Part shown: positions 1 to 41,351 of the stretch, one piece after another
Layout of the letters: each line of letters starts with the position of its first letter
Numbering within the stretch: position 1 is the first letter of the stretch
IMG/VR virus record: IMGVR_UViG_2541047933_000011
Origin: a virus
Taxonomy: Duplodnaviria > Heunggongvirae > Uroviricota > Caudoviricetes
Length of the DNA: 41,351 bases
Reading direction: 5' to 3' (one strand)
The notes under the pieces: model-generated
What the model saw: the letters and a program-made list of their open reading frames with translations, nothing else
Told to the model about the DNA's origin: nothing
The model's database searches: none
Translations under genes and position numbers: made by a program

Positions 1-516
1 ATGAAATTTAAAAAATGTCTTCTGCCTGTGGCAATGTTAGCGTCATTCACTCTGGCAGGATGCCAGTCAAATGCTGATGATCATGCCGCCGATGTTTATC
101 AAACCGATCAACTGAATACCAAACAAGAAACTAAAACCGTTAATATTATTTCCATTCTTCCCGCAAAAGTTGCCGTAGACAACGCCCAAAATAAACGGAA
201 CGCACAAGCCTTCGGCGCGCTTATTGGCGCTGTCGCTGGCGGTGTTATCGGCCACAACGTCGGGTCTGGCAGCAATTCCGGAACGACGGCAGGTGCAGTT
301 GGCGGCGGAGCTGTAGGCGCGGCAGCGGGTTCTATGGTGAATGATAAAACCTTAGTGGAAGGTGTTTCTTTAACATATAAGGAAGGCACCAAAGTGTATA
401 CCTCCACCCAGGTGGGTAAAGAGTGCCAGTTTACGACAGGTTTAGCCGTTGTTATTACCACGACGTATAACGAAACGCGTATTCAGCCAAATACCAAATG
501 TCCTGAAAAGAGCTAA
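1..516 (+). CDS. SlyB/Pcp-like glycine-zipper outer-membrane lipoprotein (probable host flank)
   Basis: ATG at 1; lipoprotein signal with lipobox LAGC; Gly/Ala zipper GALIGAVAGGVIGHNVGSG resembling SlyB family (recalled, not searched). Confidence 0.55.
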   Translation: MKFKKCLLPVAMLASFTLAGCQSNADDHAADVYQTDQLNTKQETKTVNIISILPAKVAVDNAQNKRNAQAFGALIGAVAGGVIGHNVGSGSNSGTTAGAVGGGAVGAAAGSMVNDKTLVEGVSLTYKEGTKVYTSTQVGKECQFTTGLAVVITTTYNETRIQPNTKCPEKS

Positions 517-531
517 TAATCAGGAGGAGTC

Positions 532-1071
532 ATGAAGAAAGTTTTTCTTTGCGCCATCTTAGCCTCCTTAAGCTATCCGGCTATCGCCTCATCATTGCAG
601 GATCAACTCTCGGCTGTCGCAGAAGCGGAACAGCAAGGTAAAAATGAAGAGCAAAGGCAGCATGACGAATGGGTCGCGGAGCGCAACAGGGAAATCCAGC
701 AAGAGAAGCAACGTCGCGCAAACGCCCAGGCCGCGGCTAATAAAAGAGCGGCAACGGCAGCAGCGAATAAGAAAGCTCGTCAGGATAAACTGGACGCCGA
801 AGCCACTGCGGACAAAAAACGCGATCAAAGTTATGAAGATGAGCTACGTAGCTTAGAGATTCAGAAACAAAAACTGGCGCTGGCGAAAGAAGAAGCCCGC
901 GTCAAGCGCGAAAACGAATTTATCGATCAGGAACTGAAGCACAAAGCTGCGCAAACCGATGTGGTGCAATCTGAAGCTGACGCAAACAGAAATATGACTG
1001 AAGGCGGTCGCGATCTGATGAAAAGCGTGGGTAAAGCAGAAGAGAATAAATCAGATAGCTGGTTTAACTAA
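532..1071 (+). CDS. secreted, highly charged coiled-coil protein (probable host flank)
   Basis: GGAGG RBS before ATG 532; N-terminal signal peptide; K/R/E/Q/A-rich body. Confidence 0.5.
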   Translation: MKKVFLCAILASLSYPAIASSLQDQLSAVAEAEQQGKNEEQRQHDEWVAERNREIQQEKQRRANAQAAANKRAATAAANKKARQDKLDAEATADKKRDQSYEDELRSLEIQKQKLALAKEEARVKRENEFIDQELKHKAAQTDVVQSEADANRNMTEGGRDLMKSVGKAEENKSDSWFN

Positions 1072-1116
1072 ACGATGTTAGTAACTTCAAACCTATAATT
1101 CTTTAGGATAAAAAAA

Positions 1117-1140
1117 CCCTCTGTAGTAACAGAGGGTTTT
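1117..1140. terminator. bidirectional rho-independent terminator
   Basis: A-run, perfect 8-bp stem CCCTCTGT/ACAGAGGG with 4-nt loop, then TTTT; lies between convergent host genes and the prophage lysis genes. Confidence 0.65.
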
Positions 1141-1289
1141 GTTCATTCATAGTGCAGGGTCAAATCATTCCCACTCAATTATTTACGACAATCATAACCA
1201 ATTGAGTGATAACATTTTTCCAAAGTTCAACTTTTCCCGTACCGTTTTATATACCGTCACCGGAAATCAGTGCCATGAAAAATACCATG

Positions 1290-1772
1290 CTATCTGGTCA
1301 GGGTGTCGTACTGTTTTTCGCAGACTCTTCCGGCTTCGGCTGCCCGGTCAGCATACTCTGCCAGTTGTCTGTTTCTCTCGAGAGATTTGCTGAGCACGTC
1401 GGCAAGCAAAACTCCGGTGTCTGCGGCTGACGACCCAGCGCCGACAATGGCGTTATACTGCCTGAGCTGCTCACGGATGGCAACGAGCTGTTGCTGCAAC
1501 CTGCCAGCGCGAGCGGCAGCATCAAGAGCATCGCTGCGCGCCTGATCGATCCTCTGCTGCGCTTCACGTTCATTGGTCGCTTTCTCCTGTTCGTAGTACT
1601 GACGAACTTTTTCTTCTTCGGCTTTGCGGTCTTCTTCCGCCTGCGCATACCCGGCATCGTACTGGCGACTGCCGTGTGCATTCCAGGCTACAACTCCTGA
1701 TATGACCAGAACAGCAAGCATCGCCATGATAACCAACTGTTTCCAGTATGCTTTTGCGAATGCCCAGATCAT
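1290..1772 (-). CDS. Rz-like i-spanin
   Basis: ATG at 1772 overlaps endolysin stop (ATGA); N-terminal TM helix then charged coiled-coil; last gene of lysis cassette. Confidence 0.6.
1298..1531 (-). CDS. Rz1-like o-spanin embedded in Rz in an alternate frame
   Basis: internal ATG (1531 or 1522) giving lipoprotein signal [12 protein letters not shown] inside the Rz gene; start uncertain. Confidence 0.45.
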   Translation of the reverse strand: MLLMLPLALAGCSNSSLPSVSSSGSITPLSALGRQPQTPEFCLPTCSANLSRETDNWQSMLTGQPKPEESAKNSTTP

Positions 1773-2398
1773 ACCGCCAGCACCTTACTGGCAGTGATGT
1801 ATCGCGCGCGCCGGTCATCAATGCCGTTCCGGCCACCATTGATAAGCAGAGTTACACGTGCAATATCTCCGGTATACTTCATGCAGCCTTTGCTGGCGAA
1901 GAACCACGCCGCGCTACGAGCCGCATATTCGTCCTGCGCCAGCAGTTCAGGGCTCTCCAGCAGGTCAACCTTCAGACCGTTTCCGCAATCACGATAGTTA
2001 TTCAAACCGGTAATCTGGATAAGTCCGCGCCCTCGGTAATTCCAGCCATCACCAGGGGCATTGTTCCCCATGCGTTTGCTGTACACCAGATTGGCAATCG
2101 CTCTCTGGCGCTCAGGTGGCAATGGTGGTTCGCCTGCGCGTCGCCCCAATGCGTTGGCCTGTCCCTGAGTGAGACGCCCAGCCCGAACAAAGTTAGCCAG
2201 TCCGCTGACGCTGTAGTTGAAATTCTCCTGCAACCGGGTGAAGCCTCCAGACTCATGCCCGACCTGAGCAATAAACATAGCCTGATCTTCTGGTTTGCTG
2301 ATACCAAACTCTTTCATCGCAGAAGTTATATGCGAGAACCAGCGTGCGGCCAGTGCCTCGCTGATACCAGCAGCTCGCTGGAATTGTTTAATCTCCAT
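1769..2398 (-). CDS. endolysin, glycoside hydrolase family 19-like
   Basis: ATG at 2398 with GAGG RBS; motif [10 protein letters not shown]...NFNYS typical of GH19-type phage lysozymes (recalled); the longer ORF to 2563 is an upstream extension. Confidence 0.75.
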
Positions 2399-2696
2399 GT
2401 TTAGACCTCGATACTTTGAAAATTTGAACGACGTTACCGCGCGTTTTAATAACCGCAGCAAGCATGACAGCGTTGATAATGACCTCGGATAAATCCACAG
2501 CCATTGGCGTACGTAACCAGATTGCATAGGCGACTCGAACAGGAATACTGGCCGCAGCAACAATCAGGAAATAAGCAAGCCATCCTCCCCACCTTCGGTG
2601 TTGAGAGCCGTTACGCCGGAATGTGACAACGCGAATTGCTATGCCAGTGCAAATAACTGCATTGGTGATAAGCAAAAAAAACTCATGCGTTACCAT
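2388..2696 (-). CDS. small multi-TM membrane protein in lysis cassette (second holin or antiholin candidate)
   Basis: ATG at 2696 overlapping stop of upstream holin gene; about 3 hydrophobic segments; overlaps endolysin start. Confidence 0.45.
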
Positions 2697-3087
2697 CGTC
2701 TTTTCTCCCCGGAATTAACTCGCGTGGATTATCGGAACGGTGATAGAGCCATATACCAATACGCACAGCGACAATTGCTGACACGAATGCGCCTGCAGAG
2801 AAAACAATCCCTTTTTCAAAAGAGTCCTGCGTGATGGTAGGGATCAGGCTGGCTATGCCGATAAGAATTGATGCTGCTGGTTTGTAAAAGAGAAGGCCGC
2901 AAAGAAAGCTGAGCATCGACAGGAGCACCCGGCGACGGATGGGGTACTCTACTGCAGAGGTAACAAAAATTACCGCCCCAGCCAAAGCCCCTAAAGCAAC
3001 CTCCGGAGGGACACCTGCAATAACTGCAGCAAGAGAACCAAAACTAAGCAACTGATTTAATTGCTCACTTGTTACTTGAGCAGACAT
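2683..3087 (-). CDS. putative holin (about 3 TM segments)
   Basis: ATG 3087 with AGGAG RBS; three hydrophobic helices; first gene of lysis cassette. Confidence 0.55.
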   Translation of the reverse strand: MSAQVTSEQLNQLLSFGSLAAVIAGVPPEVALGALAGAVIFVTSAVEYPIRRRVLLSMLSFLCGLLFYKPAASILIGIASLIPTITQDSFEKGIVFSAGAFVSAIVAVRIGIWLYHRSDNPRELIPGRKDDGNA

Positions 3088-3368
3088 ACTTTCTCCTGTT
3101 TACTATCTATAAGCCAGTCAATTATTGATGACTAAACCCGCATAGTAAACCATATATGAATCATTATTGTTCCATATCATATATCTCAATAAAAGTACTA
3201 ATGATTTTACAGAACGAGCCAGCAGAGTGGGGGCAGTTGTACAGGAACCATAGACTTAATTTTGTATTTAATAATGCTATGGTGTAATAAACCTGAACAT
3301 GTATTTAAAATACGTACTGATTCATGATAGAATTCAAAGATAACTTTTCACCAACTCCGTTTTTGATA

Positions 3369-3395
3369 CCCGCAATATTTTGCGGGCTTTTTTTT
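3369..3395. terminator. stem-loop with flanking A/T runs at 3' end of tail spike gene (possible terminator)
   Basis: CCCGCAA-tatt-TTGCGGG hairpin followed by T9 on plus strand and preceded by A-run on minus strand. Confidence 0.35.
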
Positions 3396-6300
3396 AACGT
3401 TCTTCCAGAGACTGAACCCGCTCTTTTATCTTATCCATTTCTCTGCGCTGCCATGCTGCCTCGATATAGAATAAGAGATCAGGTCTGACCCCCCATCTAG
3501 ATCCTGCTGGCGTTATTTCAACGCGCTCAATGATGTCTTCTATTACCATCACTGGATTATCATCCTCATCAACAATGATGCTCCCGTCATTATCAGTCAG
3601 CGGCATTTCCCTTTGGCCAGTAATGACGTCATCATATACTGCGGGATAATCGTCATAGCAAAGAAAGGCATAGCGGCATGTTGTGCTTTCTTCTTCCATG
3701 AGTCCGTGAGAAATAAGAACATCACGAAGTTGCTGCGCGATTACACCATGATGTATCCTCGCCCCTTCTTCCCCCTTTATAGCGACAGCGTTCAGCCATT
3801 TATAAGCGATATACCTGACGTCACCCCAGGCATCCAGCAATGCTTCGTCAGGAGAGACCGGCTCTGTCTTTAATGTTCCGTCACTGGTAACCACAGGATT
3901 GGAGCCAAGATAAACTGTCGAGAACCTGTTTCCCGGACCACCAAGAGCATTTACATTATCAAGATAAGGTTTAACATCTCCGTTCTCAAAAAGATGTTCG
4001 AGTGCGTTATATACCGCGCGACGTGGAGTACTGCTTCCGGAACCATGCAACGTTATCATTGCACCATCTGCTGAAGACGTTGTTTCACCGCCGCTAACGA
4101 TTAATCTCTGAGCGGTAACATCATCAGACGGTACTTTCTTCGCAATAATGGCGTAATTACCCTCAAGTTTGACTTCCGCGCGAACTTGTCCTGATGTACC
4201 TGCATGGACAGTCAGTGACTGGACGGCAACATCATCTGTGAAATCAACGGGTACAGGAACCGTCCTCACGCCTGACGTCGACATAAAAGTAGGAAGCGTT
4301 CTGTTAGGAGTGGCTCCGTAGACAAAATCCCTTGAAACAAATTCTTCCTGTTTAATTTTCACCCTGAAACAATACAAATCAGCCGGGTGACCATCGTGAA
4401 CATAAGGATATTTTCTGTTGTTATCCCCTATGCTCCATGGGTTTAGAAAGTCTTCCCCACCGAAAATGTAGTACAGCCAGTTGTCTTTGATACAAACTGA
4501 ACCAACACCAACCGCAGAGTTAACTATTCCGCCCTGATAAATCTGATCAGTAACATTAACCCACTCTACATTATCCAGACTCCACTCATTGACGTTAACT
4601 CTGGTCATAAATGTTCTTGGATAATTTCCTGCATAACGGTTATCAGGCTCTCCTCCTTCCCACTCACCAAATGCGCGCTCACTGCCAAAAATAATCAGCT
4701 CATCGCCAACTTTGGCAAAAGGAAGGTTTGAGTGATGAACATTATTTGGGAAGCGAAGAGAATTCCATGATGTACCTAAATCAGAGCTTCTGTGCAATGA
4801 ACTACCGGGTTGAGTACTTAATGTCCCCCTGGTCGTCAGATACAGAATGCCATCATAATATTTTACACATGGCTCAGATGCATTCGCCTCATATTCTGCA
4901 GGTATGCGTCTGCGAACAAAGCTACCAGGAGAACCGAAAGCATCAGAGAAATAGAGTATCCCAAGCTCGCGTGGACCAATATCACCATTATGGTAGCCAA
5001 CAGCAAAACTGTTATCGCTAATCGTCGCAAAACTGTGAATCTCAGTAACAGGAGTGCTTCCGTCAACAAAAGAAGGAATAGTTCCAAGACTGGTTTTTCT
5101 CCATGGTGACGAGTGAAATGATGTACCAAAACTCCAGTATCTACCCTCGTTATTCTGATCCACATCCTGGGTATTTTGCGTCGTAACTGTAAAAGTATTT
5201 TTATCAATAACAGTAGTCACCGTCATATTCCCGGTAACACCTGTAACACCAGAGTTTGAGAAGTTGACAAAATCACCAGCAAATAATCCGTGATCAGTAA
5301 TGCGAATATAAGCGACTTGCTGATTTGCTGCTTTCGTTATACCACCATAAACGCGAAGGCTGCGACTCATTGGGCGATCCCACAACTCTGCAACCTGCAG
5401 TTTATTTCCGCTCACGGTCCGCGTCTCAATTACAGCAAAAAGGCGATTTCTGACAACCCCCATACTCATGCAGTGATAGTTAACTGTGGGATAGTTTTCA
5501 TGTAAATCTGTAAGCCATTCCGGCGTTGTCCAGGTCTTCCCGTCATCTCCTGAGCGAACCCATGCAACATGGAGGTTATTTACACCATGGCGGTCTCCAG
5601 CCATAAAAGGCGCATAGATGACATTGTCATATACAAACGTTTTATCCTGCGTCCAGGCGTTGTACCACGGTGTATCTGTAATTTTAAATAACTCTCCCTG
5701 GATAAAATCTTCAGAAGCATAAAAAAGAGGCTGGCCCGGTATTCTCTCAAATAAAAAACGAGCATTTTTAAATCGACTGACATCCGGAAGAGTTGATACT
5801 TTAAAAGTAAGCCCTAATCCGTCAATTTTATAACCTGGAGATGAGGCTTCAAGGCACGCGCTTATTGCAGTGGAATCGTCATTTATACCATCACCAACAG
5901 CTCCAAAATCTTTGGGGCTAATAGCATCACGCATTTTATCCTGGAACGTTCGGTACACAGCCCCAGAACCATACTGAATAAACCAACCAAAACCACCAAC
6001 AACCCCGGCGATTGCAGCATCGACATAATTACGCATTGAGCGATTATTTACAGCGTCCTGCTCAAATGATGGATCTGCAAGGTTAGAAATTTTGTTTTGC
6101 TTTGCATCGTAATATTTTGCAAGCAAAGATGGTTTCATCAATGCACGTCTGAACCACCCAAAACATTGCTGGATCAGCATCGTCAGGTAGTCAAAGGCAT
6201 CTTCATGCACTTCGGGGAAAAATTTTCCCTGATTGCGAAGGTCTGTCTCCTGCACCACATCAAGCACACGATCTATCGTAATTCGCCATCCAGCAGCAAG

Positions 6301-6513
6301 CGGCGACGGAAGAACAACAGAACCGCCACTATAAGTGCCCGCCCCAGTTACCGTATAACCGGTATCCAGTACTAGTTCTGTTACGTTACCGTTAAGGTCA
6401 GACACCTGAACAACCAGGTCGGATTTTTTGAAAATACGGAAGGTATACGGAAATGATGTCGTAACGCCGTTACCAGTGTATTCGTTGTGGTCAACTTCGG
6501 TTGAGACCGTCAT
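3394..6513 (-). CDS. tail spike: T7 gp17-like N-terminal adaptor, beta-helix/sialidase-like Asp-box region, C-terminal S74-type intramolecular chaperone domain
   Basis: 1039 aa; GGAG RBS; N-terminus YTGNGVTTSFPYTF; DFGAVGDGINDDSTAI pectate-lyase-like motif; Asp-boxes SGDDGKTW and SSDLGTSW; C-terminal GVIAQQL region. Confidence 0.8.
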   Translation of the reverse strand: MTVSTEVDHNEYTGNGVTTSFPYTFRIFKKSDLVVQVSDLNGNVTELVLDTGYTVTGAGTYSGGSVVLPSPLAAGWRITIDRVLDVVQETDLRNQGKFFPEVHEDAFDYLTMLIQQCFGWFRRALMKPSLLAKYYDAKQNKISNLADPSFEQDAVNNRSMRNYVDAAIAGVVGGFGWFIQYGSGAVYRTFQDKMRDAISPKDFGAVGDGINDDSTAISACLEASSPGYKIDGLGLTFKVSTLPDVSRFKNARFLFERIPGQPLFYASEDFIQGELFKITDTPWYNAWTQDKTFVYDNVIYAPFMAGDRHGVNNLHVAWVRSGDDGKTWTTPEWLTDLHENYPTVNYHCMSMGVVRNRLFAVIETRTVSGNKLQVAELWDRPMSRSLRVYGGITKAANQQVAYIRITDHGLFAGDFVNFSNSGVTGVTGNMTVTTVIDKNTFTVTTQNTQDVDQNNEGRYWSFGTSFHSSPWRKTSLGTIPSFVDGSTPVTEIHSFATISDNSFAVGYHNGDIGPRELGILYFSDAFGSPGSFVRRRIPAEYEANASEPCVKYYDGILYLTTRGTLSTQPGSSLHRSSDLGTSWNSLRFPNNVHHSNLPFAKVGDELIIFGSERAFGEWEGGEPDNRYAGNYPRTFMTRVNVNEWSLDNVEWVNVTDQIYQGGIVNSAVGVGSVCIKDNWLYYIFGGEDFLNPWSIGDNNRKYPYVHDGHPADLYCFRVKIKQEEFVSRDFVYGATPNRTLPTFMSTSGVRTVPVPVDFTDDVAVQSLTVHAGTSGQVRAEVKLEGNYAIIAKKVPSDDVTAQRLIVSGGETTSSADGAMITLHGSGSSTPRRAVYNALEHLFENGDVKPYLDNVNALGGPGNRFSTVYLGSNPVVTSDGTLKTEPVSPDEALLDAWGDVRYIAYKWLNAVAIKGEEGARIHHGVIAQQLRDVLISHGLMEEESTTCRYAFLCYDDYPAVYDDVITGQREMPLTDNDGSIIVDEDDNPVMVIEDIIERVEITPAGSRWGVRPDLLFYIEAAWQRREMDKIKERVQSLEER

Positions 6514-6616
6514 GTTAAATCTCCAGATAGTCGCAGCACCCGTTGCGCCGCATATCTGGTTATTCTATTACCTGAAAAACCACATATGGATAGAAAGACT
6601 GTGAATACGAATAGAT

Positions 6617-6633
6617 ATTACCTTTCGGGTAAT
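6617..6633. promoter_or_regulatory. operator-like palindrome ATTACC-tttcg-GGTAAT (perfect)
   Basis: exact 6-5-6 inverted repeat; 37 bp upstream of LexA box and 76 bp upstream of ATG 6709. Confidence 0.6.
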
Positions 6634-6669
6634 TTGCAAAACGTGCTGGATAGCAAACAAATTATTTGA

Positions 6670-6689
6670 TACTGTATAAATATACAGTT
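6670..6689. promoter_or_regulatory. LexA (SOS) box
   Basis: TACTGTATAAATATACAGTT: 18 of 20 matches to TACTGTATATATATACAGTA with CTGT-N8-ACAG intact; 20 bp upstream of ATG 6709. Confidence 0.7.
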
Positions 6690-6708
6690 ATTGCATGGAG
6701 AAGATAAG

Positions 6709-6966
6709 ATGCAGCAGTATCACTATCCACTGGAAGACGGATTTACCGAAAGGATTCACACGCCGGGAGGCGTCAGATCACTGGTGGAGGGATCGCACTT
6801 GATGAAATTACTCCGGGATCTCGATAAGGATGGATTTAATGTCGATGGCCCACTTGCCGAACTGACTGCACTGATTAACTACGTCACCAGCTCACAGATG
6901 TCTATGCAGGATCTGCAAACACATCTCGACTATTGTGCCGAACAATTACGAAAACAAACCACATAA
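6709..6966 (+). CDS. small protein homologous to the C-terminal domain of the Bro-N antirepressor (candidate SOS-inducible antirepressor)
   Basis: 85 aa; GGAG RBS 8 nt before ATG; about 36 percent identity over about 72 aa to the C-terminus of the 8112..8804 product (hand alignment). Confidence 0.6.
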   Translation: MQQYHYPLEDGFTERIHTPGGVRSLVEGSHLMKLLRDLDKDGFNVDGPLAELTALINYVTSSQMSMQDLQTHLDYCAEQLRKQTT

Positions 6967-6971
6967 AGAAA

Positions 6972-6989
6972 AGGCCGCTCTAGCGGCCT
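6972..6989. terminator. bidirectional stem-loop between convergent genes
   Basis: AGGCCGC-tcta-GCGGCCT hairpin overlapping stop of 6988..7716. Confidence 0.45.
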
Positions 6990-7716
6990 ATCGTTTCGCT
7001 TTGTGCTCGTCCCAGCACGTTTTGCACCATGCCATTAAGCCGTCCGCATTTTGATTATTAGGGTAAAAGCTAGTTCGTTTTCTGCGGACATTACAAATTG
7101 GGCACCACTTCATATGGCGTGTATTCTTTGGGCCATCGAGACACCTTGCACACCACTTAGTCAATCCATCTGGATTTTTTGACGATTTCCTGAATTTTTC
7201 ATATGGAAGGTTTATTCTGCATCGCAAGCACTGCTTGCTACCACTTGAAACTCTGTTAGCTGATTCTTCTTTTGGCGGCGATACAGAAGGTATTCTTGCT
7301 GGCTCTGATACTGCCTGAGGTGCTTTTTTAGATGACTGAGACGATATGTCATCACCAGGGAATCTTCCATGATATGCCGGACGCGTTGACACTCCGGGTG
7401 GAAGCTCAGCTGTAAACGGCTTTGGCTGAATCAGTTGCCTCTCTTTTGCTAACTCCTGCTGTTTATAATATGTCTGGATTACCGCGCTATCATAAGCAGG
7501 AGGTACGGAAATATTAGGCGCATTATCTCCCGTTTTTTGAAACTGAGTGGAGGTGTGTTCTATCACCTGTGTACGATTAATCGTTATCTCCCCATCTTCA
7601 GTCTTTATCGTTTTGTTATGATTAACGACCGTACGATCAGAGATCTTAGTCTTGTTCTGGTTGATAACGTAAATAATCACCGCAACCACACCAACAACTA
7701 CCCAGAAAACTTCCAT
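6988..7716 (-). CDS. membrane-anchored protein with C-terminal tandem zinc-ribbon (four CxxC pairs)
   Basis: 242 aa; strong GAGGAAAGG RBS; N-terminal TM helix; C-terminus CLRC...WCARC...WCPIC...WCKTC. Confidence 0.6.
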   Translation of the reverse strand: MEVFWVVVGVVAVIIYVINQNKTKISDRTVVNHNKTIKTEDGEITINRTQVIEHTSTQFQKTGDNAPNISVPPAYDSAVIQTYYKQQELAKERQLIQPKPFTAELPPGVSTRPAYHGRFPGDDISSQSSKKAPQAVSEPARIPSVSPPKEESANRVSSGSKQCLRCRINLPYEKFRKSSKNPDGLTKWCARCLDGPKNTRHMKWCPICNVRRKRTSFYPNNQNADGLMAWCKTCWDEHKAKR

Positions 7717-7735
7717 TGCCTTTCCTCACAATAAC

Positions 7736-7752
7736 ATTACCTTAAAGGTAAT
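7736..7752. promoter_or_regulatory. operator-like palindrome ATTACC-ttaaa-GGTAAT (perfect)
   Basis: exact inverted repeat 20 bp upstream of ATG 7716 (minus strand). Confidence 0.6.
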
Positions 7753-7800
7753 ATCTTGCTTTCAGGTGATCAAGCGTTAAACGCAATCAACCAAATACGG

Positions 7801-7830
7801 TTGATTTTAATATTTCTTCGCGTTTATCAT
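7801..7830 (+). promoter_or_regulatory. candidate sigma70 promoter (TTGATT-18-TATCAT) overlapped by operator
   Basis: -35 at 7801-7806, -10 at 7825-7830; operator 7829..7845 overlaps -10 and start region. Confidence 0.4.
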
Positions 7831-7845
7831 TACCTTTGCGGTAAA
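7829..7845. promoter_or_regulatory. operator-like palindrome ATTACC-tttgc-GGTAAa
   Basis: core TTACC-N5-GGTAA exact. Confidence 0.55.
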
Positions 7846-8111
7846 TTTACATCGCACTCCTCTTGTGCCATAGTAATCGGGCACTGGCAAAATCCAGTGC
7901 CGGGATTGGTCTCCCGGATTACTACAGAGGCACATATGCCGCATAAGCGGTTTTTTTATGTGTAAAGCGCACCTATTCTATGGTGGGCTGTGTGGGGGCA
8001 CCGAAAGGTGCGCCGGGTTCCTTTGTAGCCGGTAAGACCAACTCTGCACAGTTCACCACCATCTGATTGGTCTCAGCGGTGGTGATTAACCTAACTACAA
8101 AGGTGATCGCC
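7846..8111 (+). other. long structured non-coding leader upstream of Bro-N gene (possible attenuator or small RNA)
   Basis: about 265 nt without a credible ORF; hairpins at 7872-7897 and 7996-8011 (GAAA loop); CCGC-ataa-GCGG plus T7 at 7938-7957. Confidence 0.3.
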
Positions 8112-8804
8112 ATGAATACCAAACCTTCCATCTTTTCCTTTGAGTCATCCTGCCAGATCCGTATGTTCATGATTGACGGAGAACCTTGGTTTGTCACCAA
8201 AGATGTGTGCAATGCTTTGAATATTGATGTTACACAAGCGAGAAAACTTGATAAAAAAGGCTGGAACAAAAAGGGGCTGTATTCAATACAGACCCCTGGT
8301 GGAATACAAGAACTATCCATCGTTTCAGAATCAGGTCTCTACATCCTTATTCTGCGTTGCAAAGAGGCAATGACTGAGGGAACGAGAGCATTCAGATTTC
8401 TTGAATGGGTTACAGGTGAGGTTCTTCCTCAGATCCGCCGCACCGGAAGTTACATTAAAAACTCGCTCCCGCAGGAAGAACGCATAAAGATGGTTGCCGA
8501 CCAGGTAGCCAACGCCACAGCATCAGCAGTGATGCAGGCAATGAAGATAGAGAACAAAACCTACAGTGCCCCACTGAAGCCCGGCTACCGCAGCCTGATT
8601 CATTCTCCGTCTGGTGTTCTCGGCCTGACGGAGAACTCATTGCTTATGAATCTGCTAAACCAGTTACAGGAAGACGGGCACGACGTATCGGGCGCGGCGG
8701 CGGAGCTGACCACCATGTTCTGCTACATCGTCGGTGTGAGCAAATGCCTGCGTGATATCCAGACCCACGCGGAGTACATCAACGACAAGGCAGGGTTCTT
8801 CTGA
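8112..8804 (+). CDS. Bro-N domain antirepressor-like protein
   Basis: ATG 8112 with AGGTGA RBS; N-terminal FMIDGEPWFVTKDVCNALNI Bro-N motif; C-terminal domain paralogous to 6709..6966. Confidence 0.75.
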   Translation: MNTKPSIFSFESSCQIRMFMIDGEPWFVTKDVCNALNIDVTQARKLDKKGWNKKGLYSIQTPGGIQELSIVSESGLYILILRCKEAMTEGTRAFRFLEWVTGEVLPQIRRTGSYIKNSLPQEERIKMVADQVANATASAVMQAMKIENKTYSAPLKPGYRSLIHSPSGVLGLTENSLLMNLLNQLQEDGHDVSGAAAELTTMFCYIVGVSKCLRDIQTHAEYINDKAGFF

Positions 8805-8875
8805 CGGGCGGTGGCACAGGGACGTGCCTTTAAATAATTCTGTACAGATTGCAGACTGGGGGTGAATAGAGTACT

Positions 8876-8892
8876 ATTACCCCAAAGGTAAA
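8876..8892. promoter_or_regulatory. operator-like palindrome ATTACC-ccaaa-GGTAAa
   Basis: core exact; 26 bp upstream of ATG 8918. Confidence 0.55.
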
Positions 8893-8917
8893 CCGAGAGT
8901 TTACATGAGGGGGAAAC

Positions 8918-9106
8918 ATGGAAATCAACATCATTACATTGCTGAAGGCCATTATTGGCGGAGCGGGCTTAGGCTTTGCCCTACCAGGCGGATTATCTTT
9001 CCTGCTTCCTGCTTTTACTGTTACAGCTGGGATAGCCTATGCATTTGCTGTGGCTGGTGCTGTTGCACTCCCTGCTATCTATGCCGCAAAGAAGTTAGCC
9101 AACTAA
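8918..9106 (+). CDS. small hydrophobic Gly/Ala-zipper peptide (bacteriocin-like or membrane toxin-like)
   Basis: 62 aa; GAGGGGG RBS; N-terminal 15 aa ends in GG (MEINIITLLKAIIGG) followed by 47-aa hydrophobic glycine-rich segment. Confidence 0.5.
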   Translation: MEINIITLLKAIIGGAGLGFALPGGLSFLLPAFTVTAGIAYAFAVAGAVALPAIYAAKKLAN

Positions 9107-9107
9107 A

Positions 9108-9440
9108 ATGCCTGATTTATCTTGGCTTGCGCCCAGAGATGCACAGCAATTGACAAGGTTTTATTTCATACTGTGCATTGCTTATCTTGCTGTTCATCTG
9201 ATATGGGATGCCGTTTGCAAAGATACGCCTCCTTTTTCTTTGGATAAGTTGCAATACAAGATGAATGAGGTTTATTCATCATCTACTTTTGCAACCAGCG
9301 CATTCTTCATTGTTATTCTGTTCGATATGAAGAATCCACTGAGAACTTCAGATGCTTTCATATTCCCATTAATTATTGCTGCTCTAACTGGCTTTATGAT
9401 CTCATTATCAGCAATAGTGCCAAAGAAAGTAAATAACTGA
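9108..9440 (+). CDS. 3-TM membrane protein translationally coupled to the hydrophobic peptide (immunity or partner candidate)
   Basis: ATG 1 nt after upstream stop; three predicted TM helices; AT-rich. Confidence 0.5.
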   Translation: MPDLSWLAPRDAQQLTRFYFILCIAYLAVHLIWDAVCKDTPPFSLDKLQYKMNEVYSSSTFATSAFFIVILFDMKNPLRTSDAFIFPLIIAALTGFMISLSAIVPKKVNN

Positions 9441-9443
9441 ATA

Positions 9444-9466
9444 AGCCCGCGTTGCGGGCTTTTTTA
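9444..9466 (+). terminator. rho-independent terminator
   Basis: AGCCCGC-gttg-CGGGCT followed by TTTTT. Confidence 0.6.
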
Positions 9467-9537
9467 TGGACGAAACAAAAGTCAGTGCTACACTCATTGA
9501 CGCCACATCGAGGTGGCTTATAGATGGAAATGTCACA

Positions 9538-9699
9538 ATGAAAAAAGCATTTGCTGCACTGTTCGTTTTGTTGTCTCTGGTAGCTTCAACTCAGGCCTTT
9601 GCCGGTCGTTGTCAGCACGACAGCGATACTGCCGCTGACGGCTCCCGCTGCGGTGGGCGTTCTGCGGATTCCCGCCCGGGCGGCGGTGGCATTCGTTAA
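9538..9699 (+). CDS. small secreted Cys/Gly-containing peptide
   Basis: internal ATG gives signal peptide MKKAFAALFVLLSLVASTQAFA then about 31-aa mature peptide with 2 Cys; start and reality uncertain. Confidence 0.35.
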   Translation: MKKAFAALFVLLSLVASTQAFAGRCQHDSDTAADGSRCGGRSADSRPGGGGIR

Positions 9700-9704
9700 A
9701 AACA

Positions 9705-9727
9705 AGGCCGCGAAAGCGGCCTGTTTG
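9705..9727. terminator. stem-loop between convergent genes
   Basis: AGGCCGC-gaaa-GCGGCCT hairpin. Confidence 0.45.
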
Positions 9728-9728
9728 A

Positions 9729-10580
9729 TCACTGTGCAGTTTTCGCTGATCGATTTTCAGCTCTAAATTCAAGAACCGTTTCAATATTTCTTTCCTTCAG
9801 CATATCAATAACATTTTTATTCATTTGACTATCACTGGTTAATAACTGGTAAACGTTGCTTCTCTCTTTATCAGAATTTTCTTTAACAGCTGCTTTGCAT
9901 GCCAAATGCTTATTGAAATTTTCTACATCGCTAGTACAGGAATTTACGGCTGCTGATGAAATATCAGACGCTGAAGAAACACCATCATCCAAACGTTTTA
10001 TAGCATTTTCTATACATGAGTTAAGGGAATAAACGACAACTGAGCGATACCCTTCAGACGCACACCATTCTAAATTTCTTGAAGGATCGAGTGGTTTTAC
10101 TTCGCTGGATTGAATTAACTTGTCAAAAACTGACTTATATTCAATCTGTTTTTTATCTATAGCCCATACTTCAGTAGCTGATTTATAATTCCCCGTATGC
10201 CTATTAACATCAAATCCATGTTTTATAAGCAAATCTGCCCATGAAAGATTTATTGATTCATTGTTATGAGGCCATTTTCCTGTCAGAACCGCCCCCATAG
10301 ACCCCATATATCCGCCATATGATGGTATAGCACCATGGCTCAGTAACTTCTCAGCAACCACAGGGCAATTAATTACATAAGAGGCGTAAAGCCCATTCCA
10401 TAAAGCCCCTCTATAGTAATCGCCACGATTAGGTTCTTTTAAGTCGATAGCCTTTGATAATTGTTCACACGTTTTGCATGCATCAAAGTTATCCTTATTG
10501 CATTGCAATGAACTGGCGGCTGTAGGATTTACAGAGACTATTGAAAGCACTATGCCAAAAAACAAATTTATTTTTTTCAT
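9729..10580 (-). CDS. secreted protein with ankyrin-like repeats
   Basis: 283 aa; signal peptide MKKINLFFGIVLSIVSVNPTAASS; ankyrin-like segments (AEKLLSHGA; ADLLIKHGFDVNRHTG); AT-rich; starts 1 nt after stop of upstream virion gene. Confidence 0.55.
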   Translation of the reverse strand: MKKINLFFGIVLSIVSVNPTAASSLQCNKDNFDACKTCEQLSKAIDLKEPNRGDYYRGALWNGLYASYVINCPVVAEKLLSHGAIPSYGGYMGSMGAVLTGKWPHNNESINLSWADLLIKHGFDVNRHTGNYKSATEVWAIDKKQIEYKSVFDKLIQSSEVKPLDPSRNLEWCASEGYRSVVVYSLNSCIENAIKRLDDGVSSASDISSAAVNSCTSDVENFNKHLACKAAVKENSDKERSNVYQLLTSDSQMNKNVIDMLKERNIETVLEFRAENRSAKTAQ

Positions 10581-10581
10581 C

Positions 10582-13500
10582 CTATTTCATCTGCTCTTCA
10601 ACTTTATTTAGTAATGGTGATATCGCCCACAGATTCTGAAAAGGTAGCATTTTACGGACAGCGTGGGTTTGCTGGCTGTCAAATTCTCCGTTAAGTACAC
10701 CATTTGCAACCGTCGCGGCATCACCGCCAAGATCAAAGGTAGGACCAAGTAAAGCACCAATAGCATTACGACTCTGAAACCTTGATACCGGAGGCGCACC
10801 AAACATCGCGCCAAGACCAAACCTACCGCCGCTTATGTTCTCAACGGTATTCAGCGGCTCAGAGAGCCAGCCAAGCATTCCGCCCCGGTCGATCCCCTCT
10901 TTCACAAGGTTATTCCAGCTGTAGTCGATATCGCGACCGCTTAACTTCTGTTTCATCATATAGACCATTGAGCCAAGCGCAATCGTGCCAAGCGCACCAA
11001 GATAGAATGAAGCATCGCCCTGCTGGATACCAGATACCAACACCCTGTTATGCTGTGCGAAGATAAACGTTTTGAACTGCGTGATCATCTTCCAGCCTTC
11101 TTTACTAAAAAACAGCGGTGTATCACCTACGCCAGGCGTTACAATCACTGAGTCTACATCTTTCAGCACTGCAGACTGGAAAATCTCTCTAGCGAAACGG
11201 TCATCCCACAGATGACTATGCCCGGTTAACAGCCCGTCCATATCCTCTCCGTGCTTCCCGAATTGCTCCCCGATTCGGCGCAGAACATCTTCATTGATGC
11301 CGACCTGTGCCATCTTCCGCATTTCACTTTTGGCGAGCGTGCCACCAGCAGAAACCTGGCGAGCCGCGTCAAGTATCCTCGACTGCACTATCATCCCGGA
11401 CCATGATTTAAGTGCGCTGTTCCACTGATTCATCAGCGTCCAGTTACCGAATTTCTGCGTCATCCAGTTCAGGCCTCGCTCAGCGGCGCTTCTCCGGCTA
11501 TAGGGGTCAGTAAGATCCGCTATAGCCTTTGTACGCGTAGACAGGACATAATCAAGCCCAACGGCCATTTCTCGCAAATCCCTGGTTGCAATTTTCACTG
11601 AGTCCATATTTTTAAGCATGCTTACCATTGGTCCGAGAGATTTTCTCAGGCCATGCTGCATCATCGGTCGCATCAGATCAGTTGCAGCGGAGACGGTCAT
11701 TCCACCAAGCAAACGGAGGAAGTTAATATTCCTAGCAACTCGCCCGGCACGAACAAAGAAACTGCGTGGATCTTGAGGTGCGCCGTAAGTACCAAGCAGT
11801 CGGTCACGCATAGCCGTAATATCCCTAATATCAGCCTCCCGTTGCTTCTCAAGAGCTGCACGTCGTTTAGGTGTTTTAGCCTCTTTTATTAGCCGGGTAT
11901 ATTCCTCACTAACCTGACGGATTTGCTCCCCCATATCTTTACGGCCAAACTGCGCAGTCAGCTCAATTTCTGGTGCCACCTGCCGGAGATAACTTTCCAT
12001 GATGTAGTTAACATCTGATTCAAGAAAATCTTCTATACGCTCATCAGGAATAAGCAGCGTTCGGCTTTTAGTGAAACCAGCCCGACCAACGAGTCTCTCT
12101 GGGATAATATCGGCTGGTACAAGCCCGGAAGGTGCGCCTATTATTTTATTCACGATCTCGTCAGCAGCGTCCTCTGCTTCCTCTCGGGATAGAGGCTCCA
12201 TCTGCTTCAGTGCTCGCTCGCGGCTTGCATTCAGCCTTGTGGTTGAATTTGCCCGTTTTTGCAGTCGGCGAAGCTCAGAACGATATTTCCGTGGATTATC
12301 CAGCAACTCCATATGGCGCTGATAGACAGGAAGCTCACTCTTTGCCTGCGCTATATCATCAAGGCGTGTTTTAAGGTCAGAGCTTTCTTTCATCATTCTT
12401 GCCTGAAGTTTTTCTGATGAAGTCTCGGCCAACTCTTTTTCTATTCTTGTAAGACGCGCCTGTGTGTCAGTCTCCTGAGATATAAGCTTATTTCGTTTAT
12501 CCAGTTCTTCCATGAGTAGAATTTTTTTACCAGACCATTTCTCCGCTTCAGCGATTTCACTAGCGAGAGCATCAGCGCGCGGTGCCGATTCCTCTGCAGT
12601 TTTTAGCAATGAATTTATCCTTTCAATTCGCTGACCTGCTTTGTCAGCACCTTTGGCACTAATCCCTTGTATCCAGTTGGCAATTCGCCCTCTGAATTCA
12701 GTGCGGTCGGAAAGTATCTTATCGAACTTATAAATGCGGGGAAGATAACTTTTCGCCGTCACGACATCGATATCCTCAGGAAGGATCCCCAGTTCCTGCA
12801 TACGGGCTTTTGTGGTCTCGAAAATGGGGCGGATTCTGGCGGCTGCTTGTGAAACCTCAGGAATATCACTCTGATCACCACGGCGCATAGCCATGCCAAC
12901 AGCTTCATTGAAATCAATAAAGCTCATCCTCTTCACGCCGCGGGCGCTGACAGATTTGCTGTACTGCTGGTAAGCATCACGAGTGGCTTCCATCTGCTTA
13001 TAAAGCATGGCGTCGTATTGCTTAATCTTAGTCTCGACTGCCGTAAACGTAGCCAACCCCTCATCATTTTTGGCGAAGAAATAGTTATTTTCGGCAAGCT
13101 GCTGGTTAATCTGACGGGAGACAAGAGATGGTGATTGCGCCAAGCGGCCAGCAGGAGTGACACTCAACGTTTTGTTAGCAAGTCCAAGTCCAGCGAGCTG
13201 TTCCTGATCGAGTGTGGTATTGAAAACCTGAGCTGCACCAATGCTTTGAGGAGAATCCATACCTCGCAAATGATTACCTACTGAGTTAACCACTGCCTCG
13301 CGCGCGCTAGGTCCAGCAAGTAGCTGTGCACCAGCACCAAGGATCCCACCAACGAGAGCATCAACAACAACGTTCGATACGCTCTCCATCGGTGAGCGAG
13401 CTTCCTGAGTGGCCTGCAATGCGGCCTCTGAAGCAACACTGCCAGCAGCATTGGCTAAAGCAAAACGTCCGGCTGTTTCTGCAATACGACCGCCACGAAC

Positions 13501-13971
13501 GACAGCGCCGAACGGAATAAACATAGAAATCGCATTGAATGGATCTGCTAATCTCATTGCTACAGAAGAGACTGTACCAGCAAATCCCAAGCCTGAATTG
13601 TATTCCATGTCAGCTCTCTGCTGATCGATTCGATGTTTAATTGCCATTGTTTCTTCAGGCGAACCGGAGTTGATAAACGAATCTGCAAAATCTTCATAGC
13701 CTTTAATATCTGCTGCATCGTTATCAAATGGGTTATATCCTTCAATCCTGTCAAACTGACTGAAAGGAGCACTGGCAATAAAGCTACCCAGCGTGTTATC
13801 TATACGAAATGCTGCTTGTCTAGACCTTTGAACGCGTTGATCACTGGTAAATGGGTTCACAGCAGAAAGCAAAGAAGGTGTTTCCATATAGAAATTACTG
13901 TCATCAGGTGCTGCTATTTGCTGAATATCCTCGCCAAGCAACTCTTTAGGATCCTGTTCATATATCGGCAT
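10582..13971 (-). CDS. large virion/internal (ejection-type) protein
   Basis: 1129 aa; start overlaps upstream stop (TAATG); position in structural operon. Confidence 0.7.
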   Translation of the reverse strand: MPIYEQDPKELLGEDIQQIAAPDDSNFYMETPSLLSAVNPFTSDQRVQRSRQAAFRIDNTLGSFIASAPFSQFDRIEGYNPFDNDAADIKGYEDFADSFINSGSPEETMAIKHRIDQQRADMEYNSGLGFAGTVSSVAMRLADPFNAISMFIPFGAVVRGGRIAETAGRFALANAAGSVASEAALQATQEARSPMESVSNVVVDALVGGILGAGAQLLAGPSAREAVVNSVGNHLRGMDSPQSIGAAQVFNTTLDQEQLAGLGLANKTLSVTPAGRLAQSPSLVSRQINQQLAENNYFFAKNDEGLATFTAVETKIKQYDAMLYKQMEATRDAYQQYSKSVSARGVKRMSFIDFNEAVGMAMRRGDQSDIPEVSQAAARIRPIFETTKARMQELGILPEDIDVVTAKSYLPRIYKFDKILSDRTEFRGRIANWIQGISAKGADKAGQRIERINSLLKTAEESAPRADALASEIAEAEKWSGKKILLMEELDKRNKLISQETDTQARLTRIEKELAETSSEKLQARMMKESSDLKTRLDDIAQAKSELPVYQRHMELLDNPRKYRSELRRLQKRANSTTRLNASRERALKQMEPLSREEAEDAADEIVNKIIGAPSGLVPADIIPERLVGRAGFTKSRTLLIPDERIEDFLESDVNYIMESYLRQVAPEIELTAQFGRKDMGEQIRQVSEEYTRLIKEAKTPKRRAALEKQREADIRDITAMRDRLLGTYGAPQDPRSFFVRAGRVARNINFLRLLGGMTVSAATDLMRPMMQHGLRKSLGPMVSMLKNMDSVKIATRDLREMAVGLDYVLSTRTKAIADLTDPYSRRSAAERGLNWMTQKFGNWTLMNQWNSALKSWSGMIVQSRILDAARQVSAGGTLAKSEMRKMAQVGINEDVLRRIGEQFGKHGEDMDGLLTGHSHLWDDRFAREIFQSAVLKDVDSVIVTPGVGDTPLFFSKEGWKMITQFKTFIFAQHNRVLVSGIQQGDASFYLGALGTIALGSMVYMMKQKLSGRDIDYSWNNLVKEGIDRGGMLGWLSEPLNTVENISGGRFGLGAMFGAPPVSRFQSRNAIGALLGPTFDLGGDAATVANGVLNGEFDSQQTHAVRKMLPFQNLWAISPLLNKVEEQMK

Positions 13972-16718
13972 TATTTGCCCCCTGCGTATATATTGCTCGG
14001 AAGGTAATTGGCTGAACCATAACCGAATGGTTTGGTCAGATCTGGAGGAGTATATCCATCTTTATTGCTGAACTGCGGCAGCGGATTGCCTTCTCTCCGC
14101 ACTCTAGCCTCATCAACACGCTGTTGCTGGAACTGAATGGTTTGCCTGTACATTGGAGATGTCAGCTGATCCGGCTTGAAACGAACAGGGAGACCATTTT
14201 CTCCAATATAATTTCTCGGTTCTATCGCTCCGTTTGCGTCAGGCTGTAAAACCATAACAGCATAACTCCTATCCCTTGCCGTAAGGCCATCAGAAACAAG
14301 TATTAAGTCCGTATCACTGCGAGGACCGCCAAAGGATTTTGATTTAAGCTCGCGTTTTTCCTGCTCCCACTGCCCCTGTATCCAGTTACCAGCACCATTA
14401 TTTACTCCGTACAATGCCTCAGGTGCATACTTCATAACCTCTGCTTTGCCATTAACCGTAGAAACTCCCCAGGTGGTTCTGATCATGGCATTGGTCATTT
14501 TCTCAGCCTGTTCTGCATCGCCACCTGTCTGTACAAAGTTAGCATCGTAAATTGTCTGGTAATCTCGCTGATAGGCCGCATTTGATTTTCCTGGATCGGT
14601 AATATCCGGAGACCACGAACCAAAGGAAGTCAGACTGCTGGCGTTATTTTGTGCAGCAGTTACCCTCGCCGCGACATATTTTTTGTCTCGCATGGCAGTG
14701 GAAAGCATCTGTTTCATTCGGTCATCCTGTTGGAACACCTGACTGTAAGCCATATCAACAGCCTTATCCTCCGGCACGCCAGCGCGGGAATAATCGTAAA
14801 CCTTGCCATAAAATGCCATCGTACTTTTATCAAGTGTTGCCGCTGCCGCCGGATTATTATCGAATAACTGACCGTAGAATTTTGCCATCGGGACAACCAG
14901 CGCAGGATCTCTTGATGTTGCTCCACTGTTAAGCATTGTTTTAACCTGAGTTGGTATCATGCCGCTTTTAGTTGTGACGGTGACCAGTGTATTGATGCTC
15001 TGCGGATCAGATATGGAAAACGAAGGCGCGATATCCTGCGCGAAATAACGGTCTACCGCTGCCTGATTGTTTTTGTCGTTCGGGTCCAGCGGGAAGTTAT
15101 TTTGCATTGAAGACACGAACCTGTTTCTTCCCTGCTGAATCTCCCACTCCCTATCCATCTCTTTAAATTTGGCCTGCATTTTCTCCCAGCGTTGCTGGTT
15201 AGCAGCAAATCCAGGAGCATTTGGATCCTGTGGACGTAAACGTTCAAGAATGTCTTGTCGTCCTTCTGGAGTGAGGTCTTTAGCGGCACCAATGACACCT
15301 CCATATTGTATCTGCGCCTGCATATCCTTCCACTTCATAGCGCCAATGCGCGGACCATTGGCCCGGATAAAATCGTCCTCAGAAGGTAACTTCTCAGGTT
15401 TCAATCCTTCATCAAGGGCTGAATATGCATCTTTAACTACGGTGCTAAGCTGGTCCGCATACTGCTGGCGGTACTGATTTCTCAGCTCATTAGCCTGCCT
15501 CAATGCCTGTATTTGCATTTGAGGGCTCATAGCATCAAATGCCGCATTGCCCGTATAACGCTTAGGTGAATCAAGGTTAGTTAGACCAAGGGCTGCCGAG
15601 ATACCAGTTTCAAGCTGTTCGGTGCTATAAGGCATACTGCCATTTTCGTGTTTAATAATCCCAGCACATAAAGCAGCTAGTGTCTTTGGGTTAGAGATAT
15701 CAAGCTGATCATTCTCCCCAACACCAAGCTCACCACACAATGCCCTAATATAAGCATCAGTATTATTACCATCACTAGCCGGAGCATAGCGATTAACAAT
15801 CTCGCTAACGGTGTCATAGCCTTGACGCTGGTAAGACAACATATTTTTACCCAACGCGCGGATTCCATGCTCAGGGGTAGCAAACGTTGCAAAACGTCCA
15901 TCGCTACCGATCTGACCTTCCCACGGGTTAGATTTGCTCGCTTCAATATTACCAGGGTTATTATTACGTAAACCACGAGCATCCAATGAATTACCATGTG
16001 ATATTGCACGACTCACACCATCAAGATCCCCTGGCTCTCCATTAACCTGAAGAAACTCGTTGTATTTTTGAGCGATATTTCCTATCCATGCTTGCTGCCC
16101 CATTTGTTCCTTGAGCTGAGTTTTCTGCTGAACACGCCACTCATCAGGAAGCCCATGCGCATCAGCGTATTGATCAATAGATTCAAATCGCTGCTTGGCT
16201 AAATCGACAAATGCTTGGTTATCGCTATATAGCCCCGCAGACTGAGTGACAGCCAATGCATTTCCTGACAAATACGTTTGATCTTGGAATTGCTGAAACT
16301 GCCCAACTTCATATCGACGTGCCTGATTGTAATAAGACTGCATAGACTGCTGGAGTTGAAAGGATAATTTATTCCTTTCCTCACTTTCAGGGATTGAGCC
16401 TAATAATGCCTGAGCCCTTTCCTGCATATTTTTCATAACAGCGTCACTCTGACCAAGAGCGTTTTTACCCTGTTTAGAAATCAGCCCATTTTCAGGGTTG
16501 TTAATCTGGTCATCTGCAAATTGGTTAAATTGCAGTAACGCCTCCTGGGCCATAGCAACATTCGCTTTCTGCCTGGCTTCACCATATGCCACCGCATACT
16601 GATCTGCGACATTCGCCAGCACCTGACCTGCTTGAGGAACATCGAAGGTCTGAAAACCACCGGTTTGCACACCACGACTTTGCACCTGGCGTCCGGATGT
16701 AGTAGGAACAACAGGCAT
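13971..16718 (-). CDS. large virion protein
   Basis: 915 aa; AGGAGG RBS; contains RNNNPGNIE...W.G motif of uncertain assignment. Confidence 0.7.
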   Translation of the reverse strand: MPVVPTTSGRQVQSRGVQTGGFQTFDVPQAGQVLANVADQYAVAYGEARQKANVAMAQEALLQFNQFADDQINNPENGLISKQGKNALGQSDAVMKNMQERAQALLGSIPESEERNKLSFQLQQSMQSYYNQARRYEVGQFQQFQDQTYLSGNALAVTQSAGLYSDNQAFVDLAKQRFESIDQYADAHGLPDEWRVQQKTQLKEQMGQQAWIGNIAQKYNEFLQVNGEPGDLDGVSRAISHGNSLDARGLRNNNPGNIEASKSNPWEGQIGSDGRFATFATPEHGIRALGKNMLSYQRQGYDTVSEIVNRYAPASDGNNTDAYIRALCGELGVGENDQLDISNPKTLAALCAGIIKHENGSMPYSTEQLETGISAALGLTNLDSPKRYTGNAAFDAMSPQMQIQALRQANELRNQYRQQYADQLSTVVKDAYSALDEGLKPEKLPSEDDFIRANGPRIGAMKWKDMQAQIQYGGVIGAAKDLTPEGRQDILERLRPQDPNAPGFAANQQRWEKMQAKFKEMDREWEIQQGRNRFVSSMQNNFPLDPNDKNNQAAVDRYFAQDIAPSFSISDPQSINTLVTVTTKSGMIPTQVKTMLNSGATSRDPALVVPMAKFYGQLFDNNPAAAATLDKSTMAFYGKVYDYSRAGVPEDKAVDMAYSQVFQQDDRMKQMLSTAMRDKKYVAARVTAAQNNASSLTSFGSWSPDITDPGKSNAAYQRDYQTIYDANFVQTGGDAEQAEKMTNAMIRTTWGVSTVNGKAEVMKYAPEALYGVNNGAGNWIQGQWEQEKRELKSKSFGGPRSDTDLILVSDGLTARDRSYAVMVLQPDANGAIEPRNYIGENGLPVRFKPDQLTSPMYRQTIQFQQQRVDEARVRREGNPLPQFSNKDGYTPPDLTKPFGYGSANYLPSNIYAGGK

Positions 16719-17284
16719 CAGTAACCTCCTATTTTGAATCGGGAGTCAGAATTCATAAAACCTGAGTTAGATAACATTGGCGTGTTTCCTTGCTTACTAA
16801 TCGGATTGATACTTCCGCCACCCAACTTATATGCACCGTACGCTTTTAGTGGTGCCGTTAACAAAGTGCTGGTCATCGATGATTTAGCAGCCGACTGAGC
16901 AGCAGCCCCCTGTGCCTGAGCATTCATTCCCTGAACCTGATACCCATATGCCTCACGCTGAGCGTTATTCACTGTCGTTAACGCATCAAGAGTGCCGAAC
17001 TGAGCATTATCCGCAAAAACGTCAAGAGCTGTTCCGCTACTTAATTCCGCACCGGTAGCCCCCATAGTGGCCGCCGCAGTGCCTGAGCGTTGACGCATTT
17101 CACGACGACGCTGATCCGCTTCAATATTCCCACGATTGATTGAATCCTGTGCCTGGGCTTCAGCAATCTCAGCATTCCGATCAGCTACGGCTGACTGGTA
17201 TCTTGCCTGCTTGCTCTGGCTGTACATTGATGCGGCTGTGGATGCCACTGTGACTGCAACCAAAGCGATGGCTGGGTTACACAT
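16718..17284 (-). CDS. virion internal protein (Ala/Gln-rich)
   Basis: 188 aa; start overlaps upstream stop. Confidence 0.6.
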   Translation of the reverse strand: MCNPAIALVAVTVASTAASMYSQSKQARYQSAVADRNAEIAEAQAQDSINRGNIEADQRRREMRQRSGTAAATMGATGAELSSGTALDVFADNAQFGTLDALTTVNNAQREAYGYQVQGMNAQAQGAAAQSAAKSSMTSTLLTAPLKAYGAYKLGGGSINPISKQGNTPMLSNSGFMNSDSRFKIGGY

Positions 17285-17748
17285 TATTTTCTCTCCATGT
17301 GAAATCTGTGGAAATTAAGACCAAGAGCACCATAAGGCGCGGCTTCTTCAAGCCTGAATCCAAGCCAGTGCAGCCATGCTTTGGCAACATGGTTTCGCTC
17401 GTCGACGTAGTTTTCCAGGCGCGGATAAACTGCCAGCATCTGCTGCAATACAGGGCGGCAGTGGCGAAGAAATGTCTTCTGATATTTTTCGATACGGCTG
17501 GTTCCGACCAGCCAGGGCGTACCATTGCCACCGATCATTGACGCCGGAGATACGCCAAATATGGTTACCAGTTCTCCGTTCGCAAATCCTGACCAGGCCA
17601 TAGTCGCAGTACGCAGACCAACACGCAGCGCATCTTCGGTAGTCATCAGTGATACCGCATACAGTTCGTCAATATCAGCCTGACGAACATCCGGCAAAAT
17701 CATCTGAAGATGCTCTTCGGTTGCGGGAATAATTTGAACATCTATCAT
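17284..17748 (-). CDS. virion-associated protein, unknown function
   Basis: 154 aa; translationally coupled. Confidence 0.6.
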   Translation of the reverse strand: MIDVQIIPATEEHLQMILPDVRQADIDELYAVSLMTTEDALRVGLRTATMAWSGFANGELVTIFGVSPASMIGGNGTPWLVGTSRIEKYQKTFLRHCRPVLQQMLAVYPRLENYVDERNHVAKAWLHWLGFRLEEAAPYGALGLNFHRFHMERK

Positions 17749-20219
17749 CAGAATCCCCCAACAGTAAGGCGAGGAATAACGGCAAGAACAGACAGCGGCA
17801 ACGGGTCAAGCTGACGGATTTTTACACGTCCGTTTTTGCCCCAGTTACTGTCCAGTTTCACTTCTACTTTTCCGGTAGCATCATCAACAGGATCATCGTA
17901 GAACTCGAATTCACGCTGTGGATATTCGTACCATTTACCGCCGGGCGTAGTCGCCCAGATGCCGCGACTGGCATTCACAACCAGAGTAACGGAGGGGATC
18001 ACCTGTTTTTTGTCCAGCAGCGTTTCCTGTCCGTTAATGTTGATATCCAGTGTTTCGAATTCAGCAGTTATTGGCAGGCCGATGTGCACTACAGCCCCCG
18101 GAGATTCCAGCGTGACGGCACCTCCGGAAACCACTTTCTGTGGTTCCACGTTCGCATCAGAGAGAATGTTTACGGTCTGGCCTTCAAGATGAGACAGGCC
18201 TCCAAATGTCCGGCGCGCCATCTGCCAGTTCGTGGTAGCCACATTCCTGAGGGATGGCGGGACGTTCCTGTTAGCACGAACCACTACAGCGGTATTGCTG
18301 GTTACAGAAATGATGTCGCAACGTAATTCTTTTGACACTTCATCGCCAGTATCAGGATCAGTTCCGGTATAAGGGAACTGTAGTTGAGCACCGATATCAC
18401 TACTGGTGAAGTACGCACCACCAGAAACACTGATTGTATATTCCGCGCGGTAATCCCATTCGCCAGAACCACCAGTGATGGTCATCGTTCTGTCAGACGT
18501 ATTTCTTCCATCATAGCTAAGGCCAGAATCAACAAAGAAAGCATCTTCATCGCTGGTAAATAAACGGCTGGACAGCCGCTCGATGTATCTCACTGTTTGC
18601 CCGTTAACGGTTCGGTTAACGACGAAATACACCGCATCTTCATTGCCTTCGCTGATACTGCATGTGCTTTCATATTTTCCGGTACTGGATTGTGGTGCCC
18701 ATGCAAAAACCTGCTGATCACGCAAATAGGTCATCACCAGTAATTTACCGTCATCACGAATGCAGAAGGCACTGGAGTAAGGGACAATCGAGAAGCACCA
18801 GTCAACAATGCTGTGCTTCTGAAAAAGATGATTGGCAAGGATGGTCAGGTCGTTCCCCTGATAGCCGTCAACATCGAATGAGTAGGCCAGATCACGGACA
18901 ACGCTGCCTTTCTCCTGGACGAACAGAGCAATATTCGCCACGGCAATTGGCGGGACGTTGCTTGAGCCATTTGATCCCTGAGAGCTGAATGCAAATGATG
19001 ATGGGGTTAACACTTTGTTCTGGTCGCCGGTGATGACGTACTCACCTCCGGAAGTCAGCGCCACCAGCGAACCGACATCAATCAGGTGGCGGATCTCATT
19101 AACCTGACGCCCGGCATAGGTGTAGATAATTCTGTCGTCATCCTGCGTAGGATTGCTTTTGCCAAAATCCTTATAATCCCCGGTACGGCTGGCCCAGATA
19201 GTCTGAGGGAACGCAGTCGATGCGGCGAAGTAAAGACGTTGTTGATAATAAACAACAGTGCCAGGATAACCATTAACACTGTTCCAGGCATATTTAGCCC
19301 ATTTATAGCTGGCATTATCCTCGCCAACGACCTGCGAAGGGATATAGGAAATCACCTCAGCAGTTGCAGTAGTGCCATTTGCAGCAGTGATACGGGCAAT
19401 GCCAAAACCACTGTGCAGATACTCCCACTCAATGCCAGTATCATCATCACCGGATCCGCCCCAGCCATCCCATGATGTGCCTTCTGTATGCGAAGGGCGC
19501 AAAGTACCTGTTTTGCCTGCTGTAACGGCGCGATAGTAGTTACTGTCTGCACGGCGAATATCGCCAATCGACGTACTCTTACTGGTTTCCCATACCGGCA
19601 CAGAATCCACTGCAGGCTGTTCCAGATAGAACAATTTGCCTACCTGCTCCGCGCCAAAAATAGAGGCGCTTGCCGTTAACGTAATTGTCCCGGTGCTGGC
19701 GCTGGCATAAACCGTCACTGACTCGTCAATATTGATATCTTCAAATGGCCCGTTCTTCGTTACCACATCAACCAGTTGCCAGTTGTCATGCGCATAGCGG
19801 CGCAACTCTTTCGGCGGGTATGCCGGATGAACCAGCGTAAGCACGTCTGCGCTTTGCGTGAATTTAATTCGGAACAGATCGGCTTCAGTATATGGCGTGG
19901 AAATTTCATAAATAACATTGCTGCTGTTCAGCACCAACGCACCATCTTTGATAACGCGCATGTACTGGTGTCCGAACTCCAGAGCATAAGTCTGAACCGT
20001 CGAGAACTGGAACGGGATCAGGCGGCATTTCCGATTTGGGTATTTGGCGGCACCGACAAAACGCGTACCAGGTCGATTCTCAACTCCGCCATACTGCCGC
20101 ACGATAAAGTTATCGCACTTGCGCAATGCCACCTGGTACTTCGCCATGTCAATACGACCGTACAACGACGGTCCAATCTCACCACCGGCAAAGCTGGGCT
20201 GGATCCAACTGATAGCCAT
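17748..20219 (-). CDS. tail hub / tail tubular protein B-like
   Basis: 823 aa; N-terminus MAISWIQPSFAGGEIGPSLYGR resembles T7 gp12 N-terminus (recalled). Confidence 0.65.
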   Translation of the reverse strand: MAISWIQPSFAGGEIGPSLYGRIDMAKYQVALRKCDNFIVRQYGGVENRPGTRFVGAAKYPNRKCRLIPFQFSTVQTYALEFGHQYMRVIKDGALVLNSSNVIYEISTPYTEADLFRIKFTQSADVLTLVHPAYPPKELRRYAHDNWQLVDVVTKNGPFEDINIDESVTVYASASTGTITLTASASIFGAEQVGKLFYLEQPAVDSVPVWETSKSTSIGDIRRADSNYYRAVTAGKTGTLRPSHTEGTSWDGWGGSGDDDTGIEWEYLHSGFGIARITAANGTTATAEVISYIPSQVVGEDNASYKWAKYAWNSVNGYPGTVVYYQQRLYFAASTAFPQTIWASRTGDYKDFGKSNPTQDDDRIIYTYAGRQVNEIRHLIDVGSLVALTSGGEYVITGDQNKVLTPSSFAFSSQGSNGSSNVPPIAVANIALFVQEKGSVVRDLAYSFDVDGYQGNDLTILANHLFQKHSIVDWCFSIVPYSSAFCIRDDGKLLVMTYLRDQQVFAWAPQSSTGKYESTCSISEGNEDAVYFVVNRTVNGQTVRYIERLSSRLFTSDEDAFFVDSGLSYDGRNTSDRTMTITGGSGEWDYRAEYTISVSGGAYFTSSDIGAQLQFPYTGTDPDTGDEVSKELRCDIISVTSNTAVVVRANRNVPPSLRNVATTNWQMARRTFGGLSHLEGQTVNILSDANVEPQKVVSGGAVTLESPGAVVHIGLPITAEFETLDININGQETLLDKKQVIPSVTLVVNASRGIWATTPGGKWYEYPQREFEFYDDPVDDATGKVEVKLDSNWGKNGRVKIRQLDPLPLSVLAVIPRLTVGGF

Positions 20220-20824
20220 CAGGACAACCTCGCAATGGTAAACTCGTCAACCGGTGGCAGTGGTTCCTGTGATTCATTCTGGCTATGCGAGCCAGCACTA
20301 AGAATCACGCGATTGTACATATTGAGGGCAAACGTACCGAGGTCTGCATTCCCAGTCAGCGCCATGTTAATAGCTGCAGCAAGACGCCAGGCCAACGCCT
20401 CCATAAAAATGGCATCAAACATGTTCACATCTGAAACGCGAGAGACATACTTGAGCCATGCCTGCGGCTGGTCTGTGTAGATCAACTTTCCTGTTCCGTT
20501 GGTGTCTGCACCAACTTCGTACTGAACGCGCATTGCTGCTGTTGGATTGCGTACACCAGGAAGCATAATTTCAGTAATGCGCAGACAATCGGACGGGTAC
20601 TGGTACGCATATTCCCAGTCAGGCGGTGGATTGTTCGTATCTGCAAGCGCCACGCGTTTGGTAGCAAAGTTCCAGTCAAAATCAGAAAGCACAGCATCAC
20701 GGCAGGCCTCAAAGTGCAGCGAACATTCCCCTGCTTCCTTGCTGGCTTCCGTCAGGCTGTTAATGCTGCGGCTGTTGCCAATATTGGACAGCGCACGATT
20801 ACAGATCTCTACTACAGAGGCCAT
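20219..20824 (-). CDS. tail tubular protein A-like
   Basis: 201 aa from ATG 20824; loose resemblance to T7 gp11; directly precedes the tubular B-like gene. Confidence 0.5.
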   Translation of the reverse strand: MASVVEICNRALSNIGNSRSINSLTEASKEAGECSLHFEACRDAVLSDFDWNFATKRVALADTNNPPPDWEYAYQYPSDCLRITEIMLPGVRNPTAAMRVQYEVGADTNGTGKLIYTDQPQAWLKYVSRVSDVNMFDAIFMEALAWRLAAAINMALTGNADLGTFALNMYNRVILSAGSHSQNESQEPLPPVDEFTIARLS

Positions 20825-21147
20825 CACTCACCCCCGTTACCGTAGAGGGTTTCAGCCGCTGATTTTTCTACATCACCGGAAACAGGAGCGATTGCCATAT
20901 CAGTGATCTGCAGATCGGCGCTGCGATTAACACCATCGTCAGTTTCTCTGGCAGACAGGCCTCGAATAACAGCCTTTGCAGTTATCATCACTTCTGTTCC
21001 GACGCCCTGAGGTTGCGCCTTCAGCTTATTCAATGTGTCGTTATTAAGAGTGATGCACAGCCCCCACGGGTATTCATCGCGAGTTCTGGTTTCTCCGCTC
21101 TCATCCTGGTAGCTGTCAGTGCCGGTTTTGAGGTTTACGAGTTCCAT
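20824..21147 (-). CDS. small structural-module protein
   Basis: 107 aa from ATG 21147 with AGGAG RBS. Confidence 0.5.
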   Translation of the reverse strand: MELVNLKTGTDSYQDESGETRTRDEYPWGLCITLNNDTLNKLKAQPQGVGTEVMITAKAVIRGLSARETDDGVNRSADLQITDMAIAPVSGDVEKSAAETLYGNGGE

Positions 21148-21164
21148 ATACACTCCTGCAATAA

Positions 21165-21180
21165 AGGGGCCGAAGCCCCT
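21165..21180. other. stem-loop between structural genes
   Basis: AGGGGC-cgaa-GCCCCT (UUCG loop on the transcribed strand). Confidence 0.35.
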
Positions 21181-21197
21181 TGTCGGATTCGCGAGGC

Positions 21198-21533
21198 TTA
21201 CACGCCCAGTTCTTTACGCTTATCTGCGATCTTCTCGCGGAGCGTTTCGGCTTTAGCGTTATGGTGTGGCTTCTCGTTAAAGAGCAATTCGTACTCTTCA
21301 CGGAGCTTATCCAGTTCACCATCATCTGACACATCATTGATGATTTTGGTGCTGGTTGCTGCCATTGACACCTTTCCTGCAACTTTTGCTTTTGCCTGTC
21401 TGGCTGCATCGTTAACAGGTTCCAGTGCGCTACCAGGCTCACCTTCGTATTCGATTTCTGCCCCCTCCGGCCACAGAGTGTTATGGATATGAGAGAGGCG
21501 CAGAACGAGGTATCTTGGTTTCTCACCTGACAT
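21198..21533 (-). CDS. small structural-module protein (possible capsid decoration)
   Basis: 111 aa from ATG 21533 with AAGGTG RBS. Confidence 0.5.
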   Translation of the reverse strand: MSGEKPRYLVLRLSHIHNTLWPEGAEIEYEGEPGSALEPVNDAARQAKAKVAGKVSMAATSTKIINDVSDDGELDKLREEYELLFNEKPHHNAKAETLREKIADKRKELGV

Positions 21534-21543
21534 CGATATCACC

Positions 21544-21981
21544 TTAACCAGTTACTTTTGAGCGGATCGGATACGGCGTATTGGCATCAACATCAAGACT
21601 GATACCAGCAGTGAATTCGCCAGCCGTTAGTGGGCCAGTTGCGACGGAGTAGTTAACACGCAGATATCGCTGAACACCGGCAGGCACCTTTGCAGAAACA
21701 ACTCGTTTACCTGCTGTCAGGGCGGTCTTTGCCAGTGCGCCACTATCATAAATAGTGGTCCATGAGCTGTTATTTTCACTCGTCTGCAACTGGATGTTTA
21801 CAGTTGCATCACCACTTGCCGTGGCGGCTGTGTTAACCAGCGCCCAAAACTCAAGCGGGTAACCAACGCCGATATCACGACGTTTTCCGTCAATTGGACC
21901 GAGATCGATTACGTCAGTAGAAGCCGCGGTATCAGTTACCGCCTGTGCTTCGGAGAACATCAACAGTTTGTCGGTGATCAT
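21544..21981 (-). CDS. structural-module protein downstream of capsid gene
   Basis: 145 aa; GGAG RBS. Confidence 0.55.
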   Translation of the reverse strand: MITDKLLMFSEAQAVTDTAASTDVIDLGPIDGKRRDIGVGYPLEFWALVNTAATASGDATVNIQLQTSENNSSWTTIYDSGALAKTALTAGKRVVSAKVPAGVQRYLRVNYSVATGPLTAGEFTAGISLDVDANTPYPIRSKVTG

Positions 21982-22032
21982 CTTCTTTCTCCATTAGTGG
22001 GTCTGTTACGACCCACAGGTTAATAACAGGCG

Positions 22033-23025
22033 TTACACCACGCGGGCTTCTGTTTCCAGAAGCGCATCAGTTTCACGGATTGGTACACCACGGAATGAAG
22101 TCCACCACTCGCCTTCTGTCTCTTTTACGCTGATAGCCAGAGATGTTTTCTCCAGAGACTGCAGATCAAGAGCCTGGCCTACAGTGCGGTTCATGTAGAA
22201 CACCGGGCGGCCCATGCCACGGTTTGGAATGCGATGTAGTGCTTTAACCATCAACTTCGCAATATTTGCGGCAGAGGATGGTTCTGAAAGATTGCTGACA
22301 TCGATGTTTGCAATGCGAACAACATAACGCCAGTCACGCAGAGCAAGTCCGTTGTCCCATTTGTAATGGGTACGGTAGCCTTCGTACTTGCCGCCATTAG
22401 CATCTTCCAGTGTCACCTGGCCTTTATCTTCCATCTGGATGCCAGCCTTCTGCCCTTTCGGGAAGATGCCATGCACGGTGTTTTCGCCCCACACCACTAA
22501 CCAGATTGAGGTGTTATCTGTACCCGTGCCACCAGCATCAATGATGTTCTGAGCATTACCCGCAGACAGGCTGGAATAGCGGGAGGACAGTCCCATAAAC
22601 TGCTGAGGGTTAACGCTGGAATCACCATAAAACAGCGTCTGCGCCATCTGCTGATTCATCGCTTCAATAAATGCGCGGTCTTCAGACAGGCGGAATTCGG
22701 CGGTATTGCCGTTCAGATCAGCCAGTGACTTATCGACTTCCGCATAGGTTTCCAGCATGCCAACGGAATCGGTTACCTGCACTGTGGTTGATTTGCTTGG
22801 CTGTACGCCATAGTTCAGCAAACGCCAGGTAGCTGAAGGTAAACCAGAACGAATGGTGGTTCGGTGTCCGGTAGGAAGGTTCCCTTCGACAAAAGGCATA
22901 TCCTGAAGGATCGGGTTAGTTTGACCGAGAAGCTCGATAATCTTATCGACTTTCCCGTTTGGATCGACGCGCTTACCCCAGTCAGCCAGCGTCAGCGCAG
23001 TTAAGCCTTTAACAGCCATTGTCAT
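22033..23025 (-). CDS. major capsid protein (by position and size)
   Basis: 330 aa immediately downstream of scaffold-like gene; start may be ATG 23019. Confidence 0.6.
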   Translation of the reverse strand: MTMAVKGLTALTLADWGKRVDPNGKVDKIIELLGQTNPILQDMPFVEGNLPTGHRTTIRSGLPSATWRLLNYGVQPSKSTTVQVTDSVGMLETYAEVDKSLADLNGNTAEFRLSEDRAFIEAMNQQMAQTLFYGDSSVNPQQFMGLSSRYSSLSAGNAQNIIDAGGTGTDNTSIWLVVWGENTVHGIFPKGQKAGIQMEDKGQVTLEDANGGKYEGYRTHYKWDNGLALRDWRYVVRIANIDVSNLSEPSSAANIAKLMVKALHRIPNRGMGRPVFYMNRTVGQALDLQSLEKTSLAISVKETEGEWWTSFRGVPIRETDALLETEARVV

Positions 23026-23033
23026 TTCCTCTC

Positions 23034-23729
23034 TTATTTGCCATAGAGCACTTCGGCCGCACTACGCTGGCCTTCATTACCACCGGTGACCATGCCATCT
23101 TCAGACATCGCCTTTCCGATTTTCACGAACGTTTTGACCAGATCAGGGTGATTACCCAGCCCGGTGGTGTTCAGATATTCTTTGAGTTCAGGTGTCCCGA
23201 ACTGGTCAAGCGCACGCTGTGCGGCGCTAAGGTTAGAAATCAACTTGTCGCCACCGATTTCTTTGTCGGCTTTTACATCCGCAGCCCACTGCTCGGTTGT
23301 TTTCTGCCAGGCTTCTGCCTGGCGCTGCTGAACACCTGCCAGAATCTTCGGATAAGCATCAACCAGCTTTTGCGCTTGCTCGTTGGTCAGGTTTAGTTCT
23401 CGCGCCACCGGCTCGAATTCCTTCAACGCTTCTGTATCCAGCTCTACGCCTTCGGCAGCCTGAAACTCGTACTTTTCAGGCGCACCCTCTGGTTTATCGC
23501 CGTCCTTTTTTTCATCCTGCTTATCGTTTTCAGGCTTTTTGTCATCAGCAGGTTTATCGCCATCAGCAACAGGTTGTGGCTTATCACCTTCCTGTTGTGA
23601 TGGATCACCAACTGGAGCAGGGTTATCACCTGCAGGCGCTGACGGTTCTGACGCAGCCGGAGCTGCTCCACCATCGACTGGTTGCTCATTGCAAATACGG
23701 CGATACAGCAAACGCTCAAATAAATTCAT
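23034..23729 (-). CDS. scaffolding protein
   Basis: 231 aa from ATG 23729 with AGGAG RBS; acidic, Pro/Ala/Asp/Lys-rich N-terminal half; between portal and capsid. Confidence 0.6.
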   Translation of the reverse strand: MNLFERLLYRRICNEQPVDGGAAPAASEPSAPAGDNPAPVGDPSQQEGDKPQPVADGDKPADDKKPENDKQDEKKDGDKPEGAPEKYEFQAAEGVELDTEALKEFEPVARELNLTNEQAQKLVDAYPKILAGVQQRQAEAWQKTTEQWAADVKADKEIGGDKLISNLSAAQRALDQFGTPELKEYLNTTGLGNHPDLVKTFVKIGKAMSEDGMVTGGNEGQRSAAEVLYGK

Positions 23730-23731
23730 GA

Positions 23732-24028
23732 TCACTCCTGTTCACTGGCCTCTTTGGCCATCTTCAAATACTGTTCAGGGCAATGCGCCATAACGCGCTG
23801 AAACAGTTCCAGCGCCAGATTGCGTTGCCCCTCATTAAATGCCATTGCCATAGCGTCCATCGGTGAGATAGCGGAAAACACACGGCCTTTCTCCAGCACC
23901 GACCAGACAACGCGACGCCCCTGTTCACTGCTCATGACAAAGCGAATGTCATCAATTTCACGCTGCGCCATGTCACGTTGCTTACGGGCGTTTTCTTCTT
24001 TCAGTTGATCGTCTTCGTAATCTGTCAT
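23732..24028 (-). CDS. small protein between portal and scaffold genes
   Basis: 98 aa; start overlaps portal stop. Confidence 0.5.
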   Translation of the reverse strand: MTDYEDDQLKEENARKQRDMAQREIDDIRFVMSSEQGRRVVWSVLEKGRVFSAISPMDAMAMAFNEGQRNLALELFQRVMAHCPEQYLKMAKEASEQE

Positions 24029-25704
24029 TGTGATTGCCCACCCTGACCACTAACTGCATTCGCCATAGCTGACAAAACACTCGGATCCGAAGTTTTAGCT
24101 TCACTTAGCGTCTTGGCACCCTGTGCCGCCGCCATCCCCATCGCCATCATTTGTTGCTGCTGTTGTTGCTGTGCCCGTTGCTGGCGAGCCTGCTCAACCT
24201 GTTCCTGCGGAACAATGACGGTTGGAGACACTCCGGACATATCAGCGAATGCATCGATCGCCTGATCAACGTTGAGTTTGTCGAGAGCTTCTGGTTTCGC
24301 TTGCGCAAGTTGACCAATGAAGTTAACCGTGGACGCCAGACTGGACAGGCCGATAGACTTCTGCGCCTGAGCCATGACGGAAATGTATTCGACCTTCAGG
24401 GGCATGCCTTCCATCGCGTCAGGCGGTGGCGGCAGCATGTTTTTACGCACCATCATCGAGAAAGAGCGATCAATGAGAGGATTAAGACATTCGTCGTTCA
24501 GGCGCTCCAGAACCGGCCCCAACATCAGAAGTTTTTCTTCTTTCATTTCGATCACCGCTTCCACAGGCATCGAGCGGGTATTGATGTTCTGCAACATCAT
24601 GAACAGATCGACAAAGTAGGCGCTGTTAATGATTTGACGAGTGTCCTGAATGTCTGCCACCAAATCTGCTGTACTGGGGTTAACCAGATAAGCAGGCCTG
24701 AAACCATCCTGACCAGTAATCTGATCGATATACGTGATGTCGCCAGGAAGAAGGGAGGCGCGCTGATTCTTGAGGGAAGTCGGAGCAACCATCGGCGGAT
24801 TGGTGGCTTTATCAATCAACTGCGACTTGCGCTTCTGGAGAAGCTGCAATGCCTTAACAGGTCCAAGCGCCAGCATACCCGGGCATGATGATCCATAAAC
24901 ATCTTCGCCGTTAACTTCCCAGCGCGGAGCCATAATTGGAAACTCATCGAATCCGGACTCACGCAACAACTTGTCGTTATCGCCACCAACCTCGTAATAA
25001 ACCGATTTGAATGGCTTGTTCTTGCTATCCAGCTTCGATGTATCGCGGTCAATGTTCGGGTAAACCGAATGCATCACTTCAATCCACTTCTCGTAGGTGC
25101 CGCTTTCCCACATGCTTTTTACGGATTCGCTGACGTTATTTAGCCCGAACTCCTGAACAAGCTGACGAACAGTCATAGAGAACTTGCGAAAACAGGTGTC
25201 CACACTGCCACGAGGTGAGTTAGCCAGGTAGTAACTGCCTATCGGGAATGGCATTGTGCGAATGATGTCCTCGTCATCCTCCAGCACCGCCATTGCACCA
25301 GTGCTGTATGTGCCGAGGCTTCCGTATAACTGCGGAAGAGACTGGTAGAGATTCGACTTATTGAACATATCGTTCATGCGGTTCTGCACCGCCTCGAGCC
25401 ACAACTTAACAGGACCATAATCCATCATTTCAGGATCTGGCGTAGCCAGGCGAAACCACGGACGCGCAGGGCTTGTGATGCCTGACATCATGCCGCTGGC
25501 GAGAGTGCGCGCCGCCATAGTCCCGGTCGAATCAATAATGCGTGTATTGCGTCGATCGTTACGGTTGACTTCAGAAGTCAGAAAGCGGGAACCACGCGGG
25601 TTGATGTAATCACTCAACTCGCGCCAGTGCGGCTCGAACGACTGACGCTCGCTTTCAAGTTGTGCGAACTGTTTGTTCAATCGCTCTTTAGTTGTTTCCG
25701 CCAT
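24025..25704 (-). CDS. portal (head-to-tail connector), T7 gp8-like
   Basis: 559 aa; GGAG RBS; Gln/Met/Ala-rich C-terminus (QQQQQQQMMAMGMAAAQGA) resembling T7 gp8 C-terminus (recalled). Confidence 0.8.
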   Translation of the reverse strand: MAETTKERLNKQFAQLESERQSFEPHWRELSDYINPRGSRFLTSEVNRNDRRNTRIIDSTGTMAARTLASGMMSGITSPARPWFRLATPDPEMMDYGPVKLWLEAVQNRMNDMFNKSNLYQSLPQLYGSLGTYSTGAMAVLEDDEDIIRTMPFPIGSYYLANSPRGSVDTCFRKFSMTVRQLVQEFGLNNVSESVKSMWESGTYEKWIEVMHSVYPNIDRDTSKLDSKNKPFKSVYYEVGGDNDKLLRESGFDEFPIMAPRWEVNGEDVYGSSCPGMLALGPVKALQLLQKRKSQLIDKATNPPMVAPTSLKNQRASLLPGDITYIDQITGQDGFRPAYLVNPSTADLVADIQDTRQIINSAYFVDLFMMLQNINTRSMPVEAVIEMKEEKLLMLGPVLERLNDECLNPLIDRSFSMMVRKNMLPPPPDAMEGMPLKVEYISVMAQAQKSIGLSSLASTVNFIGQLAQAKPEALDKLNVDQAIDAFADMSGVSPTVIVPQEQVEQARQQRAQQQQQQQMMAMGMAAAQGAKTLSEAKTSDPSVLSAMANAVSGQGGQSQ

Positions 25705-25718
25705 TTCAATGACTCCGG

Positions 25719-25925
25719 TTACTGACCAAGCAGCGTTTTACCGCTGGTATTAGCGGTTGATGTGTCGCCCTGAGAACCGGTAAGCAGCGTAGAACTACGA
25801 CCAGCAGCAGCGCGACGGCGACGTGTTTCTTCGTCGCGGGCATCAACAACGGCGGCATCCTGCTCCTGTGGTGCTGCCTGAACTTCTGGTGTTGCAGGCA
25901 CTGATGGTGAGCTACCCATGCACAT
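25719..25925 (-). CDS. small protein preceding portal
   Basis: 68 aa; GGAG RBS 8 nt before ATG 25925; preferred over overlapping frame 25706..25945. Confidence 0.4.
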   Translation of the reverse strand: MCMGSSPSVPATPEVQAAPQEQDAAVVDARDEETRRRRAAAGRSSTLLTGSQGDTSTANTSGKTLLGQ

Positions 25926-26014
25926 ATCAATGACTCCGTACGCAATTAAATTATTACCAATTTAACCACATATGATTTATTTATCGTAGAAGGTTGACAT
26001 TTAACGCGTTAATT

Positions 26015-26031
26015 ATTACCTTTCAGGTAAC
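26015..26031. promoter_or_regulatory. operator-like palindrome ATTACC-tttca-GGTAAc
   Basis: core exact; 90 bp upstream of ATG 25925. Confidence 0.55.
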
Positions 26032-26352
26032 CAAAGGGCTCATTCTGGTTACTAACCTGACTGGCTTGTCGTTAAATTAAACAGGTGGAGTGAGCTTTTA
26101 TTTTGAGCAGTACGGCGTATGGCACATGCGCCGATAGCGGTCTGGATACGTTTAAGGGGCACCCTCCCTTGCTCGGGCAAACGAACCAGGTAGCCGGAAT
26201 GTGCAAGTCGAGCGGTTTTATTCCGCGCACGGGGATTCACCATCCCGGCGATTCGGTGTGACGCCTCGGAAGAGACGAGGGTACAACGATGAGAGCATTT
26301 ATGGAGCCGCGACAAAGTGTGGCGCCTTAACAGGCTAAGTGCTCTCAGCGTT

Positions 26353-26429
26353 GTGGCATTAGCTCAGTTGGACAGAGCAACCGCCTTCTAAGCGGTTGGT
26401 CGCAGGTTCGAATCCTGCATGCCACGCCA
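26353..26429 (+). tRNA. tRNA-Arg (anticodon UCU), phage-encoded
   Basis: 77 nt; acceptor stem GTGGCAT/ATGCCAC; D-arm GCTCAGTTGGACAGAGC; anticodon stem ACCGC/GCGGT with loop CTTCTAA; T-arm GCAGGTTCGAATCCTGC; 3' GCCA. Confidence 0.85.
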
Positions 26430-26472
26430 GAATCACGCCTAAGGACCGTGATGCCAGAAGTTCCAGGTGCTT

Positions 26473-26516
26473 GGCGGTGATAGTTTCCCTTGAAGGACTA
26501 TCACCGCCCTTTTTAC
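26473..26516 (+). terminator. rho-independent terminator after tRNA
   Basis: 12-bp stem GGCGGTGATAGT/ACTATCACCGCC followed by CTTTTT. Confidence 0.65.
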
Positions 26517-26627
26517 AGCAGGACGCCATTGCGATGACTTCATGCTGTAAACCCGTACAGCCACGGAAGGCATAACTCATTGCTTCCAGTTCGCCCGGTT
26601 CGCCGGGCATTTTTTTAAGGTGAGATT

Positions 26628-27002
26628 ATGAACGACCAGCAAATCGAAAAAGAAATCGTTGAGAAAGGCAAAACCGCTCCGCGTGTAACACCCGAGAAAA
26701 TTGAAGGCCTCATTTGCAGTGAGCATTTTTTCACTGCTGCGCAGGGTGACCACCAGGCTAAAGAAGATGACCTTATTTATAATCCGGAGCCTTATGTCGA
26801 AGCCACCCCTGATGCTCTGCACCTTCTCACTTTCTGCGTATTGGTACTGAAGAATGGCTTCACCGTTACCGGAGAGAGTGCCTGTGCAAGCCCGGAAAAC
26901 TTTGATGCAGAAATTGGTCGGAAGATTGCCCGGCAGAATGCTGTAAACAAAATCTGGATGCTCGAAGGTTACTTGCTGAAGCAGAAGTTAAGCGAGCAAT
27001 AA
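26628..27002 (+). CDS. Gp49-like (N4 gp49 / Sf6 gp66 family) protein
   Basis: 124 aa; AAGGTGA RBS; motif LTFCVLVLKNGFTVTGESAC recalled as typical of this family. Confidence 0.55.
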   Translation: MNDQQIEKEIVEKGKTAPRVTPEKIEGLICSEHFFTAAQGDHQAKEDDLIYNPEPYVEATPDALHLLTFCVLVLKNGFTVTGESACASPENFDAEIGRKIARQNAVNKIWMLEGYLLKQKLSEQ

Positions 27003-27019
27003 CACCGTGACATGTCACA
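26999..27019. repeat. direct repeat copy 1: ATAACACC-GTGACATGTCACA (12-bp perfect palindrome)
   Basis: shares 21 of 21 non-indel positions with 29447..29470; at the terL-distal boundary of the terminase block. Confidence 0.7.
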
Positions 27020-27022
27020 AAC

Positions 27023-27050
27023 AGCCAGCCGATGAGCTGGCTTTGTTTTA
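27023..27050 (+). terminator. terminator-like hairpin after gp49-like gene
   Basis: AGCCAGC-cgatga-GCTGGCT followed by TTGTTTTA. Confidence 0.5.
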
Positions 27051-27092
27051 TCCTCACCAGAGGATATCAGCAGTATTATCCCCACCAGCGGA

Positions 27093-28568
27093 TTAAGCAT
27101 AAGGGTCATAATCCGTTATGGCCCTTCCCTGCTGGCTTTGCTGTCCAGGTATATTTATGCGTTTCGAGACCGGGAAAGCAAACGTCAGCAGTAGCGCATC
27201 GCCTTTACCAGGAGAACGCCCAAGTCGCTCTTTGATATCTTCCTTCGGTTCGATAACGATTTTACCGTCCACTCGAACTTTGTACTCTGCCGCCGACAGG
27301 TCGTCTGCTGTTTCCTGGTCATCCAGCATGCCGCCCAGCCTCAGCCATGTCTTGCATGAATTGAACATCTCCCCACGCTTGTTGAGCATCTGCGGGTCAG
27401 TAGACGCGCCACCGAACGGAACAAGTTGCCATGTACGACCCCAGCCGTCACCGATTGACTTCAAACCGGTTCCGTAACCGAAGTCGATGAACACCGCGTC
27501 AGCCTGATACTGGTCTTCAAAGTCAGCGATACGCTTCGCCATAATCAGATCGTCGGTAGTCTTGTTGCCAGTCCACAGCACCTTACTGTGTAGCCCCTGC
27601 CGCAGGTATATCACAGCGTCATCAACGCCGGAGTATGCCGGGTCAACGCCGATTATCACCGGAGCATGTGCAACCTGCGCAGCGGTTACCACCCGTTTCA
27701 TTGCCTCGTCAGTAAGACCGGTAGGGATAAACTGCAATTCAGATGCATCAGGGAATATGCCACGCACACGGATTTTAACGAAGTCGCTGTCTTCCCCGTA
27801 GTCATCAACCCATTTCTGCAACTGCTGTTTGTTAGTGCCTTCCACCGTCCGGCTGTCAATCTGCGCAGTTTTCCAGCGGTGTTTATATTTGCGGAAACAT
27901 TCGCGAAAACGCCCGGTGTTACGTGTAGGGTTTCCGAACGCCACCCAGATAATCTCAGTGTCTTCGTCCGTAAGCGCACCCTCGGCAACTTCCCACACCA
28001 GATCCGCAATGTTCGACGCTTCATCAAACACCACGATGATGCGTTTGCGCTCGTTGTGTAGTCCGGCGAATGCCTCGGTGTTGTGCTCAGACCAGGGTAT
28101 TGCGTCAGCCCGCCACCGCTTGTCGTGCCCTAGGTCATTGCTGTACATCGCGGTAGCGGTACAGGTAAACCAGTCTTTCGTGATAGCAAGGTTCGACCAC
28201 TTGATAATTTCCGGCCAGGTCTTCGTTCGTAGCTGGTTGTCGGTGTTGGCGGTCACCACGACCTTACAATCCTCGCAAGTGGACATGCCCCAGTTGATCA
28301 GCATTGAGATGAATGCGGATTTACCAATACCGTGACCAGAAGCGCGTGCCAGCATAAGCGGCTGATAGCGCGTCTCTGGATTCTGCAGGTGATCACGTAT
28401 CTCTCGGAACGCATCAGCCTGCCACTGACGTGGGCCGGTGGCATGTGCCAGTTCAGTCCCCTCTTCCCCCCATGGGAACGCATAGAGGGCATAGCCAAGC
28501 GGATCGTGAGTGAACCCTGCAATATCCTCGATTAACTGCTCTTCAGGAGATAACGCTGTATCTGTCAC
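27093..28568 (-). CDS. terminase large subunit
   Basis: 491 aa; Walker A ARASGHGIGKS; GTG start overlapping terS stop (GTGA). Confidence 0.85.
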   Translation of the reverse strand: MTDTALSPEEQLIEDIAGFTHDPLGYALYAFPWGEEGTELAHATGPRQWQADAFREIRDHLQNPETRYQPLMLARASGHGIGKSAFISMLINWGMSTCEDCKVVVTANTDNQLRTKTWPEIIKWSNLAITKDWFTCTATAMYSNDLGHDKRWRADAIPWSEHNTEAFAGLHNERKRIIVVFDEASNIADLVWEVAEGALTDEDTEIIWVAFGNPTRNTGRFRECFRKYKHRWKTAQIDSRTVEGTNKQQLQKWVDDYGEDSDFVKIRVRGIFPDASELQFIPTGLTDEAMKRVVTAAQVAHAPVIIGVDPAYSGVDDAVIYLRQGLHSKVLWTGNKTTDDLIMAKRIADFEDQYQADAVFIDFGYGTGLKSIGDGWGRTWQLVPFGGASTDPQMLNKRGEMFNSCKTWLRLGGMLDDQETADDLSAAEYKVRVDGKIVIEPKEDIKERLGRSPGKGDALLLTFAFPVSKRINIPGQQSQQGRAITDYDPYA

Positions 28569-29161
28569 TGATTGCCATCCTGACGTTCTTTCAGTCTCTT
28601 CCTGGCTGCCGCTATGCGATCAGCAATTGTCACATTCACATTAACATCCAGGCGTTCTTTGAATGCGTTGACGTCGACGTGCTTACCAATCAGTTCGAGG
28701 TTCTTCACCTTGTCAGGCCATTTAATTTTTTTGAGGATTGTCTCTATCGAATCCTCGTTCATGTTCATGATGGTCGATGACAGATCAAAGCCACTAAGCG
28801 TAGTGCGCCAGATTTTCGGCCACTCGCGGATTGGCTTAAGGCTCCCATCGTCGTTGAGGATGTCGATCACGTCCATCTGGTCGATCTCCACCAGGCGCAT
28901 GAGAACGTAATCAGCACTGACGCGCATTCGTTTGTTGCGCTCTTCCATCAGCTCGGCAATCCGTTTTTGAATGCGTTCATCGCGCATCATGAGACTGGCT
29001 TTAACTGCCGCTGTATTTGGGGAGAATCCTGCGTTAATCGCAGCCTGAGTCTGGTTTTCAGGCGTTTGGATGTATGACTGGCAATAAGCCTCCTGCATTG
29101 CTGTTAGTGGCTTAAATTGCGTTGATTTGCGTTTATAGGTTTTAGGTTCAGCAGGCATCAT
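28565..29161 (-). CDS. terminase small subunit
   Basis: about 199 aa from ATG 29161; HTH-like NQTQAAINAGFS; directly upstream of terL. Confidence 0.65.
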   Translation of the reverse strand: MMPAEPKTYKRKSTQFKPLTAMQEAYCQSYIQTPENQTQAAINAGFSPNTAAVKASLMMRDERIQKRIAELMEERNKRMRVSADYVLMRLVEIDQMDVIDILNDDGSLKPIREWPKIWRTTLSGFDLSSTIMNMNEDSIETILKKIKWPDKVKNLELIGKHVDVNAFKERLDVNVNVTIADRIAAARKRLKERQDGNQ

Positions 29162-29177
29162 AACCACCGTGGTAATA

Positions 29178-29194
29178 GTTACCGTTGTGGTAAT
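29178..29194. promoter_or_regulatory. operator-like palindrome gTTACC-gttgt-GGTAAt inside an 11-bp direct repeat (GTGGTAATAGT x2)
   Basis: core exact; 17 bp upstream of terS ATG. Confidence 0.55.
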
Positions 29195-29235
29195 AGTACC
29201 ATGCAAAATAAAGCCGCCATAGTTGGCGGCAGTAT

Positions 29236-29448
29236 TCAAAGTCCATCAAATTCATCGTAAAAACTCTCGTCAAGATACCCTTCCCATTTACCGCGAATGA
29301 AAATTACATCCTCGCCGCAAGGGTGCTGACTGTCGATAACTATATCCCTCCTGGCGCAACCATACTTATGCATGAGAAATTTAACCTCTTTCGGAAAATT
29401 TGCTGAGTTATCTCTCATATCTTCAAGGTCGTAGCGTATTTTTGGCAT
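29236..29448 (-). CDS. small protein upstream of terS
   Basis: 70 aa from ATG 29448 with AAGGTG RBS. Confidence 0.5.
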   Translation of the reverse strand: MPKIRYDLEDMRDNSANFPKEVKFLMHKYGCARRDIVIDSQHPCGEDVIFIRGKWEGYLDESFYDEFDGL

Positions 29449-29470
29449 AACACCTTCGTGACATGTCACA
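29447..29470. repeat. direct repeat copy 2: ATAACACC-ttc-GTGACATGTCACA
   Basis: matches 26999..27019 apart from a 3-nt insertion; overlaps start of 29236..29448 and stop of 29466..29804. Confidence 0.7.
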
Positions 29471-29804
29471 CTATTAATTTCGTTTCATGCCAGCCTTTAG
29501 TCACCCAGCATTGCGAGTCACCATTACACGGGCATGAATTAACGGGAACTCTCTCGCCGCACTTACCGCAAAGTTTTCTGCTGATCGATTTTATACGCCC
29601 GCGCACACGTGCATCATCCTGGCGGATCAGCAGCGCGATGTACTCGGCCATTTCATAGGGATCGTGACCAGGGCGCCGGGCGGCGCAGTTCCGCGCCAGC
29701 ATTTCCTGCTCCTGCTTATCCAGCACCAGTTCAATTTTGCGCTCACCGGCGGCGGACTGCCGAGCGCGCTGCGCGGCTTTGCGCTCTGCTGCTGATTTAG
29801 CCAT
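29466..29804 (-). CDS. protein with C-terminal Cys cluster (zinc-binding; possible late regulator by position)
   Basis: 112 aa from ATG 29804 with AAGGTG RBS; C-terminus CGKCGERVPVNSCPCNGDSQC. Confidence 0.5.
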   Translation of the reverse strand: MAKSAAERKAAQRARQSAAGERKIELVLDKQEQEMLARNCAARRPGHDPYEMAEYIALLIRQDDARVRGRIKSISRKLCGKCGERVPVNSCPCNGDSQCWVTKGWHETKLIV

Positions 29805-30078
29805 CAATATTCACCTTTATAGCGAACACCTTTACCGGTTTATCGCCGAAGTGCGGATGTGTGATTGTCTTGATTTCATATCCGTCATACGGGACGTCAA
29901 TTCTGCGGCTGGAATCGTCGCGCTTCGGATATCCCTTTGTGATAATCAGGCGGTCATACTCGCGGAACATAATTCGCTTATTCCAGTAGTCATTACACAG
30001 GCGATACTCTTCCGTTTTCTCTCCGCGAATCATGGCATCGAAGTATTCACCTTTAACGGCAAGTTGCAGGTTAGCCAC
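29797..30078 (-). CDS. ASCH/DUF3850-like small protein
   Basis: 93 aa; AGGAGG RBS before GTG start; pattern GEYFDAMIRGEKTEEYR resembles DUF3850 (recalled). Confidence 0.5.
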   Translation of the reverse strand: MANLQLAVKGEYFDAMIRGEKTEEYRLCNDYWNKRIMFREYDRLIITKGYPKRDDSSRRIDVPYDGYEIKTITHPHFGDKPVKVFAIKVNIDG

Positions 30079-30355
30079 GACCTTCCTCCTTTGGCTTGTG
30101 AATTTGTATCGTCATGCCGCTTTGAGTGGTGACTACAACGACAGAACCAGGCTGAAGACTGTTAAGATTGAATGCTTCGTAAAACGAAGCCAAGGCCAGC
30201 GCTTTTTTATTCTTTCGGTTCCACCAACGCCATCCATTGCTACAGGCTACACTGACAATCCACTGTCCACTCCTGTAAGCCATATAAAACCAGATGAGCA
30301 AAACCTGAATGAATGCTATCCAGTCAATAATCGTATATTTCGCGAAGGAGACCAT
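30071..30355 (-). CDS. small membrane protein, unknown
   Basis: 94 aa from ATG 30355; N-terminal TM segment. Confidence 0.45.
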   Translation of the reverse strand: MVSFAKYTIIDWIAFIQVLLIWFYMAYRSGQWIVSVACSNGWRWWNRKNKKALALASFYEAFNLNSLQPGSVVVVTTQSGMTIQIHKPKEEGRG

Positions 30356-31104
30356 CAATTAACCTCCTGCGGCGGTTCCGGTAGAGGCATCCAGTACAAG
30401 GCGTTCCCTAACCACGATAAAGTGCCGTCGCTCAACTCCACGTATTCCCCTTGTACCTGTCCTGCCATATACTCGCCGTGCTTTGAATAAATTAAAATCC
30501 AATCATCTTGAGCGGGCATTCGCTCACTACAGCTTATCCAACCATCCGGAGTTACCGGATAGTTGCCAGCCTGAACAGTAGGCATATCAGGACCTTTGCG
30601 AATCGCCCTGGCAAGATCGATTGGGTCGTCGTACAACCAGTCACCTGTTTGCGGATGATTGGCTTCTGCCAATTGTGCAGCCCACTCCAGGCCGTCTTTG
30701 TGTCCTTGCAGATAGTCCAGCGGTAACTCATCACTATTACTTACAGGTTCGGCCTGAAGCATGGCGGCGCGGCAGGCGTTCCAGCCTCTCACCTCTGCAA
30801 TAGCGGCAACAGCATCGACCGCGTACATTTTAAGAGGGTTAGGCATTGGTTTTTCTTCAGGTACTACTGGCACTGGAGGGGCGGCATAAACAGGAATAAC
30901 GTCCGATTGCTCTTTATTGCTTTCATCCGTCAAAGCCCAGAATAATTTCCCGGCCGGATGTTTGAAAATATAAGCAACTGGATCTGCTTCCAGCGATGCC
31001 AGTGCAATTTCATAAGCCCGGCGTTCAATATTGTCTCGAACGTCCAGGCTGCTGATACGCTCTTTGATTTCTTTAATCAGTTCTTTGTCGGTAAAAGTAG
31101 TCAT
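30355..31104 (-). CDS. DUF551 domain protein
   Basis: 249 aa; C-terminal YWMPLPEPP motif; GAGG RBS. Confidence 0.6.
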   Translation of the reverse strand: MTTFTDKELIKEIKERISSLDVRDNIERRAYEIALASLEADPVAYIFKHPAGKLFWALTDESNKEQSDVIPVYAAPPVPVVPEEKPMPNPLKMYAVDAVAAIAEVRGWNACRAAMLQAEPVSNSDELPLDYLQGHKDGLEWAAQLAEANHPQTGDWLYDDPIDLARAIRKGPDMPTVQAGNYPVTPDGWISCSERMPAQDDWILIYSKHGEYMAGQVQGEYVELSDGTLSWLGNALYWMPLPEPPQEVN

Positions 31105-31107
31105 GTG

Positions 31108-31395
31108 TTAGTCCTCATCCACTTCAACGCCATCTTTCAGCGTGATGCCGTGCCAATCATCAGCCCAACTGGTTAGCCCTGGCGCATCAATGCTAGGCAT
31201 ATAAACGCTTGCAGTGTGGTAGCCCTTATCGTTATCAATGCTGGCAACGTGCTCGCCGTTGTATGCGCTCAGCGTGTCCAGGACGCTATAAAACTTTCCT
31301 CCGGCTGCCCTGAAATCCTTTACAGCCTTCACAAGGCGATTCCACGCTTTTTCCTGTTCTGGCGTCAGGTCGATTAATTCCTGCAAAGTTGCCAT
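31108..31395 (-). CDS. hypothetical phage protein
   Basis: 95 aa from ATG 31395 with AGGAG RBS. Confidence 0.5.
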   Translation of the reverse strand: MATLQELIDLTPEQEKAWNRLVKAVKDFRAAGGKFYSVLDTLSAYNGEHVASIDNDKGYHTASVYMPSIDAPGLTSWADDWHGITLKDGVEVDED

Positions 31396-31396
31396 A

Positions 31397-32053
31397 TCAC
31401 TCTCCTTTGATGCCAATGTTTACAGCCTGACAAGCCTCTTTGAGCACCCAGTCAACAGCGTCTTTCCATGCTCCGGTTTCGACTGGCGGATTTTCACGCT
31501 TAACCTGTTCATAGAAGCGCACTGCTTTAACCAGTCCTTCCGGTACTACTGGCGATGGTTGTTTAGCTTCTAAATCAGCAATTCTGTCAACCACGACATC
31601 TACGGCATCTGAAAAGCCGAACCAGTTACTCCACTCCGGCCTATCCCCGGTTGCTGCAAAGTACATATCAGCTAAAGCAGACTCAGCATGGTCACGCTCA
31701 TCGATGAGTTGCTCTTCGCTTTTCTCCAGTTCAGCAATACGCTTACTCCCATCCGAGATAACACCTTCGTAATACTCACGCTGCTCGTTGAGTTTTGATT
31801 TTGTCTCCTCAAGCTCAACTCTCAGCTTCCCTACCGTTAGCGCAATATCCTCGTTCTCCTGGTCGCGGCGTTTGATGTATTGCTGGTTTCTTTCCAGTTC
31901 ATCCAGCAGTGCCAGCGCGATATCTGGCGAAAAGTGCTTCATAAAATCGTTAAGCGCATTAATTCGCTGATCGAAGGGCATTACAGGTGCTTCACCAGCA
32001 ATTTTTGTTTTTTCAGCGATTTCACGAAGCTTTTGATAATCAATCTTGCTCAC
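31397..32053 (-). CDS. Ead/Ea22-like protein
   Basis: 218 aa; N-terminus MSKIDYQKLREIAEK typical of Ea22-like family (recalled); AGGAGG RBS with GTG start. Confidence 0.6.
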   Translation of the reverse strand: MSKIDYQKLREIAEKTKIAGEAPVMPFDQRINALNDFMKHFSPDIALALLDELERNQQYIKRRDQENEDIALTVGKLRVELEETKSKLNEQREYYEGVISDGSKRIAELEKSEEQLIDERDHAESALADMYFAATGDRPEWSNWFGFSDAVDVVVDRIADLEAKQPSPVVPEGLVKAVRFYEQVKRENPPVETGAWKDAVDWVLKEACQAVNIGIKGE

Positions 32054-32568
32054 TGGTTGCCTCCTTTGCGAAGCTGGGCAGCAAAGTCAACTAACCACTC
32101 AGTCATTTCAACCTTCCCTACCAGGTCTGAACCAGGGTGCATACAGCAATCACTCTGCGCCGCTTTGAAATCCTTATACTCATATTCTTGGGCCACCAGA
32201 TTTTTTGCAGCTTCTATAGCAGCATCCACCCCCTGCGCCCGCACTTCAGACAGGAAAGCATCGGTGGCTGGCATATTTCCTGTTGCCTTCATTGCCTCCA
32301 AAATAACCAGAACGCCATCTCGCCCAATCTCCTCGCAGATAACCTCGGTGCTGTCGCCAACAACATCGCAAAATGCCTGAACTGCTTTACGAGCCAGCGC
32401 ATTCTCCGCAGCCAGCGCATTAGCACGCACCAGTTGCACTTCCAGTTGCGTTGCCAAATAGCTGATCAGCTTTGCCACACTGCGCATATCAACGGCACCA
32501 CATTCTGCTTTCAGTTCCGAAGCCATCTCATGCCCGGCGGCAACTAACCCTTTGATATTACTTTCCAT
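32050..32568 (-). CDS. hypothetical early protein
   Basis: 172 aa; GAGGG RBS. Confidence 0.55.
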   Translation of the reverse strand: MESNIKGLVAAGHEMASELKAECGAVDMRSVAKLISYLATQLEVQLVRANALAAENALARKAVQAFCDVVGDSTEVICEEIGRDGVLVILEAMKATGNMPATDAFLSEVRAQGVDAAIEAAKNLVAQEYEYKDFKAAQSDCCMHPGSDLVGKVEMTEWLVDFAAQLRKGGNQ

Positions 32569-32629
32569 CTTTACCCTCGCTTATCCACATAACTTATTGA
32601 TTACATTGATAACTAAAAAGATCGTCGAT

Positions 32630-32977
32630 TCAGAACTCTTCGATGTTCCAGCCACCACCTGCTTTCTTTGGCTTAACCGTTACCCCGATGATTCGGAACG
32701 GATACTGATCTGCGGCGACTTTGGTTTTCACTCTGGCGTCATCGGTCCAGAATCCCCCTTTCACTTCGTGCAGTTCCATCTCGCCGGTGGCGAGCATCAC
32801 AGCAAAATCTGGCGTATAGAACGTGTTGTCAGCTAACCGCAGCTTGATACCCTCAAATCGATACCAGACGATTTCTCCTGCACGTTTACGCAGCTCAAGG
32901 TGCTGGCAATACGCAGATTCTGTTTTGTTCATCTGGCCTGTTTTGAGTCGACCAAGAGCCTGCATCTGTTTTCTCAT
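32630..32977 (-). CDS. PD-(D/E)xK nuclease-like small protein (DUF1064-like)
   Basis: 115 aa; motif YTPDF...ELHEVKG; RBS overlapped by operator 32980..32996. Confidence 0.5.
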   Translation of the reverse strand: MRKQMQALGRLKTGQMNKTESAYCQHLELRKRAGEIVWYRFEGIKLRLADNTFYTPDFAVMLATGEMELHEVKGGFWTDDARVKTKVAADQYPFRIIGVTVKPKKAGGGWNIEEF

Positions 32978-32979
32978 GA

Positions 32980-32996
32980 TTTACCCCTTAGGTAAT
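32980..32996. promoter_or_regulatory. operator-like palindrome tTTACC-cctta-GGTAAT
   Basis: core exact; overlaps RBS of 32630..32977. Confidence 0.55.
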
Positions 32997-33041
32997 TAAA
33001 AACCACATAAGACACGAAATCAATAGATTTTAGAATATTTT

Positions 33042-33058
33042 ATTACCTCTAAGGTAAT
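33042..33058. promoter_or_regulatory. operator-like palindrome ATTACC-tctaa-GGTAAT (perfect)
   Basis: exact; 65 bp upstream of ATG 32977, inside the early operon. Confidence 0.6.
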
Positions 33059-33094
33059 TATCGAGACGTAAAAAAATGCGCTATCGCGCTGGTA

Positions 33095-33877
33095 TTACTT
33101 GATAAATCCTGACGCCTTTCCCCGCCTGTATTCCTCCATCAGCCACTGCGCCGGTGTTATTCCCCCAAGGGTGGCGGCGTTAGGCATGCACCCGAAACTT
33201 CGCCCTGGTGGATGGTAAACGTCTCTCCCTGTGTCCGGAGGCGTACTCATGGGTTCTGGCTTTGCCTGTATGCTGATCACCGGATCGGGTATCTGCTGTC
33301 CGGAAGCCACCTTTTTCGCCCAATCATCGAGCAGCCTGCGCGCGTGTTTCTCAACCTCAATCTCGCTAAGCTGGCGCTGATACATTGCACGGCGGGTATC
33401 ACATACGACCCAGTACATAACCGGATGTCGCCACGGGAATCTTTCGGGACCACCAGGATATAAACTTTTTTCCTTGCTGTACCGGTGAAACTCCGCCATC
33501 ACATCGTCAATGGTGACGCCAAGAACCATCTTGCTGTCTTTACACCACTTGATGAATTGCCCTGGCGACGGCCAGAACGGAGACTCACTGGCGCGGGCGT
33601 GGCGCATACCAGCGTTAACCTGTTCCATTGTTGTGATCCCATTCTCCAGAAACGCAAGCATCCATTGTTTTCGAAATTCGTTTAGCTTTCCTTGCTCGCT
33701 GATAGCAGCGATGCTGCCTGGAAATGCAGCCTGTAACTGGACAAACATTTCGTTGAAAATTCTTGCAACCTGCTCCTTCTTTGCCCTTTCATCGTCAGCA
33801 GAAGCAACCGCCGTCGAGTGGTCATGCCCACCACGAAAGCGATCGTACTCATTAAGAAGTTCTGGAGTTGATTTCAT
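33095..33877 (-). CDS. replication protein P-like (helicase loader)
   Basis: about 260 aa from ATG 33877; ITTMEQVNAGMRHARASESPFWPSPGQFIKWCKD closely matches lambda P (recalled). Confidence 0.8.
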   Translation of the reverse strand: MKSTPELLNEYDRFRGGHDHSTAVASADDERAKKEQVARIFNEMFVQLQAAFPGSIAAISEQGKLNEFRKQWMLAFLENGITTMEQVNAGMRHARASESPFWPSPGQFIKWCKDSKMVLGVTIDDVMAEFHRYSKEKSLYPGGPERFPWRHPVMYWVVCDTRRAMYQRQLSEIEVEKHARRLLDDWAKKVASGQQIPDPVISIQAKPEPMSTPPDTGRDVYHPPGRSFGCMPNAATLGGITPAQWLMEEYRRGKASGFIK

Positions 33878-34685
33878 CCCACACCTCATCTATCCAGTCA
33901 GTGTTATGCCAGTCAAGGCTCTTTCTGACTTCACCTGATTTCTGTCTACAGAACTGGATGCGCCTTGCCAGCTTCTGCTCCCACTGTGCCTGATGGTATG
34001 CCTTACCCTCAGCCATCCAGTAAATTCTGAACTCTGCAAGTTCCTGTGCCGTTGGCAGACTGTCCAGGTAGATTCCCTGCAATGAGCTTTTCCGAAGAAA
34101 GTCATCTGATGGCTGCCATTGTTCATGCATGACAAATTTGCCTAATTGCCCTGGCCCACCAGGAGGAACAAAGTTATTCATCACGGCGTTGTTTGCGCCG
34201 GGGTCATGAGGCACAGAATCCCCGGTTTTTGTCCTGCTCTCCCTCTCTTGGTTAAATGACTGGTTATATGACTGGTTCTGGATCCCGTTTTTGGGATCAT
34301 TCAACATCCCGTTTTTGGGATCATTCAACATCCCGTTTTTGGGTATATTCCCGTTTTCGGTAACATTACCGTTTTCGGGTTCATTGCCCCCCTCCCGGTT
34401 GCCTTTAATGTTCCCGTTTTTGGTTATATTAAGAGAGAAAACCCGCACTCTTTTTGTCGCTCCCTTTCTCTCTCCGGTATCTGAAATAAGCCCCATTTTC
34501 ATGAGCGATATAAGCCCGGCCTGCACGGTTTTTTTATTCAGGCAAGTGTCTTTAACGAGGCGTTCTATGCTGGGGTAGCAGAGGTTATATTCATCGGCTC
34601 TGTCAGCCATCGAGAGCAGTATGAGCTTTAATGATGAGCTACCTGGATCTGTCTCCCAGGCCCAATCTGTTGCATGTCTGCTCAT
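33852..34685 (-). CDS. replication initiator O-like (N-terminal HTH, iteron-encoding linker)
   Basis: 277 aa; GGAG RBS; N-terminal HTH; NGN/KNG repeats encoded by the iteron array. Confidence 0.7.
   Translation of the reverse strand: MSRHATDWAWETDPGSSSLKLILLSMADRADEYNLCYPSIERLVKDTCLNKKTVQAGLISLMKMGLISDTGERKGATKRVRVFSLNITKNGNIKGNREGGNEPENGNVTENGNIPKNGMLNDPKNGMLNDPKNGIQNQSYNQSFNQERESRTKTGDSVPHDPGANNAVMNNFVPPGGPGQLGKFVMHEQWQPSDDFLRKSSLQGIYLDSLPTAQELAEFRIYWMAEGKAYHQAQWEQKLARRIQFCRQKSGEVRKSLDWHNTDWIDEVWDEINSRTS
34282..34425. repeat. iteron array / replication origin inside O-like gene
   Basis: six copies of palindromic ATCCCGTTTT(T)GGGAT-like unit at 18-24 bp spacing, including an exact 24-bp tandem duplication (34282-34305 and 34306-34329). 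Confidence 0.7.
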
Positions 34686-34700
34686 GATTAATCTCCGCTA

Positions 34701-34901
34701 TCAGCTTGAGTGTTGTGGGGAGGAATTAATCATGATCTGCTTAATCTCTGCCCTGATGCGACGGTTTGATTCCATGGTGCACTCAACACAGTGTCCGTTG
34801 TAAACCCAGCGTTCACTGTCATGTCCATGCTTACATGGTTTTCCGGTGTAGTAGCGTTTAAGTCCGCGCTTTGCGGCATCAATACGTGTAATGATTTCCA
34901 T
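34701..34901 (-). CDS. small zinc-finger protein (between cro-like and O genes)
   Basis: about 66 aa from ATG 34901; KPCKHGH...GHCVEC; start ambiguous (34937 and 34964 are alternatives). Confidence 0.4.
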   Translation of the reverse strand: MEIITRIDAAKRGLKRYYTGKPCKHGHDSERWVYNGHCVECTMESNRRIRAEIKQIMINSSPQHSS

Positions 34902-34980
34902 GGTAAGCCCTGTTATTAGTATTGGGATTACGGTCATTTTGTGCTGACACAAAAAAAAGATCAACCAGATTTGGTTTTTT

Positions 34981-34997
34981 ATTACCTTTGAGGTACG
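34981..34997. promoter_or_regulatory. degenerate operator-like palindrome ATTACC-tttga-GGTACg
   Basis: one core mismatch. Confidence 0.4.
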
Positions 34998-35051
34998 AAT
35001 AGATATGAAAAGACCGCCGGGTGGCGGTCTACAGAGGGTTGTAGCTGGATA

Positions 35052-35282
35052 TCATGAGTAGAAGAAGTATGCCAGTTCTGCTTTTGAGCGCAGCCATTGT
35101 CTTGTTTTACAGGCTTTAAAAAGCCCATTCATCAATACCTTACCTGGCATTTTGCGCTTACCTGTTAAGTGAGTCTGGATATAGTGACTCGTCGTTCCGG
35201 CTTCCTGTGCGAAGGCTTCACGCTCATCCGGAGTAAGTGCAAGCCAGTGCTTTTTGAAATCGAAATGTCCGTTATCGCTCAT
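35052..35282 (-). CDS. Cro-like HTH regulator
   Basis: 76 aa; HTH segment EAFAQEAGTTSHYIQTHLTG; divergent from repressor gene across operator cluster. Confidence 0.6.
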   Translation of the reverse strand: MSDNGHFDFKKHWLALTPDEREAFAQEAGTTSHYIQTHLTGKRKMPGKVLMNGLFKACKTRQWLRSKAELAYFFYS

Positions 35283-35317
35283 AGCTATTGCCTGATATTT
35301 ATTTCAGATAATAAATA

Positions 35318-35334
35318 TTCACCCATAAGGTAAC
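35318..35334. promoter_or_regulatory. degenerate operator-like site tTCACC-cataa-GGTAAc
   Basis: one core mismatch; immunity intergenic region. Confidence 0.4.
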
Positions 35335-35348
35335 AAAAATCAAGGATA

Positions 35349-35365
35349 GTTACCTACGGGGTGCA
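35349..35365. promoter_or_regulatory. degenerate operator-like site gTTACC-tacgg-GGTGCa
   Basis: two core mismatches; abuts next site. Confidence 0.35.
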
Positions 35366-35382
35366 TTTACCTGTTGGGTAAT
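35366..35382. promoter_or_regulatory. operator-like palindrome tTTACC-tgttg-GGTAAT
   Basis: core exact; 55 bp upstream of repressor ATG. Confidence 0.55.
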
Positions 35383-35436
35383 ATTGCTTTAAATTGAATC
35401 ATCTACTGATTCATATATGAGGCGATTTTCCAGAAA

Positions 35437-36021
35437 ATGAAAAGTATCCAGGACGTCCGCAGGCAAAATCTCAACGACTTGATCGACCGTGAATTCAATG
35501 GTGTTCAGACGCGGATGGCAGAAAAACTTGGAACTCAGGCAAATCTGGTAAACCGCTGGGCTCTTGGCAAGAAGGTTATCGGCGACCAGGTTGCACGAAA
35601 AATTGAAGCTGCCGCCAATAAACCCCGTAACTGGCTTGATATTGATCGTTCGCTTTCTCAGGAGGGTTTTCAGCCTGTCGGCCCGAGCGATATAGGTCAG
35701 CTGGCGGCTCACAACCTGGAACGCTGGATGAGCGAAAGCCGCGACCTTTCAACACAGGGAAAACTTCACCGCGCATCCGGCGTCGCCCAGGTGACAATCA
35801 GCCGCCTGTTAAACAATGAGGTCAGCGTTTCCATTTCCACTCTGGAGAATGTTGCATCCGCATTCGGGCGTCACGGATATGAACTACTGATTCACCCGCA
35901 CGACCCTGCGACTATCAACTATGACCGCTCACGCTACGCATTGTTACCCGAAACCGAGAAAGCAAAGATCGAAAGTTACATTGAATTTGTCATCAACCAG
36001 AACGAAAAAAGCAAACAATAA
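35437..36021 (+). CDS. prophage repressor candidate with two XRE-type HTH domains and no peptidase domain
   Basis: 194 aa; HTH-1 QTRMAEKLGTQANLVNRW, HTH-2 SGVAQVTISRLLNNEVS; no S24 Ala-Gly/Ser-Lys region; no strong SD. Confidence 0.6.
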   Translation: MKSIQDVRRQNLNDLIDREFNGVQTRMAEKLGTQANLVNRWALGKKVIGDQVARKIEAAANKPRNWLDIDRSLSQEGFQPVGPSDIGQLAAHNLERWMSESRDLSTQGKLHRASGVAQVTISRLLNNEVSVSISTLENVASAFGRHGYELLIHPHDPATINYDRSRYALLPETEKAKIESYIEFVINQNEKSKQ

Positions 36022-36041
36022 AACTATAGTTTTCAGTAAGT

Positions 36042-36066
36042 AAGCCGCCTCATGCGGCTTTTTTAT
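36042..36066 (+). terminator. rho-independent terminator after repressor gene
   Basis: AAGCCGC-ctcat-GCGGCTT followed by TTTTATT. Confidence 0.6.
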
Positions 36067-36076
36067 TGCCAGATAG

Positions 36077-36093
36077 ATTACCTTACGGGTAAT
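36077..36093. promoter_or_regulatory. operator-like palindrome ATTACC-ttacg-GGTAAT (perfect)
   Basis: exact; 19 bp upstream of TTGACA -35. Confidence 0.6.
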
Positions 36094-36111
36094 TTTTTTA
36101 ACTCATATCTA

Positions 36112-36140
36112 TTGACACCAAACCAAATAAGCATAATTAT
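36112..36140 (+). promoter_or_regulatory. candidate early promoter (PL analogue): TTGACA -35 with AT-rich -10
   Basis: TTGACA at 36112-36117; -10 candidates at 36133-36140; flanked by operators 36077 and 36139. Confidence 0.5.
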
Positions 36141-36155
36141 TACCTCAACGGTAAC
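36139..36155. promoter_or_regulatory. operator-like palindrome ATTACC-tcaac-GGTAAc
   Basis: core exact; overlaps -10 and start region; 19 bp upstream of ATG 36174. Confidence 0.55.
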
Positions 36156-36173
36156 AGACCGAGGTAACAAGTT

Positions 36174-36326
36174 ATGCAGTGGAAAATCATCAACGGTTGG
36201 TACTGCGTTACTGCATGCGGATTCATGAGCTGGAAGTTCCGCACCTTACAGGAAGGCATTAAGTGGGCTTTCGTCAGCAAAGAAGCTCGCGATGTAGCCA
36301 ACGATAACGAGATATGGGAGGGCTGA
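36174..36326 (+). CDS. small ORF (50 aa), hypothetical
   Basis: GAGG RBS 7 nt upstream; first ORF after the promoter; below the ORF-track size cutoff. Confidence 0.35.
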   Translation: MQWKIINGWYCVTACGFMSWKFRTLQEGIKWAFVSKEARDVANDNEIWEG

Positions 36327-36328
36327 TA

Positions 36329-36628
36329 ATGAACGTTAATCAGCAGAAAAATCTTCAAAAAATCATGCTGGCATTCGACAAGGACTACCGCCTGTCAGAA
36401 CAGCTATATGACCGACAAGTTGAACTGATTGAGAGCATCCGACTTCATCAACTGTCCTCAACTTTCGACGTTGTAACAGGCAAAGGCGTTCGTCAGGAAG
36501 TGCTGGAGGCTGCTAAAGACAGCCCTGAGTTCGAAGAACTGATAGATTCCTACCGGCGCGAGGCAATGGCAATTATCGCCCGCTGGGATCTGGCGGATCG
36601 GATTGATGGGCAGAGGGAAGCGGCATGA
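36329..36628 (+). CDS. hypothetical early protein
   Basis: 99 aa from ATG 36329 with GGGAGGG RBS; stop overlaps exonuclease start. Confidence 0.5.
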   Translation: MNVNQQKNLQKIMLAFDKDYRLSEQLYDRQVELIESIRLHQLSSTFDVVTGKGVRQEVLEAAKDSPEFEELIDSYRREAMAIIARWDLADRIDGQREAA

Positions 36629-37524
36629 TGCAGAACGCTGGAATCATGGATAGAACAAAATACATCGGAGGAAGCGATGTTGCAGGGATTCTTGGAATTA
36701 GCCCATGGCGCACCCCGCTTGAGGTTTATCTGGATAAGGTCCAGCCACGTGTCAAACCAGTAGACCAAAGCAAGCAGAAAGTTTTCACGCGTGGCCAGCG
36801 TATGGAGCCATACGTAATAGACCTGCTTTCTGAGGAAACAGGGATGGAAATCGTTCATCGCGGAAACCGCTATATCCACCGTGATTACGATTTTATTGCA
36901 GCTGAGATCGATGCAGAAGCAGCGTCAGGCGAGAACATTGAGATCAAAACAGTTAGTCCGTTCAAAGCCAAAGAATGGGGAGAAATCCAGACAGATGCAA
37001 TTCCTGTGCATTACACGGCCCAGGCCATGCACGGGTTGATGGTTACAAACAAACAGGTATGCGTTTTCGGTGTGCTTATCGGTGGCGACGACTTCCGAAT
37101 CTATCGGGTTGAGCGTGATGAAGAAACTATCCAGGCGATCTTAGAAAAAGAAATCGCTTTCTGGGACCGAGTGAAAAATCTTAACCCGCCGGAAGCTACC
37201 AGCGTAAGCGATGTATCGCTGATGTTTGAGAAAGATGCCGGGACAAGTATCGAGGCTGACGGAAAGGCACTCGCACTATTCAACGATCTACGAGACATGA
37301 AGTCACGCAGAAAATCACTGGAAGAAGAAATAGCTATATCAGAAGAGAAGCTGAAGATGTACATGCAAGAGCACTCAGTCCTGACCCTGGACGGAAAGCC
37401 GCTCTGCACATGGAAATCTCAGATCAGCAACAGATTCGACCAGAAGCTATTCCAGTCAGTACACCCTGAGTTATTCGAAAAATTCAAAACAACAACGACA
37501 CAACGCGTCTTCAGAATGAAGTAA
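36625..37524 (+). CDS. YqaJ-type recombination exonuclease
   Basis: 299 aa; N-terminal GGSDVAGILGISPWRTP; paired with RecT. Confidence 0.8.
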   Translation: MMQNAGIMDRTKYIGGSDVAGILGISPWRTPLEVYLDKVQPRVKPVDQSKQKVFTRGQRMEPYVIDLLSEETGMEIVHRGNRYIHRDYDFIAAEIDAEAASGENIEIKTVSPFKAKEWGEIQTDAIPVHYTAQAMHGLMVTNKQVCVFGVLIGGDDFRIYRVERDEETIQAILEKEIAFWDRVKNLNPPEATSVSDVSLMFEKDAGTSIEADGKALALFNDLRDMKSRRKSLEEEIAISEEKLKMYMQEHSVLTLDGKPLCTWKSQISNRFDQKLFQSVHPELFEKFKTTTTQRVFRMK

Positions 37525-37533
37525 GGAGAAAAA

Positions 37534-38556
37534 ATGTCTATCAATGCACTTAAGGCAGCGGCTACCGGTAACCAAGTTGCACATCATAATGAGAAACCAA
37601 CAACTCTGGCCGGACTTCTGGCAGACCCAAAAATTAAAGCTCAGATGGCTTTGGCACTTCCAAAGCACATGACAGCAGACCGTCTGGCGCGCATAGCAAC
37701 CACAGAGATCCGAAAGGTTCCAAAACTTGCATCATGCGACCAAGCCAGCTTCCTGGGGGCAATTATGCAATGTGCCCAATTGGGTCTTGAACCAGGCGGA
37801 GCTCTTGGACACGCTTACCTGATACCGTTCGACAAACGCCAGAAAGTAAATGGAAGATGGGAAACCGTATCTACAGAAGCACAGCTGATTATCGGCTATC
37901 GCGGAATGATTGACCTTGCCCGCCGCTCTGGGCAGATCCTGAGTATCTCGGCTCGTACCGTACATACAAACGACAAATTCAGCTACTCATACGGCCTGGA
38001 AGAAACGCTCGAGCATTTACCTTGCGAAACAGGTGACCGCGGAGAATTAACGCACGTTTACGCCGTTGCACGACTGAAAGATGGCGGAGTCCAATTTGAA
38101 GTTATGAGCCGGGCAGACATTGAGAAAGTTCGTGCACTGAGCAAAGCCGGTAGCAGTGGCCCATGGGTTGATCACTTCGATGAGATGGCTAAAAAAACAG
38201 TAATTCGCCGACTATTCAAATATCTTCCTGTTTCTATTGAAATGCAGAAGGCTGTTGTTATGGATGAGCGCGCTGAAGCTGGACTTAGCCAAGATAACGC
38301 AGCTGTTATCACTGGTGAATATTCCGTAGTTGACGATGAGCGTCAACACCTGTCGCCAATTTCAGATTCAGAACGAGAAGAAGCTCGAGAATATATCATC
38401 GCGATACTTAATAGCCTGGATCCATCTGCTGAAGATGCAAAAACGATGTTCAAGCGCGCTGAAAATGAGATTAACACCATGGCTGAAAAGCTCGGTGATG
38501 AATATCACCAAAAATTCATGATGACGCTTAACGATATGCGTCCAGAATTCGAGTAA
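37534..38556 (+). CDS. recT: RecT single-strand annealing recombinase
   Basis: 340 aa; AAGGAG RBS; long stretches close to E. coli Rac RecT (IATTEIRKVP; LIIGYRGMIDLARRSGQI; THVYAVARLKDGG; GPWV; MAKKT.IRRLFKYLPVSIE). Confidence 0.9.
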   Translation: MSINALKAAATGNQVAHHNEKPTTLAGLLADPKIKAQMALALPKHMTADRLARIATTEIRKVPKLASCDQASFLGAIMQCAQLGLEPGGALGHAYLIPFDKRQKVNGRWETVSTEAQLIIGYRGMIDLARRSGQILSISARTVHTNDKFSYSYGLEETLEHLPCETGDRGELTHVYAVARLKDGGVQFEVMSRADIEKVRALSKAGSSGPWVDHFDEMAKKTVIRRLFKYLPVSIEMQKAVVMDERAEAGLSQDNAAVITGEYSVVDDERQHLSPISDSEREEAREYIIAILNSLDPSAEDAKTMFKRAENEINTMAEKLGDEYHQKFMMTLNDMRPEFE

Positions 38557-38605
38557 CCACCACCGCGGTGCCACACGCGCCGCACTGCAACCAAGAGAGG
38601 TATTT

Positions 38606-38854
38606 ATGAAAGGTGCATTAGGTAAGAAGGAACTCCTGGCGGTGGTGCCACTGTCATGGAGCACTATCGACCGTATGGAGCGCGCAGGGGAATTTCCTAA
38701 ACGCTGGTATATCACTGACAAACGCTGCGCATGGAACCGTGACGAAGTTGAGCGTTGGCTTGATGAACGTCAGGCAGCAAGCCCGGCAGAGTTCCAGGGT
38801 AAAAAACCTCCTGTTCAGCAACGTGTATATCGTCCCGTGAGCAACGCTGCATGA
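38606..38854 (+). CDS. AlpA-family HTH regulator / excisionase candidate
   Basis: 82 aa; LLAVVPLSWSTIDRMERAGEFPKRW matches AlpA/Xis-type HTH pattern; upstream of integrase. Confidence 0.65.
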   Translation: MKGALGKKELLAVVPLSWSTIDRMERAGEFPKRWYITDKRCAWNRDEVERWLDERQAASPAEFQGKKPPVQQRVYRPVSNAA

Positions 38855-38963
38855 GTGCGCTGCTAAGGAACTGGATCAAATGGTCAGGATGGTACTTATT
38901 CCTGGCCTCTGTTTCAGCATGGCTTTATCTGCTGGCATTAATTTTCAGAGAGGGTTGGATTAA

Positions 38964-39263
38964 GTGAGAAAGTTAAGCCGACTTGAAAAATATCACATGA
39001 ATAAGGTTTCAATGCGCAGTCCGTCAAAGATTGTCGCCGTTACTCCTGCGGCGATAGAGATCGAAAAACGCGCGATTGAAAGAGAGAAAAAAGGGCAGTT
39101 CCGCATTGCCGCTCACCTTTGGCTTCAGTGTATGGATGTTGCTTCTGGTGATGTTGAGCGTGCAAGGATCGCGGTTCGCAGGGACCAATGTATCACAAAA
39201 GGTAACGGCCTTCGCCGTGGAGACTATAGCGGTATAGGATGTTGCGGGGTGGTTTATGACTAA
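38964..39263 (+). CDS. PerC-family-like transcriptional regulator (tentative)
   Basis: 99 aa; FRIAAHLWLQCMDV...RRDQC resembles PerC/Pch signature (recalled); start uncertain (GTG 38964 or ATG 38997). Confidence 0.4.
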   Translation: MRKLSRLEKYHMNKVSMRSPSKIVAVTPAAIEIEKRAIEREKKGQFRIAAHLWLQCMDVASGDVERARIAVRRDQCITKGNGLRRGDYSGIGCCGVVYD

Positions 39264-39906
39264 GAAATACACACTAATCTATGCAGATCCACCCTGGGTA
39301 TACCGGGACAAAGCCGCAGATGGTAATCGCGGTGCCGGTTTTAAATATCCGGTTATGAGTGTGCTGGATATCTGCCGCCTTCCTGTGTGGGATTTGGCCG
39401 ATGAAAACTGTCTGTTGGCCATGTGGTGGGTGCCAACACAACCACTCGAAGCACTAAAAGTTGTTGAAGCCTGGGGATTCCGTCTGATGACGATGAAGGG
39501 CTTCACGTGGATAAAATGTGGTAGTCGACAACCAGATAAACTGGTTATGGGTATGGGACACATGACTCGCGCCAATAGTGAAGATTGCCTGTTTGCGGTA
39601 AAGGGAAAACTACCTACGCGCATTAATGCAGGGATCGTTCAGTCATTTACCGCACCGCGGCTTGAGCATTCAAGAAAGCCAGATATCGTTCGTGAAAAAC
39701 TTGTGCAATTATTAGGCGATGTTTCTCGCATTGAACTGTTCGCCCGCCAGACGTCTCATGGCTTCGATGTTTGGGGTAATCAGTGCGAAGACCCGGCAGT
39801 GCAACTACACCCTGGATACGCGTTGGATATTGGCGGATTAACAAATGCATTCAGCAATGCTCCGCTGTCACCAACAGACAACCAGGGGCGGGAGCGTGCT
39901 GCATGA
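39256..39906 (+). CDS. MT-A70 family N6-adenine DNA methyltransferase (orphan)
   Basis: 216 aa; catalytic DPPW in IYADPPWVY; GGGGTGG RBS. Confidence 0.8.
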   Translation: MTKKYTLIYADPPWVYRDKAADGNRGAGFKYPVMSVLDICRLPVWDLADENCLLAMWWVPTQPLEALKVVEAWGFRLMTMKGFTWIKCGSRQPDKLVMGMGHMTRANSEDCLFAVKGKLPTRINAGIVQSFTAPRLEHSRKPDIVREKLVQLLGDVSRIELFARQTSHGFDVWGNQCEDPAVQLHPGYALDIGGLTNAFSNAPLSPTDNQGRERAA

Positions 39907-40097
39907 ACAGGGCATCACCAGCAGATTTAAGAAAATGCCTTGAAACTGCAAACATGCTTGCACACAGCGGGATCAGGTTTGTTCCAATTCCCGCTGTCAC
40001 TGATGCTGAATTTGCAACACTGTCAGCAATATTCGAAAACAAAATTGAATCACTGGCAGCAGAAGCAGAGATGGAAGAAAATCAGCAGAACTATTAA
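39903..40097 (+). CDS. small protein translationally coupled to methyltransferase
   Basis: 64 aa; ATGA overlap with methylase stop; convergent with integrase. Confidence 0.45.
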   Translation: MNRASPADLRKCLETANMLAHSGIRFVPIPAVTDAEFATLSAIFENKIESLAAEAEMEENQQNY

Positions 40098-40100
40098 ACG

Positions 40101-41351
40101 TTATTCCCCCGCCATCCACTTCTCAAACTTCGACGGGGAGAACGGAATCAGATCCGTATGCTCCCCGTCAATCCATGAATCAATCATATCGGCCCACTGC
40201 TGCAACATGTAGGCGCGCTGTCTGGCGTATTCCGCTTTGTTATATACGGCGCGCACACCTTTCTGCTCATGTGCCAGAGCCTTTTCAATCCAGTCTGAAG
40301 GATAACCAGCCTCATGCAACAACGTACTGGCTGTACGGCGCATATCATGTACAGTGAAGTCCTGAATATGCTCACCATCTTCATTTATTATTTTCACCGT
40401 TCTGTCGATCAGAGAGTTCAGCGCGGCATTAGATAATGGCTTCCGGAAATTGTAACGACCAGGAACCAGATATTCACTTCCACCAGCGCACATCTGCAAC
40501 CCGACCAATATATCCTGTGCCTGTTTAGGCAGGTAAATAACGTGCGCCCGGCTTCCCTTCATGCGGTCTGGAGGAATTGTCCATGTCCATTTTTTAAAAT
40601 CTATTTCATCCCACGTTGCATTGGTGAATTCGCCCTTACGAACCATAGTGATAAGCACCAGTTTTAAAGCCATTTTCATAGTGCCCATAGCACCAATGGC
40701 ATCCAGCGTGCGGAAGAACAGGCCAATTTCTTCTGGTGTCAGTGTTCGCTCTCGTGGTTTAAATATGGCGATAGACGAAGGTTTAATGTCAGCCGCAGGA
40801 TTAAACAAACCATGACCACGGTCATTGGCGTGACGGTATACGCTACTGATGATCTCCCTGGCCTGCACTGCTGTTGCCCGGCCACCGCGTTCGACAATCC
40901 GGTCACACAAATCACGAACCATTGATGTGGTAATTTCAGCCATCATTTTATTGCCAAGAACCGGAAGTATGTCACGGTCGATCACCGCCTGTTTCATTGC
41001 GCGGGTACTGTCAGCCAGGATGACGTGTTTCATATAACTGTCGGTATGTACCGCAAACGTCTCGGCACCACGAATCTTTTTGATACCGTCACGTTTAGCC
41101 GCAGCCGGCGACTGGCCTGCTTTAAGCAGCTTCTTTGCAGCAATCAGTTCTTCTCGCGCTTCTGCCAGGCTGATACCGTCACGCCCATACTGCCCGATTA
41201 CCAGTGTTTCGCGGCGACCGTTGATACGGTAGTCATAGCGAAACGAGACCGTACCTGACGTAAGCACAGCTACATACAGCCCGTCACGATCGGAAACTTT
41301 GTACAGTTTGTCCTGTGGCTTGAGGTTCTTTAATTTTGTATCGGTAAGCAC
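40101..41351 (-). CDS. int: tyrosine integrase, P4-type; 5' end at window edge
   Basis: 416 aa; N-terminus LTDTKLKNLKPQDKLYKVSDRDGLY (P4-type arm-binding domain); catalytic region HDMRRT...VYNKAEY; begins at a GTG on the last base of the window so the true start may lie beyond. Confidence 0.9.
   Translation of the reverse strand: MLTDTKLKNLKPQDKLYKVSDRDGLYVAVLTSGTVSFRYDYRINGRRETLVIGQYGRDGISLAEAREELIAAKKLLKAGQSPAAAKRDGIKKIRGAETFAVHTDSYMKHVILADSTRAMKQAVIDRDILPVLGNKMMAEITTSMVRDLCDRIVERGGRATAVQAREIISSVYRHANDRGHGLFNPAADIKPSSIAIFKPRERTLTPEEIGLFFRTLDAIGAMGTMKMALKLVLITMVRKGEFTNATWDEIDFKKWTWTIPPDRMKGSRAHVIYLPKQAQDILVGLQMCAGGSEYLVPGRYNFRKPLSNAALNSLIDRTVKIINEDGEHIQDFTVHDMRRTASTLLHEAGYPSDWIEKALAHEQKGVRAVYNKAEYARQRAYMLQQWADMIDSWIDGEHTDLIPFSPSKFEKWMAGE

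Follow-up and report, generated by a model that had tools for sequence, protein, structure and literature searches.

An endosialidase tailspike gene in an epsilon15-like prophage at the guaA site of K1-capsulated Escherichia coli

Described endosialidase and epsilon15-type tailspikes

Phages of the SP6-, T7- and P22-like lineages have become K1-specific through the acquisition of an endosialidase cassette. The best matched structures come from endoNF, the tailspike of the lytic T7-like coliphage K1F (1v0e, 3gvl, 3gw6), and from the endosialidase of phage phi92 (4hiz), which is reportedly specific for alpha-2,9 or mixed alpha-2,8/2,9 polysialic acid. Among temperate phages, the P22-like Lederbergvirus CUS-3 encodes SiaK1 (CP000711, ABQ88383.1), a protein whose record carries the annotation 'endo-alpha-sialidase activity [Evidence IDA] PMID 16689790'. 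The phage vB_EcoP_ZX5 (MW722083) was described as a viable temperate Uetakevirus isolated on an O87:H52:K1 host, with plaque formation on a K1 indicator reported after induction by mitomycin C or spontaneously, and its ORF7 (QTH80017.1) was reported with its K1 host and with a three-domain architecture matching that analysed here (PMC9782041).

Other spikes of the epsilon15 type, such as those of the Salmonella phages VB_ST_E15 and SPC32H and of the E. coli O157 typing phage 9, have receptor-binding parts that form a right-handed beta-helix aimed at the O-antigen and not at polysialic acid. In Escherichia phage EC.W1-9 (PP445227), the spike is an 'eliminase' (WYA78252.1) that continues, after a DFGAxGDGxxDD motif, into a 624-aa pectate-lyase-type beta-helix (PF12708) and has neither a propeller nor an S74 chaperone.

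The tailspike gene and its prophage

The window, that is the whole stretch of 41,351 nucleotides analysed here (IMG/VR record IMGVR_UViG_2541047933_000011), is a Uetakevirus prophage at the guaA attachment site of the E. coli chromosome. All coordinates refer to the window, and the features described lie on its minus strand unless stated otherwise. The prophage end adjoining yfgI carries the attachment core ATTGAGTGGGAATGATT (1163..1179), the same sequence as the published attP core of ZX5, phiV10 and epsilon15 (PMC9782041). Wherever the window and ZX5 align, they are mostly 93–98 % identical. The two prophages are of the same type and share the att core, and in both the spike gene has the antirepressor region on one side and the holin genes on the other. 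The window's prophage differs in its ejection-protein module and in having an additional upstream ORF of 242 aa. In CUS-3, neuO with its AAGACTC repeats lies beside the spike gene, whereas a search for such a contingency locus beside the spike found no AAGACTC repeats in the window. As a side observation, strain 2022E04-002 is 100 % identical to positions 9000–17000 of the window, but there are 16 nucleotide differences in the spike gene, and a second integrase, not yfgI, adjoins the prophage; the window therefore derives from a different strain.

The tailspike gene (3394..6513) is one intact ORF of 1039 codons plus stop. Its ATG start is backed by homologues whose alignments begin at residue 1, and a ribosome-binding site, GGAG (6521..6524), can be read directly in the sequence 7 nt 5′ of the ATG. 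Eight nucleotides past the stop codon, a terminator scan revealed a GC-rich hairpin (3369..3386, not assigned to a strand) that was scored as a terminator on the plus strand and that is preceded by an A-run on the strand of the gene.

The gene is intact and codes for an endosialidase tailspike known from earlier work, carried here by an epsilon15-like (Uetakevirus) prophage of K1-capsulated E. coli. Its sequence is 99.3–99.6 % identical at the nucleotide level to ZX5 ORF7 and to RefSeq genes annotated as 'endosialidase catalytic beta-propeller domain-containing protein'; ZX5 ORF7 is the same gene over its full length (99.3 % nucleotide identity), with five amino acid differences (K29R, A74T, S368R, I991M and V1033I). 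The allelic differences among spike copies are scattered and mostly synonymous, and nothing in them points to a special event. Some match to the spike gene occurs in 614 genomes, and 72 of the 5426 complete E. coli genomes contain it in full length; several of these carriers are named or known K1 strains, e.g., APEC O1, IHE3034 and O1/O2:K1:H7 APEC strains. An endosialidase tailspike is ordinary for K1-capsulated E. coli.

An intact endosialidase gene could also reside in a defective or silent prophage, in which case the protein would never be built into virions and would have no present role in host range. One might cite in favour of this that only a single att core and a single end of the prophage fall within the window and that its ejection-protein module is unlike that of ZX5, a phage of proven viability. 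However, no module that a Uetakevirus should have is missing or interrupted (integrase, repressor-region homology, terminase, portal, capsid, tail, ejection proteins, spike and lysis genes). As for the alternative ejection module, it is both conserved and widespread, with at least 80 % of it covered in 112 genomes, IHE3034 among them. The spike ORF, moreover, differs from other alleles by 4–6 amino acids without any frameshift. We consider a defective prophage unlikely.

The endosialidase region

Residues 205–876 make up a complete endosialidase, comprising N-terminal extension, propeller, barrel insert and stalk, as seen by Pfam and by a search of PDB sequences. The N-terminal extension (PF12218, End_N_terminal; aa 205–271, 5701..5901) is matched at 6e-32 and is 57 % identical to endoNF. 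It is followed by the six-bladed catalytic beta-propeller (PF12217, End_beta_propel; aa 272–721, 4351..5700), for which the Pfam model is matched end to end (1–367 of 367) at 1.4e-233. Inserted in the propeller is a beta-barrel (PF12195, End_beta_barrel; aa 383–465, 5119..5367; 3e-46) with 67 % identity to endoNF, and the region closes with the stalk or tail-spike domain (PF12219, End_tail_spike; aa 722–876, 3886..4350; 8e-78). The propeller contains two canonical Asp-boxes of the pattern S-x-D-x-G-x-T-W, SGDDGKTW (aa 321–328, 5530..5553) and SSDLGTSW (aa 576–583, 4765..4788), which agrees with the Asp-box sialidase-like region noticed in a preliminary description made from the sequence. Among PDB sequences, endoNF (1v0e/3gvl) was retrieved at E = 0 over aa 205–876, with 66 % identity over 665 aligned residues, and the phi92 endosialidase at 1.7e-271. 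The domain, Asp-box, structure and fold matches of the tailspike are not due to chance.

Asp-boxes are not specific to sialidases, and the preliminary description had accordingly left room for a non-sialidase propeller or a K5-lyase-type depolymerase. For a glycosidase or lyase of that kind one could further invoke a weak match to the pectate-lyase-like family PF12708 at aa 201–221 (E 0.035). This match scores 14.3 bits, far below the cut-off of 27, and spans just the DFGAxGDGxxDD motif, which is shared with the EC.W1-9 spike; the lyase-type domain itself belongs to the latter, which has only the adaptor in common with the present protein. In addition, the matches to all four endosialidase-specific Pfam domains range from 6e-32 to 1e-233, and none but endosialidases rank among the best structures, so that the best matches to non-sialidase propellers which would have refuted the preliminary description did not occur. 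For this gene a K5 lyase is thereby ruled out, and a non-sialidase enzyme in general is exceedingly improbable.

The catalytic and sialic-acid-coordinating residues of endoNF were taken from a published list (PMC12632334). All five main positions are identical, H309, R515, E547, R562 and R613 of the tailspike corresponding to H350, R549, E581, R596 and R647 of endoNF, and Q330, D331, H527, S528, K585 and N699 from the same list are also conserved. In the stalk, R837 and S848 of endoNF are conserved while Q853 is replaced by methionine (M819), a change also seen in CUS-3. A second departure from endoNF is a seven-residue insertion, FVDGSTP, at aa 482–488. We take R837, S848 and Q853 to be part of the polysialic acid-binding site of the endoNF stalk.

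These two departures, together with the strong likeness to the phi92 enzyme, could be read as signs that the spike has the endosialidase fold but another specificity (for alpha-2,9, mixed alpha-2,8/2,9 or O-acetylated K1 polysialic acid), or even that it is a catalytically dead, binding-only protein. Yet both the Q853 replacement and the insertion are common to CUS-3 SiaK1, an assay-annotated endo-alpha-sialidase, the catalytic residues are all conserved, the alignment score is higher to endoNF (1048 bits) than to phi92 (907 bits), and the named or known carrier strains are K1. A change in specificity or a loss of catalysis is accordingly regarded as very unlikely. The preliminary description had held that the substrate was not established. 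This caveat is largely lifted by the 99.5 % nucleotide identity of the catalytic and chaperone parts to CUS-3 siaK1 with its direct-assay annotation and by the five conserved catalytic residues, which together make alpha-2,8-polysialic acid by far the most likely substrate as judged from sequence comparison.

The C-terminal chaperone

Directly 3′ of the stalk lies an intramolecular chaperone of the Peptidase_S74 type (aa 877–1039, 3397..3885). Pfam matches PF13884 at aa 877–937 (1.7e-10), and the endoNF chaperone domain 3gw6 is matched across the whole C-terminus at 9e-92 in the search of PDB sequences, so that the S74-type domain proposed earlier is confirmed. S877 aligns with position 911 of endoNF, which is an alanine in the 3gw6 construct, and K882 aligns with K916; the domain thus has the conserved serine and lysine at the predicted cleavage site. 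From this alignment, self-cleavage is predicted between T876 and S877, S911 and K916 being the cleavage residues of endoNF.

The N-terminal adaptor

The first approximately 190 residues (5944..6513) form a tail-attachment adaptor of the epsilon15/Uetakevirus type, with a beta-sandwich at aa ~8–87 followed by a helix at aa 100–124. Over aa 1–165 it is 67–72 % identical to the spikes of VB_ST_E15, SPC32H and O157 typing phage 9, with which the prophage shares its genus and genome layout. At the sequence level, its relation to the N-terminal domain of T7 gp17 (PF03906) is below threshold: 16.5 bits against a cut-off of 25.2, E 0.007, with the best stretch confined to aa 135–161. Direct BLASTP against T7 gp17 returned a 22-aa motif only (E 0.047), and a profile of 34 adaptor homologues searched against PDB sequences did not retrieve T7 gp17, its matches being Dpo31/Dpo36 of Carin1 and several podophage fibres. 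Membership in PF03906 at the sequence level was therefore rejected, and likeness at the level of the fold alone was retained.

The AlphaFold model of aa 1–210 is confident for aa ~8–87 only. With this model, Foldseek ranked N-terminal tail-binding domains of podophage fibres or spikes at all of the first 22 places, including T7 gp17 (7ey9_a, E 1e-4; 7boz_a, E 6.9e-4) and 9jz0_b (rmsd 2.4 Å over 82 columns). The adaptor is accordingly identified, on homology and modelled fold, as an epsilon15/Uetakevirus tailspike adaptor that is a distant structural relative of the T7 gp17 N-terminus. The T7-type adaptor of the preliminary description therefore stands for the fold and not for the Pfam family, while the three-module architecture of endosialidase tailspikes that it had recognised is borne out by Pfam, by the PDB sequence search and by the adaptor fold match. 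The same prophage encodes a T7-type virion module, with a portal (PF12236, 3e-187), a T7_gp14 protein (PF24072, 8e-8) and a gp16-like internal virion protein (phrog_342).

In sum, the protein shares with endoNF the plan of T7-type adaptor, endosialidase and chaperone, the last of these predicted to cleave itself, and the alignment holds for both Asp-boxes, for each of the five catalytic residues and for the 911/916 positions. It differs in that its adaptor belongs to another sequence family, and the phage is temperate whereas K1F is lytic.

Mosaic junctions

Nucleotides 1–570 of the gene are mostly 87–100 % identical, per 30-nt window, to the spike gene of EC.W1-9; at the protein level the two adaptors are ~97 % identical over aa 1–~195, and neighbouring genes are shared as well. 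The identity profile then reveals a junction segment with the DFGAVGDGINDD motif (aa 191–232, 5818..5943), which is a close match to neither EC.W1-9 nor CUS-3. From nucleotide 699 to 3091 of the gene (3423..5815), the sequence is 99.5 % identical to siaK1 of CUS-3, with 13 differences in 2393 nt, and the propeller, barrel, stalk and chaperone are essentially those of SiaK1 (95 % amino acid identity over 847 aligned residues). The first ~190 amino acids, in contrast, are unrelated, CUS-3 having a P22-type head-binding domain there, and the last ~10 amino acids differ. CUS-3 is a Lederbergvirus and the prophage of the window a Uetakevirus; prophages of both kinds reside in the same K1 chromosomes in IHE3034, APEC O18, EC69, N1 and N54, and because of this co-residence the cassette may have moved between them.

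We lean slightly towards a recent mosaic origin of the tailspike gene, from three parts or more: an adaptor of the epsilon15 type, shared with the lyase-carrying sister phage EC.W1-9; a short divergent segment with the conserved DFGAxGDGxxDD motif; and a CUS-3-like endosialidase-chaperone cassette of 2.4 kb. This cassette may have passed from one resident prophage to another through recombination or gene conversion. If this is true, the epsilon15-like phages would be a further lineage turned K1-specific via an endosialidase cassette. As a small, clean case, the map of the junctions illustrates how unrelated temperate phages with a common host swap tailspike modules.

Proposed function and significance

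With a probability of roughly 93 %, the product of the gene is the tailspike by which a temperate epsilon15-like podovirus (Uetakevirus) at the guaA site destroys its receptor; the spike would be a trimer with a self-cleaving chaperone and T7-type docking that cleaves the K1 capsule and restricts the host range to K1. In this scheme, which we infer from the relatives of each domain, the polypeptide would fold as a homotrimer, with the chaperone (aa 877–1039) nucleating trimerisation and folding of the stalk. The chaperone would then excise itself between T876 and S877 by means of the putative Ser877/Lys882 dyad, giving a mature spike of 876 aa, and the adaptor, with its T7 gp17-type beta-sandwich and helix, would dock the trimer on a T7-like tail hub. 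Barrel and stalk would hold the alpha-2,8-polysialic acid of the K1 capsule while the propeller, through E547, R562, R613, H309 and R515, would cut it endolytically. Such cleavage would allow the virion to tunnel through the capsule to the outer membrane, and the dependence on the K1 capsule would limit the host range to K1-type capsulated strains.

The tailspike is already known: in its core it is essentially the enzyme of CUS-3, and the complete gene has been published in ZX5 and annotated in RefSeq. It brings no new mechanism or biology, and the sole addition to what is known is the fine map of the mosaic junctions. Endosialidases are nonetheless useful reagents and candidate anti-K1 therapeutics. 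For the prophage itself, the analysis assigns a probable receptor in the polysialic-acid capsule (K1) of E. coli that cause neonatal meningitis, urinary-tract infections or disease in birds.

A known endosialidase tailspike

The tailspike gene (window 3394..6513, minus strand) is one uninterrupted reading frame of 1039 codons, with GGAG 7 bases upstream of its ATG. This start codon is right since homologues can be aligned from residue 1, M1, T2, V3, S4 and T5 being nearly invariant. The G+C content of the gene (42–45 %) is lower than that of most of the prophage (about 50 %). Pfam places End_N_terminal at aa 205–271 (6e-32), End_beta_propel at aa 272–721 (1.4e-233, full model length), End_beta_barrel inside the propeller at aa 383–465 (3e-46), End_tail_spike at aa 722–876 (8e-78) and Peptidase_S74 at aa 877–937 (1.7e-10); two canonical Asp-boxes lie at aa 321–328 (SGDDGKTW) and aa 576–583 (SSDLGTSW). 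These results confirm the coordinates 3394–6513, the Asp-boxes and the S74-type chaperone domain of the preliminary description.

The gene, its architecture and the phage are already published and annotated, and the finding is a rediscovery. Escherichia phage vB_EcoP_ZX5 (MW722083, genus Uetakevirus) carries the gene as ORF7, with 99.3 % DNA identity over its whole length, and two unannotated phage fragments match equally well. ORF7 has been described as a T7-like tail-fibre domain at the N-terminus, an endosialidase in the centre and an endosialidase chaperone at the C-terminus, and the isolation host of ZX5, strain YO1, is O87:H52:K1 (PMC9782041). The siaK1 gene of the P22-like prophage CUS-3, for whose endo-alpha-sialidase activity the database record gives a direct assay as evidence, is 99.5 % identical to nt 699–3091 of the gene, counted from the ATG. 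Full-length copies, labelled ‘endosialidase catalytic beta-propeller domain-containing protein’ in RefSeq, occur in 72 of 5426 complete E. coli genomes. The carriers include several strains whose K1 type is in their name or otherwise known, among them APEC O1, IHE3034, APEC strains of types O1:K1:H7 and O2:K1:H7, and isolates from cerebrospinal fluid. The allele in the window differs from those of ZX5, APEC O1, FDAARGOS_1301 and 2022E04-002 by 12–21 scattered nt and 4–6 aa, which, judged from the sequences, is ordinary allelic variation.

Catalytic residues, chaperone and substrate

Among PDB sequences, the crystal constructs 1v0e and 3gvl of endoNF, the endosialidase tailspike of phage K1F, match aa 205–876 at E = 0 (437 of 665 aligned residues identical, 66 %), and the endosialidase of phage phi92 (4hiz) reaches 1.7e-271. 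In a deep mutational scan of the K1F spike (PMC12632334), H350, R549, E581, R596 and R647 are listed as the residues most important for catalysis. Their counterparts here, H309, R515, E547, R562 and R613, are all identical, as are the second-shell residues Q330, D331, H527, S528, K585 and N699 (endoNF numbering). Three stalk residues of endoNF are taken here to belong to its binding site; R837 and S848 are unchanged and Q853 is replaced by Met, as it is in CUS-3.

For the C-terminus, the match is to the crystal structure 3gw6 of the endoNF chaperone domain (9e-92), presumably an S911A mutant. Because the stalk/chaperone boundary NPVVT|SDGTLKTEP aligns with NPIVT|ANGERKTEP of this construct, the predicted cleavage site falls between T876 and S877; S877 and K882 are assumed, from the roles of their endoNF counterparts, to form the Ser-Lys dyad of this site. 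The endoNF matches and the identical catalytic residues support the initial interpretation as an endosialidase tailspike. Alpha-2,8-polysialic acid is almost certainly the substrate, a point that had been left open.

The tail-attachment adaptor

No Pfam model passes threshold over aa 1–204. The N-terminal tail-attachment module (adaptor, aa 1 to about 190) had been called T7-type, but PF03906, the T7 tail fibre N-terminal domain, reaches 16.5 bits with a cut-off of 25.2, most of it from aa 135–161. The sole BLASTP match to T7 gp17 is the motif YYDAKQNKISNLADPSFEQDAV versus HLDARGRRIVNLANAVDDRDAV at matching positions, and a profile built from 34 adaptor homologues and run on PDB sequences misses gp17. 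The AlphaFold model comprises a confident beta-sandwich (aa ~8–87, pLDDT ~90) followed by a helix (aa 100–124), and a Foldseek search of the PDB gives as its best 22 matches only the N-terminal domains by which podophage fibres or spikes are bound to the tail. Among them are Carin1 (8ck1_B, 7.6e-11), T7 gp17 (7ey9_a, 1e-4; 7boz_a, 6.9e-4; 9jz0_b, rmsd 2.4 Å over 82 columns), PhiM1, LME-1, Kp7, Kp9, P-SCSP1u, HRP29 and E1004.

At the sequence level the adaptor belongs to the epsilon15-type spike family, with 67–72 % identity over aa 1–165 to the spikes of Salmonella phages VB_ST_E15 and SPC32H and of E. coli O157 typing phage 9. The virion module is T7-like in its relevant parts, namely a PF12236 portal (3e-187), a T7 gp14-family protein and a gp16-like internal virion protein. 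Because of the Foldseek matches, the spike identities and these virion parts, ‘T7-type’ is correct for the fold and as an analogy of function, though not as Pfam membership, and ‘Epsilon15/Uetakevirus adaptor’ is the precise family name.

The prophage and its variable modules

Judged by the APEC O1 annotation, the window opens with host yfgH (1–516) and yfgI (532–1071). The 17-bp core ATTGAGTGGGAATGATT follows at 1163–1179; the ZX5 study reports this sequence as the attachment core (attP/attB) that ZX5, phiV10 and epsilon15 use at the guaA 3' end (PMC9782041). The spanin, endolysin and two holins (1290–3087, minus strand) are separated from the spike stop codon by an AT-rich non-coding spacer of 306 bp (3088–3393), within which lie several pairs of promoter-like hexamers and one GC-rich hairpin (3369–3386). 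After the spike and the antirepressor/moron region come genes for ejection proteins, tail, capsid, portal and terminase, followed by those for replication and regulation. The window ends exactly on the start codon of the 416-aa integrase (40101–41351); since it runs from host DNA to this codon, a single prophage junction is visible, the guaA-side one lying just beyond the end. A tRNA-Arg (anticodon TCT; 26353–26429, plus strand) lies inside the prophage between the terminase and portal regions, on the other strand from the structural genes; the APEC O1 prophage has the same tRNA annotated. In strains 2022E04-002 and FDAARGOS_1301, another tyrosine integrase replaces yfgI after the spanin (NZ_CM132301.1 9658–10866; NZ_CP070111.1 9542–10789), which suggests tandem prophages at the guaA site.

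Where ZX5 is alignable, identity is mostly 93–98 %; the antirepressor/moron region (about 6970–9730) aligns in patches only and 9729–16800 not at all. A perfect LexA-box-like palindrome, CTGTATAAATATACAG (6672–6687), precedes by 22 nt a small ORF that diverges from the spike gene (6709–6966, plus strand; ATG at 6709, 85 aa). The small protein shares 42 % identity (E 7e-16) with the C-terminal part of the BRO-N antirepressor (8067–8804, plus strand) and could be a small antirepressor under SOS control, of the coliphage 186 Tum or Gifsy type; its ZX5 homologue is annotated as hypothetical. A 242-aa ORF (6988–7716, minus strand; phrog_6762) with a hydrophobic N-terminal segment, a Cys-rich C-terminus with repeated CxxC motifs and weak Stc1, endonuclease VII and Lar-like matches is followed by a terminator-like hairpin (6972–6989). 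Present in FDAARGOS_1301 and 2022E04-002 (WP_001525322.1) and absent from ZX5 and APEC O1, it looks like a moron. The ejection module (9729–16718, minus strand) comprises three ORFs of 283, 1129 and 915 aa, including two large ejection/internal virion proteins with gp16-like and transglycosylase-type PHROG matches. These ORFs have no megablast match in ZX5 or the APEC O1 prophage, the flanks being 97–98 % identical, and IHE3034, APEC O18 and 2022E04-002 carry the module at 98.9–100 %; this is a whole-module swap within one phage genus.

A mosaic spike gene

A 30-nt identity profile divides the spike gene into four segments. Nucleotides 1–570 are mostly 87–100 % identical to the spike of the sister phage EC.W1-9, which beyond the common adaptor instead carries a 624-aa pectate-lyase-type ‘eliminase’ (PF12708). 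Nucleotides 571–695 are close to neither EC.W1-9 nor CUS-3, the CUS-3-identical block extends from ~695–699 to ~3080–3091, and the last ~30 nt diverge again. The second segment encodes KDFGAVGDGINDD, a motif common to endosialidase N-terminal extensions and pectate-lyase-type spikes, and weak PF12708 and Sf6-spike matches fall exactly on it; it is a plausible recombination joint.

CUS-3 and Uetakevirus spikes co-occur in single chromosomes, including those of IHE3034, APEC O18, EC69, N1, N54 and ST95-32. In several genomes the two endosialidase spikes, one in a CUS-3-type (P22-like) and one in a Uetakevirus prophage, lie ~170 kb apart with near-identical catalytic cassettes, as in K1 strain IHE3034 (NC_017628.1 2717363–2718053 and 2884245–2887364); further examples are NZ_CP006830, NZ_CM128670, NZ_CM165903 and NZ_CM165885. 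Because both spikes reside in the same chromosomes, there is opportunity for exchange of the endosialidase-plus-chaperone cassette between the prophages, a possible transfer whose direction and mechanism we infer.

Follow-up and report, generated by a model that had tools for sequence, protein, structure and literature searches.

A variable antirepressor island with exchangeable cargo beside the tail spike gene of an epsilon15/phiV10-like prophage of Escherichia coli K1

Here we describe a mixed-orientation block (positions 6514-10580) carried by a podovirus prophage of the epsilon15/phiV10-like kind in E. coli K1, analysed within a stretch of 41,351 nucleotides (IMG/VR record IMGVR_UViG_2541047933_000011; the window). 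The block is a real and highly variable second immunity region, made of two known antirepressor circuits and swappable cargo, and its overall reading as the secondary immunity (antirepressor) region of the prophage, with exchangeable cargo cassettes, is in our judgement a likely one. Each of its regulatory parts belongs to a known kind, and no description of the combination of isrK/C4, ant and a Bro-N::Ant-like protein was found in the literature consulted for the epsilon15/phiV10-like phage group.

A sequence-only reading had proposed an accessory island at this place, and every element that it listed was recovered at or near the position proposed (Table 1). Comparison with related prophages bears out its accessory nature: part of the block is present in 570 of 5426 complete E. 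coli genomes and at least 80% of it in six, E. coli relatives exchange its contents between genomes, and in phage SPC32H a 46-aa ORF and ant alone occupy the slot. The block is thus dispensable for virion assembly, and its pattern is that of a variable region, not of one conserved and essential for the virion. What is conserved is a skeleton of ant, isrK/c4 and the second antirepressor; the variation lies in the cargo. The several terminators claimed are also there, with 11 terminator-like sites against 3.8 +/- 1.8 expected.

Table 1. Features of the block and of its surroundings in the window (dot, no strand given)
Feature	Position	Strand	Remarks
Tail spike gene, endosialidase	3394-6513	-	
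Presumed Rep operator	6618-6632	.	TTACCTTTCGGGTAA; exact motif; divergent tail spike/ant intergenic region
LexA box	6670-6689	.	TACTGTATAAATATACAGTT; CTGT-N8-ACAG; LexA consensus matched at 18/20 positions
ant, 85-aa, putatively SOS-controlled antirepressor, SPC32H Ant ortholog	6709-6966	+	PDB 5D50_E, phrog_450
GC-rich hairpin, terminator-like	6972-6989	.	between convergent ant and 242-aa genes; T run on minus strand
Cargo slot 1, 242-aa protein	6988-7716	-	phrog_6762
Presumed Rep operator	7737-7751	.	exact motif; 21 nt upstream of 242-aa gene start codon
Presumed Rep operator	7830-7844	.	exact motif; abuts -35 of isrK/c4/antirepressor promoter
Predicted promoter	7846-7874	+	TTTACA, 17-nt spacer, CATAGT, TG upstream
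isrK-type small RNA with a1/b1 sites	7881-7957	+	Rfam RF01394
C4 antisense RNA	7976-8063	+	Rfam RF01695
C4 target sites, antirepressor mRNA leader	8067-8103	+	b2 TTGGTCT 8067-8073; a2 CTACAAAGG 8095-8103
Second antirepressor, N-terminal Bro-N and C-terminal Ant-like domain (residues 149-225)	8112-8804	+	Pfam Bro-N, E 2e-13
Presumed Rep operator	8877-8891	.	exact motif; ahead of cargo slot 2
Cargo slot 2, 62-aa Gly/Ala-rich hydrophobic peptide	8918-9106	+	phrog_13406 and phrog_36716 for pair
Cargo slot 2, 110-aa membrane protein	9108-9440	+	phrog_13406 and phrog_36716 for pair
Intrinsic terminator after cargo pair	9443-9461	+	8-bp stem, 6 GC pairs, then T run
53-aa peptide, signal-peptide-like N-terminus	9538-9699	+	phrog_14503, E 2e-40
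GC-rich hairpin between convergent 53-aa and 283-aa genes	9705-9722	.	
Cargo slot 3, 283-aa all-helical protein, signal-peptide-like N-terminus	9729-10580	-	
1129-aa virion gene	10582-13971	-	matches PHROG of internal virion proteins
rep, main repressor, outside island	35437-36021	+	PDB 5D50_A, E 3.5e-42

In the Pfam search the product of rep showed HTH domains only and no S24 peptidase. The palindrome TTACC-N5-GGTAA, allowing at most one mismatch, occurs 15 times in the whole window against 0.67 expected. The four operator palindromes reported for the island are all exact (at 6618, 7737, 7830 and 8877), but they are not specific to it: the window has seven further exact copies outside the block, which cluster round the repressor gene, itself flanked by operators at 35319, 35367, 36078 and 36140. 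The motif flanks rep both here and in SPC32H and its positions are conserved in relatives; from position and conservation, the palindrome is presumed to be the genome-wide operator of Rep, and Rep, in turn, the target of both antirepressors.

The individual sites have different histories. The operator at 6618 ends 76 nt before the ATG of ant, a distance identical in SPC32H; read on the minus strand, it is framed by TTGCAA and a weak -10, possibly a promoter facing the tail spike gene. That at 7737 is found only in relatives with the 242-aa cassette, while the position of that at 7830 is kept in phiV10, TL-2011b, Tyrion and a Klebsiella phage; lambdoid c4 loci have no operator at the c4 promoter. 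The site at 8877 is kept in relatives regardless of the cargo downstream. Rep would bind the operator beside the promoter of the isrK/C4/Bro-N operon, and the sites adjoining the 242-aa gene, this promoter and the 62/110-aa pair suggest that these units are repressed in lysogens and are not lysogenic-conversion genes. Given the operators at the 242-aa gene, ahead of cargo slot 2 and between the tail spike gene and ant, these operator-bearing units probably stay silent in the lysogen and would switch on once Rep is inactivated.

The first antirepressor gene, ant, is LexA-boxed, as had been proposed, and its product is an ortholog of SPC32H Ant (88% identity in the alignment; 5D50_E, E 1.3e-47 over 84 residues; phrog_450, E 1.4e-47). 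The end of the LexA box is separated from the ATG by 19 nt in the window and in 11 of 13 related loci, SPC32H included; the exceptions are a distance of 20 nt in two loci, one of 115 nt in Tyrion and the lack of a box in the Klebsiella phage. SPC32H Ant is placed under SOS/LexA control by Kim and Ryu (2013), as that work is cited in PMC7380047, and Ant-Rep binding is summarised in PMC9638917. By analogy with this ortholog, for which the route was shown, host LexA would keep ant off, DNA damage would remove LexA so that Ant is made, and Ant would bind the main repressor Rep and induce the prophage.

As for the cargo, the 242-aa protein of slot 1 is indeed a membrane tandem zinc-ribbon protein: a single N-terminal hydrophobic helix (residues 1-22) forms the anchor, and a Pro/Gln-rich linker, which is variable, leads to two zinc ribbons at the C-terminus, that is, two CxxC...WCxxC units with cysteines 163/166/189/192 and 205/208/231/234 invariant in the alignment. 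Endonuclease VII and Lar match it weakly in their zinc regions. The ORFs of slot 2, 1 nt apart, recur together in unrelated prophages and, with equal spacing, in lambdoid Enterobacter prophages. Promoters at the 242-aa gene and at slot 2 are weak matches found by eye and are absent from the promoter scan list. The 53-aa peptide is conserved in nearly all relatives (WP_000708858, annotated in 8 related loci); its gene has no operator and a possible promoter of its own (TTGACG-16-TATAGA), and may be constitutively expressed. Furthermore, a single nucleotide separates the ATG of the 283-aa gene from the preceding stop codon of the 1129-aa virion gene. The 283-aa gene is therefore probably a late one which, also operator-free, rides on the late operon; the hairpin at 9705-9722 is the likely end of this minus-strand operon.

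Such cargo raises the question of whether the block is rather a moron island, in which genes expressed in the lysogen benefit the host (superinfection exclusion, defence, surface or periplasmic functions) and the antirepressors are incidental. Its content is highly variable, relatives carrying DUF2335 and DUF4760 cargo or, instead of the 242-aa gene in slot 1, a YafO toxin-antitoxin-like pair; in lambdoid prophages the 62/110-aa pair occupies a classic moron site, and the 53-aa gene, with terminators on both sides and no operator, bears the PHROG label 'moron'. Nevertheless, we consider this reading unlikely: of the three cargo sites, two have a Rep operator beside them, and that of slot 2 persists whatever the cargo, which argues for repression in lysogens; no cargo protein matched the PADLOC defence models; and it is the cargo that varies around a constant antirepressor skeleton.

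The second circuit is governed from the leader of the Bro-N gene. The long leader attributed to this gene measures about 230 nt, but two RNA genes inside it had been overlooked: the operon of the Bro-N::Ant-like protein would begin with an isrK-type RNA, followed by a C4 antisense RNA. Both match their Rfam models over the full length, isrK with 74.7 bits (gathering score 50) and C4 with 78.6 bits (gathering score 45), and RF03163, c4-a1b1, overlaps isrK with 39.9 bits, under its gathering score of 46.7. The isrK model begins 7 nt downstream of the predicted promoter, whose -10 block, TGTGCCATAGT, is conserved in relatives, and the RNA comprises b1 (TTGGTCT, 7906-7912), a1 (CTACAGAGG, 7922-7930) and an intrinsic terminator (7938-7957). 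When C4 is folded by itself, its loops a' (GUUCCUUUGUAG, 8017-8028) and b' (AAGACCAAC, 8034-8042) stay unpaired.

On the target side, a2 overlaps the Shine-Dalgarno sequence AAGGTGA of the Bro-N antirepressor. The predicted duplex of a' with this region has -15.4 kcal/mol over 8094-8109, and for the C4 core against the leader the value is -28.5 kcal/mol, reached by 5 of 1000 shuffles. Moreover, the pairing covaries: across 11 phage loci the a'-a2 Watson-Crick run averages 7.9 nt in cognate and 4.6 nt in non-cognate combinations (permutation p about 1e-5). The end of a2 lies 8-16 nt before the ATG in nine of these 11 loci (in eight of them, 8-12 nt), and a2 could not be called cleanly in the Klebsiella and IdasGreatGrand loci. 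Although Rep is 99-100% identical among the window, phiV10, EC.W1-9 and strain C25, their a'/b' loops fall into three types. The tandem precedes an antirepressor gene in 16 related loci, counted as those with the tandem and an annotated downstream gene (e.g., Gifsy-1, VT2-Sakai and APSE-1); SfV and yong2 also have it, but there the downstream annotation reads 'immunity region' and 'Ash family protein' instead of antirepressor.

Judged from its sequence, this leader has the architecture of P1/P7 immI and of Gifsy-1 isrK. Most transcripts from the operon promoter would end at the isrK terminator. In those that read through, the C4 loops a' and b' would pair with b2/a2 and cover the ribosome-binding site, leaving the antirepressor untranslated, and the isrK RNA, with its decoy copies a1/b1, would be able to compete for C4. 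In the read-through RNA, isrK is also predicted to pair with the C4 region in cis. No icd/orf45-type upstream ORF is found in the leader of the Bro-N gene, so that the coupling mechanisms of P1 and Gifsy-1 need not apply. Since the short IsrK RNA of Gifsy-1 activates antirepressor translation (PMC4825925), isrK may here act on the antirepressor in either direction.

The Bro-N assignment of the downstream protein holds, and its C-terminus is in addition Ant-like (5D50_E, E 9e-14; phrog_450, E 3e-37); in sequence terms, the block holds the Ant domain twice. In relatives, Bro-N or AntA/AntB N-termini are joined to this same C-terminus, which is nearly invariant among phages with a common Rep. What the sequence shows is the identity of the parts, the complementarity of the RNAs with its covariation, and where the motifs occur and are conserved; from this we infer binding, expression states and phenotypes in which two antirepressors would have one repressor-binding domain in common and separate controls. 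In the relative ZX5, overexpression of the Bro-N anti-repressor took prophage titres from 1e9 to 1e6 (PMC9782041).

The phiV10 copy is truncated in the Ant-like domain, and the module is thus dispensable in at least one viable phage. This truncation, together with the diverse and poorly defined functions of Bro-N proteins, would fit a decaying or repurposed isrK/C4/Bro-N remnant, whose C4 is non-regulatory and whose protein does not act on Rep; binding DNA or acting on the repressors of other prophages are examples of what such a protein might do. We find such a remnant very improbable. The Bro-N ORF is intact here, isrK and C4 match their models end to end, and the three-way a/b complementarity is maintained yet allele-specific, which demands ongoing selection; the near invariance of the Ant-like C-terminus among phages with a common Rep and the ZX5 data also speak against it.

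The preferred reading, a secondary immunity region with exchangeable cargo, can be set beside known systems. The parallel first drawn, with P22 immI (mnt, arc, ant, sar, sieA), stands for position, with the last internal-virion gene on one side and the tail spike gene on the other, and for being a second, antirepressor-based immunity region with accessory genes, but fails for content and control logic: the regulators of P22 were not found, the reported absence of Arc/Mnt-type small repressors from the island was upheld, and Pfam and Rfam searches of the window gave no Arc/Mnt-type protein, sar RNA or P22-type Ant. P22 is the wrong model: control would lie instead with LexA, Rep operators and a P1-type C4 with an isrK/a1b1 partner. 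A P22-type immI proper, with the antirepressor under ribbon-helix-helix Mnt/Arc and sar and an exclusion gene like sieA, has in its favour the identical position, the true P22-type set of Arc-like gene, Ant and sar that TL-2011b has in this slot (sar 44.8 bits; gathering score 43) and the TacA-family ribbon-helix-helix ORF that replaces isrK/c4 in E. coli E70, but with no sar match at gathering score in the window, no Pfam match for the small island ORFs, P22_AR_N at only 17.6 bits (cut-off 30.7) and the LexA box, Rep operators and C4/isrK as the controls found, it is refuted for the window as far as sequence can tell, and we give it almost no credence.

The SPC32H Rep-Ant system (Kim and Ryu, 2013; Kim et al., 2016), whose Rep-Ant complex has been solved (PDB 5D50), belongs to the same phage group and the same tail-spike-adjacent slot. 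There, LexA box and operator are spaced from the ATG just as here, the Rep homolog is likewise HTH-only, and TTACC-N5-GGTAA occurs near ant as well as round rep. Nevertheless, its Rep is only about 43% identical to the one described here (tblastn), and its slot has no second antirepressor, cargo or isrK/C4, the absence of the RNAs being deduced from lack of room.

Gifsy-1 (isrK - orf45/STnc1160 - anrP; Hershko-Shalev et al., 2016, PMC4825925) shows the same succession of isrK with terminator, C4-family RNA and antirepressor; the locus itself scores for both Rfam families, and the isrK-C4 pairing predicted here in cis resembles its 'structure A'. A separate LexA-controlled antirepressor has been reported in Gifsy-type prophages (PMC3121763). 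Unlike Gifsy-1, the block has no orf45-type coupling ORF, its antirepressor is of another family, a Rep operator stands at the promoter, which lambdoid loci lack, and two antirepressors with one domain in common lie side by side.

In P1/P7, it is the specificity of C4, not the repressor, that decides whether an incoming relative expresses its antirepressor in a lysogen. P1 immI combines C1-repressed transcription with C4 antisense control of ant (PMC8198154). As in the block, C4 is transcribed in P1/P7 immI (c4 - icd - ant1/2) ahead of the antirepressor gene that it represses or, in the block, would repress, a1/b1 lie upstream and a2/b2 downstream, the downstream site covers the ribosome-binding site, the main repressor has its operator at the operon promoter, and C4 alleles differ between phages with one repressor. 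The differences are equally clear: here the operon has no icd-like ORF and the Shine-Dalgarno covered by a2 is that of the antirepressor itself, the antirepressor is a Bro-N protein with an Ant-like domain and not P1 Ant1/2, and the carrier is an integrated podovirus prophage, whereas P1/P7 is a plasmid myovirus.

The block between the tail spike gene and the gene for the 1129-aa virion protein joins the LexA/Ant circuit of SPC32H to a second antirepressor under C4/isrK control of the P1/Gifsy type, plus exchangeable cargo. All of its regulatory parts belong to known families. In the literature searched, no paper that mentions isrK or C4 also names Uetakevirus, phiV10 or SPC32H, so for these phages the combination seems not to have been described before. 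The window represents a prophage belonging with epsilon15 and phiV10 (genus Uetakevirus and its relatives). To its positions 6000-11000, Escherichia phage EC.W1-9 aligns at 98% identity over 71% of the region length, phiV10, TL-2011b, ZX5 and others align piecewise, and an E. coli isolate from urine has the island with 99.8% identity. Every element that the sequence-only reading had listed for the block was found in the window, and the several terminators it mentioned correspond to 11 terminator-like hairpins, against 3.8 +/- 1.8 expected. RefSeq entries for these loci hold just "hypothetical protein" and "BRO-N domain-containing protein"; in the present annotation neither the two RNA genes nor the regulatory sites can be seen.

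Features of the island and of the repressor region (window positions)
Feature	Position	Strand	Remarks
Tail spike gene (K1 endosialidase)	3394-6513	-	All Pfam endosialidase domains present
Palindrome	6618	-	Between TTGCAA and a weak -10 facing the tail spike gene
ant, first antirepressor gene	6709-6966	+	85-aa product
Palindrome	7737		21 nt upstream of 242-aa gene; travels with that cassette
Palindrome	7830		Abuts predicted -35 of isrK promoter; likewise in phiV10, Tyrion and Klebsiella phage
Predicted isrK promoter			TTTACA-17 nt-CATAGT with TG; 3' end 7 nt before isrK start
Read-through RNA	7879-8125	+	Folded as one molecule
isrK	7881-7957	+	Rfam RF01394, 74.7 bits (gathering score 50), model matched end to end
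b1	7906-7912		Upstream target copy, in isrK
a1	7922-7930		Upstream target copy, in isrK
isrK intrinsic terminator	7938-7957		
C4 antisense RNA	7976-8063	+	Rfam RF01695, 78.6 bits (gathering score 45), model positions 1-87
a'	8017-8028		C4 loop
b'	8034-8042		C4 loop
TCACCACC	8053-8060		
b2	8067-8073		TTGGTCT
GGTGGTGA	8078-8085		
a2	8095-8103		CTACAAAGG
Second antirepressor gene (Bro-N)	8112-8804	+	
Palindrome	8877		Ahead of cargo slot 2; retained irrespective of cargo
Start of 62-aa peptide gene	8918-8962	+	First 15 residues, MEINIITLLKAIIGG
Exact palindromes	26016, 29179, 32981, 33043		Ahead of other operons
tRNA-Arg(UCU) gene	26353-26429	+	
One-mismatch palindromes	34982, 35319		Near rep
Exact palindromes	35367, 36078, 36140		Flanking rep on both sides
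rep, main repressor gene	35437-36021		SPC32H Rep homolog, PDB 5D50_A, E 3.5e-42

The first antirepressor gene, taken earlier for a LexA-boxed antirepressor-domain gene, is indeed a homolog of SPC32H Ant (PDB 5D50_E), to which its product aligns over residues 2-85 (E 1.3e-47). The LexA box TACTGTATAAATATACAGTT, one of only three CTGT-N8-ACAG sites in the whole window, overlaps the ant promoter region, agrees with the consensus in 18 of 20 positions and, as in SPC32H, has its 3' end 19 nt before the ant ATG. Of the 13 related loci examined, 11 (SPC32H among them) share this 19-nt distance; it is 20 nt in two further ones and 115 nt in Tyrion, and the Klebsiella phage has no LexA box. The window, SPC32H and seven further loci also have a TTACC-N5-GGTAA site, the end of which lies 76-77 nt before the ant ATG. 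In SPC32H, LexA self-cleavage permits the synthesis of Ant, which inactivates the repressor via protein-protein contact (reviewed in PMC7380047); the Ant tetramer binds two Rep dimers, breaking the DNA-binding Rep tetramer (summarised in PMC9638917). Taken together, the homology, the LexA box and operator distances and this published work place ant in a known, experimentally characterised system.

The second antirepressor gene had been described as carrying a long leader. The gene is present, and the leader holds two RNA genes: an Rfam scan of the window gave two families above the gathering score between the 242-aa gene and the Bro-N gene, isrK and C4, and the c4-a1b1 model overlaps isrK at 39.9 bits, where the gathering score for that model is 46.7. 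Folded by itself, C4 takes the expected long-stem shape with two internal hairpins, leaving a' and b' unpaired. The former is complementary to a2 through a 9-nt Watson-Crick run (duplex -15.4 kcal/mol), and a2, which overlaps the Shine-Dalgarno sequence (AAGGTGA) in front of the Bro-N gene, ends 8 nt before the ATG of that gene; the latter is complementary to b2 over a 7-nt Watson-Crick run. In isrK, b1 is an exact copy of the target and a1 allows a 9-bp pairing with one G-U. The minimum-free-energy fold of the read-through RNA (-104 kcal/mol, z = -5.75) pairs a1/b1 of isrK with a'/b' of C4 in cis, which suggests that isrK would compete for C4. There is no ORF between the end of C4 and the start of the Bro-N gene, and thus no icd-type small ORF. 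Just downstream of b2, GGTGGTGA is a second copy of the 5' half of the stem that closes C4, and a potential competitor for TCACCACC.

Among 19 related loci that were scanned, 18 have a corresponding operon that opens with an isrK-C4 tandem, including those of phiV10, TL-2011b, Tyrion, the Klebsiella phage, APSE-1, VT2-Sakai and Gifsy-1, and the gene that follows is annotated as antirepressor or Bro-N in 16 of those 18; under the match, SfV has an "immunity region" gene and Hafnia phage yong2 an "Ash family protein", neither of them labelled an antirepressor. Across 11 non-redundant loci, variation in a'/b' is matched by variation in the a1/a2 and b1/b2 sites: with its own downstream leader, a' forms a longest Watson-Crick run of 7.9 nt on average, versus 4.6 nt for non-cognate pairs, and the cognate pairing sum was reached by none of 100,000 permutations (p about 1e-5). 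For the Klebsiella and IdasGreatGrand loci no clean a2 call was obtained; in the other nine of the 11, the 3' end of a2 lies 8-16 nt ahead of the start codon, and in eight of these the distance is 8-12 nt. Such covariation is the signature expected of a working antisense system.

In E. coli strain E70 (L010:2810-3300), the island skeleton and the presumed Rep-operator promoter are unchanged and isrK/C4 are absent, with no Rfam match even at E 0.1; their place is taken by a 94-aa ORF of the TacA family (ribbon-helix-helix type) overlapping the start of the Bro-N antirepressor gene, so that a protein regulator may have been swapped for the RNA regulator. In E. coli SCU-204 (L012:3100-6150), a 3-kb stretch holds the isrK-C4-antirepressor module twice, the two being inverted relative to each other and differing in C4 type, which suggests rearrangement or recombination between two related prophages.

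The second antirepressor begins with a Bro-N domain, and its residues 149-225 align to SPC32H Ant (E 9e-14) and to the Ant family phrog_450 (E 3e-37). The Rep-binding module is therefore encoded twice, under two different controls. In relatives that share Rep, Bro-N or AntA/AntB-type N-termini are found on an almost identical Ant-like C-terminus, whereas the C-termini of lambdoid C4-controlled antirepressors are unrelated to it. Overexpression of the Bro-N anti-repressor of ZX5, a close relative with the same Rep as the window, lowered prophage titres a thousand-fold, in a paper that mentions neither LexA nor the RNAs (PMC9782041). In phiV10 (gp23/gp22, L002:5895-6574), the C4-controlled Bro-N antirepressor is truncated within its Ant-like C-terminal domain and annotated as two ORFs.

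Rep itself matches only HTH families in Pfam and has no RecA-dependent autocleavage (S24) domain. The four operator palindromes proposed for the island are four exact TTACC-N5-GGTAA copies, though they are not confined to it: seven further exact copies lie elsewhere. At up to one mismatch, the motif occurs 15 times in the whole window against 0.67 expected, and no shuffle reached 15. In the SPC32H genome sequence, on which the motif comparison was made, five copies flank rep and one adjoins ant. The island palindromes keep their position in relatives and are absent from the six C4 loci that are not epsilon15-like. Given the clusters flanking rep, the SPC32H copies and this positional conservation, we read the palindrome as the predicted operator of Rep; by position and conservation, it is probably also that of the Cro-like protein. 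Both antirepressor circuits would then sit within the presumed Rep operator network. From the elements around palindrome 6618 we infer a putative promoter directed at the tail spike gene. A sigma-70 promoter scan gave none confidently callable for the 242-aa gene or cargo slot 2. Outside the island, palindrome 26016 is preceded by a consensus TTGACA and lies about 320 nt upstream of the tRNA-Arg(UCU) gene, which may thus be under repressor control.

Some part of the island is present in 570 of 5426 complete E. coli genomes, and at least 80% of it in six. In annotated relatives the skeleton runs from tail spike through ant, slot 1, isrK-C4-antirepressor, slot 2, a 53-aa peptide and slot 3 to the virion gene. 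Slot 1 holds the 242-aa gene or a YafO toxin pair; slot 2 the 62/110-aa pair, DUF2335, a YafO pair, DUF4760 or others; and slot 3, which begins 1-10 nt past the virion gene, either the 283-aa gene or smaller ORFs. SPC32H has in the same position a 46-aa ORF and ant, nothing more, so the block is not needed for virion assembly, and the refuting case named beforehand, a block conserved and essential for assembly in all relatives, does not hold. The proposal of an accessory block is borne out by this swapping of gene content, and the region is a hotspot for cargo exchange behind a conserved, presumed repressor-controlled site. On its two borders, the 1129-aa gene product matches a PHROG of internal virion proteins, and the tail spike shows beta-propeller, beta-barrel, stalk and S74 chaperone domains behind an N-terminal adaptor that is characteristic of phiV10-like tail spikes; in relatives, unrelated receptor-binding modules sit on the same adaptor.

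As to the cargo proteins, the 242-aa membrane tandem zinc-ribbon protein has, as described, a conserved N-terminal anchor and two invariant zinc ribbons, joined by a variable linker, in a family restricted to Enterobacterales whose profile gave a sole, non-significant match in PDB (PacI zinc ribbon, E 0.2). The peptide/TM pair is also present, and its 62-aa and 110-aa genes form a mobile two-gene unit: they occur together, with the same 1-nt spacing, in lambdoid Enterobacter prophages (L023-L026) between lysis cassette and terminase genes, and thus travel jointly between phages of unrelated type. At the start of the 62-aa peptide, 15 residues are loosely reminiscent of a double-glycine leader; a Gly/Ala-rich, hydrophobic stretch and then a small membrane protein gene follow, an order like that of bacteriocin and immunity genes. 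To call the pair a bacteriocin and its immunity partner is speculation, the leader consensus being only partly matched and no exporter gene lying nearby. Of the secreted ankyrin-like protein (283 aa), the ORF stands and the ankyrin-type similarity is only weak; its family is small (22 clusters), with an all-helical predicted structure (mean pLDDT 76). No match came from NCBIfam and PADLOC scans of the seven island proteins, and none of them can thus be assigned to a known defence system. Pfam gave nothing for the small ORFs in the island that are overlapping or antisense; two of them, 7973-8320(-) and 7756-7965(+), overlap the RNA genes, and all were treated as non-coding.

In the proposed wiring, DNA damage would act through LexA on Ant, an RNA-gated input would act through C4/isrK on the Bro-N::Ant-like protein, and both would converge on a single repressor. 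Rep is 99-100% identical in the window, HEMP4, phiV10, EC.W1-9, ZX5, TL-2011b and strain C25, and among prophages with such Rep the C4 specificity regions are of at least three types: CTACAAAGG/TTGGTCT (window and EC.W1-9), CTAAAAGG/TTGGCGT (phiV10 and TL-2011b) and CTAAGTGG/TTGGT (strain C25). From these types on Rep backgrounds at least 99% identical, and from the parallel with P1 and P7, we put forward, as a tentative proposal to which we give somewhat less than even chances, that in the widespread phiV10-like E. coli prophages a nearly invariant Rep is combined with immunity groups set by the C4 allele, and that the operator-guarded slot 2 is a dedicated cargo expression site. On this model, superinfection by a relative whose C4 is non-cognate would lead to expression of the incoming Bro-N::Ant-like protein, inactivation of the resident Rep and induction of the resident prophage, as happens when P7 infects a P1 lysogen; downstream of the antirepressor gene, slot 2 would provide repressor-controlled expression for exchanged cargo such as toxin pairs and membrane peptide pairs. 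The wiring with its two inputs is a concrete, testable scheme of how induction and immunity are controlled in prophages of a family found in about a tenth of complete E. coli genomes, its hosts including K1 and Shiga-toxin-producing strains.

The block had been likened to the immI region of P22. The parallel holds for position, by analogy, the block lying between ejection-protein genes and the tail spike gene, but fails for content and control. As that reading had noted, no Arc/Mnt-type repressor is visible: Pfam gave no match among the seven small island ORFs of at least 53 aa. The sar RNA (RF00262) has no match in the window, although the same model detects one in TL-2011b, and no P22-type Ant was found (P22_AR_N 17.6 bits, below the cut-off of 30.7). 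In the same slot, TL-2011b (L003:7600-8800) carries an Arc-like repressor gene, a P22-type Ant gene and sar (44.8 bits), in addition to its isrK/C4/Bro-N module, and so has three antirepressor genes. The immI idea is useful, and P22 is the wrong model for it.

P1 and P7 reportedly have a common C1 and differ in c4, which the near-identical Rep with differing C4 types parallels. Their immI shares with the window a C4 RNA, upstream a1/b1, downstream a2/b2 over the ribosome-binding site and an antirepressor gene downstream, and differs in having an icd-type ORF coupled to ant; in the window, a2 overlaps the Shine-Dalgarno sequence of the antirepressor itself. In P1, C1 represses c4-icd-ant transcription, and full repression of ant also needs the C4 antisense RNA (PMC8198154; PMC8546580). 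The arrangement is likewise that of the isrK-orf45/STnc1160-anrP locus of Gifsy-1, which itself scores for both Rfam families, and the predicted read-through fold resembles its translationally inactive "structure A" (PMC4825925); Gifsy-1 and P1 have a small ORF that separates C4 from the antirepressor gene, and this is lacking here. One locus thus links three experimentally studied systems: SPC32H Rep-Ant, P1 immI and Gifsy-1 IsrK.

Follow-up and report, generated by a model that had tools for sequence, protein, structure and literature searches.

A dispersed 17-bp palindrome is almost certainly the immunity-repressor binding site of an ε15/phiV10-type prophage

The window analyzed here, a stretch of 41,351 nt, is a prophage of E. 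coli that falls into the ε15/phiV10 group (Uetakevirus). Judging by sequence comparison, its immunity repressor almost certainly binds the 17-bp palindrome A-TTACC-N5-GGTAA-T that is dispersed through it. Very probably this palindrome is the operator of Rep, which would silence the transcription units of the lysogen until the antirepressor Ant brings about induction. Dispersed operators of this kind are known, as the same motif is annotated at equivalent positions of the ε15 genome: in the ε15 GenBank record, seven dispersed copies of ATTACC-N5-GGTAAT carry the label 'protein_bind: repressor'. Three of these belong to PL, and one each stands in front of terS, the portal operon and an internal early promoter and between ant and the tailspike gene; exact sites between rep and gp39 (PR region) are left unmarked. 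The immunity operator proposed in an earlier note on this DNA is thus supported by the ε15 annotation, by homology of Rep to that of SPC32H and by conserved site positions.

A motif scan returned TTACC-N5-GGTAA 11 times in the window, at each of the coordinates given by the earlier note (Table 1), against 0.03 matches expected (previously put at 0.04), and none of 100 shuffles reached this number. When every 5+5 palindrome with a spacer of 0–11 was counted without prior selection, this one ranked first, any other having at most four copies. Under a corrected gene model with a non-coding share of 7.4%, all 11 exact sites are non-coding (P ~4e-13), in line with the claimed intergenic bias and lack of exact copies in coding sequence, a figure that depends on shortening an over-long terS annotation: PGAP and phiV10 annotations place site 29178 within a TTG-started 5' extension of terS. 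A terminator hairpin lies within this extension, and the protein of ε15 begins MPAEPK, so the real start should be ATG 29161/29158, which makes the site intergenic. As a control, 100 kb of E. coli chromosome yielded just one exact copy, between frsA and crl. Among relatives, the palindrome is the most over-represented, and the only one strongly enriched, in the window and five related phages; these six annotated genomes represent four host genera (E. coli, Salmonella, Enterobacter, Klebsiella). Exact copies total 101 over 12 Rep-bearing genomes and loci, against none in phiSG1, a Rep-less relative. The resulting density, ~0.29 exact sites per kb of Rep-bearing phage DNA versus 0.01 per kb of host DNA, speaks against the repeats being nucleic-acid structures or cis sites (RNA hairpin, terminator, packaging or recombination site, host-factor box) instead of phage-repressor sites. 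Although every copy can form a 7-bp hairpin and one copy does lie in host DNA, we regard this as very improbable: the hairpins are weak (-4.5 kcal/mol) and without a T tract, their stems are fixed in sequence with no covarying pairs, no other palindrome is enriched, and the sites stand upstream of genes and overlap promoters.

Table 1. Palindromic sites, promoters and associated genes in the window. Each 17-mer starts one base before its exact core.
Feature	Position	Strand	Remarks
Exact core starts	6618, 7737, 7830, 8877, 26016, 29179, 32981, 33043, 35367, 36078, 36140
Operator ATTACCTTTCGGGTAAT	6617..6633	.	exact; between divergent tailspike (-) and ant (+); ortholog of annotated ε15 site 19895-19911
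LexA box CTGTATAAATATACAG	6672..6687	+	perfect; ant promoter region
ant, small antirepressor	6709..6966	+	SPC32H Ant homologue (5D50_E, E 1.3e-47), near-identical over 84 aa
Operator	7736..7752	.	exact; 19 bp upstream of 242-aa zinc-ribbon gene (-); distal partner (93 bp) of 7829
Promoter-like TTGATT, 18 bp, TATCAT	7801..7830	+	final 2 bases are first two of operator 7829
Proximal operator	7829..7845	.	exact; at promoter of IsrK/C4/Bro-N transcription unit
IsrK-like sRNA (7881-7957) and C4 antisense RNA (7976-8063)	7881..8063	+	leader of Bro-N gene
Bro-N gene	8094-8804		domain found by Pfam
Promoter-like TTGCAG, 17 bp, TACTAT	8849..8877	+	overlaps operator 8876
Operator	8876..8892	.	exact; precedes 62-aa/110-aa small-ORF pair
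Operator	26015..26031	.	exact; 89 bp upstream of gp3-like gene heading portal/virion operon (-)
Degenerate operator ATTACCACGGTGGTTAT (- strand)	29160..29176	.	over terS ribosome-binding region; abuts 29178
Operator	29178..29194	.	exact; at terS promoter; ortholog of annotated ε15 site 12-27
terS extended -10 TGgTACTAT	29201-29193	-	ends in first AT of operator 29178
Terminator	29230-29213		just upstream of terS promoter
Proximal operator	32980..32996	.	exact; DUF1064 promoter cassette; 2 bp from ATG
DUF1064 promoter	-10 TTTAAT 33000-32995, -35 TTGATT 33023-33018	-
Distal operator	33042..33058	.	exact; DUF1064 cassette; 62 bp from 32980; ortholog of annotated ε15 site 35906-35922
Decayed proximal partner of 34981	34937-34921
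gp40-like promoter	TTGATC 34964-34959, CAAAAT 34941-34936
Imperfect operator CGTACCTCAAAGGTAAT (- strand)	34981..34997	.	past a terminator, upstream of gp40-like promoter
cro-like gene	35052..35282	-	first in rightward early operon
cro-like gene promoter	TTGTTA 35336-35331, TATTAT 35313-35308
Imperfect operator	35318..35334	.	overlaps -35 and spacer of cro-like gene promoter
Half-site remnant GTTACC...GGTGCA	35349..35365	.	abuts 35366
Operator	35366..35382	.	exact; 54 bp before rep; TTTACC of left half usable as -35 of a rep promoter, with TTAAAT 35389-35394
rep, putative immunity repressor, 194 aa	35437..36021	+	SPC32H Rep homologue; 2 HTH regions (Pfam)
Distal operator	36077..36093	.	exact; 18 bp upstream of -35 of leftward early promoter
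Leftward early promoter TTGACA, 17 bp, AATTAT	36112..36140	+	10/12 matches
Proximal operator	36139..36155	.	exact; overlaps -10 and start site of leftward early promoter; 62 bp from 36077

Site positions are kept to the base pair across the genus, with conserved distances of 19 bp to terS, 89–90 bp to the gp3-like gene and 2 bp to the DUF1064/RuvC gene, and of ~75 and ~105 bp from the ant/tailspike site to ant and the tailspike gene, respectively. The half-sites form conserved islands within otherwise diverged intergenic DNA; the 26015 site is such an island, its distance to the gene being kept in 6/6 genomes. The IsrK/C4/Bro-N unit, whose two RNAs match Rfam above the gathering score (74.7 and 78.6 bits), is common to the window, phiV10 and Tyrion, and operator 7829 has orthologs at 20496 and 21392 in these phages, 265–270 bp upstream of the Bro-N start. 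The degenerate copies were scored with a PWM trained on relatives only, which gave 15.6 bits for 34981 and 14.6 bits for 35318. Because shuffled sequence reaches up to 17.7 bits, support for these two copies comes from their conservation at orthologous positions. The third degenerate copy listed earlier, 35349, is just a good half-site here, at a position taken by an exact abutting site in ε15, SPC32H and BUCT711; the degenerate site at 29160 had been missed.

The sites are arranged around promoters in a recurrent manner. According to a base-by-base check, the -10 hexamer of five promoters (leftward early, DUF1064, IsrK/C4/Bro-N, small-ORF and terS) ends in the first AT of an operator, and three of them have a further operator upstream of the -35, at 62 bp for the leftward early and DUF1064 promoters and at 93 bp for Bro-N. 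The 62-bp version is thus a repeated operator-promoter cassette, which recurs in decayed form at the gp40-like promoter, where the distal operator is imperfect and the proximal partner has decayed. Abutting sites, 17–18 bp apart, occur between rep and the cro-like gene and at terS, whose extended -10 promoter lies beneath the pair. Across the 101 sites in 12 genomes or loci, neighbor spacing is quantized (17 bp six times, 61–63 bp 23 times, 76 bp four times), although the constant 62 bp could partly reflect promoter geometry with its fixed 17-bp spacer and common descent, rather than looping. The layout described in the earlier note holds for the copies before terS, the portal operon, Bro-N, the LexA-boxed gene, the zinc-ribbon gene and the small-ORF pair, as well as for the OL-like pair bracketing a TTGACA promoter after rep and the OR-like trio between rep and the cro-like gene (the middle one being a half-site); the reported overlap at gene 32630..32977 is a site abutting its start codon. 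In front of the portal operon and the tailspike gene there is one site each, ~70 bp upstream of the most promising promoter candidates, and therefore simple occlusion is no explanation there. These two sites, together with distal sites that center near -61, a position usable by activators, would fit a phage middle or late activator whose site marks co-activated promoters, and regulator-family genes are indeed present (gp49-like 29466-29804 and PerC-like 38964-39263; families phrog_536 and phrog_868). We consider an activator site highly unlikely, however, as the sites cover the -10 and start point at five promoters, which is a repressing position, flank rep in an OL/OR arrangement, and also accompany strong, consensus-like promoters that need no activator, such as TTGACA-17-AATTAT.

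The assignment to Rep draws on its homologs. Residues 1–190 of the window Rep align with the crystallized SPC32H Rep (5D50_A, E 3.5e-42), and identity to the ε15/SPC32H Rep is 43% overall and 53% in the N-terminal domain. Reps that are only 43–78% identical overall all keep the presumed recognition helix NLVNRW, and both operator and helix are invariant in every relative found. As reported in PMC9638917, Rep-SPC32H is a tetramer on palindromic sites and is released by tetrameric Ant; its DNA-binding domain is N-terminal, and its tetramerization domain is p53-like and of the looping type (PMC9986798), and in the tetramer on DNA the N-terminal domains reportedly pair across dimers. The window Rep is also 99.5% identical to ORF21 of ZX5, overexpression of which blocks lytic growth, abolishes free phage and lowers holin and endolysin mRNA by >99.9%. 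An S24 autocleavage domain was absent from the window Rep in the Pfam search. The other candidate is the cro-like protein, which belongs to the phage 'transcriptional repressor' family phrog_35 (E 5.6e-13) and whose gene is the first of the rightward operon; this gene and rep diverge from a region that holds three sites. Cro and CI use common operators in lambdoid phages, and the cro-like protein may likewise share the sites here. Sharing is possible and exclusive use unlikely; that the sites are mainly its targets, dampening early and accessory promoters in the lytic phase with Rep on some of them only, we judge improbable. The protein had no match in Pfam or PDB, they are repressor sites according to the ε15 record, and the copies at late genes and ant fit a lysogenic repressor and not a lytic-phase protein.

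With Rep as the ligand, whose binding we infer, almost every transcription unit of the lysogen would be silenced directly, beyond the two early operons. At the five promoters named above the -10 and start site would lie beneath bound Rep, and the single portal-operon and tailspike sites presumably act as well. Because N-terminal domains of the Rep-SPC32H tetramer pair across dimers, a single tetramer could plausibly hold two operators, either side by side or via a small promoter-enclosing loop. Upon DNA damage LexA would leave the ant promoter, and Ant would then strip Rep from all operators at once, an induction route by antirepressor rather than by repressor cleavage.

This arrangement resembles several known systems in part. 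As in lambdoid CI/Cro regions, three sites separate the divergently transcribed rep and cro-like genes, and the leftward early promoter immediately beyond rep has its own cluster of operators, as at OL. Unlike CI, however, Rep lacks the S24 autocleavage domain and is countered by an antirepressor, and unlike the lambdoid layout, that of the prophage places additional operators at late and accessory units and brackets promoters with paired sites at 62 bp. In P1/P7, C1 operators are scattered over the genome and immI is a c4-RNA/antirepressor operon. The prophage shares with them the use of one repressor on many dispersed operators over unrelated operons, and an operator-controlled promoter for a C4-family antisense RNA with an antirepressor-type (Bro-N) gene behind it. 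The likeness to P1 noted earlier is therefore apt as an analogy, but the system is a member of neither the P1 nor the stoperator family: Rep is an XRE-type HTH protein and not of the C1 family, its operators are palindromic where the P1 operator is asymmetric, and the phage is an integrated podovirus where P1 is a plasmid prophage. Mycobacteriophages of cluster A (L5/L1) likewise have many repressor sites far outside the immunity region, virion genes included, and their repressors are described as binding multiple asymmetric operators (PMC1934351). The sites in the window, in contrast, are symmetric and hence without orientation, number 11–15 versus two to three dozen, and mostly lie on a promoter's -10/+1, whereas stoperators lie within transcribed regions and stop elongation; being palindromic and mostly overlapping promoters, they are operators rather than stoperators.

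The closest counterparts are ε15 and SPC32H, which share with the window the repressor family over its full length and the LexA control of a small antirepressor. They also have this 17-bp palindrome at terS, at the portal operon, between ant and the tailspike gene, at PL and PR and at an internal early promoter, with the same 62-bp and 17-bp spacings. The window differs in having two PL sites instead of the three of ε15, a middle PR site decayed to a half-site, and no site before the lysis genes, where ε15 has one at 24703. Moreover, it carries operator-controlled accessory units that are absent from ε15 and SPC32H, namely IsrK/C4/Bro-N, the 242-aa zinc-ribbon gene and the small-ORF pair.

A scan of both strands recovered all eleven exact copies of the TTACC-N5-GGTAA core that had first been noticed by eye, each where it had been placed, whereas 0.03 copies are expected from dinucleotide-preserving shuffles of the window. 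This core also ranked first when all 5+5 palindromes with 0–11 bp spacers were counted without bias (11 copies versus at most four for any other). The sites are perfect hyphenated palindromes, and their half-sites agree in the symmetrised matrix. When up to two mismatches to the full 17-mer (A-TTACC-N5-GGTAA-T) were allowed, the window scan gained the sites 29160 and 34981 (named by their start coordinates) and two further matches that are intragenic and chance-like. Among the three degenerate copies proposed in the earlier note, 34981 was confirmed within two mismatches and 35318 as an imperfect site; 35349 is only a half-site in the window. The suspected preference for intergenic DNA was borne out: a gene model that combines the ORF list with annotations of near-identical prophages leaves 7.4% of the window non-coding, and 11 of 11 exact sites are located there (P about 4e-13).

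The window is an integrated prophage, bordered by yfgI on one side and a tyrosine integrase on the other, with 96–97% identity to phiV10-type phages (genus Uetakevirus, type member Salmonella phage ε15) across most of the early region. The predicted immunity repressor, Rep, matches the crystallised repressor of Salmonella phage SPC32H over residues 1–190 (5D50_A residues 2–197; phmmer, E 3.5e-42) as well as its C-terminal fragment 5D4Z (E 3.6e-20), and the homology spans the DNA-binding region at the N-terminus, the middle region and the C-terminal region for tetramerisation and Ant binding. Pfam returned HTH_3, HTH_26 and YdaS-type helix-turn-helix matches only, and no Peptidase_S24 domain in Rep. 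As described in PMC9638917, the Rep-SPC32H tetramer binds palindromic sites with its N-terminal domains paired across dimers, tetrameric antirepressor (Ant) frees it from DNA, and induction proceeds without cleavage. PMC9986798 divides Rep-SPC32H into an N-terminal DNA-binding, a middle dimerisation and a p53-like tetramerisation domain, the last of a type linked to DNA looping, and says of its mode of repression that it “has not been extensively characterized”. Overexpression of the phage ZX5 repressor, which is 99.5% identical to the window Rep, abolished free phage and cut the mRNA levels of holin and endolysin by over 99.9%. There is a single good LexA box, at 6672 in front of ant, the antirepressor gene; a second candidate near 8876 was rejected for its wrong spacing.

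Features of the prophage and of compared genomes that bear on the operator (window positions unless stated otherwise)
Feature	Position (strand)	Details
ε15 repressor feature	12-27 (ε15)	before terS
ε15 repressor feature	2931-2947 (ε15)	before gp3/portal operon
ε15 repressor feature	19895-19911 (ε15)	between gp19 (Ant homologue) and tailspike gene
ε15 repressor features (three)	32479-32632 (ε15)	downstream of repressor gene
ε15 repressor feature	35906-35922 (ε15)	before RuvC-like gene
Rep	35437-36021 (+)	194-aa HTH protein
Ant	6709-6966 (+)	85 aa; close homologue of SPC32H Ant (5D50_E, E 1.3e-47)
LexA box TACTGTATAAATATACAGTT	6670-6689	perfect; precedes ant
Leftward early promoter		-35 TTGACA at 36112; -10 AATTAT at 36135-36140
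Operator 36139		proximal; first two bases are the last two of the leftward early -10
Operator 36077		distal; ends 18 bp before the leftward early -35
DUF1064 promoter		-35 TTGATT; -10 TTTAAT; operators 33042 and 32980, arranged like leftward early
gp40-like promoter (decayed cassette)		-35 TTGATC; -10 CAAAAT; operator 34981 and degenerate proximal partner
Bro-N leader promoter		-10 TATCAT at 7825-7830; operator 7829 overlaps; distal partner 7736 at 93 bp
Small-ORF pair promoter		-10 TACTAT; operator 8876
terS promoter		conserved extended -10 TGnTACTAT downstream of terminator; overlaps operator 29178
Operator 29160		imperfect; abuts 29178, over terS ribosome-binding region
TTG-started terS extension	29162-29239 (-)	41-118 in the phiV10 record
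Site 35318		imperfect; overlaps -35 and spacer of rightward promoter
Site 35349		half-site in window; exact in ε15, SPC32H, BUCT711
Site 35366		exact; left half can serve as -35 of rep promoter
Element CATATGTGGTT, 5-6 bp, GGTAATA	25964-25972, 6578-6586, 33001-33009 (-)	weaker copy 3148-3156
IsrK-type Hfq-binding sRNA	7881-7957 (+)	Rfam
C4 antisense RNA	7976-8063 (+)	RF01695, 78.6 bits
Bro-N gene	8094-8804	downstream of IsrK/C4 leader
tRNA gene	26353-26426 (+)	counterpart in near-identical CUVET20-PYO2 prophage is tRNA-Arg (PGAP)
Insertion	26353-27002 (+)	between terL and portal operon
Tandem 24-bp direct repeats (two)	34292-34335 (+)	inside DnaT-like gene 33852-34685
Tailspike	3394-6513 (-)	intact 1039-aa endosialidase-type (K1 capsule) protein
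E. coli chromosomal copy TTTACCAATTTGGTAAA	L018:9184-9200	intergenic, between frsA and crl

The GenBank record of ε15 (AY150271.2) contains seven features labeled “protein_bind, repressor, lysogeny”, and ATTACC-N5-GGTAAT is present in all seven; the window sites occupy orthologous places at equal distances. TTACC-N5-GGTAA is the top palindrome in each of ε15 (11 exact cores), SPC32H (10), phiV10 (8), Enterobacter phage Tyrion (9) and Klebsiella phage BUCT711 (9). Across hosts the site positions are kept to the base pair: operators precede terS by 19 bp and the gp3-like gene by 89–90 bp, and they lie about 75 bp from ant, about 105 bp from the tailspike gene and 53–54 bp from rep. Two pairs are 62 bp apart, one after rep and one before DUF1064/RuvC, where 2 bp separate the proximal site from the ATG. 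When upstream regions are aligned, the half-sites form invariant islands amid diverged sequence. Rep-encoding prophages of Superficieibacter, Erwinia, Klebsiella, Citrobacter and Scandinavium have the same sites at the same spacings, and 12 Rep-bearing genomes and loci together hold 101 exact sites. Within this set, neighboring sites are spaced by 17 bp (six cases), 61–63 bp (23 of 36 neighboring pairs), 76 bp (four), 80 bp (one) and 93 bp (one).

Rep homologues are only 43–78% identical overall. Compared to the window Rep, the N-terminal 72 alignment columns are 53–90% identical and the remainder 37–70%; neither the helix NLVNRW nor the operator sequence varies among phages from at least four host genera. 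All full-length relatives (loci L007-L012) keep both helix and motif, because the peptide patterns used to search for relatives included NLVNRW. In relatives of the N-terminal region only (Paraburkholderia, Hydrogenovibrio, Thiomicrospira) the helix is different, and neither the motif nor a clear alternative palindrome was found. Ant, unlike Rep, is near-identical in SPC32H and the E. coli prophage; its reported target is the C-terminal, divergent part of Rep.

Host DNA, sampled as 100 kb of E. coli chromosome, contained one exact copy, which is probably due to chance or a hairpin, and which a resident Rep could in principle bind. Sodalis phage phiSG1, whose portal is 58% identical to that of the window, has zero sites and yielded no match to Rep. 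This lends support to the link between Rep and the operator, albeit weak support because phiSG1 is a mosaic element. Interpretation of the sites as the box of a host factor is at odds with a motif density roughly 30-fold lower in host DNA and with Rep-less phiSG1 lacking the motif. Full-text literature searches for the operator sequence retrieved nothing relevant.

In five cases the site overlaps a -10/+1 element, the position of an operator. Three promoters form cassettes in which the -10 runs into an operator and a second, distal operator can lie upstream of the -35: the leftward early promoter just past rep, the DUF1064 promoter and the gp40-like promoter, each preceded by a terminator. A -10 that ends in the operator's AT is also found at the Bro-N leader, small-ORF pair and terS promoters. 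The idea that the sites are targets of an activator conflicts with this anatomy, as they cover -10/+1 and the promoters are already of consensus strength. An RNA hairpin or terminator was rejected, considering that the fold is weak, that a T tract is lacking and that the stem sequence is fixed and not covarying. Sites 29160, 26015 and 6617 lie clear of any recognisable core promoter and could work by other means than as operators on initiation; 26015 and 6617 are single, and the best promoter candidates are roughly 70 bp downstream of them. Ahead of the gp3/portal operon and of the tailspike gene, the operators have a conserved element, CATATGTGGTT...GGTAATA, downstream of them. It contains a Rep half-site and may serve as a promoter signal for middle or late transcription; no convincing -35/-10 for the portal-operon and tailspike promoters was found in this block. 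The TATGTGGTT core also occurs within the DUF1064 promoter spacer.

The interval from rep to the cro-like gene holds three sites (35318, 35349 and 35366). The cro-like protein, a member of a phage “transcriptional repressor” family, may share the sites, but its exclusive use of them would leave those on late genes and ant unexplained. Regulation by Rep would extend to all operator-bearing units, which comprise both early operons, the replication and accessory sub-operons, terS-terL, the portal/virion operon, the tailspike gene, ant, the Bro-N unit and two accessory units; among the transcription units of the window, the lysis genes are the visible exception without an operator.

In the PGAP annotation and the phiV10 record, terS starts from an upstream TTG, so that site 29178 falls inside the gene. 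The true start is the ATG at 29161/29158, as in ε15, because the TTG extension takes in a GC-rich terminator hairpin and because the ε15 protein begins MPAEPK. The extension also covers two operators. The apparent intragenic position of 29178 is an annotation artefact.

Several other features were observed in the window. The IsrK-type sRNA (for IsrK biology see PMC4825925) and the C4 RNA are encoded in the 250 nt of leader that separate an operator-covered promoter from the Bro-N gene. An insertion consisting of the tRNA gene and a 124-aa ORF on the opposite strand is flanked by terminators and splits the late genes, and the portal operon therefore needs its own promoter and operator. The tandem repeats in the DnaT-like gene (TGGGATCATTCAACATCCCGTTTT...), which surfaced in the terminator scan, could be replication-origin iterons. 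The tailspike gene, intact in the window, carries an annotated frameshift in strain CUVET20-PYO2.

From these data we infer that Rep binds the 17-mer. A pair of its N-terminal HTH domains would bind each palindrome, and Rep on a site covering the -10 and start point would block initiation. With two DNA-binding pairs, the tetramer could plausibly hold two operators at once, either abutting (17–18 bp) or separated by about six helical turns that contain the upstream half of the promoter. Because most transcription units bear an operator, lysogeny would be kept by direct genome-wide repression; upon induction, LexA cleavage would permit Ant synthesis, and Ant would strip Rep from all sites. It is a tentative and rather unlikely proposition that the 61–63 bp pairs are clamped by one Rep tetramer and that, jointly, operator specificity is frozen genus-wide. 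If true, a micro-loop of roughly six turns would enclose the promoter -35 and UP region, and the freezing would result from at least ten dispersed operators all being matched to one protein. Rep would then confer mutual immunity among phages of E. coli, Salmonella, Klebsiella, Enterobacter, Citrobacter and other hosts, with diversification moved to the C-terminal half of Rep and to the antirepressor circuits (LexA-Ant and IsrK/C4-Bro-N).

One antirepressor-sensitive repressor, placed directly on early, late and accessory promoters instead of acting through a lambda-style cascade, would explain near-total silencing in a common E. coli K1-type prophage. For annotation, the terS start can be fixed, and the TTACC-N5-GGTAA signature marks transcription units in ε15-like prophages. 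No new mechanism emerges, as the motif was already annotated in ε15 and the Rep-Ant pair already crystallised. The additions are modest: the cassette architecture, the quantised spacing, the terS promoter with its start correction, and the genus-wide operator invariance. Only this invariance and the conserved 62-bp pairing might repay experiments.

The earlier note's reading of the palindrome as the immunity operator is supported, and the prophage agrees with the ε15/SPC32H system in repressor, antirepressor, LexA box and operator positions. By membership, the predicted system is the ε15/SPC32H Rep-Ant system and is already known in kind. Phage P1 is defined by a C1-family repressor and an asymmetric 17-bp operator. 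The suggested likeness to it holds for the many dispersed operators under one repressor but not for the components, as the window Rep is not of the C1 family (its closest solved structure is SPC32H Rep) and its sites are palindromic. The order of operator-controlled promoter, C4 antisense RNA and Bro-N gene does resemble P1 immI (operator, c4 RNA, antirepressor), and also Gifsy-1 isrK-anrP. Mycobacteriophage stoperators are asymmetric, oriented, intragenic sites; their dispersed layout is shared, whereas the window sites are palindromic and not oriented with transcription. Lambdoid CI, finally, has a RecA-stimulated S24 autocleavage domain and operators confined to OL and OR. In contrast, the window Rep lacks a Peptidase_S24 match and is paired with an Ant-type antirepressor, and 8 of the 11 exact sites lie beyond the rep-flanking regions, consistent with the non-lambdoid layout that had been proposed.

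Follow-up and report, generated by a model that had tools for sequence, protein, structure and literature searches.

A LexA box and an SPC32H-type antirepressor gene in an epsilon15/phiV10-like prophage of Escherichia coli

Introduction

Is a small phage gene that databases leave without a function, and that lies directly behind a LexA box, the switch through which the SOS response induces the prophage, and to which family of antirepressors does its product belong? The question is raised by a locus in a 41,351-nucleotide stretch of tailed-phage DNA (IMG/VR record IMGVR_UViG_2541047933_000011), which is referred to here, in its whole length, as the window. An earlier reading made from the letters alone (the sequence-only reading) had described a near-consensus LexA box in front of an 85-amino-acid open reading frame with a GGAG ribosome-binding site, and had suggested that the box be scored with a LexA matrix. 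In its proposal, the prophage is induced when an antirepressor released from LexA control acts on a repressor that does not cleave itself. All of the elements that it described are present within a base or two of the positions that it gave.

Identity of the prophage and of the small gene

The window shares 96–99% DNA identity with phiV10, TL-2011b and other Uetakevirus genomes, and its gene order agrees with theirs. It was assigned to the epsilon15/phiV10-like (Uetakevirus) prophages of E. coli. A prophage with 99.6% identity to the window adjoins guaA and encodes an endosialidase tailspike. The small gene, or the region that contains it, was found in 531 of 5426 complete E. coli genomes (about 10%), K1 and APEC lineages among them. 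Its product is a 'hypothetical protein' in RefSeq, belongs to PHROG 450 ('unknown function') and has no Pfam family. The gene is as follows:

6709-6966, plus strand: ant, encoding an 85-amino-acid antirepressor, orthologue of SPC32H Ant (assigned by identity and PDB match)

The start codon is the ATG at 6709, not at 6710, and the stop codon ends at 6966. In a tblastn comparison with phage records, the 85-amino-acid protein was 88% identical to the product of the gene annotated 'ant: anti-repressor protein' in SPC32H and SPC32N. Residues 2-85 matched the PDB entry 5d50_E, 'Anti-repressor protein', with E=1.3e-47. The position of the gene in SPC32H is also the same as in the window, where ant is divergent from the tailspike gene and rep lies in the early region next to a cro-like gene. 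Of 50,697 phage records, 35 contain the Ant domain, either free or fused, and 36 contain a Rep homologue; the two sets have the same host make-up and genera. Judged by its sequence, the small gene corresponds, in E. coli, to SPC32H Ant, the SOS-controlled antirepressor of epsilon15-like phages. The system is already known, since the module is orthologous to the genetically and structurally characterised one of SPC32H. That switch was reportedly described by Kim and Ryu in 2013 (J Virol) and by Kim et al. in 2016 (PNAS), with the structures PDB 5D50 and 5D4Z.

The LexA box and the ant promoter

The region around ant contains the following elements:

6647-6675, plus strand: putative ant promoter, with -35 TGGATA at 6647-6652, a 17-nt spacer and extended -10 TGaTACTGT at 6667-6675 (assigned by conservation)
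6670-6689, strand not given: LexA (SOS) box, TACTGTATAAATATACAGTT (full 20-mer consensus match, matrix score and conservation)
6697-6700, plus strand: ribosome-binding site GGAG, read in the sequence 8 nt before the ATG and invariant in the alignment
6972-6989, called as a minus-strand terminator: GC-rich hairpin between ant and the convergent 242-amino-acid gene, directly 3' of the ant stop codon

The box lies 19 nt upstream of ant, a spacing that had been read as 20 bp. The sequence TACTGTATAAATATACAGTT is the sole match in the window to the 20-mer LexA consensus when up to three mismatches are allowed, and none is expected (100 shuffles). For scoring, a position weight matrix was trained on 29 E. 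coli SOS boxes, reportedly compiled by Lewis et al. (1994) and by Fernandez de Henestrosa et al. (2000). In the matrix scan of the window the box reached 27.2 bits, with a heterology index of 1.0. The scoring that had been suggested thus placed it above all 29 training sites, which range from 12.6 to 26.0 bits, and also above the maximum of 20.3 bits found in 200 shuffled windows. The runner-up in the window, at 10.9 bits, does not rise above shuffle noise, and no second LexA box was seen by matrix anywhere in the 41-kb window, for example before the Bro-N gene described below. When only the bare pattern CTGT-N8-ACAG was sought with one mismatch, 18 hits were obtained in the window versus 13.9 expected, which is no enrichment. 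As the bare pattern is at chance level, the signal resides in the full 20-mer.

The upstream regions of ten phages from E. coli, Salmonella, Enterobacter and Klebsiella were aligned. The elements that are invariant or nearly so are a 17-bp palindrome, CTGGA.A, a TG two bases before the box, TACTGT, the arms of the box, GGAG and the ATG, and the flanks of these elements vary among the ten phages. The pattern CTGT-N8-ACAG is kept in the orthologues from E. coli, Salmonella and Enterobacter, and Klebsiella has one change in the left arm. The box of the window lines up column for column with that of SPC32H, and it is the nearer of the two to the consensus (heterology index 2.65 in SPC32H). SPC32N differs from SPC32H at a single position of the upstream stretch, a C-to-A change in the right-arm CAG of the box that cuts the matrix score from 24.7 to 17.7 bits. 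According to what Kim and Ryu reportedly found in 2013, SPC32N is two nucleotides off SPC32H, and one of the two changes, in the LexA site, leads to constitutive Ant and forced lytic growth. The deposited sequences of SPC32H and SPC32N bear out the reported LexA-site mutation.

The promoter of ant was not called by a consensus promoter scanner and was therefore assigned by conservation. Its -10 element coincides with the left arm of the LexA box. Transcription is expected to start near 6682, and both the start site and the -10 element would then lie under bound LexA. Another candidate, TTGCAA-17-ACAAAT, located by the upstream operator, was rejected as the main promoter because neither of its hexamers is conserved across the family. 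At the other end of the gene, the hairpin at 6972-6989 is probably a bidirectional terminator. The 242-amino-acid gene on its far side encodes a cysteine-rich membrane protein.

The very low heterology index predicts tight binding of LexA, and the switch would hence fire under sustained damage only. That LexA occupies the box and that SOS derepresses ant are expectations transferred from the experiments on SPC32H. In gut E. coli, prophages of the phiV10 species responded to a DNA-damaging microcin with a 21- to 47-fold induction (bioRxiv 10.64898/2026.05.26.727859), which provides independent support for SOS inducibility.

The repressor

The target that an antirepressor of this type would need is encoded far from ant:

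35437-36021, plus strand: rep, encoding the 194-amino-acid maintenance repressor, homologue of SPC32H Rep (PDB matches and helix-turn-helix)

Residues 1-190 of Rep matched 5d50_A, 'Repressor', with E=3.5e-42, and residues 89-190 matched 5d4z_A, the C-terminal part that was solved separately, with E=3.6e-20. Two helix-turn-helix (HTH) domains and no autocleavage domain had been attributed to this protein beforehand. The HTH_3 domain is present at residues 106-147 (Pfam, E=1e-9), while the N-terminal HTH-type match, at residues 21-61, is weaker and falls below the Pfam cut-off (E=3e-4). The PHROG repressor families match residues 1-76 at about 1e-10. Self-cleaving repressors of the lambda CI and LexA type contain a Peptidase_S24 domain with a Ser/Lys dyad. 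Rep differs from them, as neither Pfam nor PHROGs gave a Peptidase_S24 hit and only HTH families match, and on this point the previous description stands. A self-cleaving repressor was not found elsewhere in the prophage either, by domain search or in the RefSeq annotation of the 99.6%-identical prophage.

The Rep of SPC32H is a full-length homologue of that of the window and is likewise devoid of a cleavage domain. The two repressors share just 42.7% identity, in contrast to the 88% of the Ant proteins, and the operator sequence is nonetheless common to both phages. In the SPC32H system the C-terminal domain of Rep is responsible for both tetramerisation and Ant binding (PMC9986798). We assume, by analogy, that Ant binds Rep in the prophage of the window as well and that the interface is conserved.

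Rep operators and the upstream palindrome

The 17-bp palindrome that is conserved upstream of ant is one of a set of sites, of which the following are relevant here (strand not given for any of them):

6617-6633: Rep-type operator ATTACCTTTCGGGTAAT, a perfect copy of the 17-bp palindrome, in the divergent region between the tailspike gene and ant
7736-7752 and 7829-7845: two Rep-type operators before isrK, the first perfect and the second with one mismatch (motif scan)
35366-35382: Rep operator in the rep/cro-like intergenic region, with two weaker copies just upstream
36077-36093 and 36139-36155: pair of Rep operators 62 bp apart, flanking a TTGACA-17-CATAAT-like promoter of the rightward early operon

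With up to two mismatches, the palindrome has 15 copies in the window versus 1.17 expected, 13 of them intergenic or at gene starts, and 18 copies in SPC32H versus 1.0 expected. Equivalent sites are annotated 'protein_bind: repressor, lysogeny' in the RefSeq record of epsilon15. On sequence grounds, the palindrome is the phage repressor's own operator, distributed genome-wide. SPC32H carries three sites where the window has the rep/cro-like operator and its weak copies. The 62-bp pairing is repeated at 32980/33042, and in SPC32H at 35971/36033, and such pairs bracket early promoters. The terminase, head and tailspike operons are each preceded by single or double operator sites.

The copy ATTACCTTTCGGGTAAT is separated from the LexA box by 36 nt. 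It had been noted before, as an operator palindrome 37 bp upstream implying additional control of ant by the phage regulator. Its being a phage operator is confirmed by the results above; the additional control of ant is doubtful. If it existed, Rep would repress ant through 6617-6633 besides LexA, and loss of Rep would lead to more ant in a positive feedback. The site is a perfect copy of the operator and is unchanged in all ten aligned phages, a -35-like TTGCAA follows it directly, and the isrK promoter has a like geometry, with an operator abutting TTTACA. These features speak for dual control. However, a gap of 13 bp separates the operator from the best-conserved ant promoter downstream of it, TGGATA-17-TACTGT, which Rep bound at the operator would not cover. 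BUCT554 and the Klebsiella phages do not keep the TTGCAA motif, and it has no conserved -10 after it. The operator is, moreover, intact in SPC32N, the Ant of which is reportedly constitutive. Finally, Rep operators precede every late operon (terminase, head, tail fibre) in epsilon15 and SPC32H, and the simplest explanation is that the site belongs to the tailspike operon. We consider dual control unlikely. Because the operator ends 13 bp upstream of the conserved ant -35 and other late operons have sites of the same kind, it is more likely that 6617-6633 serves the divergent tailspike operon rather than ant.

A long antirepressor with the same domain and an RNA leader

A second gene with an Ant-type domain lies downstream of ant, behind a leader with two RNA elements:

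7881-7957, plus strand: isrK-family small RNA that opens the leader of the long antirepressor and has an intrinsic terminator (Rfam RF01394, 74.7 bits versus a gathering threshold of 50)
7976-8063, plus strand: C4-family antisense RNA in the same leader (Rfam RF01695, 78.6 bits versus a gathering threshold of 45)
8112-8804, plus strand: long antirepressor, with a Bro-N domain at residues 16-106 and an Ant-like C-terminal domain at residues 149-225 (Pfam, PDB and PHROG)

The 230-amino-acid product matched Pfam Bro-N at residues 16-106 (E=1.8e-13) and PHROG 130, 'anti-repressor Ant', with E=3.5e-51. Its C-terminus matched 5d50_E with E=9e-14. The homology of the small protein to this C-terminus, estimated by hand at 36% identity in the sequence-only reading, turned out to be stronger. 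A BLASTP alignment of the two proteins gave 42% identity over 74 ungapped amino acids (residues 149-222 of 230) with E=7e-16. A third Ant-domain gene was not detected in the window by local tblastn. The long antirepressor gene and the 242-amino-acid gene both lie between ant and the structural genes.

The isrK region has a folding z-score of -5.6. A promoter predicted at 7846-7874 (TTTACA-17-CATAGT) would start transcription at about 7881, the first base of isrK, and its -35 is abutted by the operator at 7829-7845. A 28-amino-acid upstream open reading frame (7980-8066) overlaps C4, and its stop codon abuts a TTG at 8067 that is in frame with the long antirepressor. The annotated start of the latter is the ATG at 8112, downstream of this TTG. 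Homologous leaders are found in the antirepressor modules of Stx phages, Gifsy-1 and APSE-1, and the annotators of phiV10 named the long protein 'putative anti-immunity protein'.

The Ant domain is not restricted to these two proteins. An exhaustive profile search of 1.84 billion representative proteins yielded an Ant family of 63 clusters, in some members of which the domain is located C-terminal to Bro-N, AntA, Phage_pRha or ORF6N domains. One of the AntA fusions has a C-domain identical to that of the window. The subtype of the domain found in the long form also occurs free-standing, and some relatives carry a third, free Ant copy at the end of the early-left operon. The fusions surfaced in the exhaustive profile search only; a word-indexed protein search with Ant gave close free-standing orthologues only. 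From these arrangements, the Ant domain is a shuffled module. The long protein, with its N-terminal Bro-N and interchangeable C-terminal domain, has the make-up of the modular Bro-N/KilA-N-type phage regulators, which were reportedly described by Iyer, Koonin and Aravind in 2002. The small protein had been thought to be a detached Bro-type C-domain. The homology behind this idea is solid, but the direction that it implies, from a Bro protein to the small Ant, is no better supported than the reverse, as the domain occurs free as well as in fusions with Bro-N, AntA, Rha and ORF6N.

The target of the long protein is most likely the same Rep as that of the small Ant. Ant-domain records of either subtype are found in the same genera as Rep records, which argues that the fused form also acts on Rep. 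The two proteins could instead differ in their jobs, the small Ant inactivating the resident Rep and the long one targeting the heteroimmune Reps of other prophages or incoming phages (anti-immunity or crosstalk) or working through its Bro-N DNA-binding domain. The small and long Ant domains share only 42% identity, the label given in phiV10 suggests anti-immunity, the isrK/C4 leader is common to the antirepressor modules of Stx phages, Gifsy-1 and APSE-1, and Gifsy antirepressors act in trans on other prophages (PMC7380047). On the other hand, within the phage collection the long-form Ant domain is confined to genomes with a Rep homologue, and its divergence runs roughly parallel to that of Rep: 97-100% versus 99.5% in E. 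coli phages, 77.8% versus 77.8% in Tyrion, and 52.9% versus 44.8% in Klebsiella phages. All sequenced E. coli members have one Rep type (99% identity), and a heteroimmune target is not evident. We consider a division of labour between the two proteins improbable.

With a common target preferred, the Bro-N/isrK-C4 arm might constitute a second, non-SOS input to the inactivation of Rep, or a feed-forward; we put this forward as a tentative reading that may well prove wrong. In its wider form, which we hold with the same reserve, the Ant fold would be a portable Rep-targeting module, and two copies of it, one wired to SOS through LexA and the other to isrK/C4 under Rep operators, would converge on one non-cleavable Rep. 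If this were true, the prophage would have either another induction signal that does not depend on DNA damage or a feed-forward lock, and a concrete biochemical role would be available for the ill-defined C-terminal halves of many 'Bro-N antirepressors'.

The proposed switch

All of the components of the SPC32H system have counterparts in the window that are identified at the sequence level. The locus is very probably the SOS trigger of the epsilon15/phiV10-like prophage, orthologous to the SPC32H Rep/Ant switch. In the lysogen, Rep would occupy its 17-bp operators, ATTACC-N5-GGTAAT, and keep the early and late operons silent, and host LexA would sit on the very strong box at 6670-6689, over the -10 and the start site of the ant promoter. 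Sustained DNA damage would activate RecA, LexA would cleave itself and ant would be transcribed. The 85-amino-acid Ant, a tetramer in SPC32H, would then bind the C-terminal tetramerisation and Ant-binding domain of Rep and split the Rep tetramer into dimers unable to hold DNA, and the lytic genes would be turned on. Rep would not be cleaved during induction. In these steps the binding of LexA, the binding of Ant to Rep and the induction itself are extrapolated from the experiments with SPC32H. A review that cites Kim and Ryu 2013 places the production of the antirepressor after the self-cleavage of LexA and attributes inhibition of the repressor to direct interaction between the two proteins (PMC7380047). 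Induction by SOS through a LexA-derepressed antirepressor and a non-cleaving repressor, as it had been proposed from the letters, therefore agrees, as a prediction by analogy, with a published module.

The labels 'hypothetical' and 'unknown function' that databases attach to the small protein would also suit a different explanation, in which the box is a chance palindrome or the open reading frame is an unrelated accessory gene that is switched on by SOS but plays no part in prophage induction. Yet no shuffle and no training site reaches the matrix score of the box, the box is retained in phages of four host genera, and the protein is 88% identical to an antirepressor that has been crystallised and characterised genetically. 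Such an explanation is extremely improbable, and the locus is best regarded as the SOS trigger of the prophage.

Comparison with known systems

The closest relative is the Rep/Ant system of SPC32H, which belongs to the same genus and shares the gene position, the orthologous LexA box and the operator sequence. The prophage of the window differs from SPC32H in having the long Bro-N gene with its Ant domain and isrK/C4 leader as well as the 242-amino-acid gene, both of which SPC32H lacks.

The mode of induction had previously been likened to that of 186 Tum or of Gifsy-type systems. Those antirepressors, Tum and GfoA/GfhA, were reportedly described by Shearwin in 1998 and by Lemire in 2011. In 186 and in Gifsy-1 and Gifsy-3 the logic is indeed like that proposed here, with a LexA-repressed small antirepressor, a non-cleavable repressor and protein-protein contact between them (PMC7380047). 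The right family, however, is that of SPC32H Ant. Searches gave no relationship of the Tum/GfoA type for Ant, which has no Pfam family and the single PDB hit 5D50 chain E, and phage 186 and the Gifsy phages differ from the phage of the window in family and tail type. The Tum and Gifsy antirepressors are functional analogues only. The authors of the SPC32H work are said to have considered Ant structurally distinct from them.

The Bro-N gene finds its parallels in the immI region of P1 and P7 (c4-icd-ant) and in isrK-orf45-anrP of Gifsy-1, where an isrK-type RNA with a leaky terminator and a C4-type RNA over a short open reading frame are followed by an antirepressor (PMC4825925). In Gifsy-1 the short form of the IsrK RNA switches on translation of the read-through mRNA, and induction of the prophage is brought about by AnrP (PMC4825925). 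Unlike in P1 and Gifsy-1, the leader in the window is flanked by Rep-type operators and the C-domain of the antirepressor is the Ant domain of the SPC32H type. The upstream open reading frame has 28 amino acids in the window versus 45 in Gifsy-1, and an AntQ-like target is not evident for the module.

P22, another short-tailed temperate enterobacterial phage, also has an antirepressor gene beside its tailspike gene, in immI (mnt-arc-ant). There, however, ant is under the control of Mnt and Arc, not LexA, and the c2 repressor is cleavable through RecA. A P22_AR_N match on the Bro-N protein, weak and below threshold (E=0.004), is the only resemblance found.

Significance

Since the mechanism is established for SPC32H, the main value of the present analysis is the annotation of a gene that carried no label. 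Recognising ant indicates the route by which DNA-damaging drugs and bacteriocins would induce these E. coli prophages. What the modular Ant domain and the second antirepressor add to this known system is modest. These side findings, a shared Ant domain and a second antirepressor behind isrK/C4 and Rep operators, suggest that there may be more than one induction input in this group of phages, and they point as well to a possible role of the C-terminal halves in some Bro-N, AntA and Rha proteins.

Rep Operators, Tailspike and tRNA Genes

Rep operators, the repeated 17-bp palindromes of the prophage, occur as pairs separated by exactly 62 bp, centre to centre, and these pairs bracket sigma-70-like promoters. 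The same arrangement was found in the Salmonella phage SPC32H (L004), whose Rep/Ant switch has been characterised.

Window 32980-33058: Rep operator pair
Window 36077-36155: Rep operator pair
SPC32H 35971-36049: Rep operator pair

The 62-bp pairing would be compatible with one Rep tetramer occupying two operator sites. The operator sequence is the same in the window prophage and SPC32H despite an identity of only 42.7% between their Rep proteins (window 35437-36021), as against 88% for Ant (window 6709-6966).

A conserved block, ATATGTGGTTTTT (minus-strand sense), is repeated at window 6560-6590 and 33000-33020. Its copies adjoin Rep operators and lie upstream of minus-strand operons, including that of the tailspike gene, and the block may belong to a late promoter or to an activator site.

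Window 3394-6513, minus strand: tailspike gene, endosialidase catalytic domain behind an epsilon15-like N-terminus
Window 26353-26426, plus strand: tRNA gene, 73.3 bits

The endosialidase of the tailspike is a K1 capsule depolymerase, and the hosts of the prophage include K1, APEC and ST95-type strains. The tRNA gene is annotated as tRNA-Arg in a near-identical RefSeq prophage, but on the opposite strand; a tRNA-Arg occupies the corresponding site in SPC32H.

Antirepressor Genes and Their Surroundings

The long antirepressor gene of the window (8112-8804), which joins a Bro-N domain to an Ant-like C-terminal domain, is preceded by an RNA leader, and a further gene lies between ant and this module.

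Window 7881-8066: Bro-N antirepressor leader, isrK (RF01394) and C4 (RF01695) RNA genes with a 28-aa upstream ORF
Window 6988-7716, minus strand: gene for a 242-aa protein

Like P1 immI and Gifsy-1 isrK-orf45-anrP, the leader places isrK/C4 RNA genes and a short ORF before an antirepressor gene, and by this organisation it is a predicted RNA switch of that type within an epsilon15-like prophage. In the related E. coli phage phiV10 (L002, 6780-7459) the long antirepressor seems to be broken in two, leaving a 194-aa Bro-N protein and a separate 29-aa ORF; the Ant-type C-domain is probably disrupted in this type phage. The 242-aa protein has a hydrophobic segment near its N-terminus and carries cysteine-rich repeats in its C-terminal part. 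Its PHROG match is family 6762 ('unknown function'), and there are weak matches to endonuclease VII / Lar-like zinc fingers; SPC32H and phiV10 lack its gene at the corresponding position.

Free-standing Ant-domain genes were also found elsewhere. A related Uetakevirus prophage (L016, E. coli GCA_013059185.1) carries a third, 97-aa gene of the Bro-type subfamily at 3001-3294, flanked by an MT-A70 methylase gene and int, in a slot filled in the window by a DUF1382 gene. A 95-aa gene on a Klebsiella-type contig (L014, 3001-3288) adjoins an AlpA-like gene and the genes of a HicAB toxin-antitoxin pair. This copy seems to lie outside Uetakevirus prophages; a satellite or island manipulating Rep-type repressors may carry it.

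Follow-up and report, generated by a model that had tools for sequence, protein, structure and literature searches.

A putative repressor operator overlies the promoter of a predicted membrane-tethered tandem zinc-ribbon gene in an epsilon15-like prophage

The stretch of DNA analysed here (the window; 41,351 nucleotides of the IMG/VR virus record IMGVR_UViG_2541047933_000011) carries an accessory cassette of ~860 bp (about 6967-7828) that is complete in itself, with a promoter-operator, a ribosome-binding site, an open reading frame and a terminator. It belongs to an epsilon15/phiV10-like temperate podophage, an E. coli prophage, in which the gp19-like gene lies on one side of the cassette and the antirepressor operon on the other. 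The genes of the locus and the signals that begin and end translation and transcription of the central gene are:

6709-6966, plus strand: gp19-like gene, a small homologue of the Ant C-terminal domain
6972..6989, no strand assigned: GC-rich hairpin AGGCCGCTAGAGCGGCCT, a bidirectional intrinsic terminator (terminator scan)
6988..7716, minus strand: coding sequence of the predicted membrane-tethered tandem zinc-ribbon protein, PHROG 6762 (ORF list, PHROG match, homologues, dN/dS)
6988-6990, minus strand: its stop codon, TAG
7723..7727, minus strand: Shine-Dalgarno sequence GAGGA, 7 nt 5' of the ATG (read from the sequence)
8112-8804, plus strand: Bro-N antirepressor gene

The minus-strand ORF at 6988-7716 starts with ATG and has a product of 242 aa (ORF list). 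It is a real gene on which purifying selection acts: in comparison with six alleles that are 95-98% identical to the window gene, with a coding-sequence dS of ~0.05-0.08, dN/dS is ~0.2 overall and at most 0.18 in the zinc domain. The ribosome-binding site that the initial annotation had called strong and the neighbouring antirepressor genes that it had described are both present, the former as the GAGGA at 7723-7727, 7 nt before the ATG, and the latter as the Bro-N antirepressor and the small Ant C-terminal-domain homologue. The stem of the terminator hairpin has 7 bp, 6 of them GC, with a T-run on the minus strand. This terminator is common to the 242-aa gene and the convergent gp19-like gene, and it ends a monocistronic unit.

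The protein is a typical member of PHROG 6762, whose profile it matches end to end (residues 1-242 on positions 1-242, E=1.7e-149, 497 bits). It had been described as belonging to no known family. That stands insofar as no functionally characterised family contains it, but it is a member of PHROG 6762 and its zinc module can be placed among Stc1-like/HNH-accessory ribbons (below). PHROG 6762 has no assigned function, so membership says nothing about mechanism, and an NCBIfam scan of the protein and its neighbours gave no useful match. We found 33 homologues in Enterobacterales and about 50 full-length representatives of the family at the 50% identity level. The exact protein sequence is present on 421 contigs, and 129 out of 5,426 complete E. 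coli genomes carry the gene, counting matches that cover at least 80% of the query region; in E. coli K_EC180 the identity over the locus is 100%. It is a common but uncharacterised accessory gene. In TL-2011b the ORF is intact, although the region is annotated as a misc_feature and not as a CDS.

The product is divided into five segments, listed here from the N-terminus:

7651..7710, minus strand: codons for residues 3-22, the single N-terminal transmembrane (TM) helix (AF2, hydropathy, conservation)
7561..7632, minus strand: codons for residues 29-52, a conserved juxtamembrane beta-hairpin (T-I-K-T-E-D-G-E-I...R-T)
7243..7560, minus strand: codons for residues 53-158, a Ser/Pro/Ala/Gln-rich linker (pLDDT, composition, alignment gaps)
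7129..7242, minus strand: codons for residues 159-196, zinc ribbon 1, C163-x2-C166 ... W188-C189-x2-C192 (invariant Cys and Trp, pLDDT >90)
6991..7128, minus strand: codons for residues 197-242, zinc ribbon 2, C205-x2-C208 ... W230-C231-x2-C234, and a basic C-terminal helix

The single N-terminal TM helix reported earlier is borne out by hydropathy, which finds one hydrophobic segment (Kyte-Doolittle peak 2.3 at residues ~1-19, with every other scanning interval at or below 0.07), and by the AF2 model, in which residues 3-22 are helical with pLDDT ~90. The helix is kept in all aligned family members. Only Met-Glu precedes it, and K22, K24 and R28 follow; because of the positive-inside rule, we infer an N-out/C-in topology with the ribbons in the cytoplasm. 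We also considered a periplasmic Cys-rich domain and rejected it on account of the positive-inside rule and of the homologous modules in cytoplasmic enzymes. The strands of the juxtamembrane hairpin are modelled at residues 29-39 and 42-52 with low pLDDT (~50), and in the family alignment T39 and G42 never vary, while K38 and E43 hardly do. The linker of ~100 aa is largely disordered (AF2 pLDDT <50 at residues 53-75 and 96-155), and both its length and its sequence differ among homologues, as alignment gaps indicate. The initial annotation was right that there is a linker, but the composition it gave, Thr/Gln/Pro-rich, gives way to a measured richness in Ser, Pro, Ala and Gln.

Composition and cysteine positions agree with the basic C-terminal domain and the four CxxC pairs in two ribbons that had been described. 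The C-terminal 84 aa have a pI of 9.9, with 20 K+R against 6 D+E. The CxxC pairs start at C163, C189, C205 and C231, with a 22-residue spacing in both ribbons, and a Trp stands directly before C189 and C231 and also before C205. None of the eight Cys, nor W188 or W230, varies among 34 family members whose identity goes down to 20-30%, and the AF2 pLDDT is >90 across the ribbon region. The domain architecture is that of a predicted bitopic inner-membrane protein, in which an N-terminal anchor and a flexible linker carry a tandem zinc ribbon that should lie in the cytoplasm. The layout of TM helix, hairpin, linker and ribbons is retained down to 20-30% identity.

The relatives of the zinc module fall on two sides. 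In the AF2 model the C-terminal domain, for which the initial annotation had called for structure prediction, is a tandem ribbon whose top Foldseek match in the PDB, of modest significance, is S. pombe Stc1 (2LUY; E 4.7e-3, probability 0.89). Stc1 (PF12898) is also the only family match in Pfam (E 5e-4), at 21.0 bits and thus under the 24.8-bit gathering threshold; multi-repeat bacterial relatives of the module pass that threshold (P0062 with 60.3 bits, P0073 with 56.2 bits). Like Stc1, the module has two consecutive four-Cys ribbons with eight conserved Cys (C-x2-C-x22-C-x2-C units). Stc1, however, is a soluble eukaryotic adaptor that links RNAi to chromatin modification, a protein-protein adaptor and not a DNA binder, whereas the window module is prokaryotic or viral, strongly basic and predicted to be membrane-tethered. 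A literature search on Stc1-type fingers in phages found nothing relevant.

On the other side are DNA enzymes. PHROG families annotated as endonuclease VII, HNH endonuclease and DNA primase match the zinc module through their N-terminal accessory ribbons; the endonuclease VII and HNH endonuclease families match each ribbon with E values of 2e-11 to 2e-5, and viral HNH endonucleases in BFVD match the module with E as low as 2e-7. PacI, Hpy99I, phage endonuclease VII and HNH homing endonucleases share the motif C-x2-C...F...(D/N)G...W-C-x2-C with the window protein. These His-Me (HNH) nucleases have a catalytic beta-beta-alpha-Me core and neither a TM anchor nor a long linker, and the window protein is the reverse. 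The PHROG and structural matches to nuclease families are limited to the ribbon segments (residues 142-192 and 197-241), and no Pfam HNH or Endonuclease_7 match to the 242-aa protein was found at E<=1. The protein has no nuclease domain, and the sequence outside the ribbons leaves no place for a catalytic core. A Mokosh MkoC-like SF1 helicase (P0102) also carries the module, as a C-terminal fusion. We conclude that the module is of the Stc1-like/HNH-accessory ribbon type, and that a membrane anchor is here joined to a zinc module otherwise found on DNA enzymes and a Mokosh-like helicase, an arrangement with no known counterpart among characterised phage proteins. A structural or assembly role was set aside, as no search of the 242-aa protein returned such homology.

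Upstream of the gene lies a divergent control region with the following elements:

7736..7752, no strand assigned: exact 17-bp putative repressor operator, ATTACCTTAAAGGTAAT on the plus strand (motif enrichment, epsilon15 annotation, conservation)
7745-7750, minus strand: putative -10 element TACCTT, inside the promoter-proximal half of the operator
7768..7773, minus strand: putative -35 hexamer TTGATC, 17 nt upstream of TACCTT (sequence, recurrence, invariance)
7785..7806, no strand assigned: inverted repeat AATCAACC-N6-GGTTGATT between the divergent promoters (listed as a hairpin in the terminator scan)
7829..7845, no strand assigned: second operator, ATTACCTTTGCGGTAAA, with 1 mismatch (motif search)
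7846-7874: promoter-like site TTTACA-17-CATAGT (promoter scan)
7881-7957: isrK-like RNA
7976-8063: C4 RNA

The exact operator palindrome that had been placed 20 bp upstream of the gene is indeed there at 7736-7752, its near edge 19 nt from the ATG. When up to 2 mismatches are allowed, ATTACC-N5-GGTAAT occurs at 15 sites in the window against 1.17 expected, and none of 100 shuffles reached 15; 11 of the copies are intergenic. The Cro/CI intergenic region contains the operator at 35366 and two degenerate copies ~24 bp apart, and the operators at 36077 and 36139 lie after cI (the OL region), on either side of a TTGACA promoter; the ORF of the CI-like protein is at 35437-36021. In the RefSeq record of epsilon15, seven ATTACC-N5-GGTAAT sites are labelled 'repressor, lysogeny', one of them upstream of gp19, and on the basis of that annotation we assign the sites to the repressor. 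By its identity to these sites and their enrichment, the palindrome at 7736-7752 can be considered the putative operator of the prophage's own repressor. The epsilon15 genome paper reportedly proposed ATTACC-N5-GGTAAT as repressor sites; a literature search for the motif together with epsilon15 found nothing relevant. In the related phage ZX5, overexpression of the repressor lowered lytic-gene transcripts by >99.9% (PMC9782041).

The best candidate for a promoter is embedded in this operator. TACCTT agrees with the consensus -10 at three of six positions, and a generic promoter scanner made no call for TTGATC-17-TACCTT. It is nevertheless the only plausible promoter, and the operator would overlap both its -10 and the transcription start, which should fall near 7738, ~7 nt beyond TACCTT. 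Among the E. coli-type loci the operator is identical in 53 of 54, and the -35 hexamer and the 17-nt spacer are invariant across all 54. Enterobacter/Citrobacter/Salmonella-type loci have TTGACC-17-TACCTT in the same promoter-operator register, and the TTGAnC-17-TACCTT architecture recurs in L005, L062-L068 and L089; the same register is found with TTGATC in L068 and with TTGAAC in Serratia. A Providencia locus keeps the register with a different palindrome, ATTAACC-N5-GGTTAAT, and TTGAAT-17-TAACCT. Within the window itself, the operator at 26015 has the same architecture with a perfect TTGACA. The putative promoter-operator register is conserved between the window and at least four diverged lineages. 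CI as an activator of the gene was rejected: only 28 bp separate the conserved ATG from the operator centre, too few for a downstream promoter.

Examined as a candidate operator of its own phage, the Providencia palindrome showed no significant repetition in its 14.6-kb locus: it gave 3 matches with up to 2 mismatches, a number reached by 10 of 200 shuffles. A scan of viral contigs for it returned mostly chance matches and one paired site, L166, and the fetched locus of L166 had no tblastn match to the window proteins tested. No operator-like palindrome was found upstream of the distant homologues L072, L077, L083, L084, L087 and L091, and likewise none at the L071-L087 promoters. Because the promoters of these distant homologues have no palindrome, operator control is not universal in the family.

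The rest of the control region faces the antirepressor operon. The second operator, the partner of the first in the divergent control region, lies 93 bp away (centre to centre) and abuts the -35 of the isrK/C4/ant promoter. The inverted repeat at 7785..7806 may be a site for protein binding, IHF-like or of another kind, or may act as an insulating hairpin. A resembling element at 34962-34978 adjoins the operator at 34981, and the epsilon15 record annotates IHF sites beside repressor sites.

Comparison with related phages indicates that the cassette is an optional addition. Both flanks align in phiV10, ZX5, phiv142-3 and others, in which the part of the window from ~6990 to 7825 is missing, and in EC.W1-9 two unrelated genes occupy the slot. 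The palindrome at 7736-7752 is an exact instance of the 17-bp site of an epsilon15-type repressor regulon, but epsilon15 and phiV10 do not have the 242-aa gene; here the operator would be carried on, or recruited by, an accessory cassette. With the promoter placed inside the operator, epsilon15-like phages might hold even dispensable cargo under direct repressor control. In structure the cassette resembles a moron: it has its own putative promoter (7745-7773) and terminator (6972-6989), and it is present or absent between collinear phages. As to transcription in the repressed prophage, the operator over the -10 speaks against it in the window, and a homologue that lies in an mnt-like operon speaks for it in another phage. 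We would caution that an autonomous prophage cassette need not be a lysogen-expressed 'moron' or defence gene.

That homologue (L092, 39% identity) is the exception in the matter of silencing. In a P22-type immI region, 11 bp separate it from the mnt-like gene upstream of it, and ejection-protein genes are next to it. It occupies the P22 orf59a/sieA position and would be made in lysogens. Because it should be co-transcribed with the mnt-like gene, silencing in lysogens would not be family-wide.

In the window, the gene is probably off in lysogens and on at induction or infection, since the repressor operator overlaps its -10 and transcription start. This prediction bears on the proposal of the initial annotation that the gene is a lysogen-expressed exclusion or defence factor, SieA-like in role, for which absence of expression in lysogens had been named as contrary evidence; the predicted off state counts against it on that ground. 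SieA, 162-164 aa long, has three TM helices and, on its cytoplasmic side, the motif FxRYPxEAxxFNK; it is expressed from its own promoter in the prophage (PMC10883804). The two are alike in location: both proteins sit in the inner membrane (by prediction, for the window protein), and the gene of each belongs to the antirepressor (immI-type) accessory region of a temperate podophage, which lies between the tailspike gene and the ejection-protein genes. They differ in that the window protein has zinc ribbons, a promoter predicted to be occluded by repressor, and one TM helix where P22 SieA has three (or four). BLASTP against P22 SieA gave E 0.22 over 7 residues, which is no similarity, and FxRYPxEAxxFNK is absent from the 242-aa protein. 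PADLOC-DB v2 had no family match at E<=0.1 for the protein and its two neighbours.

We suspect that the gene encodes a bitopic membrane protein that is silent in lysogens, is derepressed in the lytic programme and binds nucleic acid at the inner face of the inner membrane. We put the probability of this reading at about 0.35, so it is tentative. CI on the operator would block RNA polymerase, assuming that the single operator is occupied in lysogens, and the gene would be switched on whenever active repressor is missing, as in prophage induction, antirepressor action or a fresh infection. The Cro-like protein would probably damp the gene again. The linker of ~100 residues would hold the strongly basic tandem ribbon in the cytoplasm, and we speculate that the lytic-phase protein could there bind nucleic acid at the membrane and so tether or trap DNA. 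That DNA might come from the phage itself (its genome during replication or entry), from the host or from a superinfecting phage. We favour nucleic acid as the ligand because the module matches the ribbons of DNA enzymes, is fused to a helicase and has a pI of 9.9. A role in core DNA replication or DNA entry is unlikely, because the gene is dispensable and is absent from phiV10 and epsilon15. Points against the reading as a whole are the Stc1 adaptor as top PDB match, the sub-threshold Pfam score, the weak -10, the distant homologues whose promoters have no palindrome and the context of the L092 homologue.

There is a precedent by analogy in Phi29 p16.7, an integral membrane protein that brings phage DNA to the membrane (PMC4974454). 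Like p16.7, the window protein would be made early and would combine an N-terminal anchor with a cytoplasmic nucleic-acid-binding domain. There is no homology between the two, and p16.7 serves protein-primed replication in a Bacillus phage. The DNA-binding domain of p16.7 is not a zinc ribbon.

The best placed of the alternatives, itself improbable, is that the ribbons bind a protein instead of nucleic acid, in the manner of an Stc1/LIM-like tandem finger, and hold this partner at the membrane. Candidate partners would be the repressor, the antirepressor, the gp19-like Ant C-terminal-domain protein, a host nuclease, RNA polymerase or a division protein. Homologues repeatedly adjoin antirepressor-type genes of five families (Bro-N, KilA-N/ANT, pRha, ORF6N and P22_AR_N), and conservation of the TM helix and of the juxtamembrane hairpin points to a specific interaction close to the membrane. 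However, the adjacency may merely reflect the accessory, immI-like region of epsilon15-like phages, and the contexts of L071/L072, L077, L089 and L091 contain no antirepressor-type gene. The nearest phage and viral relatives in sequence and structure are accessory ribbons of DNA enzymes, and the strongly basic character of the domain also speaks for nucleic acid over a protein partner.

We think it unlikely, and somewhat more so, that the protein is made in lysogens and acts in superinfection exclusion or defence, blocking incoming DNA at the inner membrane or aborting phage growth in a SieA-like role. The sieA-like position of the L092 homologue after an mnt-like gene speaks for such a role, and homologues in accessory regions often adjoin toxin-antitoxin modules, namely HicAB (L004, L090) and a HigBA-like pair (L084, assigned from ORF translations only). 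The predicted membrane location is as for SieA (PMC10883804), and the helicase to which the module is fused is of a defence type, Mokosh MkoC-like. Against this, the repressor operator lies over the putative -10 and start in the window and at least four diverged lineages, neither SieA similarity nor a PADLOC model match was found, and the predicted functional domain would be cytoplasmic and zinc-dependent and would not face the envelope.

The preferred reading, a lytic-phase membrane protein that binds nucleic acid, could be taken further. The family might represent a new class of phage effector, a lytic 'DNA trap' at the inner membrane in which nuclease-free HNH-type ribbons are held on a long tether and regulation follows the carrier phage, by the CI operator in epsilon15-like phages and by the mnt operon in P22-type immI phages. 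Such a trap could exclude superinfecting genomes while the resident phage replicates, or could pin the host nucleoid. We regard this extension as doubtful. If DNA is indeed tethered or trapped at the membrane, it would be a new mechanism for phage exclusion or host takeover.

Quite improbable is an early lytic toxin for host takeover, which would inhibit division or disturb the nucleoid, for instance by fixing host DNA at the membrane, and which the repressor would silence in lysogens because the product harms the host. The logic would be comparable to that of lambda Kil or P1 Icd. A dispensable cassette under apparently tight operator control is in keeping with it, as are the ZipA-like predicted topology (bitopic, with a long flexible linker) and the position beside a P1-immI-like C4 RNA/ant operon; in P1, the C4 RNA/ant operon also holds the division inhibitor icd. 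But the protein has no homology to any known division inhibitor, and the L092 arrangement implies that the product is tolerated in lysogens.

Finally, the view that the gene is a decaying, functionless leftover of a homing HNH endonuclease whose catalytic domain is gone is strongly disfavoured. In its favour are the matches confined to the zinc-ribbon part of HNH/EndoVII families and the misc_feature record in TL-2011b; against it are an ORF that is intact in TL-2011b and matched at >=80% coverage in 129 complete E. coli genomes, the low dN/dS (~0.2 overall, at most 0.18 in the zinc domain), and a full architecture kept to 20-30% identity together with a conserved promoter-operator.

The ORF at 6988-7716 is a real gene. 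PHROG 6762 matches its product end to end (E=1.7e-149); the initial annotation recognized no known family, and this one, although already catalogued, is indeed without an assigned function. There are 33 homologues across the Enterobacterales (identity down to 38%), and an exhaustive HMM search gave about 50 further full-length family representatives (identity down to 20-30%). These share a layout of TM helix, hairpin, linker and double ribbon, and all of the cysteines (8/8) and both tryptophans are invariant among them. Comparison with close alleles gives a dN/dS of ~0.2 for the whole gene and <=0.18 for the zinc domain. The gene is found in 129 of 5,426 complete E. coli genomes, every time on the chromosome and always annotated 'hypothetical protein'.

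Features of the window
3394-6513, minus strand: tailspike, K1-type endosialidase by domain matches
6709-6966, plus strand: gp19-like protein, 85 aa, within the listed 91-aa ORF 6691-6966
6972-6989, both strands: bidirectional terminator hairpin
6988-7716, minus strand: 242-aa ORF with an ATG start; Shine-Dalgarno GAGGA 7 nt before the ATG
7785-7806: 8+8 inverted repeat, AATCAACC-N6-GGTTGATT
7829-7845: second operator, 93 bp centre-to-centre (~nine helical turns) from the palindrome at 7736-7752
7881-7957, plus strand: isrK-like Hfq-binding sRNA, 74.7 bits
7976-8063, plus strand: C4 antisense RNA, 78.6 bits
8918-9106 and 9108-9440, plus strand: two small hydrophobic ORFs, 62 and 110 aa
35052-35282, minus strand: Cro-like ORF
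35437-36021, plus strand: CI-like HTH protein, 194 aa
6617, 7736, 7829, 8876, 26015, 32980, 33042, 34981, 35366, 36077, 36139: intergenic operator copies

The window represents an epsilon15/phiV10-type (Uetakevirus-like) temperate podophage or prophage. Around the gene, its DNA is best matched by Escherichia phage TL-2011b (94.7% identical over the whole query), phiV10, ZX5, phiv142-3 and relatives. The endosialidase is complete, with N-terminal extension, beta-propeller, beta-barrel and stalk domains and a Peptidase_S74 chaperone domain, and is borne by an epsilon15-like chassis rather than a T7-like or P22-like one. A lambda-like immunity region at 35-36 kb comprises the CI-like and Cro-like ORFs together with O/P-like replication genes (minus strand) and recombination genes (plus strand). 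The CI-like repressor has two separate HTH-type matches (YdaS-like, residues 21-61; HTH_3, residues 106-147). An S24 peptidase domain is absent, which is consistent with induction via antirepressors rather than RecA-mediated autocleavage. In ZX5, the Bro-N antirepressor promotes the lytic cycle, and overexpression of the homologous repressor lowers the transcripts for endolysin and holin by >99.9% (PMC9782041).

The exact palindrome that had been reported near the promoter, ATTACCTTAAAGGTAAT at 7736-7752, lies 19 nt from the ATG. Its motif, ATTACC-N5-GGTAAT with <=2 mismatches, occurs 15 times in the window (1.17 expected), 11 times between genes. The copy at 35366, between Cro and CI, has two degenerate copies alongside, ~24 bp apart, a tripartite layout that recalls OR. 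Those at 36077 and 36139, directly after cI, flank a TTGACA promoter facing the recombination genes. Seven sites with this very motif carry the annotation 'protein_bind: repressor; lysogeny' in the epsilon15 RefSeq record; one of them lies upstream of gp19, and three adjoin the repressor gene. Motif copies at the CI/Cro and OL regions, the epsilon15 annotation and the ZX5 repressor data together indicate that the palindrome is the prophage repressor's operator.

Upstream of the gene, the minus strand reads TTGATC (7773-7768), a 17-nt spacer and TACCTT (7750-7745), and this last hexamer forms the inner portion of the operator's left half-site. The predicted -10 and transcription start are covered by the operator, which is a repressing geometry. 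We ruled out an activating geometry because the operator centre is just 28 bp from the conserved start codon. From the coverage of the -10 and start, we predict silence of the gene in the lysogen and expression upon induction or infection. The arrangement recurs as TTGACC-17-TACCTT in Enterobacter/Citrobacter/Salmonella-type homologues of 61-63% identity, as TTGATC-17-TACCTT at L068 (another homologue's locus) and as TTGAAC-17-TACCTT in Serratia. In a Providencia homologue the palindrome itself differs (ATTAACC-N5-GGTTAAT), and TTGAAT-17-TAACCT lies within it. Across 54 E. coli-type loci, neither the -35 nor the spacer varies, and the operator is exact in all but one (53/54); synonymous divergence of six alleles from the window gene is ~0.05-0.08 in the coding sequence. 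No recognizable palindrome was found at the more distant homologues. The cassette seems to take up the regulatory logic of its resident phage.

The gene belongs to an autonomous accessory cassette within the variable antirepressor region. The inserted unit has its own terminator hairpin, ORF, ribosome-binding site, operator and promoter, and 8+8 inverted repeat, and phiV10 and several relatives align on both flanks yet lack window ~6990-7825. In phiV10, an operator and the antirepressor-operon promoter come within ~30 bp after the gp19-like gene; in EC.W1-9, two unrelated ORFs fill the slot. Most homologues sharing the promoter geometry have the gene elsewhere and in the other orientation, downstream of ant on the same strand, and thus the promoter-operator either travels with the gene or is re-created for it. 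The homologues of 61-63% identity carry a 14-bp palindrome, TGTGACATGTCACA, directly upstream of the cassette -35 (L004 ~5925-5940; L061-L067). The matching position in the window holds the different repeat at 7785-7806, and a similar element at 34962-34978 adjoins operator 34981. Both kinds of element may be sites for a second regulator or IHF.

Every element initially described at the locus (ORF, TM segment, linker, ribbons and palindrome) is present. The sole hydrophobic segment sits at the extreme N-terminus, as the single TM helix had been placed. The linker of ~100 residues, low-complexity and mostly disordered by composition and AlphaFold2, is Ser/Pro/Ala/Gln-rich, not Thr/Gln/Pro-rich as stated. 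The C-terminal domain is basic, as proposed (pI 9.9 over the last 84 residues), with four CxxC pairs in two ribbons: C163-x2-C166...W188-C189-x2-C192 and C205-x2-C208...W230-C231-x2-C234. An AlphaFold2 model built with the family alignment has a confident TM helix (residues 3-22), a conserved though low-confidence beta-hairpin (29-52), a disordered linker and a compact tandem zinc-ribbon domain (160-241; pLDDT above 90). Because the helix has Met-Glu alone before it and K22, K24 and R28 after it, the positive-inside rule would place the C-terminal domain in the cytoplasm. That placement fits a zinc-thiolate domain with relatives in cytoplasmic enzymes.

The zinc module is the only part of the protein with a Pfam match, to Stc1 (21 bits; threshold 24.8 bits). 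Among viral predicted structures it resembles accessory zinc fingers of HNH endonucleases and endonuclease VII from giant viruses and actinophages (35 matches, E<=1e-3). Each ribbon separately is matched by PHROG families annotated as endonuclease VII, HNH endonuclease, DNA primase and Lar-like restriction alleviation protein. The exhaustive search indicates that the module is mobile, since it occurs alone (for example P0118, an 85-aa protein), in long tandem arrays that exceed the Stc1 threshold, and fused to HEAT/TPR proteins and to an SF1 helicase (P0102, 1237 aa) whose helicase part matches the Mokosh defence protein MkoC (E 3e-66). The tail of P0102, C-terminal to the MkoC-matching region, is a tandem zinc ribbon with a motif nearly identical to that of the window protein. 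The window protein has no nuclease core. Given the ribbon relatives in DNA enzymes, nucleic-acid binding would be the most economical reading of the module, tempered by Stc1 itself being a protein adaptor.

We propose, with a probability of about 35% for the whole chain, that loss of repressor would fire the promoter, that the protein would insert in the inner membrane, its basic double ribbon reaching into the cytoplasm by a long flexible tether, and that in the course of the lytic programme it would bind nucleic acid at the membrane. The DNA bound may be that of superinfecting phages (trapped), the host's (pinned) or the phage's own (organized). A functional precedent, without homology, is phi29 p16.7, which resides in the membrane as an integral protein and recruits phage DNA to it (PMC4974454). 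Since epsilon15 and phiV10 lack the gene, it is dispensable and unlikely to serve in core replication or entry.

It is credible, if rather unlikely, that the protein is instead a membrane-sequestering protein adaptor, which the Stc1/LIM-like fingers and recurrent adjacency to antirepressors would favour. More doubtful is the initial proposal of a lysogen-expressed exclusion or defence factor, because the operator covers the promoter -10 and start at this locus. P22 SieA (162-164 aa, three TM helices) is prophage-expressed from its own promoter (PMC10883804), whereas the promoter here is overlapped by the repressor site. SieA offers no likeness in sequence (BLASTP E 0.22 over 7 residues), and no PADLOC model matches the protein. 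The architecture and operator of the initial annotation stand, and its expression state is probably wrong. The idea of a lysogen-expressed exclusion factor is still alive for the family as a whole, given the arrangement at one locus, the family's toxin-antitoxin and antirepressor-type neighbours, and the distant homologues without the palindrome. At that locus (L092, 39% identity), 11 bp and no terminator separate the start of the gene from a preceding mnt-like gene, within a P22-type immI region (2151-4193) where arc and ant diverge and a P22-like arc operator sequence is present. This homologue takes the place of P22 orf59a/sieA, adjoining ejection-protein genes, and should be made in lysogens. 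After it, a 287-aa ORF sits where P22 has sieA. In other phages the gene lies beside HicAB (twice) or a HigBA-like pair (judged from ORF translations only), and antirepressor-type genes of five families are further neighbours. An early host-takeover toxin, for example a division inhibitor, is improbable, and a decaying nuclease remnant is hardly tenable, being contradicted by purifying selection.

The gene is common and oddly built. Zinc modules of its kind are known; the undescribed variants are its nuclease-free, membrane-tethered architecture and the cassette design with a promoter inside an operator. Current evidence points to no surprising mechanism.

The spread of the 11 intergenic operators across the entire genome suggests that the repressor controls many transcription units individually. 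In the plus-strand stretch 26015-26429, a perfect TTGACA-17-TACCTT promoter embedded in operator 26015 faces the phage tRNA-Arg(TCT) gene (26353-26429), which would be repressor-controlled. The pairs 36077/36139 (OL) and 32980/33042 are each 62 bp apart (~six helical turns); these spacings and the 93 bp at the cassette are compatible with cooperative binding or looping. Operator 7829-7845 directly borders the promoter of the divergent operon of isrK-like RNA, C4 RNA and ant, and the start of the predicted promoter TTTACA-17-CATAGT (7846-7874) is exactly the first base of the isrK model. The two RNAs lie in tandem between this operator and the Bro-N gene (8112-8804), the same style of RNA control of an antirepressor as P1/P7 immI, inside an epsilon15-like podophage. 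The gp19-like protein, whose gene has a separate operator at 6617, is homologous to the antirepressor's C-terminal domain and stands alone; PHROG 450 matches both (91-aa ORF residues 7-90, Ant residues 162-243). Operator 8876-8892 lies before the two hydrophobic ORFs, of which the 110-aa one has no Pfam match and the 62-aa one gave an uninformative search, and 8876-9440 is a candidate further repressor-controlled accessory unit.

Follow-up and report, generated by a model that had tools for sequence, protein, structure and literature searches.

An IsrK–C4 RNA leader of the P1 immI type probably controls a Bro-N antirepressor-type gene in an epsilon15/phiV10-like prophage of Escherichia coli

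Locus and Target Gene

The stretch of DNA analyzed here (IMG/VR virus record IMGVR_UViG_2541047933_000011; 41,351 nucleotides, hereafter the window) comes from E. coli and represents the genome of a temperate podovirus of Uetakevirus-like (epsilon15/phiV10) type, the host phage being a K1-specific epsilon15/phiV10-like prophage. Its first 25 kb were 97.7% identical to Escherichia phage EC.W1-9 across 75% of the length, and TL-2011b and phiV10 were also close to this part. An endosialidase tailspike gene lies near the locus under study, in which an RNA leader is flanked by two genes:

6988 to 7716, leftward: gene of 242 aa, on the upstream side of the leader
8112 to 8804, plus strand: antirepressor-type Bro-N gene of 230 aa, rightward and downstream of the leader, with its ATG at 8112

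The Bro-N domain (PF02498) was detected in the 230-aa protein at residues 16–106 with a Pfam score of 51.4 bits against a cut-off of 25.6, and homologues in phages TL-2011b, Tyrion, and phiV10 are annotated as anti-repressor or anti-immunity proteins. Judged from such annotation, the protein would act by inactivating the prophage repressor. A megablast search with the module and the Bro-N gene (7700–8900) gave matches in 484 of 5426 complete E. coli genomes, and the IsrK and C4 RNAs described below are unannotated in RefSeq.

When 7838–8125 was folded as RNA, the minimum free energy (MFE) was −116 kcal/mol, as compared with −87.3 ± 4.8 kcal/mol for dinucleotide shuffles (z = −5.95), none of the 200 shuffles being as good. 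On the plus strand, the open reading frames (ORFs) within the leader span 25–69 aa and none is conserved; no plus-strand ORF of more than 69 aa was found over the leader. These results agreed with a previous reading of this DNA made without database searches (the sequence-only reading), which had seen no credible ORF ahead of the Bro-N ATG. As to tRNA or tmRNA, this identity of the leader was rejected, as ARAGORN gave no prediction there; its sole prediction was a tRNA-Arg at 26353.

IsrK and C4 in the Leader

When the whole window was scanned against Rfam at gathering thresholds, three matches were obtained, two of which fill the leader on the plus strand. The corresponding RNAs and their structural elements are as follows:

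7881 to 7957, plus strand: IsrK small RNA, RF01394 (74.7 bits against a gathering threshold of 50; full model, 1–77)
7880 to 7901: first hairpin of the leader, GGCACTGG/CCAGTGCC
7938 to 7957, plus strand: IsrK terminator, a GCCGC-ATAA-GCGG(T) stem-loop followed by T7 (found in the terminator scan; 3' hairpin of the isrK model)
7931 to 7936 and 7957 to 7962, plus strand: outer inverted repeat CACATA/TATGTG around the terminator
7976 to 8063, plus strand: C4 antisense RNA, RF01695 (78.6 bits against a gathering threshold of 45; full-length model, 1–87)
7998 to 8011: GAAA-loop hairpin GCACC-GAAA-GGTGC, the first inner hairpin of C4

The IsrK match comprises hairpin 1 (7881–7900), hairpin 2 (7901–7916), a single-stranded linker, and a Rho-independent terminator, and its MFE fold is the Rfam consensus. 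The T-run of the terminator is invariant or nearly so across 70 modules. The 3' arm of the surrounding CACATA/TATGTG repeat is present only in read-through RNA, and this repeat was 85–90% paired in relatives, with compensatory changes in 2 of its 6 pairs. In a permissive Rfam scan, the c4-a1b1 model (RF03163) also matched 7868–7920 at 39.9 bits, below its gathering threshold of 46.7, a stretch covered by the stronger isrK match. Binding to Hfq and accumulation as an RNA of ~77 nt are known only for the Salmonella IsrK (PMC4825925).

The C4 match adopts a long outer stem around two hairpins; its MFE fold (−43.1 kcal/mol; z = −4.3) is identical to the consensus. C4 has a tRNA-like acceptor stem that carries ACCA on its 3' side (8058–8061), and by homology to P1 c4, whose ends are mapped in the record annotation, mature C4 would extend over ~7982–8060 with a 3' ACC tail; both the acceptor stem and this homology would fit a release of C4 from a longer precursor by RNase P.

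The hairpins singled out in the sequence-only reading were all recovered. The short hairpin with its T7 run was placed exactly at 7938–7957, nested in the CACATA/TATGTG repeat and terminator-like in the scan, and the GAAA-loop hairpin is likewise present; the first hairpin does exist, and it lies at 7880–7901 instead of 7872–7897. From the spans of the two Rfam matches, the first two hairpins and the terminator belong to IsrK and the GAAA hairpin to C4. The proposal that the stretch is an attenuator or a small regulatory RNA thus stood as regards the small RNAs and the terminator, while a single attenuator did not, the hairpins being split over two RNAs.

Promoters and Operator-Like Repeats

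Upstream of IsrK, the following elements were found:

7785 to 7806: inverted repeat AATCAACC-N6-GGTTGATT, overlapping the −35 element of the upstream promoter-like site and listed among the terminator-like scan matches
7801 to 7806 and 7825 to 7830, plus strand: upstream promoter-like TTGATT-18-TATCAT (9/12 consensus match in the scan)
7830 to 7844: operator-like palindrome TTACCTTTGCGGTAA, set between the two promoters (upstream −10 and isrK −35) and abutting the latter
7846 to 7851 and 7869 to 7874, plus strand: isrK promoter TTTACA-17-CATAGT with a TG-extended −10 (scan match; position conserved)

Promoter-like matches are not enriched in the region (7 found against 5.3 expected). The predicted start of the isrK promoter, ~7880/7881, is position 1 of the isrK model, and its position is conserved in most of ~107 related loci, diverged ones included, in which −35 hexamers of the TTGACA, TTTACA, or TTGCC type and TAnnnT-like −10 hexamers occur at the same position relative to isrK. 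The upstream element, 44 nt away, was the promoter chosen in the earlier reading; it is indeed present and conserved in position, with TTGAnn and TATnAT-like hexamers recurring in many of 55 relatives, whereas the best-conserved start is the one ~44 nt further downstream. By analogy with P2c4 (P51a) of P1, the upstream element may be a second, tandem promoter.

The AACC-N6-GGTT core of the repeat at 7785–7806 recurs without change of position in 55 related loci, and the repeat is a candidate protein-binding site. The pattern TTACC-N5-GGTAA, allowing up to one mismatch, occurs in 15 copies in the window as compared with 0.67 expected, and copies flank a gene for a helix-turn-helix (HTH) repressor-like protein at 35437–36021; the palindrome is also conserved beside the −35 element in most enterobacterial modules. 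The 15 sites and the copies flanking the HTH gene therefore suggest that the cassette is probably also under the control of the prophage repressor via TTACCTTTGCGGTAA.

Pairing Sites a and b

Two sites in C4, a' and b', are complementary to sites on either side of it, in IsrK (a1 and b1) and in the leader of the Bro-N mRNA (a2 and b2):

7906 to 7912, plus strand: a1, TTGGTCT, in the loop of IsrK hairpin 2 (7/7 Watson–Crick to a')
7922 to 7930, plus strand: b1, CTACAGAGG, in the IsrK linker (8 Watson–Crick pairs and 1 G-U to b')
8020 to 8028, plus strand: b', CCTTTGTAG, in the 12-nt loop of C4 hairpin 2 (9/9 to b2; 8 plus the G-U to b1)
8035 to 8041, plus strand: a', AGACCAA, in the single-stranded linker of C4 (7/7 to both a1 and a2)
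8067 to 8073, plus strand: a2, TTGGTCT, 4 nt past the C4 span (7/7 to a'), flanked by a small co-varying CTGA/TCAG stem
8078 to 8085, plus strand: nearly invariant GGTGGTGA, with two alternative partners, the C4 3' strand (8053–8060) or the Shine–Dalgarno (SD)/AUG region (8104–8113)
8095 to 8103, plus strand: b2, CTACAAAGG (9/9 to b'), overlapping the Bro-N SD
8100 to 8105, plus strand: Bro-N SD, AAGGTG, 6 nt upstream of the ATG

The Bro-N ATG follows 9 nt after b2. Duplex energies were approximately −12 kcal/mol for the b sites (−12.4 kcal/mol for b1–b') and −9 kcal/mol for the a sites. In shuffled leaders, a b2 match of at least 9 nt was reached with p = 0.0004 and a 7-nt a2 match with p = 0.005, and both together in none of 20,000. 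When the RNAs were folded separately, a1 and b' fell in hairpin loops and b1 and a' in linkers; these predicted folds present each pairing site appropriately. Apart from a1/b1 and a2/b2, no good composite a + b site was found as a further C4 target in the window. Two partial C4-target matches were noted at 14491 (plus strand) and ~11561 (minus strand).

The MFE fold further predicted a leader hairpin that hides the SD and AUG by itself, with b2 partly in its apical loop. The helix of GGTGGTGA with the C4 3' strand was 96% paired with compensatory changes in 4 of 8 pairs. That with the start region was 92% paired and lacked significant covariation: of 500 shuffles, 20 reached its paired fraction and 206 its count of compensatory pairs. 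For this reason, a conserved SD/AUG-masking hairpin formed by GGTGGTGA was not accepted as such, and the role of the segment 8078–8085 is one that we infer only.

Comparative Survey and Covariation

When viral contigs were searched with a pattern of the two IsrK hairpins in which the a1 loop was unconstrained, 120 loci were retrieved. Among 125 isrK-pattern matches (viral contigs and annotated phage loci, window excluded), 99 had a C4 homologue at a fixed distance of ~90 nt downstream. The 55 distinct module variants carry 29 b' loops and 16 a' linkers, and in all 55, a' has a 7-nt (once 8-nt) Watson–Crick match to its own a1 and a2. Matches within a module were longer on average than those between modules, namely 8.2 against 5.0 nt for b'–b2, 7.0 against 5.1 nt for a'–a2, and 7.1 against 4.2 nt for b'–b1.

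Covariation was evaluated on a MAFFT alignment of 70 sequences, P1 included. Among the helices, IsrK hairpin 1 was 100% paired in 69 sequences (compensatory changes in 5/7 pairs), the C4 outer stem 99.9% paired (9/17), and C4 hairpin 1 94.6% paired (5/5). Among the interactions between sites, a1–a' was 98.9% paired across 69 sequences (6/7), and the paired cells amounted to 83% for a'–a2 (5/7), 82% for b'–b2 (8/9), and 81% for b1–b' (9/9), the lower percentages of a2 and the b sites being largely attributable to MAFFT register shifts in gapped regions. All these values were far above slid controls, and in 500 shuffles the observed value was unreached on nearly every measure (at most 1/500, on one measure). 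The three-way covariation of the a sites and of the b sites supports real RNA–RNA pairing with locus-specific codes. The conservation of a structured leader that the sequence-only reading had proposed to examine by folding and covariation was thereby borne out, with compensatory changes in the 70 modules.

An ATG ~50 nt after C4 was invariant in all 70 modules. The gene that it opens most often encodes a Bro-N protein of ~230 aa; alternatives are Rha, ORF6N, AntA, and Derepression-family genes and a 62–77-aa Icd-like ORF as in P1. Icd-type modules have an extra insert of ~40 nt with TATAAT immediately before C4.

Alternative Explanations

The leader could in principle be a plain attenuator, in which the hairpin and T7 run limit transcription into Bro-N while the other hairpins act in cis and no RNA acts in trans. 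Such a device would fit the strong terminator-like site within the leader, the MFE fold of the full-length leader, in which a1/b1 are paired with a'/b' in cis, and the alternative cis structures also described for Gifsy-1 (PMC4825925). However, the stretch past the terminator is a full-length member of the C4 family, whose homologues in P1 and Salmonella are processed and stable (PMC7067206; PMC4825925), and a terminator alone explains neither the covariation of a1/a'/a2 and b1/b'/b2 nor the location of b2 on the SD; we consider the plain attenuator unlikely. Still less probable is regulation through a leader peptide or upstream ORF, as proposed for orf45 of Gifsy-1, in which translation from the conserved AUG in the C4 5' strand would be coupled to that of the antirepressor. 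In Gifsy-1, this ORF, of exactly 45 codons, ends in a TGA that shares bases with the anrP ATG (ATGA), and stop-codon mutants of orf45 showed reduced activation (PMC4825925). The window does have an ORF from the same AUG (7980–8066; 28 aa), but it lacks an SD and, with its stop codon ending 45 nt short of the Bro-N ATG at 8112, is uncoupled from that gene. In 69 modules, moreover, the length of this ORF ranged from 3 to >45 codons and every one of the three possible frames with respect to the downstream ATG was represented, while conservation at the nucleotide level takes the form of helices with compensatory changes. A coding explanation of the leader was accordingly rejected, given this variation in length and frame and the short, unconserved plus-strand ORFs.

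The sequence-only reading had also drawn a parallel with P22 sar. In a sar-like system, a small antisense RNA from the opposite strand would pair with the Bro-N mRNA. An antirepressor gene near a tailspike gene is indeed an analogous context, and one minus-strand promoter-like match lies inside the Bro-N gene (8197–8169). This match is at the chance level (7 against 5.3 expected) and no minus-strand terminator follows it; neither a conserved minus-strand promoter nor a conserved terminator was found, and the Rfam matches are on the plus strand only. The conserved helices contain numerous G-U pairs, such as a C4 outer-stem pair that is G-U in 60 of 69 sequences; on the other strand these would become A-C mismatches, indicating that the helices work on the plus strand only. 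As both RNAs are sense-strand products, the parallel was wrong in mechanism, and we regard a sar-like RNA as hardly credible here.

Proposed Mechanism

The leader belongs to the isrK and C4 families by sequence and fold, has the layout of the P1 immI region, and carries complementarities that covary across loci, and we consider it highly likely that it constitutes an antirepressor control cassette of the P1 immI type, composed of IsrK and C4. For this prophage, the processing of C4, its block of translation, and the sense in which IsrK acts are put forward by analogy with the characterized systems. Transcription would start at the promoter adjoining the repressor-operator-like palindrome, and most transcripts would end at the hairpin and T7 run to give a 77-nt IsrK with a1 and b1. 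The read-through RNA would contain C4 (~7982–8060), which would be excised as in P1, at its 5' end by RNase P, and accumulate in the lysogen. C4 would bind the mRNA leader at a2 and b2 through its linker a' and loop b'. Since b2 overlaps the Bro-N SD, C4 on b2 is proposed to keep ribosomes off, so that no antirepressor would be made and the prophage would stay repressed. Because IsrK bears both target sequences, it could lift the block by competing for C4, whether free or as a domain of the long transcript; genetic evidence for such relief exists for the Gifsy-1 IsrK (PMC4825925). Part of the repression may need no C4, as the SD and AUG are hidden in the predicted fold of the leader by itself. 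The simple picture of IsrK as a sponge may also be incomplete, given that in Gifsy-1 the toxicity of IsrK was stronger, not weaker, when the downstream RNA was co-expressed (PMC4825925).

A cassette of this type would explain how an unannotated gap of 230 nt controls an antirepressor and hence prophage induction. The three-way covariation points to a portable, address-coded RNA module placed before many antirepressor families, and modules so coded would bear on cross-talk among co-resident prophages. Going further, we regard it as possible, rather than probable, that IsrK, C4, and the leader of the mRNA work together as a single three-RNA switch that uses a combinatorial address code, the sample comprising at least 9 a-core types and 29 b' loop variants matched three ways within each locus. 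IsrK would then be a dedicated anti-C4 decoy, and the invariant GGUGGUGA would toggle, pairing alternately with the 3' strand of C4 and with the start codon; if this is true, co-resident prophages with different codes would be insulated from each other, and those with the same code would cross-induce or cross-immunize. To our knowledge, isrK and C4 are still treated as separate entities in the literature and in Rfam, where isrK lies outside the C4 clan, and a unified, code-based view across the Bro-N, Rha, ORF6N, AntA, and Icd cassettes would thus be a modest advance.

Comparison With Known Systems

The cassette type has already been described, and the kind of mechanism is not new. The P22 sar system resembles the window in that a small RNA limits antirepressor synthesis, as proposed here, in a temperate podovirus and near the tailspike gene. 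The sar RNA is an opposite-strand transcript fully complementary to the arc-ant junction, whereas the RNAs of the window are sense-strand leader products with short a and b sites, and mnt and arc genes are absent, unlike in P22. No sar-type Rfam match was obtained in the window in either the gathering-threshold or the permissive scan.

We know of no place other than Gifsy-1 of Salmonella where IsrK has been studied. The Gifsy-1 locus presents isrK (79.3 bits), C4 (69 bits), and an antirepressor-type gene in this order, and shares with the window the short terminated IsrK, the read-through mRNA, and the a1/b1, a'/b', and a2/b2 complementarities. Its a and b codes, ACGCCAA and CGGTGAT, differ from those of the window, as does the target gene, which is of the ORF6N type instead of Bro-N; the counterpart of orf45 in the window has 28 codons, no SD, and no coupling. 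IsrK supplied in trans raised anrP translation more than 100-fold and was required for Gifsy-1 induction (Hershko-Shalev et al., 2016, PMC4825925), and IsrK and the downstream stable RNA STnc1160 were abundant in lysogens under all tested conditions (PMC7067206).

The CI RNA of P4 is, like C4, a processed tRNA-like antisense RNA cut from a leader with complementary sites on both sides (seqA and seqC), and the Gifsy-1 authors called IsrK a structural homologue of seqA (PMC4825925). It ends the transcription of replication genes prematurely (PMC4825925), an action other than the masking of an antirepressor SD proposed here. The APSE phages of Hamiltonella have isrK, c4, and a BRO gene as in the window (Rouil et al., 2020, PMC7313666; LR794147), and their a' and b' match the region directly upstream of the adjacent BRO gene (PMC7313666); APSE-7 records annotate isrK, C4, a', b', and this gene. 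The two share ~70% nucleotide identity, differ in host and phage type, and are both known from sequence alone.

The closest correspondence in layout was with P1, where, as in P7, c4 represses ant (PMC8546580; PMC7313666). The P1 record gives the order C1 operator Oc4, P2c4, P1c4, a1, b1, c4, a2, b2, icd, ant1; up to b2 and the start codon that follows it, the order in the window is the same. The spacing agrees within a few nt, except for the gap from b1 to c4 (~50 nt against 66 nt in P1): a2 begins 4 nt after C4 in both, a2 and b2 are separated by 22 and 21 nt in the window and P1, respectively, and the two P1 promoters, 40 nt apart, occupy the same place as the possible tandem pair of the window. 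A few bases of a' and b' are reported by Citron and Schuster (1990) to set specificity and to be the basis of P1/P7 heteroimmunity. The C4 fold is common to both (68.8 bits in P1 against 78.6 in the window), whereas the flanking RNA scores differently: the c4-a1b1 model passes in P1 (51.0 bits) and Gifsy-1 (48.1 bits) as compared with 39.9 bits in the window, and the isrK model, at 74.7 bits in the window, gives a sub-threshold 35.1 bits in P1, the terminator-like hairpin included. The two also differ in the operator sequence and presumably in the repressor, and P1 is a P1-like plasmid prophage and the window an epsilon15-like podovirus. P1 has the icd ORF, the translation of which is required for ant expression, between b2 and the antirepressor gene, while the window has none; as b2 of the window lies directly on the Bro-N SD, a polarity step through icd is not needed. 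With neither an icd ORF nor a coupled upstream ORF, Rho polarity via icd and the coupling of orf45 are not transferable to the window. In both the P1/P7 immI region and the window, b2 is located where ribosomes bind for the first gene downstream, and the final target is of the antirepressor type.

The segment between a2 and b2

Between a2 and b2, the mRNA-leader complements of the C4 pairing sites, lies a nearly invariant segment:

8078-8085, GGTGGTGA

This segment can pair with the outer stem of C4 on its 3' strand (8053-8060; 96% paired), the pairing being compensatory at 4 of the 8 pairs. It has an alternative possible partner in the SD/AUG region (8104-8113; 92% paired), for which a test of covariation gave nothing significant. 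The segment may act as a switch that toggles between the precursor and processed states.

Modules in related loci

The published 'orf45' of Salmonella Gifsy-1 (L125, 34075-34214, minus strand) was revealed to be an ORF reading of a C4-family RNA together with the a2/b2 leader. From the conserved AUG within the C4 5' strand this ORF runs for 45 codons, and its TGA overlaps the ATG of anrP. The Gifsy-1 paper compares this region to P4 CI and does not use the name C4 for it (PMC4825925).

In the module alignment A1 (columns about 119-156), an extra insert of ~40 nt with a TATAAT box was seen directly 5' of C4 in seven modules (L039, L048, L050, L052, L066, L090, and L031), whose first downstream gene is an Icd-like ORF of 62-65 aa. 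The insert suggests that C4 in these modules would have its own promoter, bypassing the IsrK terminator. Exceptions were the Icd-like modules L106, without the insert, and L034 (cut ORF), with a shorter insert lacking the TATAAT box. Furthermore, single viral contigs with two isrK-C4 modules were identified (L051, L061, L100, L101, and L104); in at least L104 the a/b pairing sequences differ between the two, which fits orthogonal addressing within a single genome.

Genes and operator-like sites around the cassette

Features of the window
3394-6513, minus strand, endosialidase tailspike (Pfam End_beta_propel, 775 bits; End_tail_spike; Peptidase_S74 chaperone)
6691-6966, plus strand, free-standing 91-aa ORF, 1.1 kb upstream of the Bro-N gene (8112-8804, plus strand)
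6988-7716, minus strand, divergent 242-aa gene; product with hydrophobic N-terminus and Cys-rich C-terminus
7785-7806, inverted repeat AATCAACC-N6-GGTTGATT, at the upstream promoter-like site, over its -35
26353-26429, plus strand, prophage-encoded tRNA-Arg (anticodon TCT)
TTACC-N5-GGTAA sites (15 bp): 6386, 6618, 7737, 7830, 8877, 26016, 29161, 29179, 32981, 33043, 34982, 35319, 35367, 36078, 36140

The tailspike has an epsilon15-type N-terminus, and its endosialidase assignment indicates that the phage targets K1-capsulated E. coli; an O2:K1:H7 APEC strain was among the closest chromosomal copies. The 242-aa product gave a weak Stc1-like zinc-finger match (21 bits, under the cut-off), and the region upstream of its gene contains the operator-like site 7737. 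Since an AACC-N6-GGTT core is kept at the position of the 7785-7806 repeat in 55 related loci, this repeat may serve the divergent control region as a second site of protein binding.

The 15 TTACC-N5-GGTAA sites (≤1 mismatch), against 0.67 expected, include pairs bracketing a two-HTH repressor-like gene (35437-36021), and they are probably operators of the prophage repressor, dispersed as a set in a manner that recalls the scattered C1 operators in P1. The 91-aa product shares 42% identity (74 residues, E = 9e-16) with the Bro-N protein's C-terminal part and is a paralogue that has the C-terminal domain alone; the two proteins loosely recall Ant1/Ant2 of P1.
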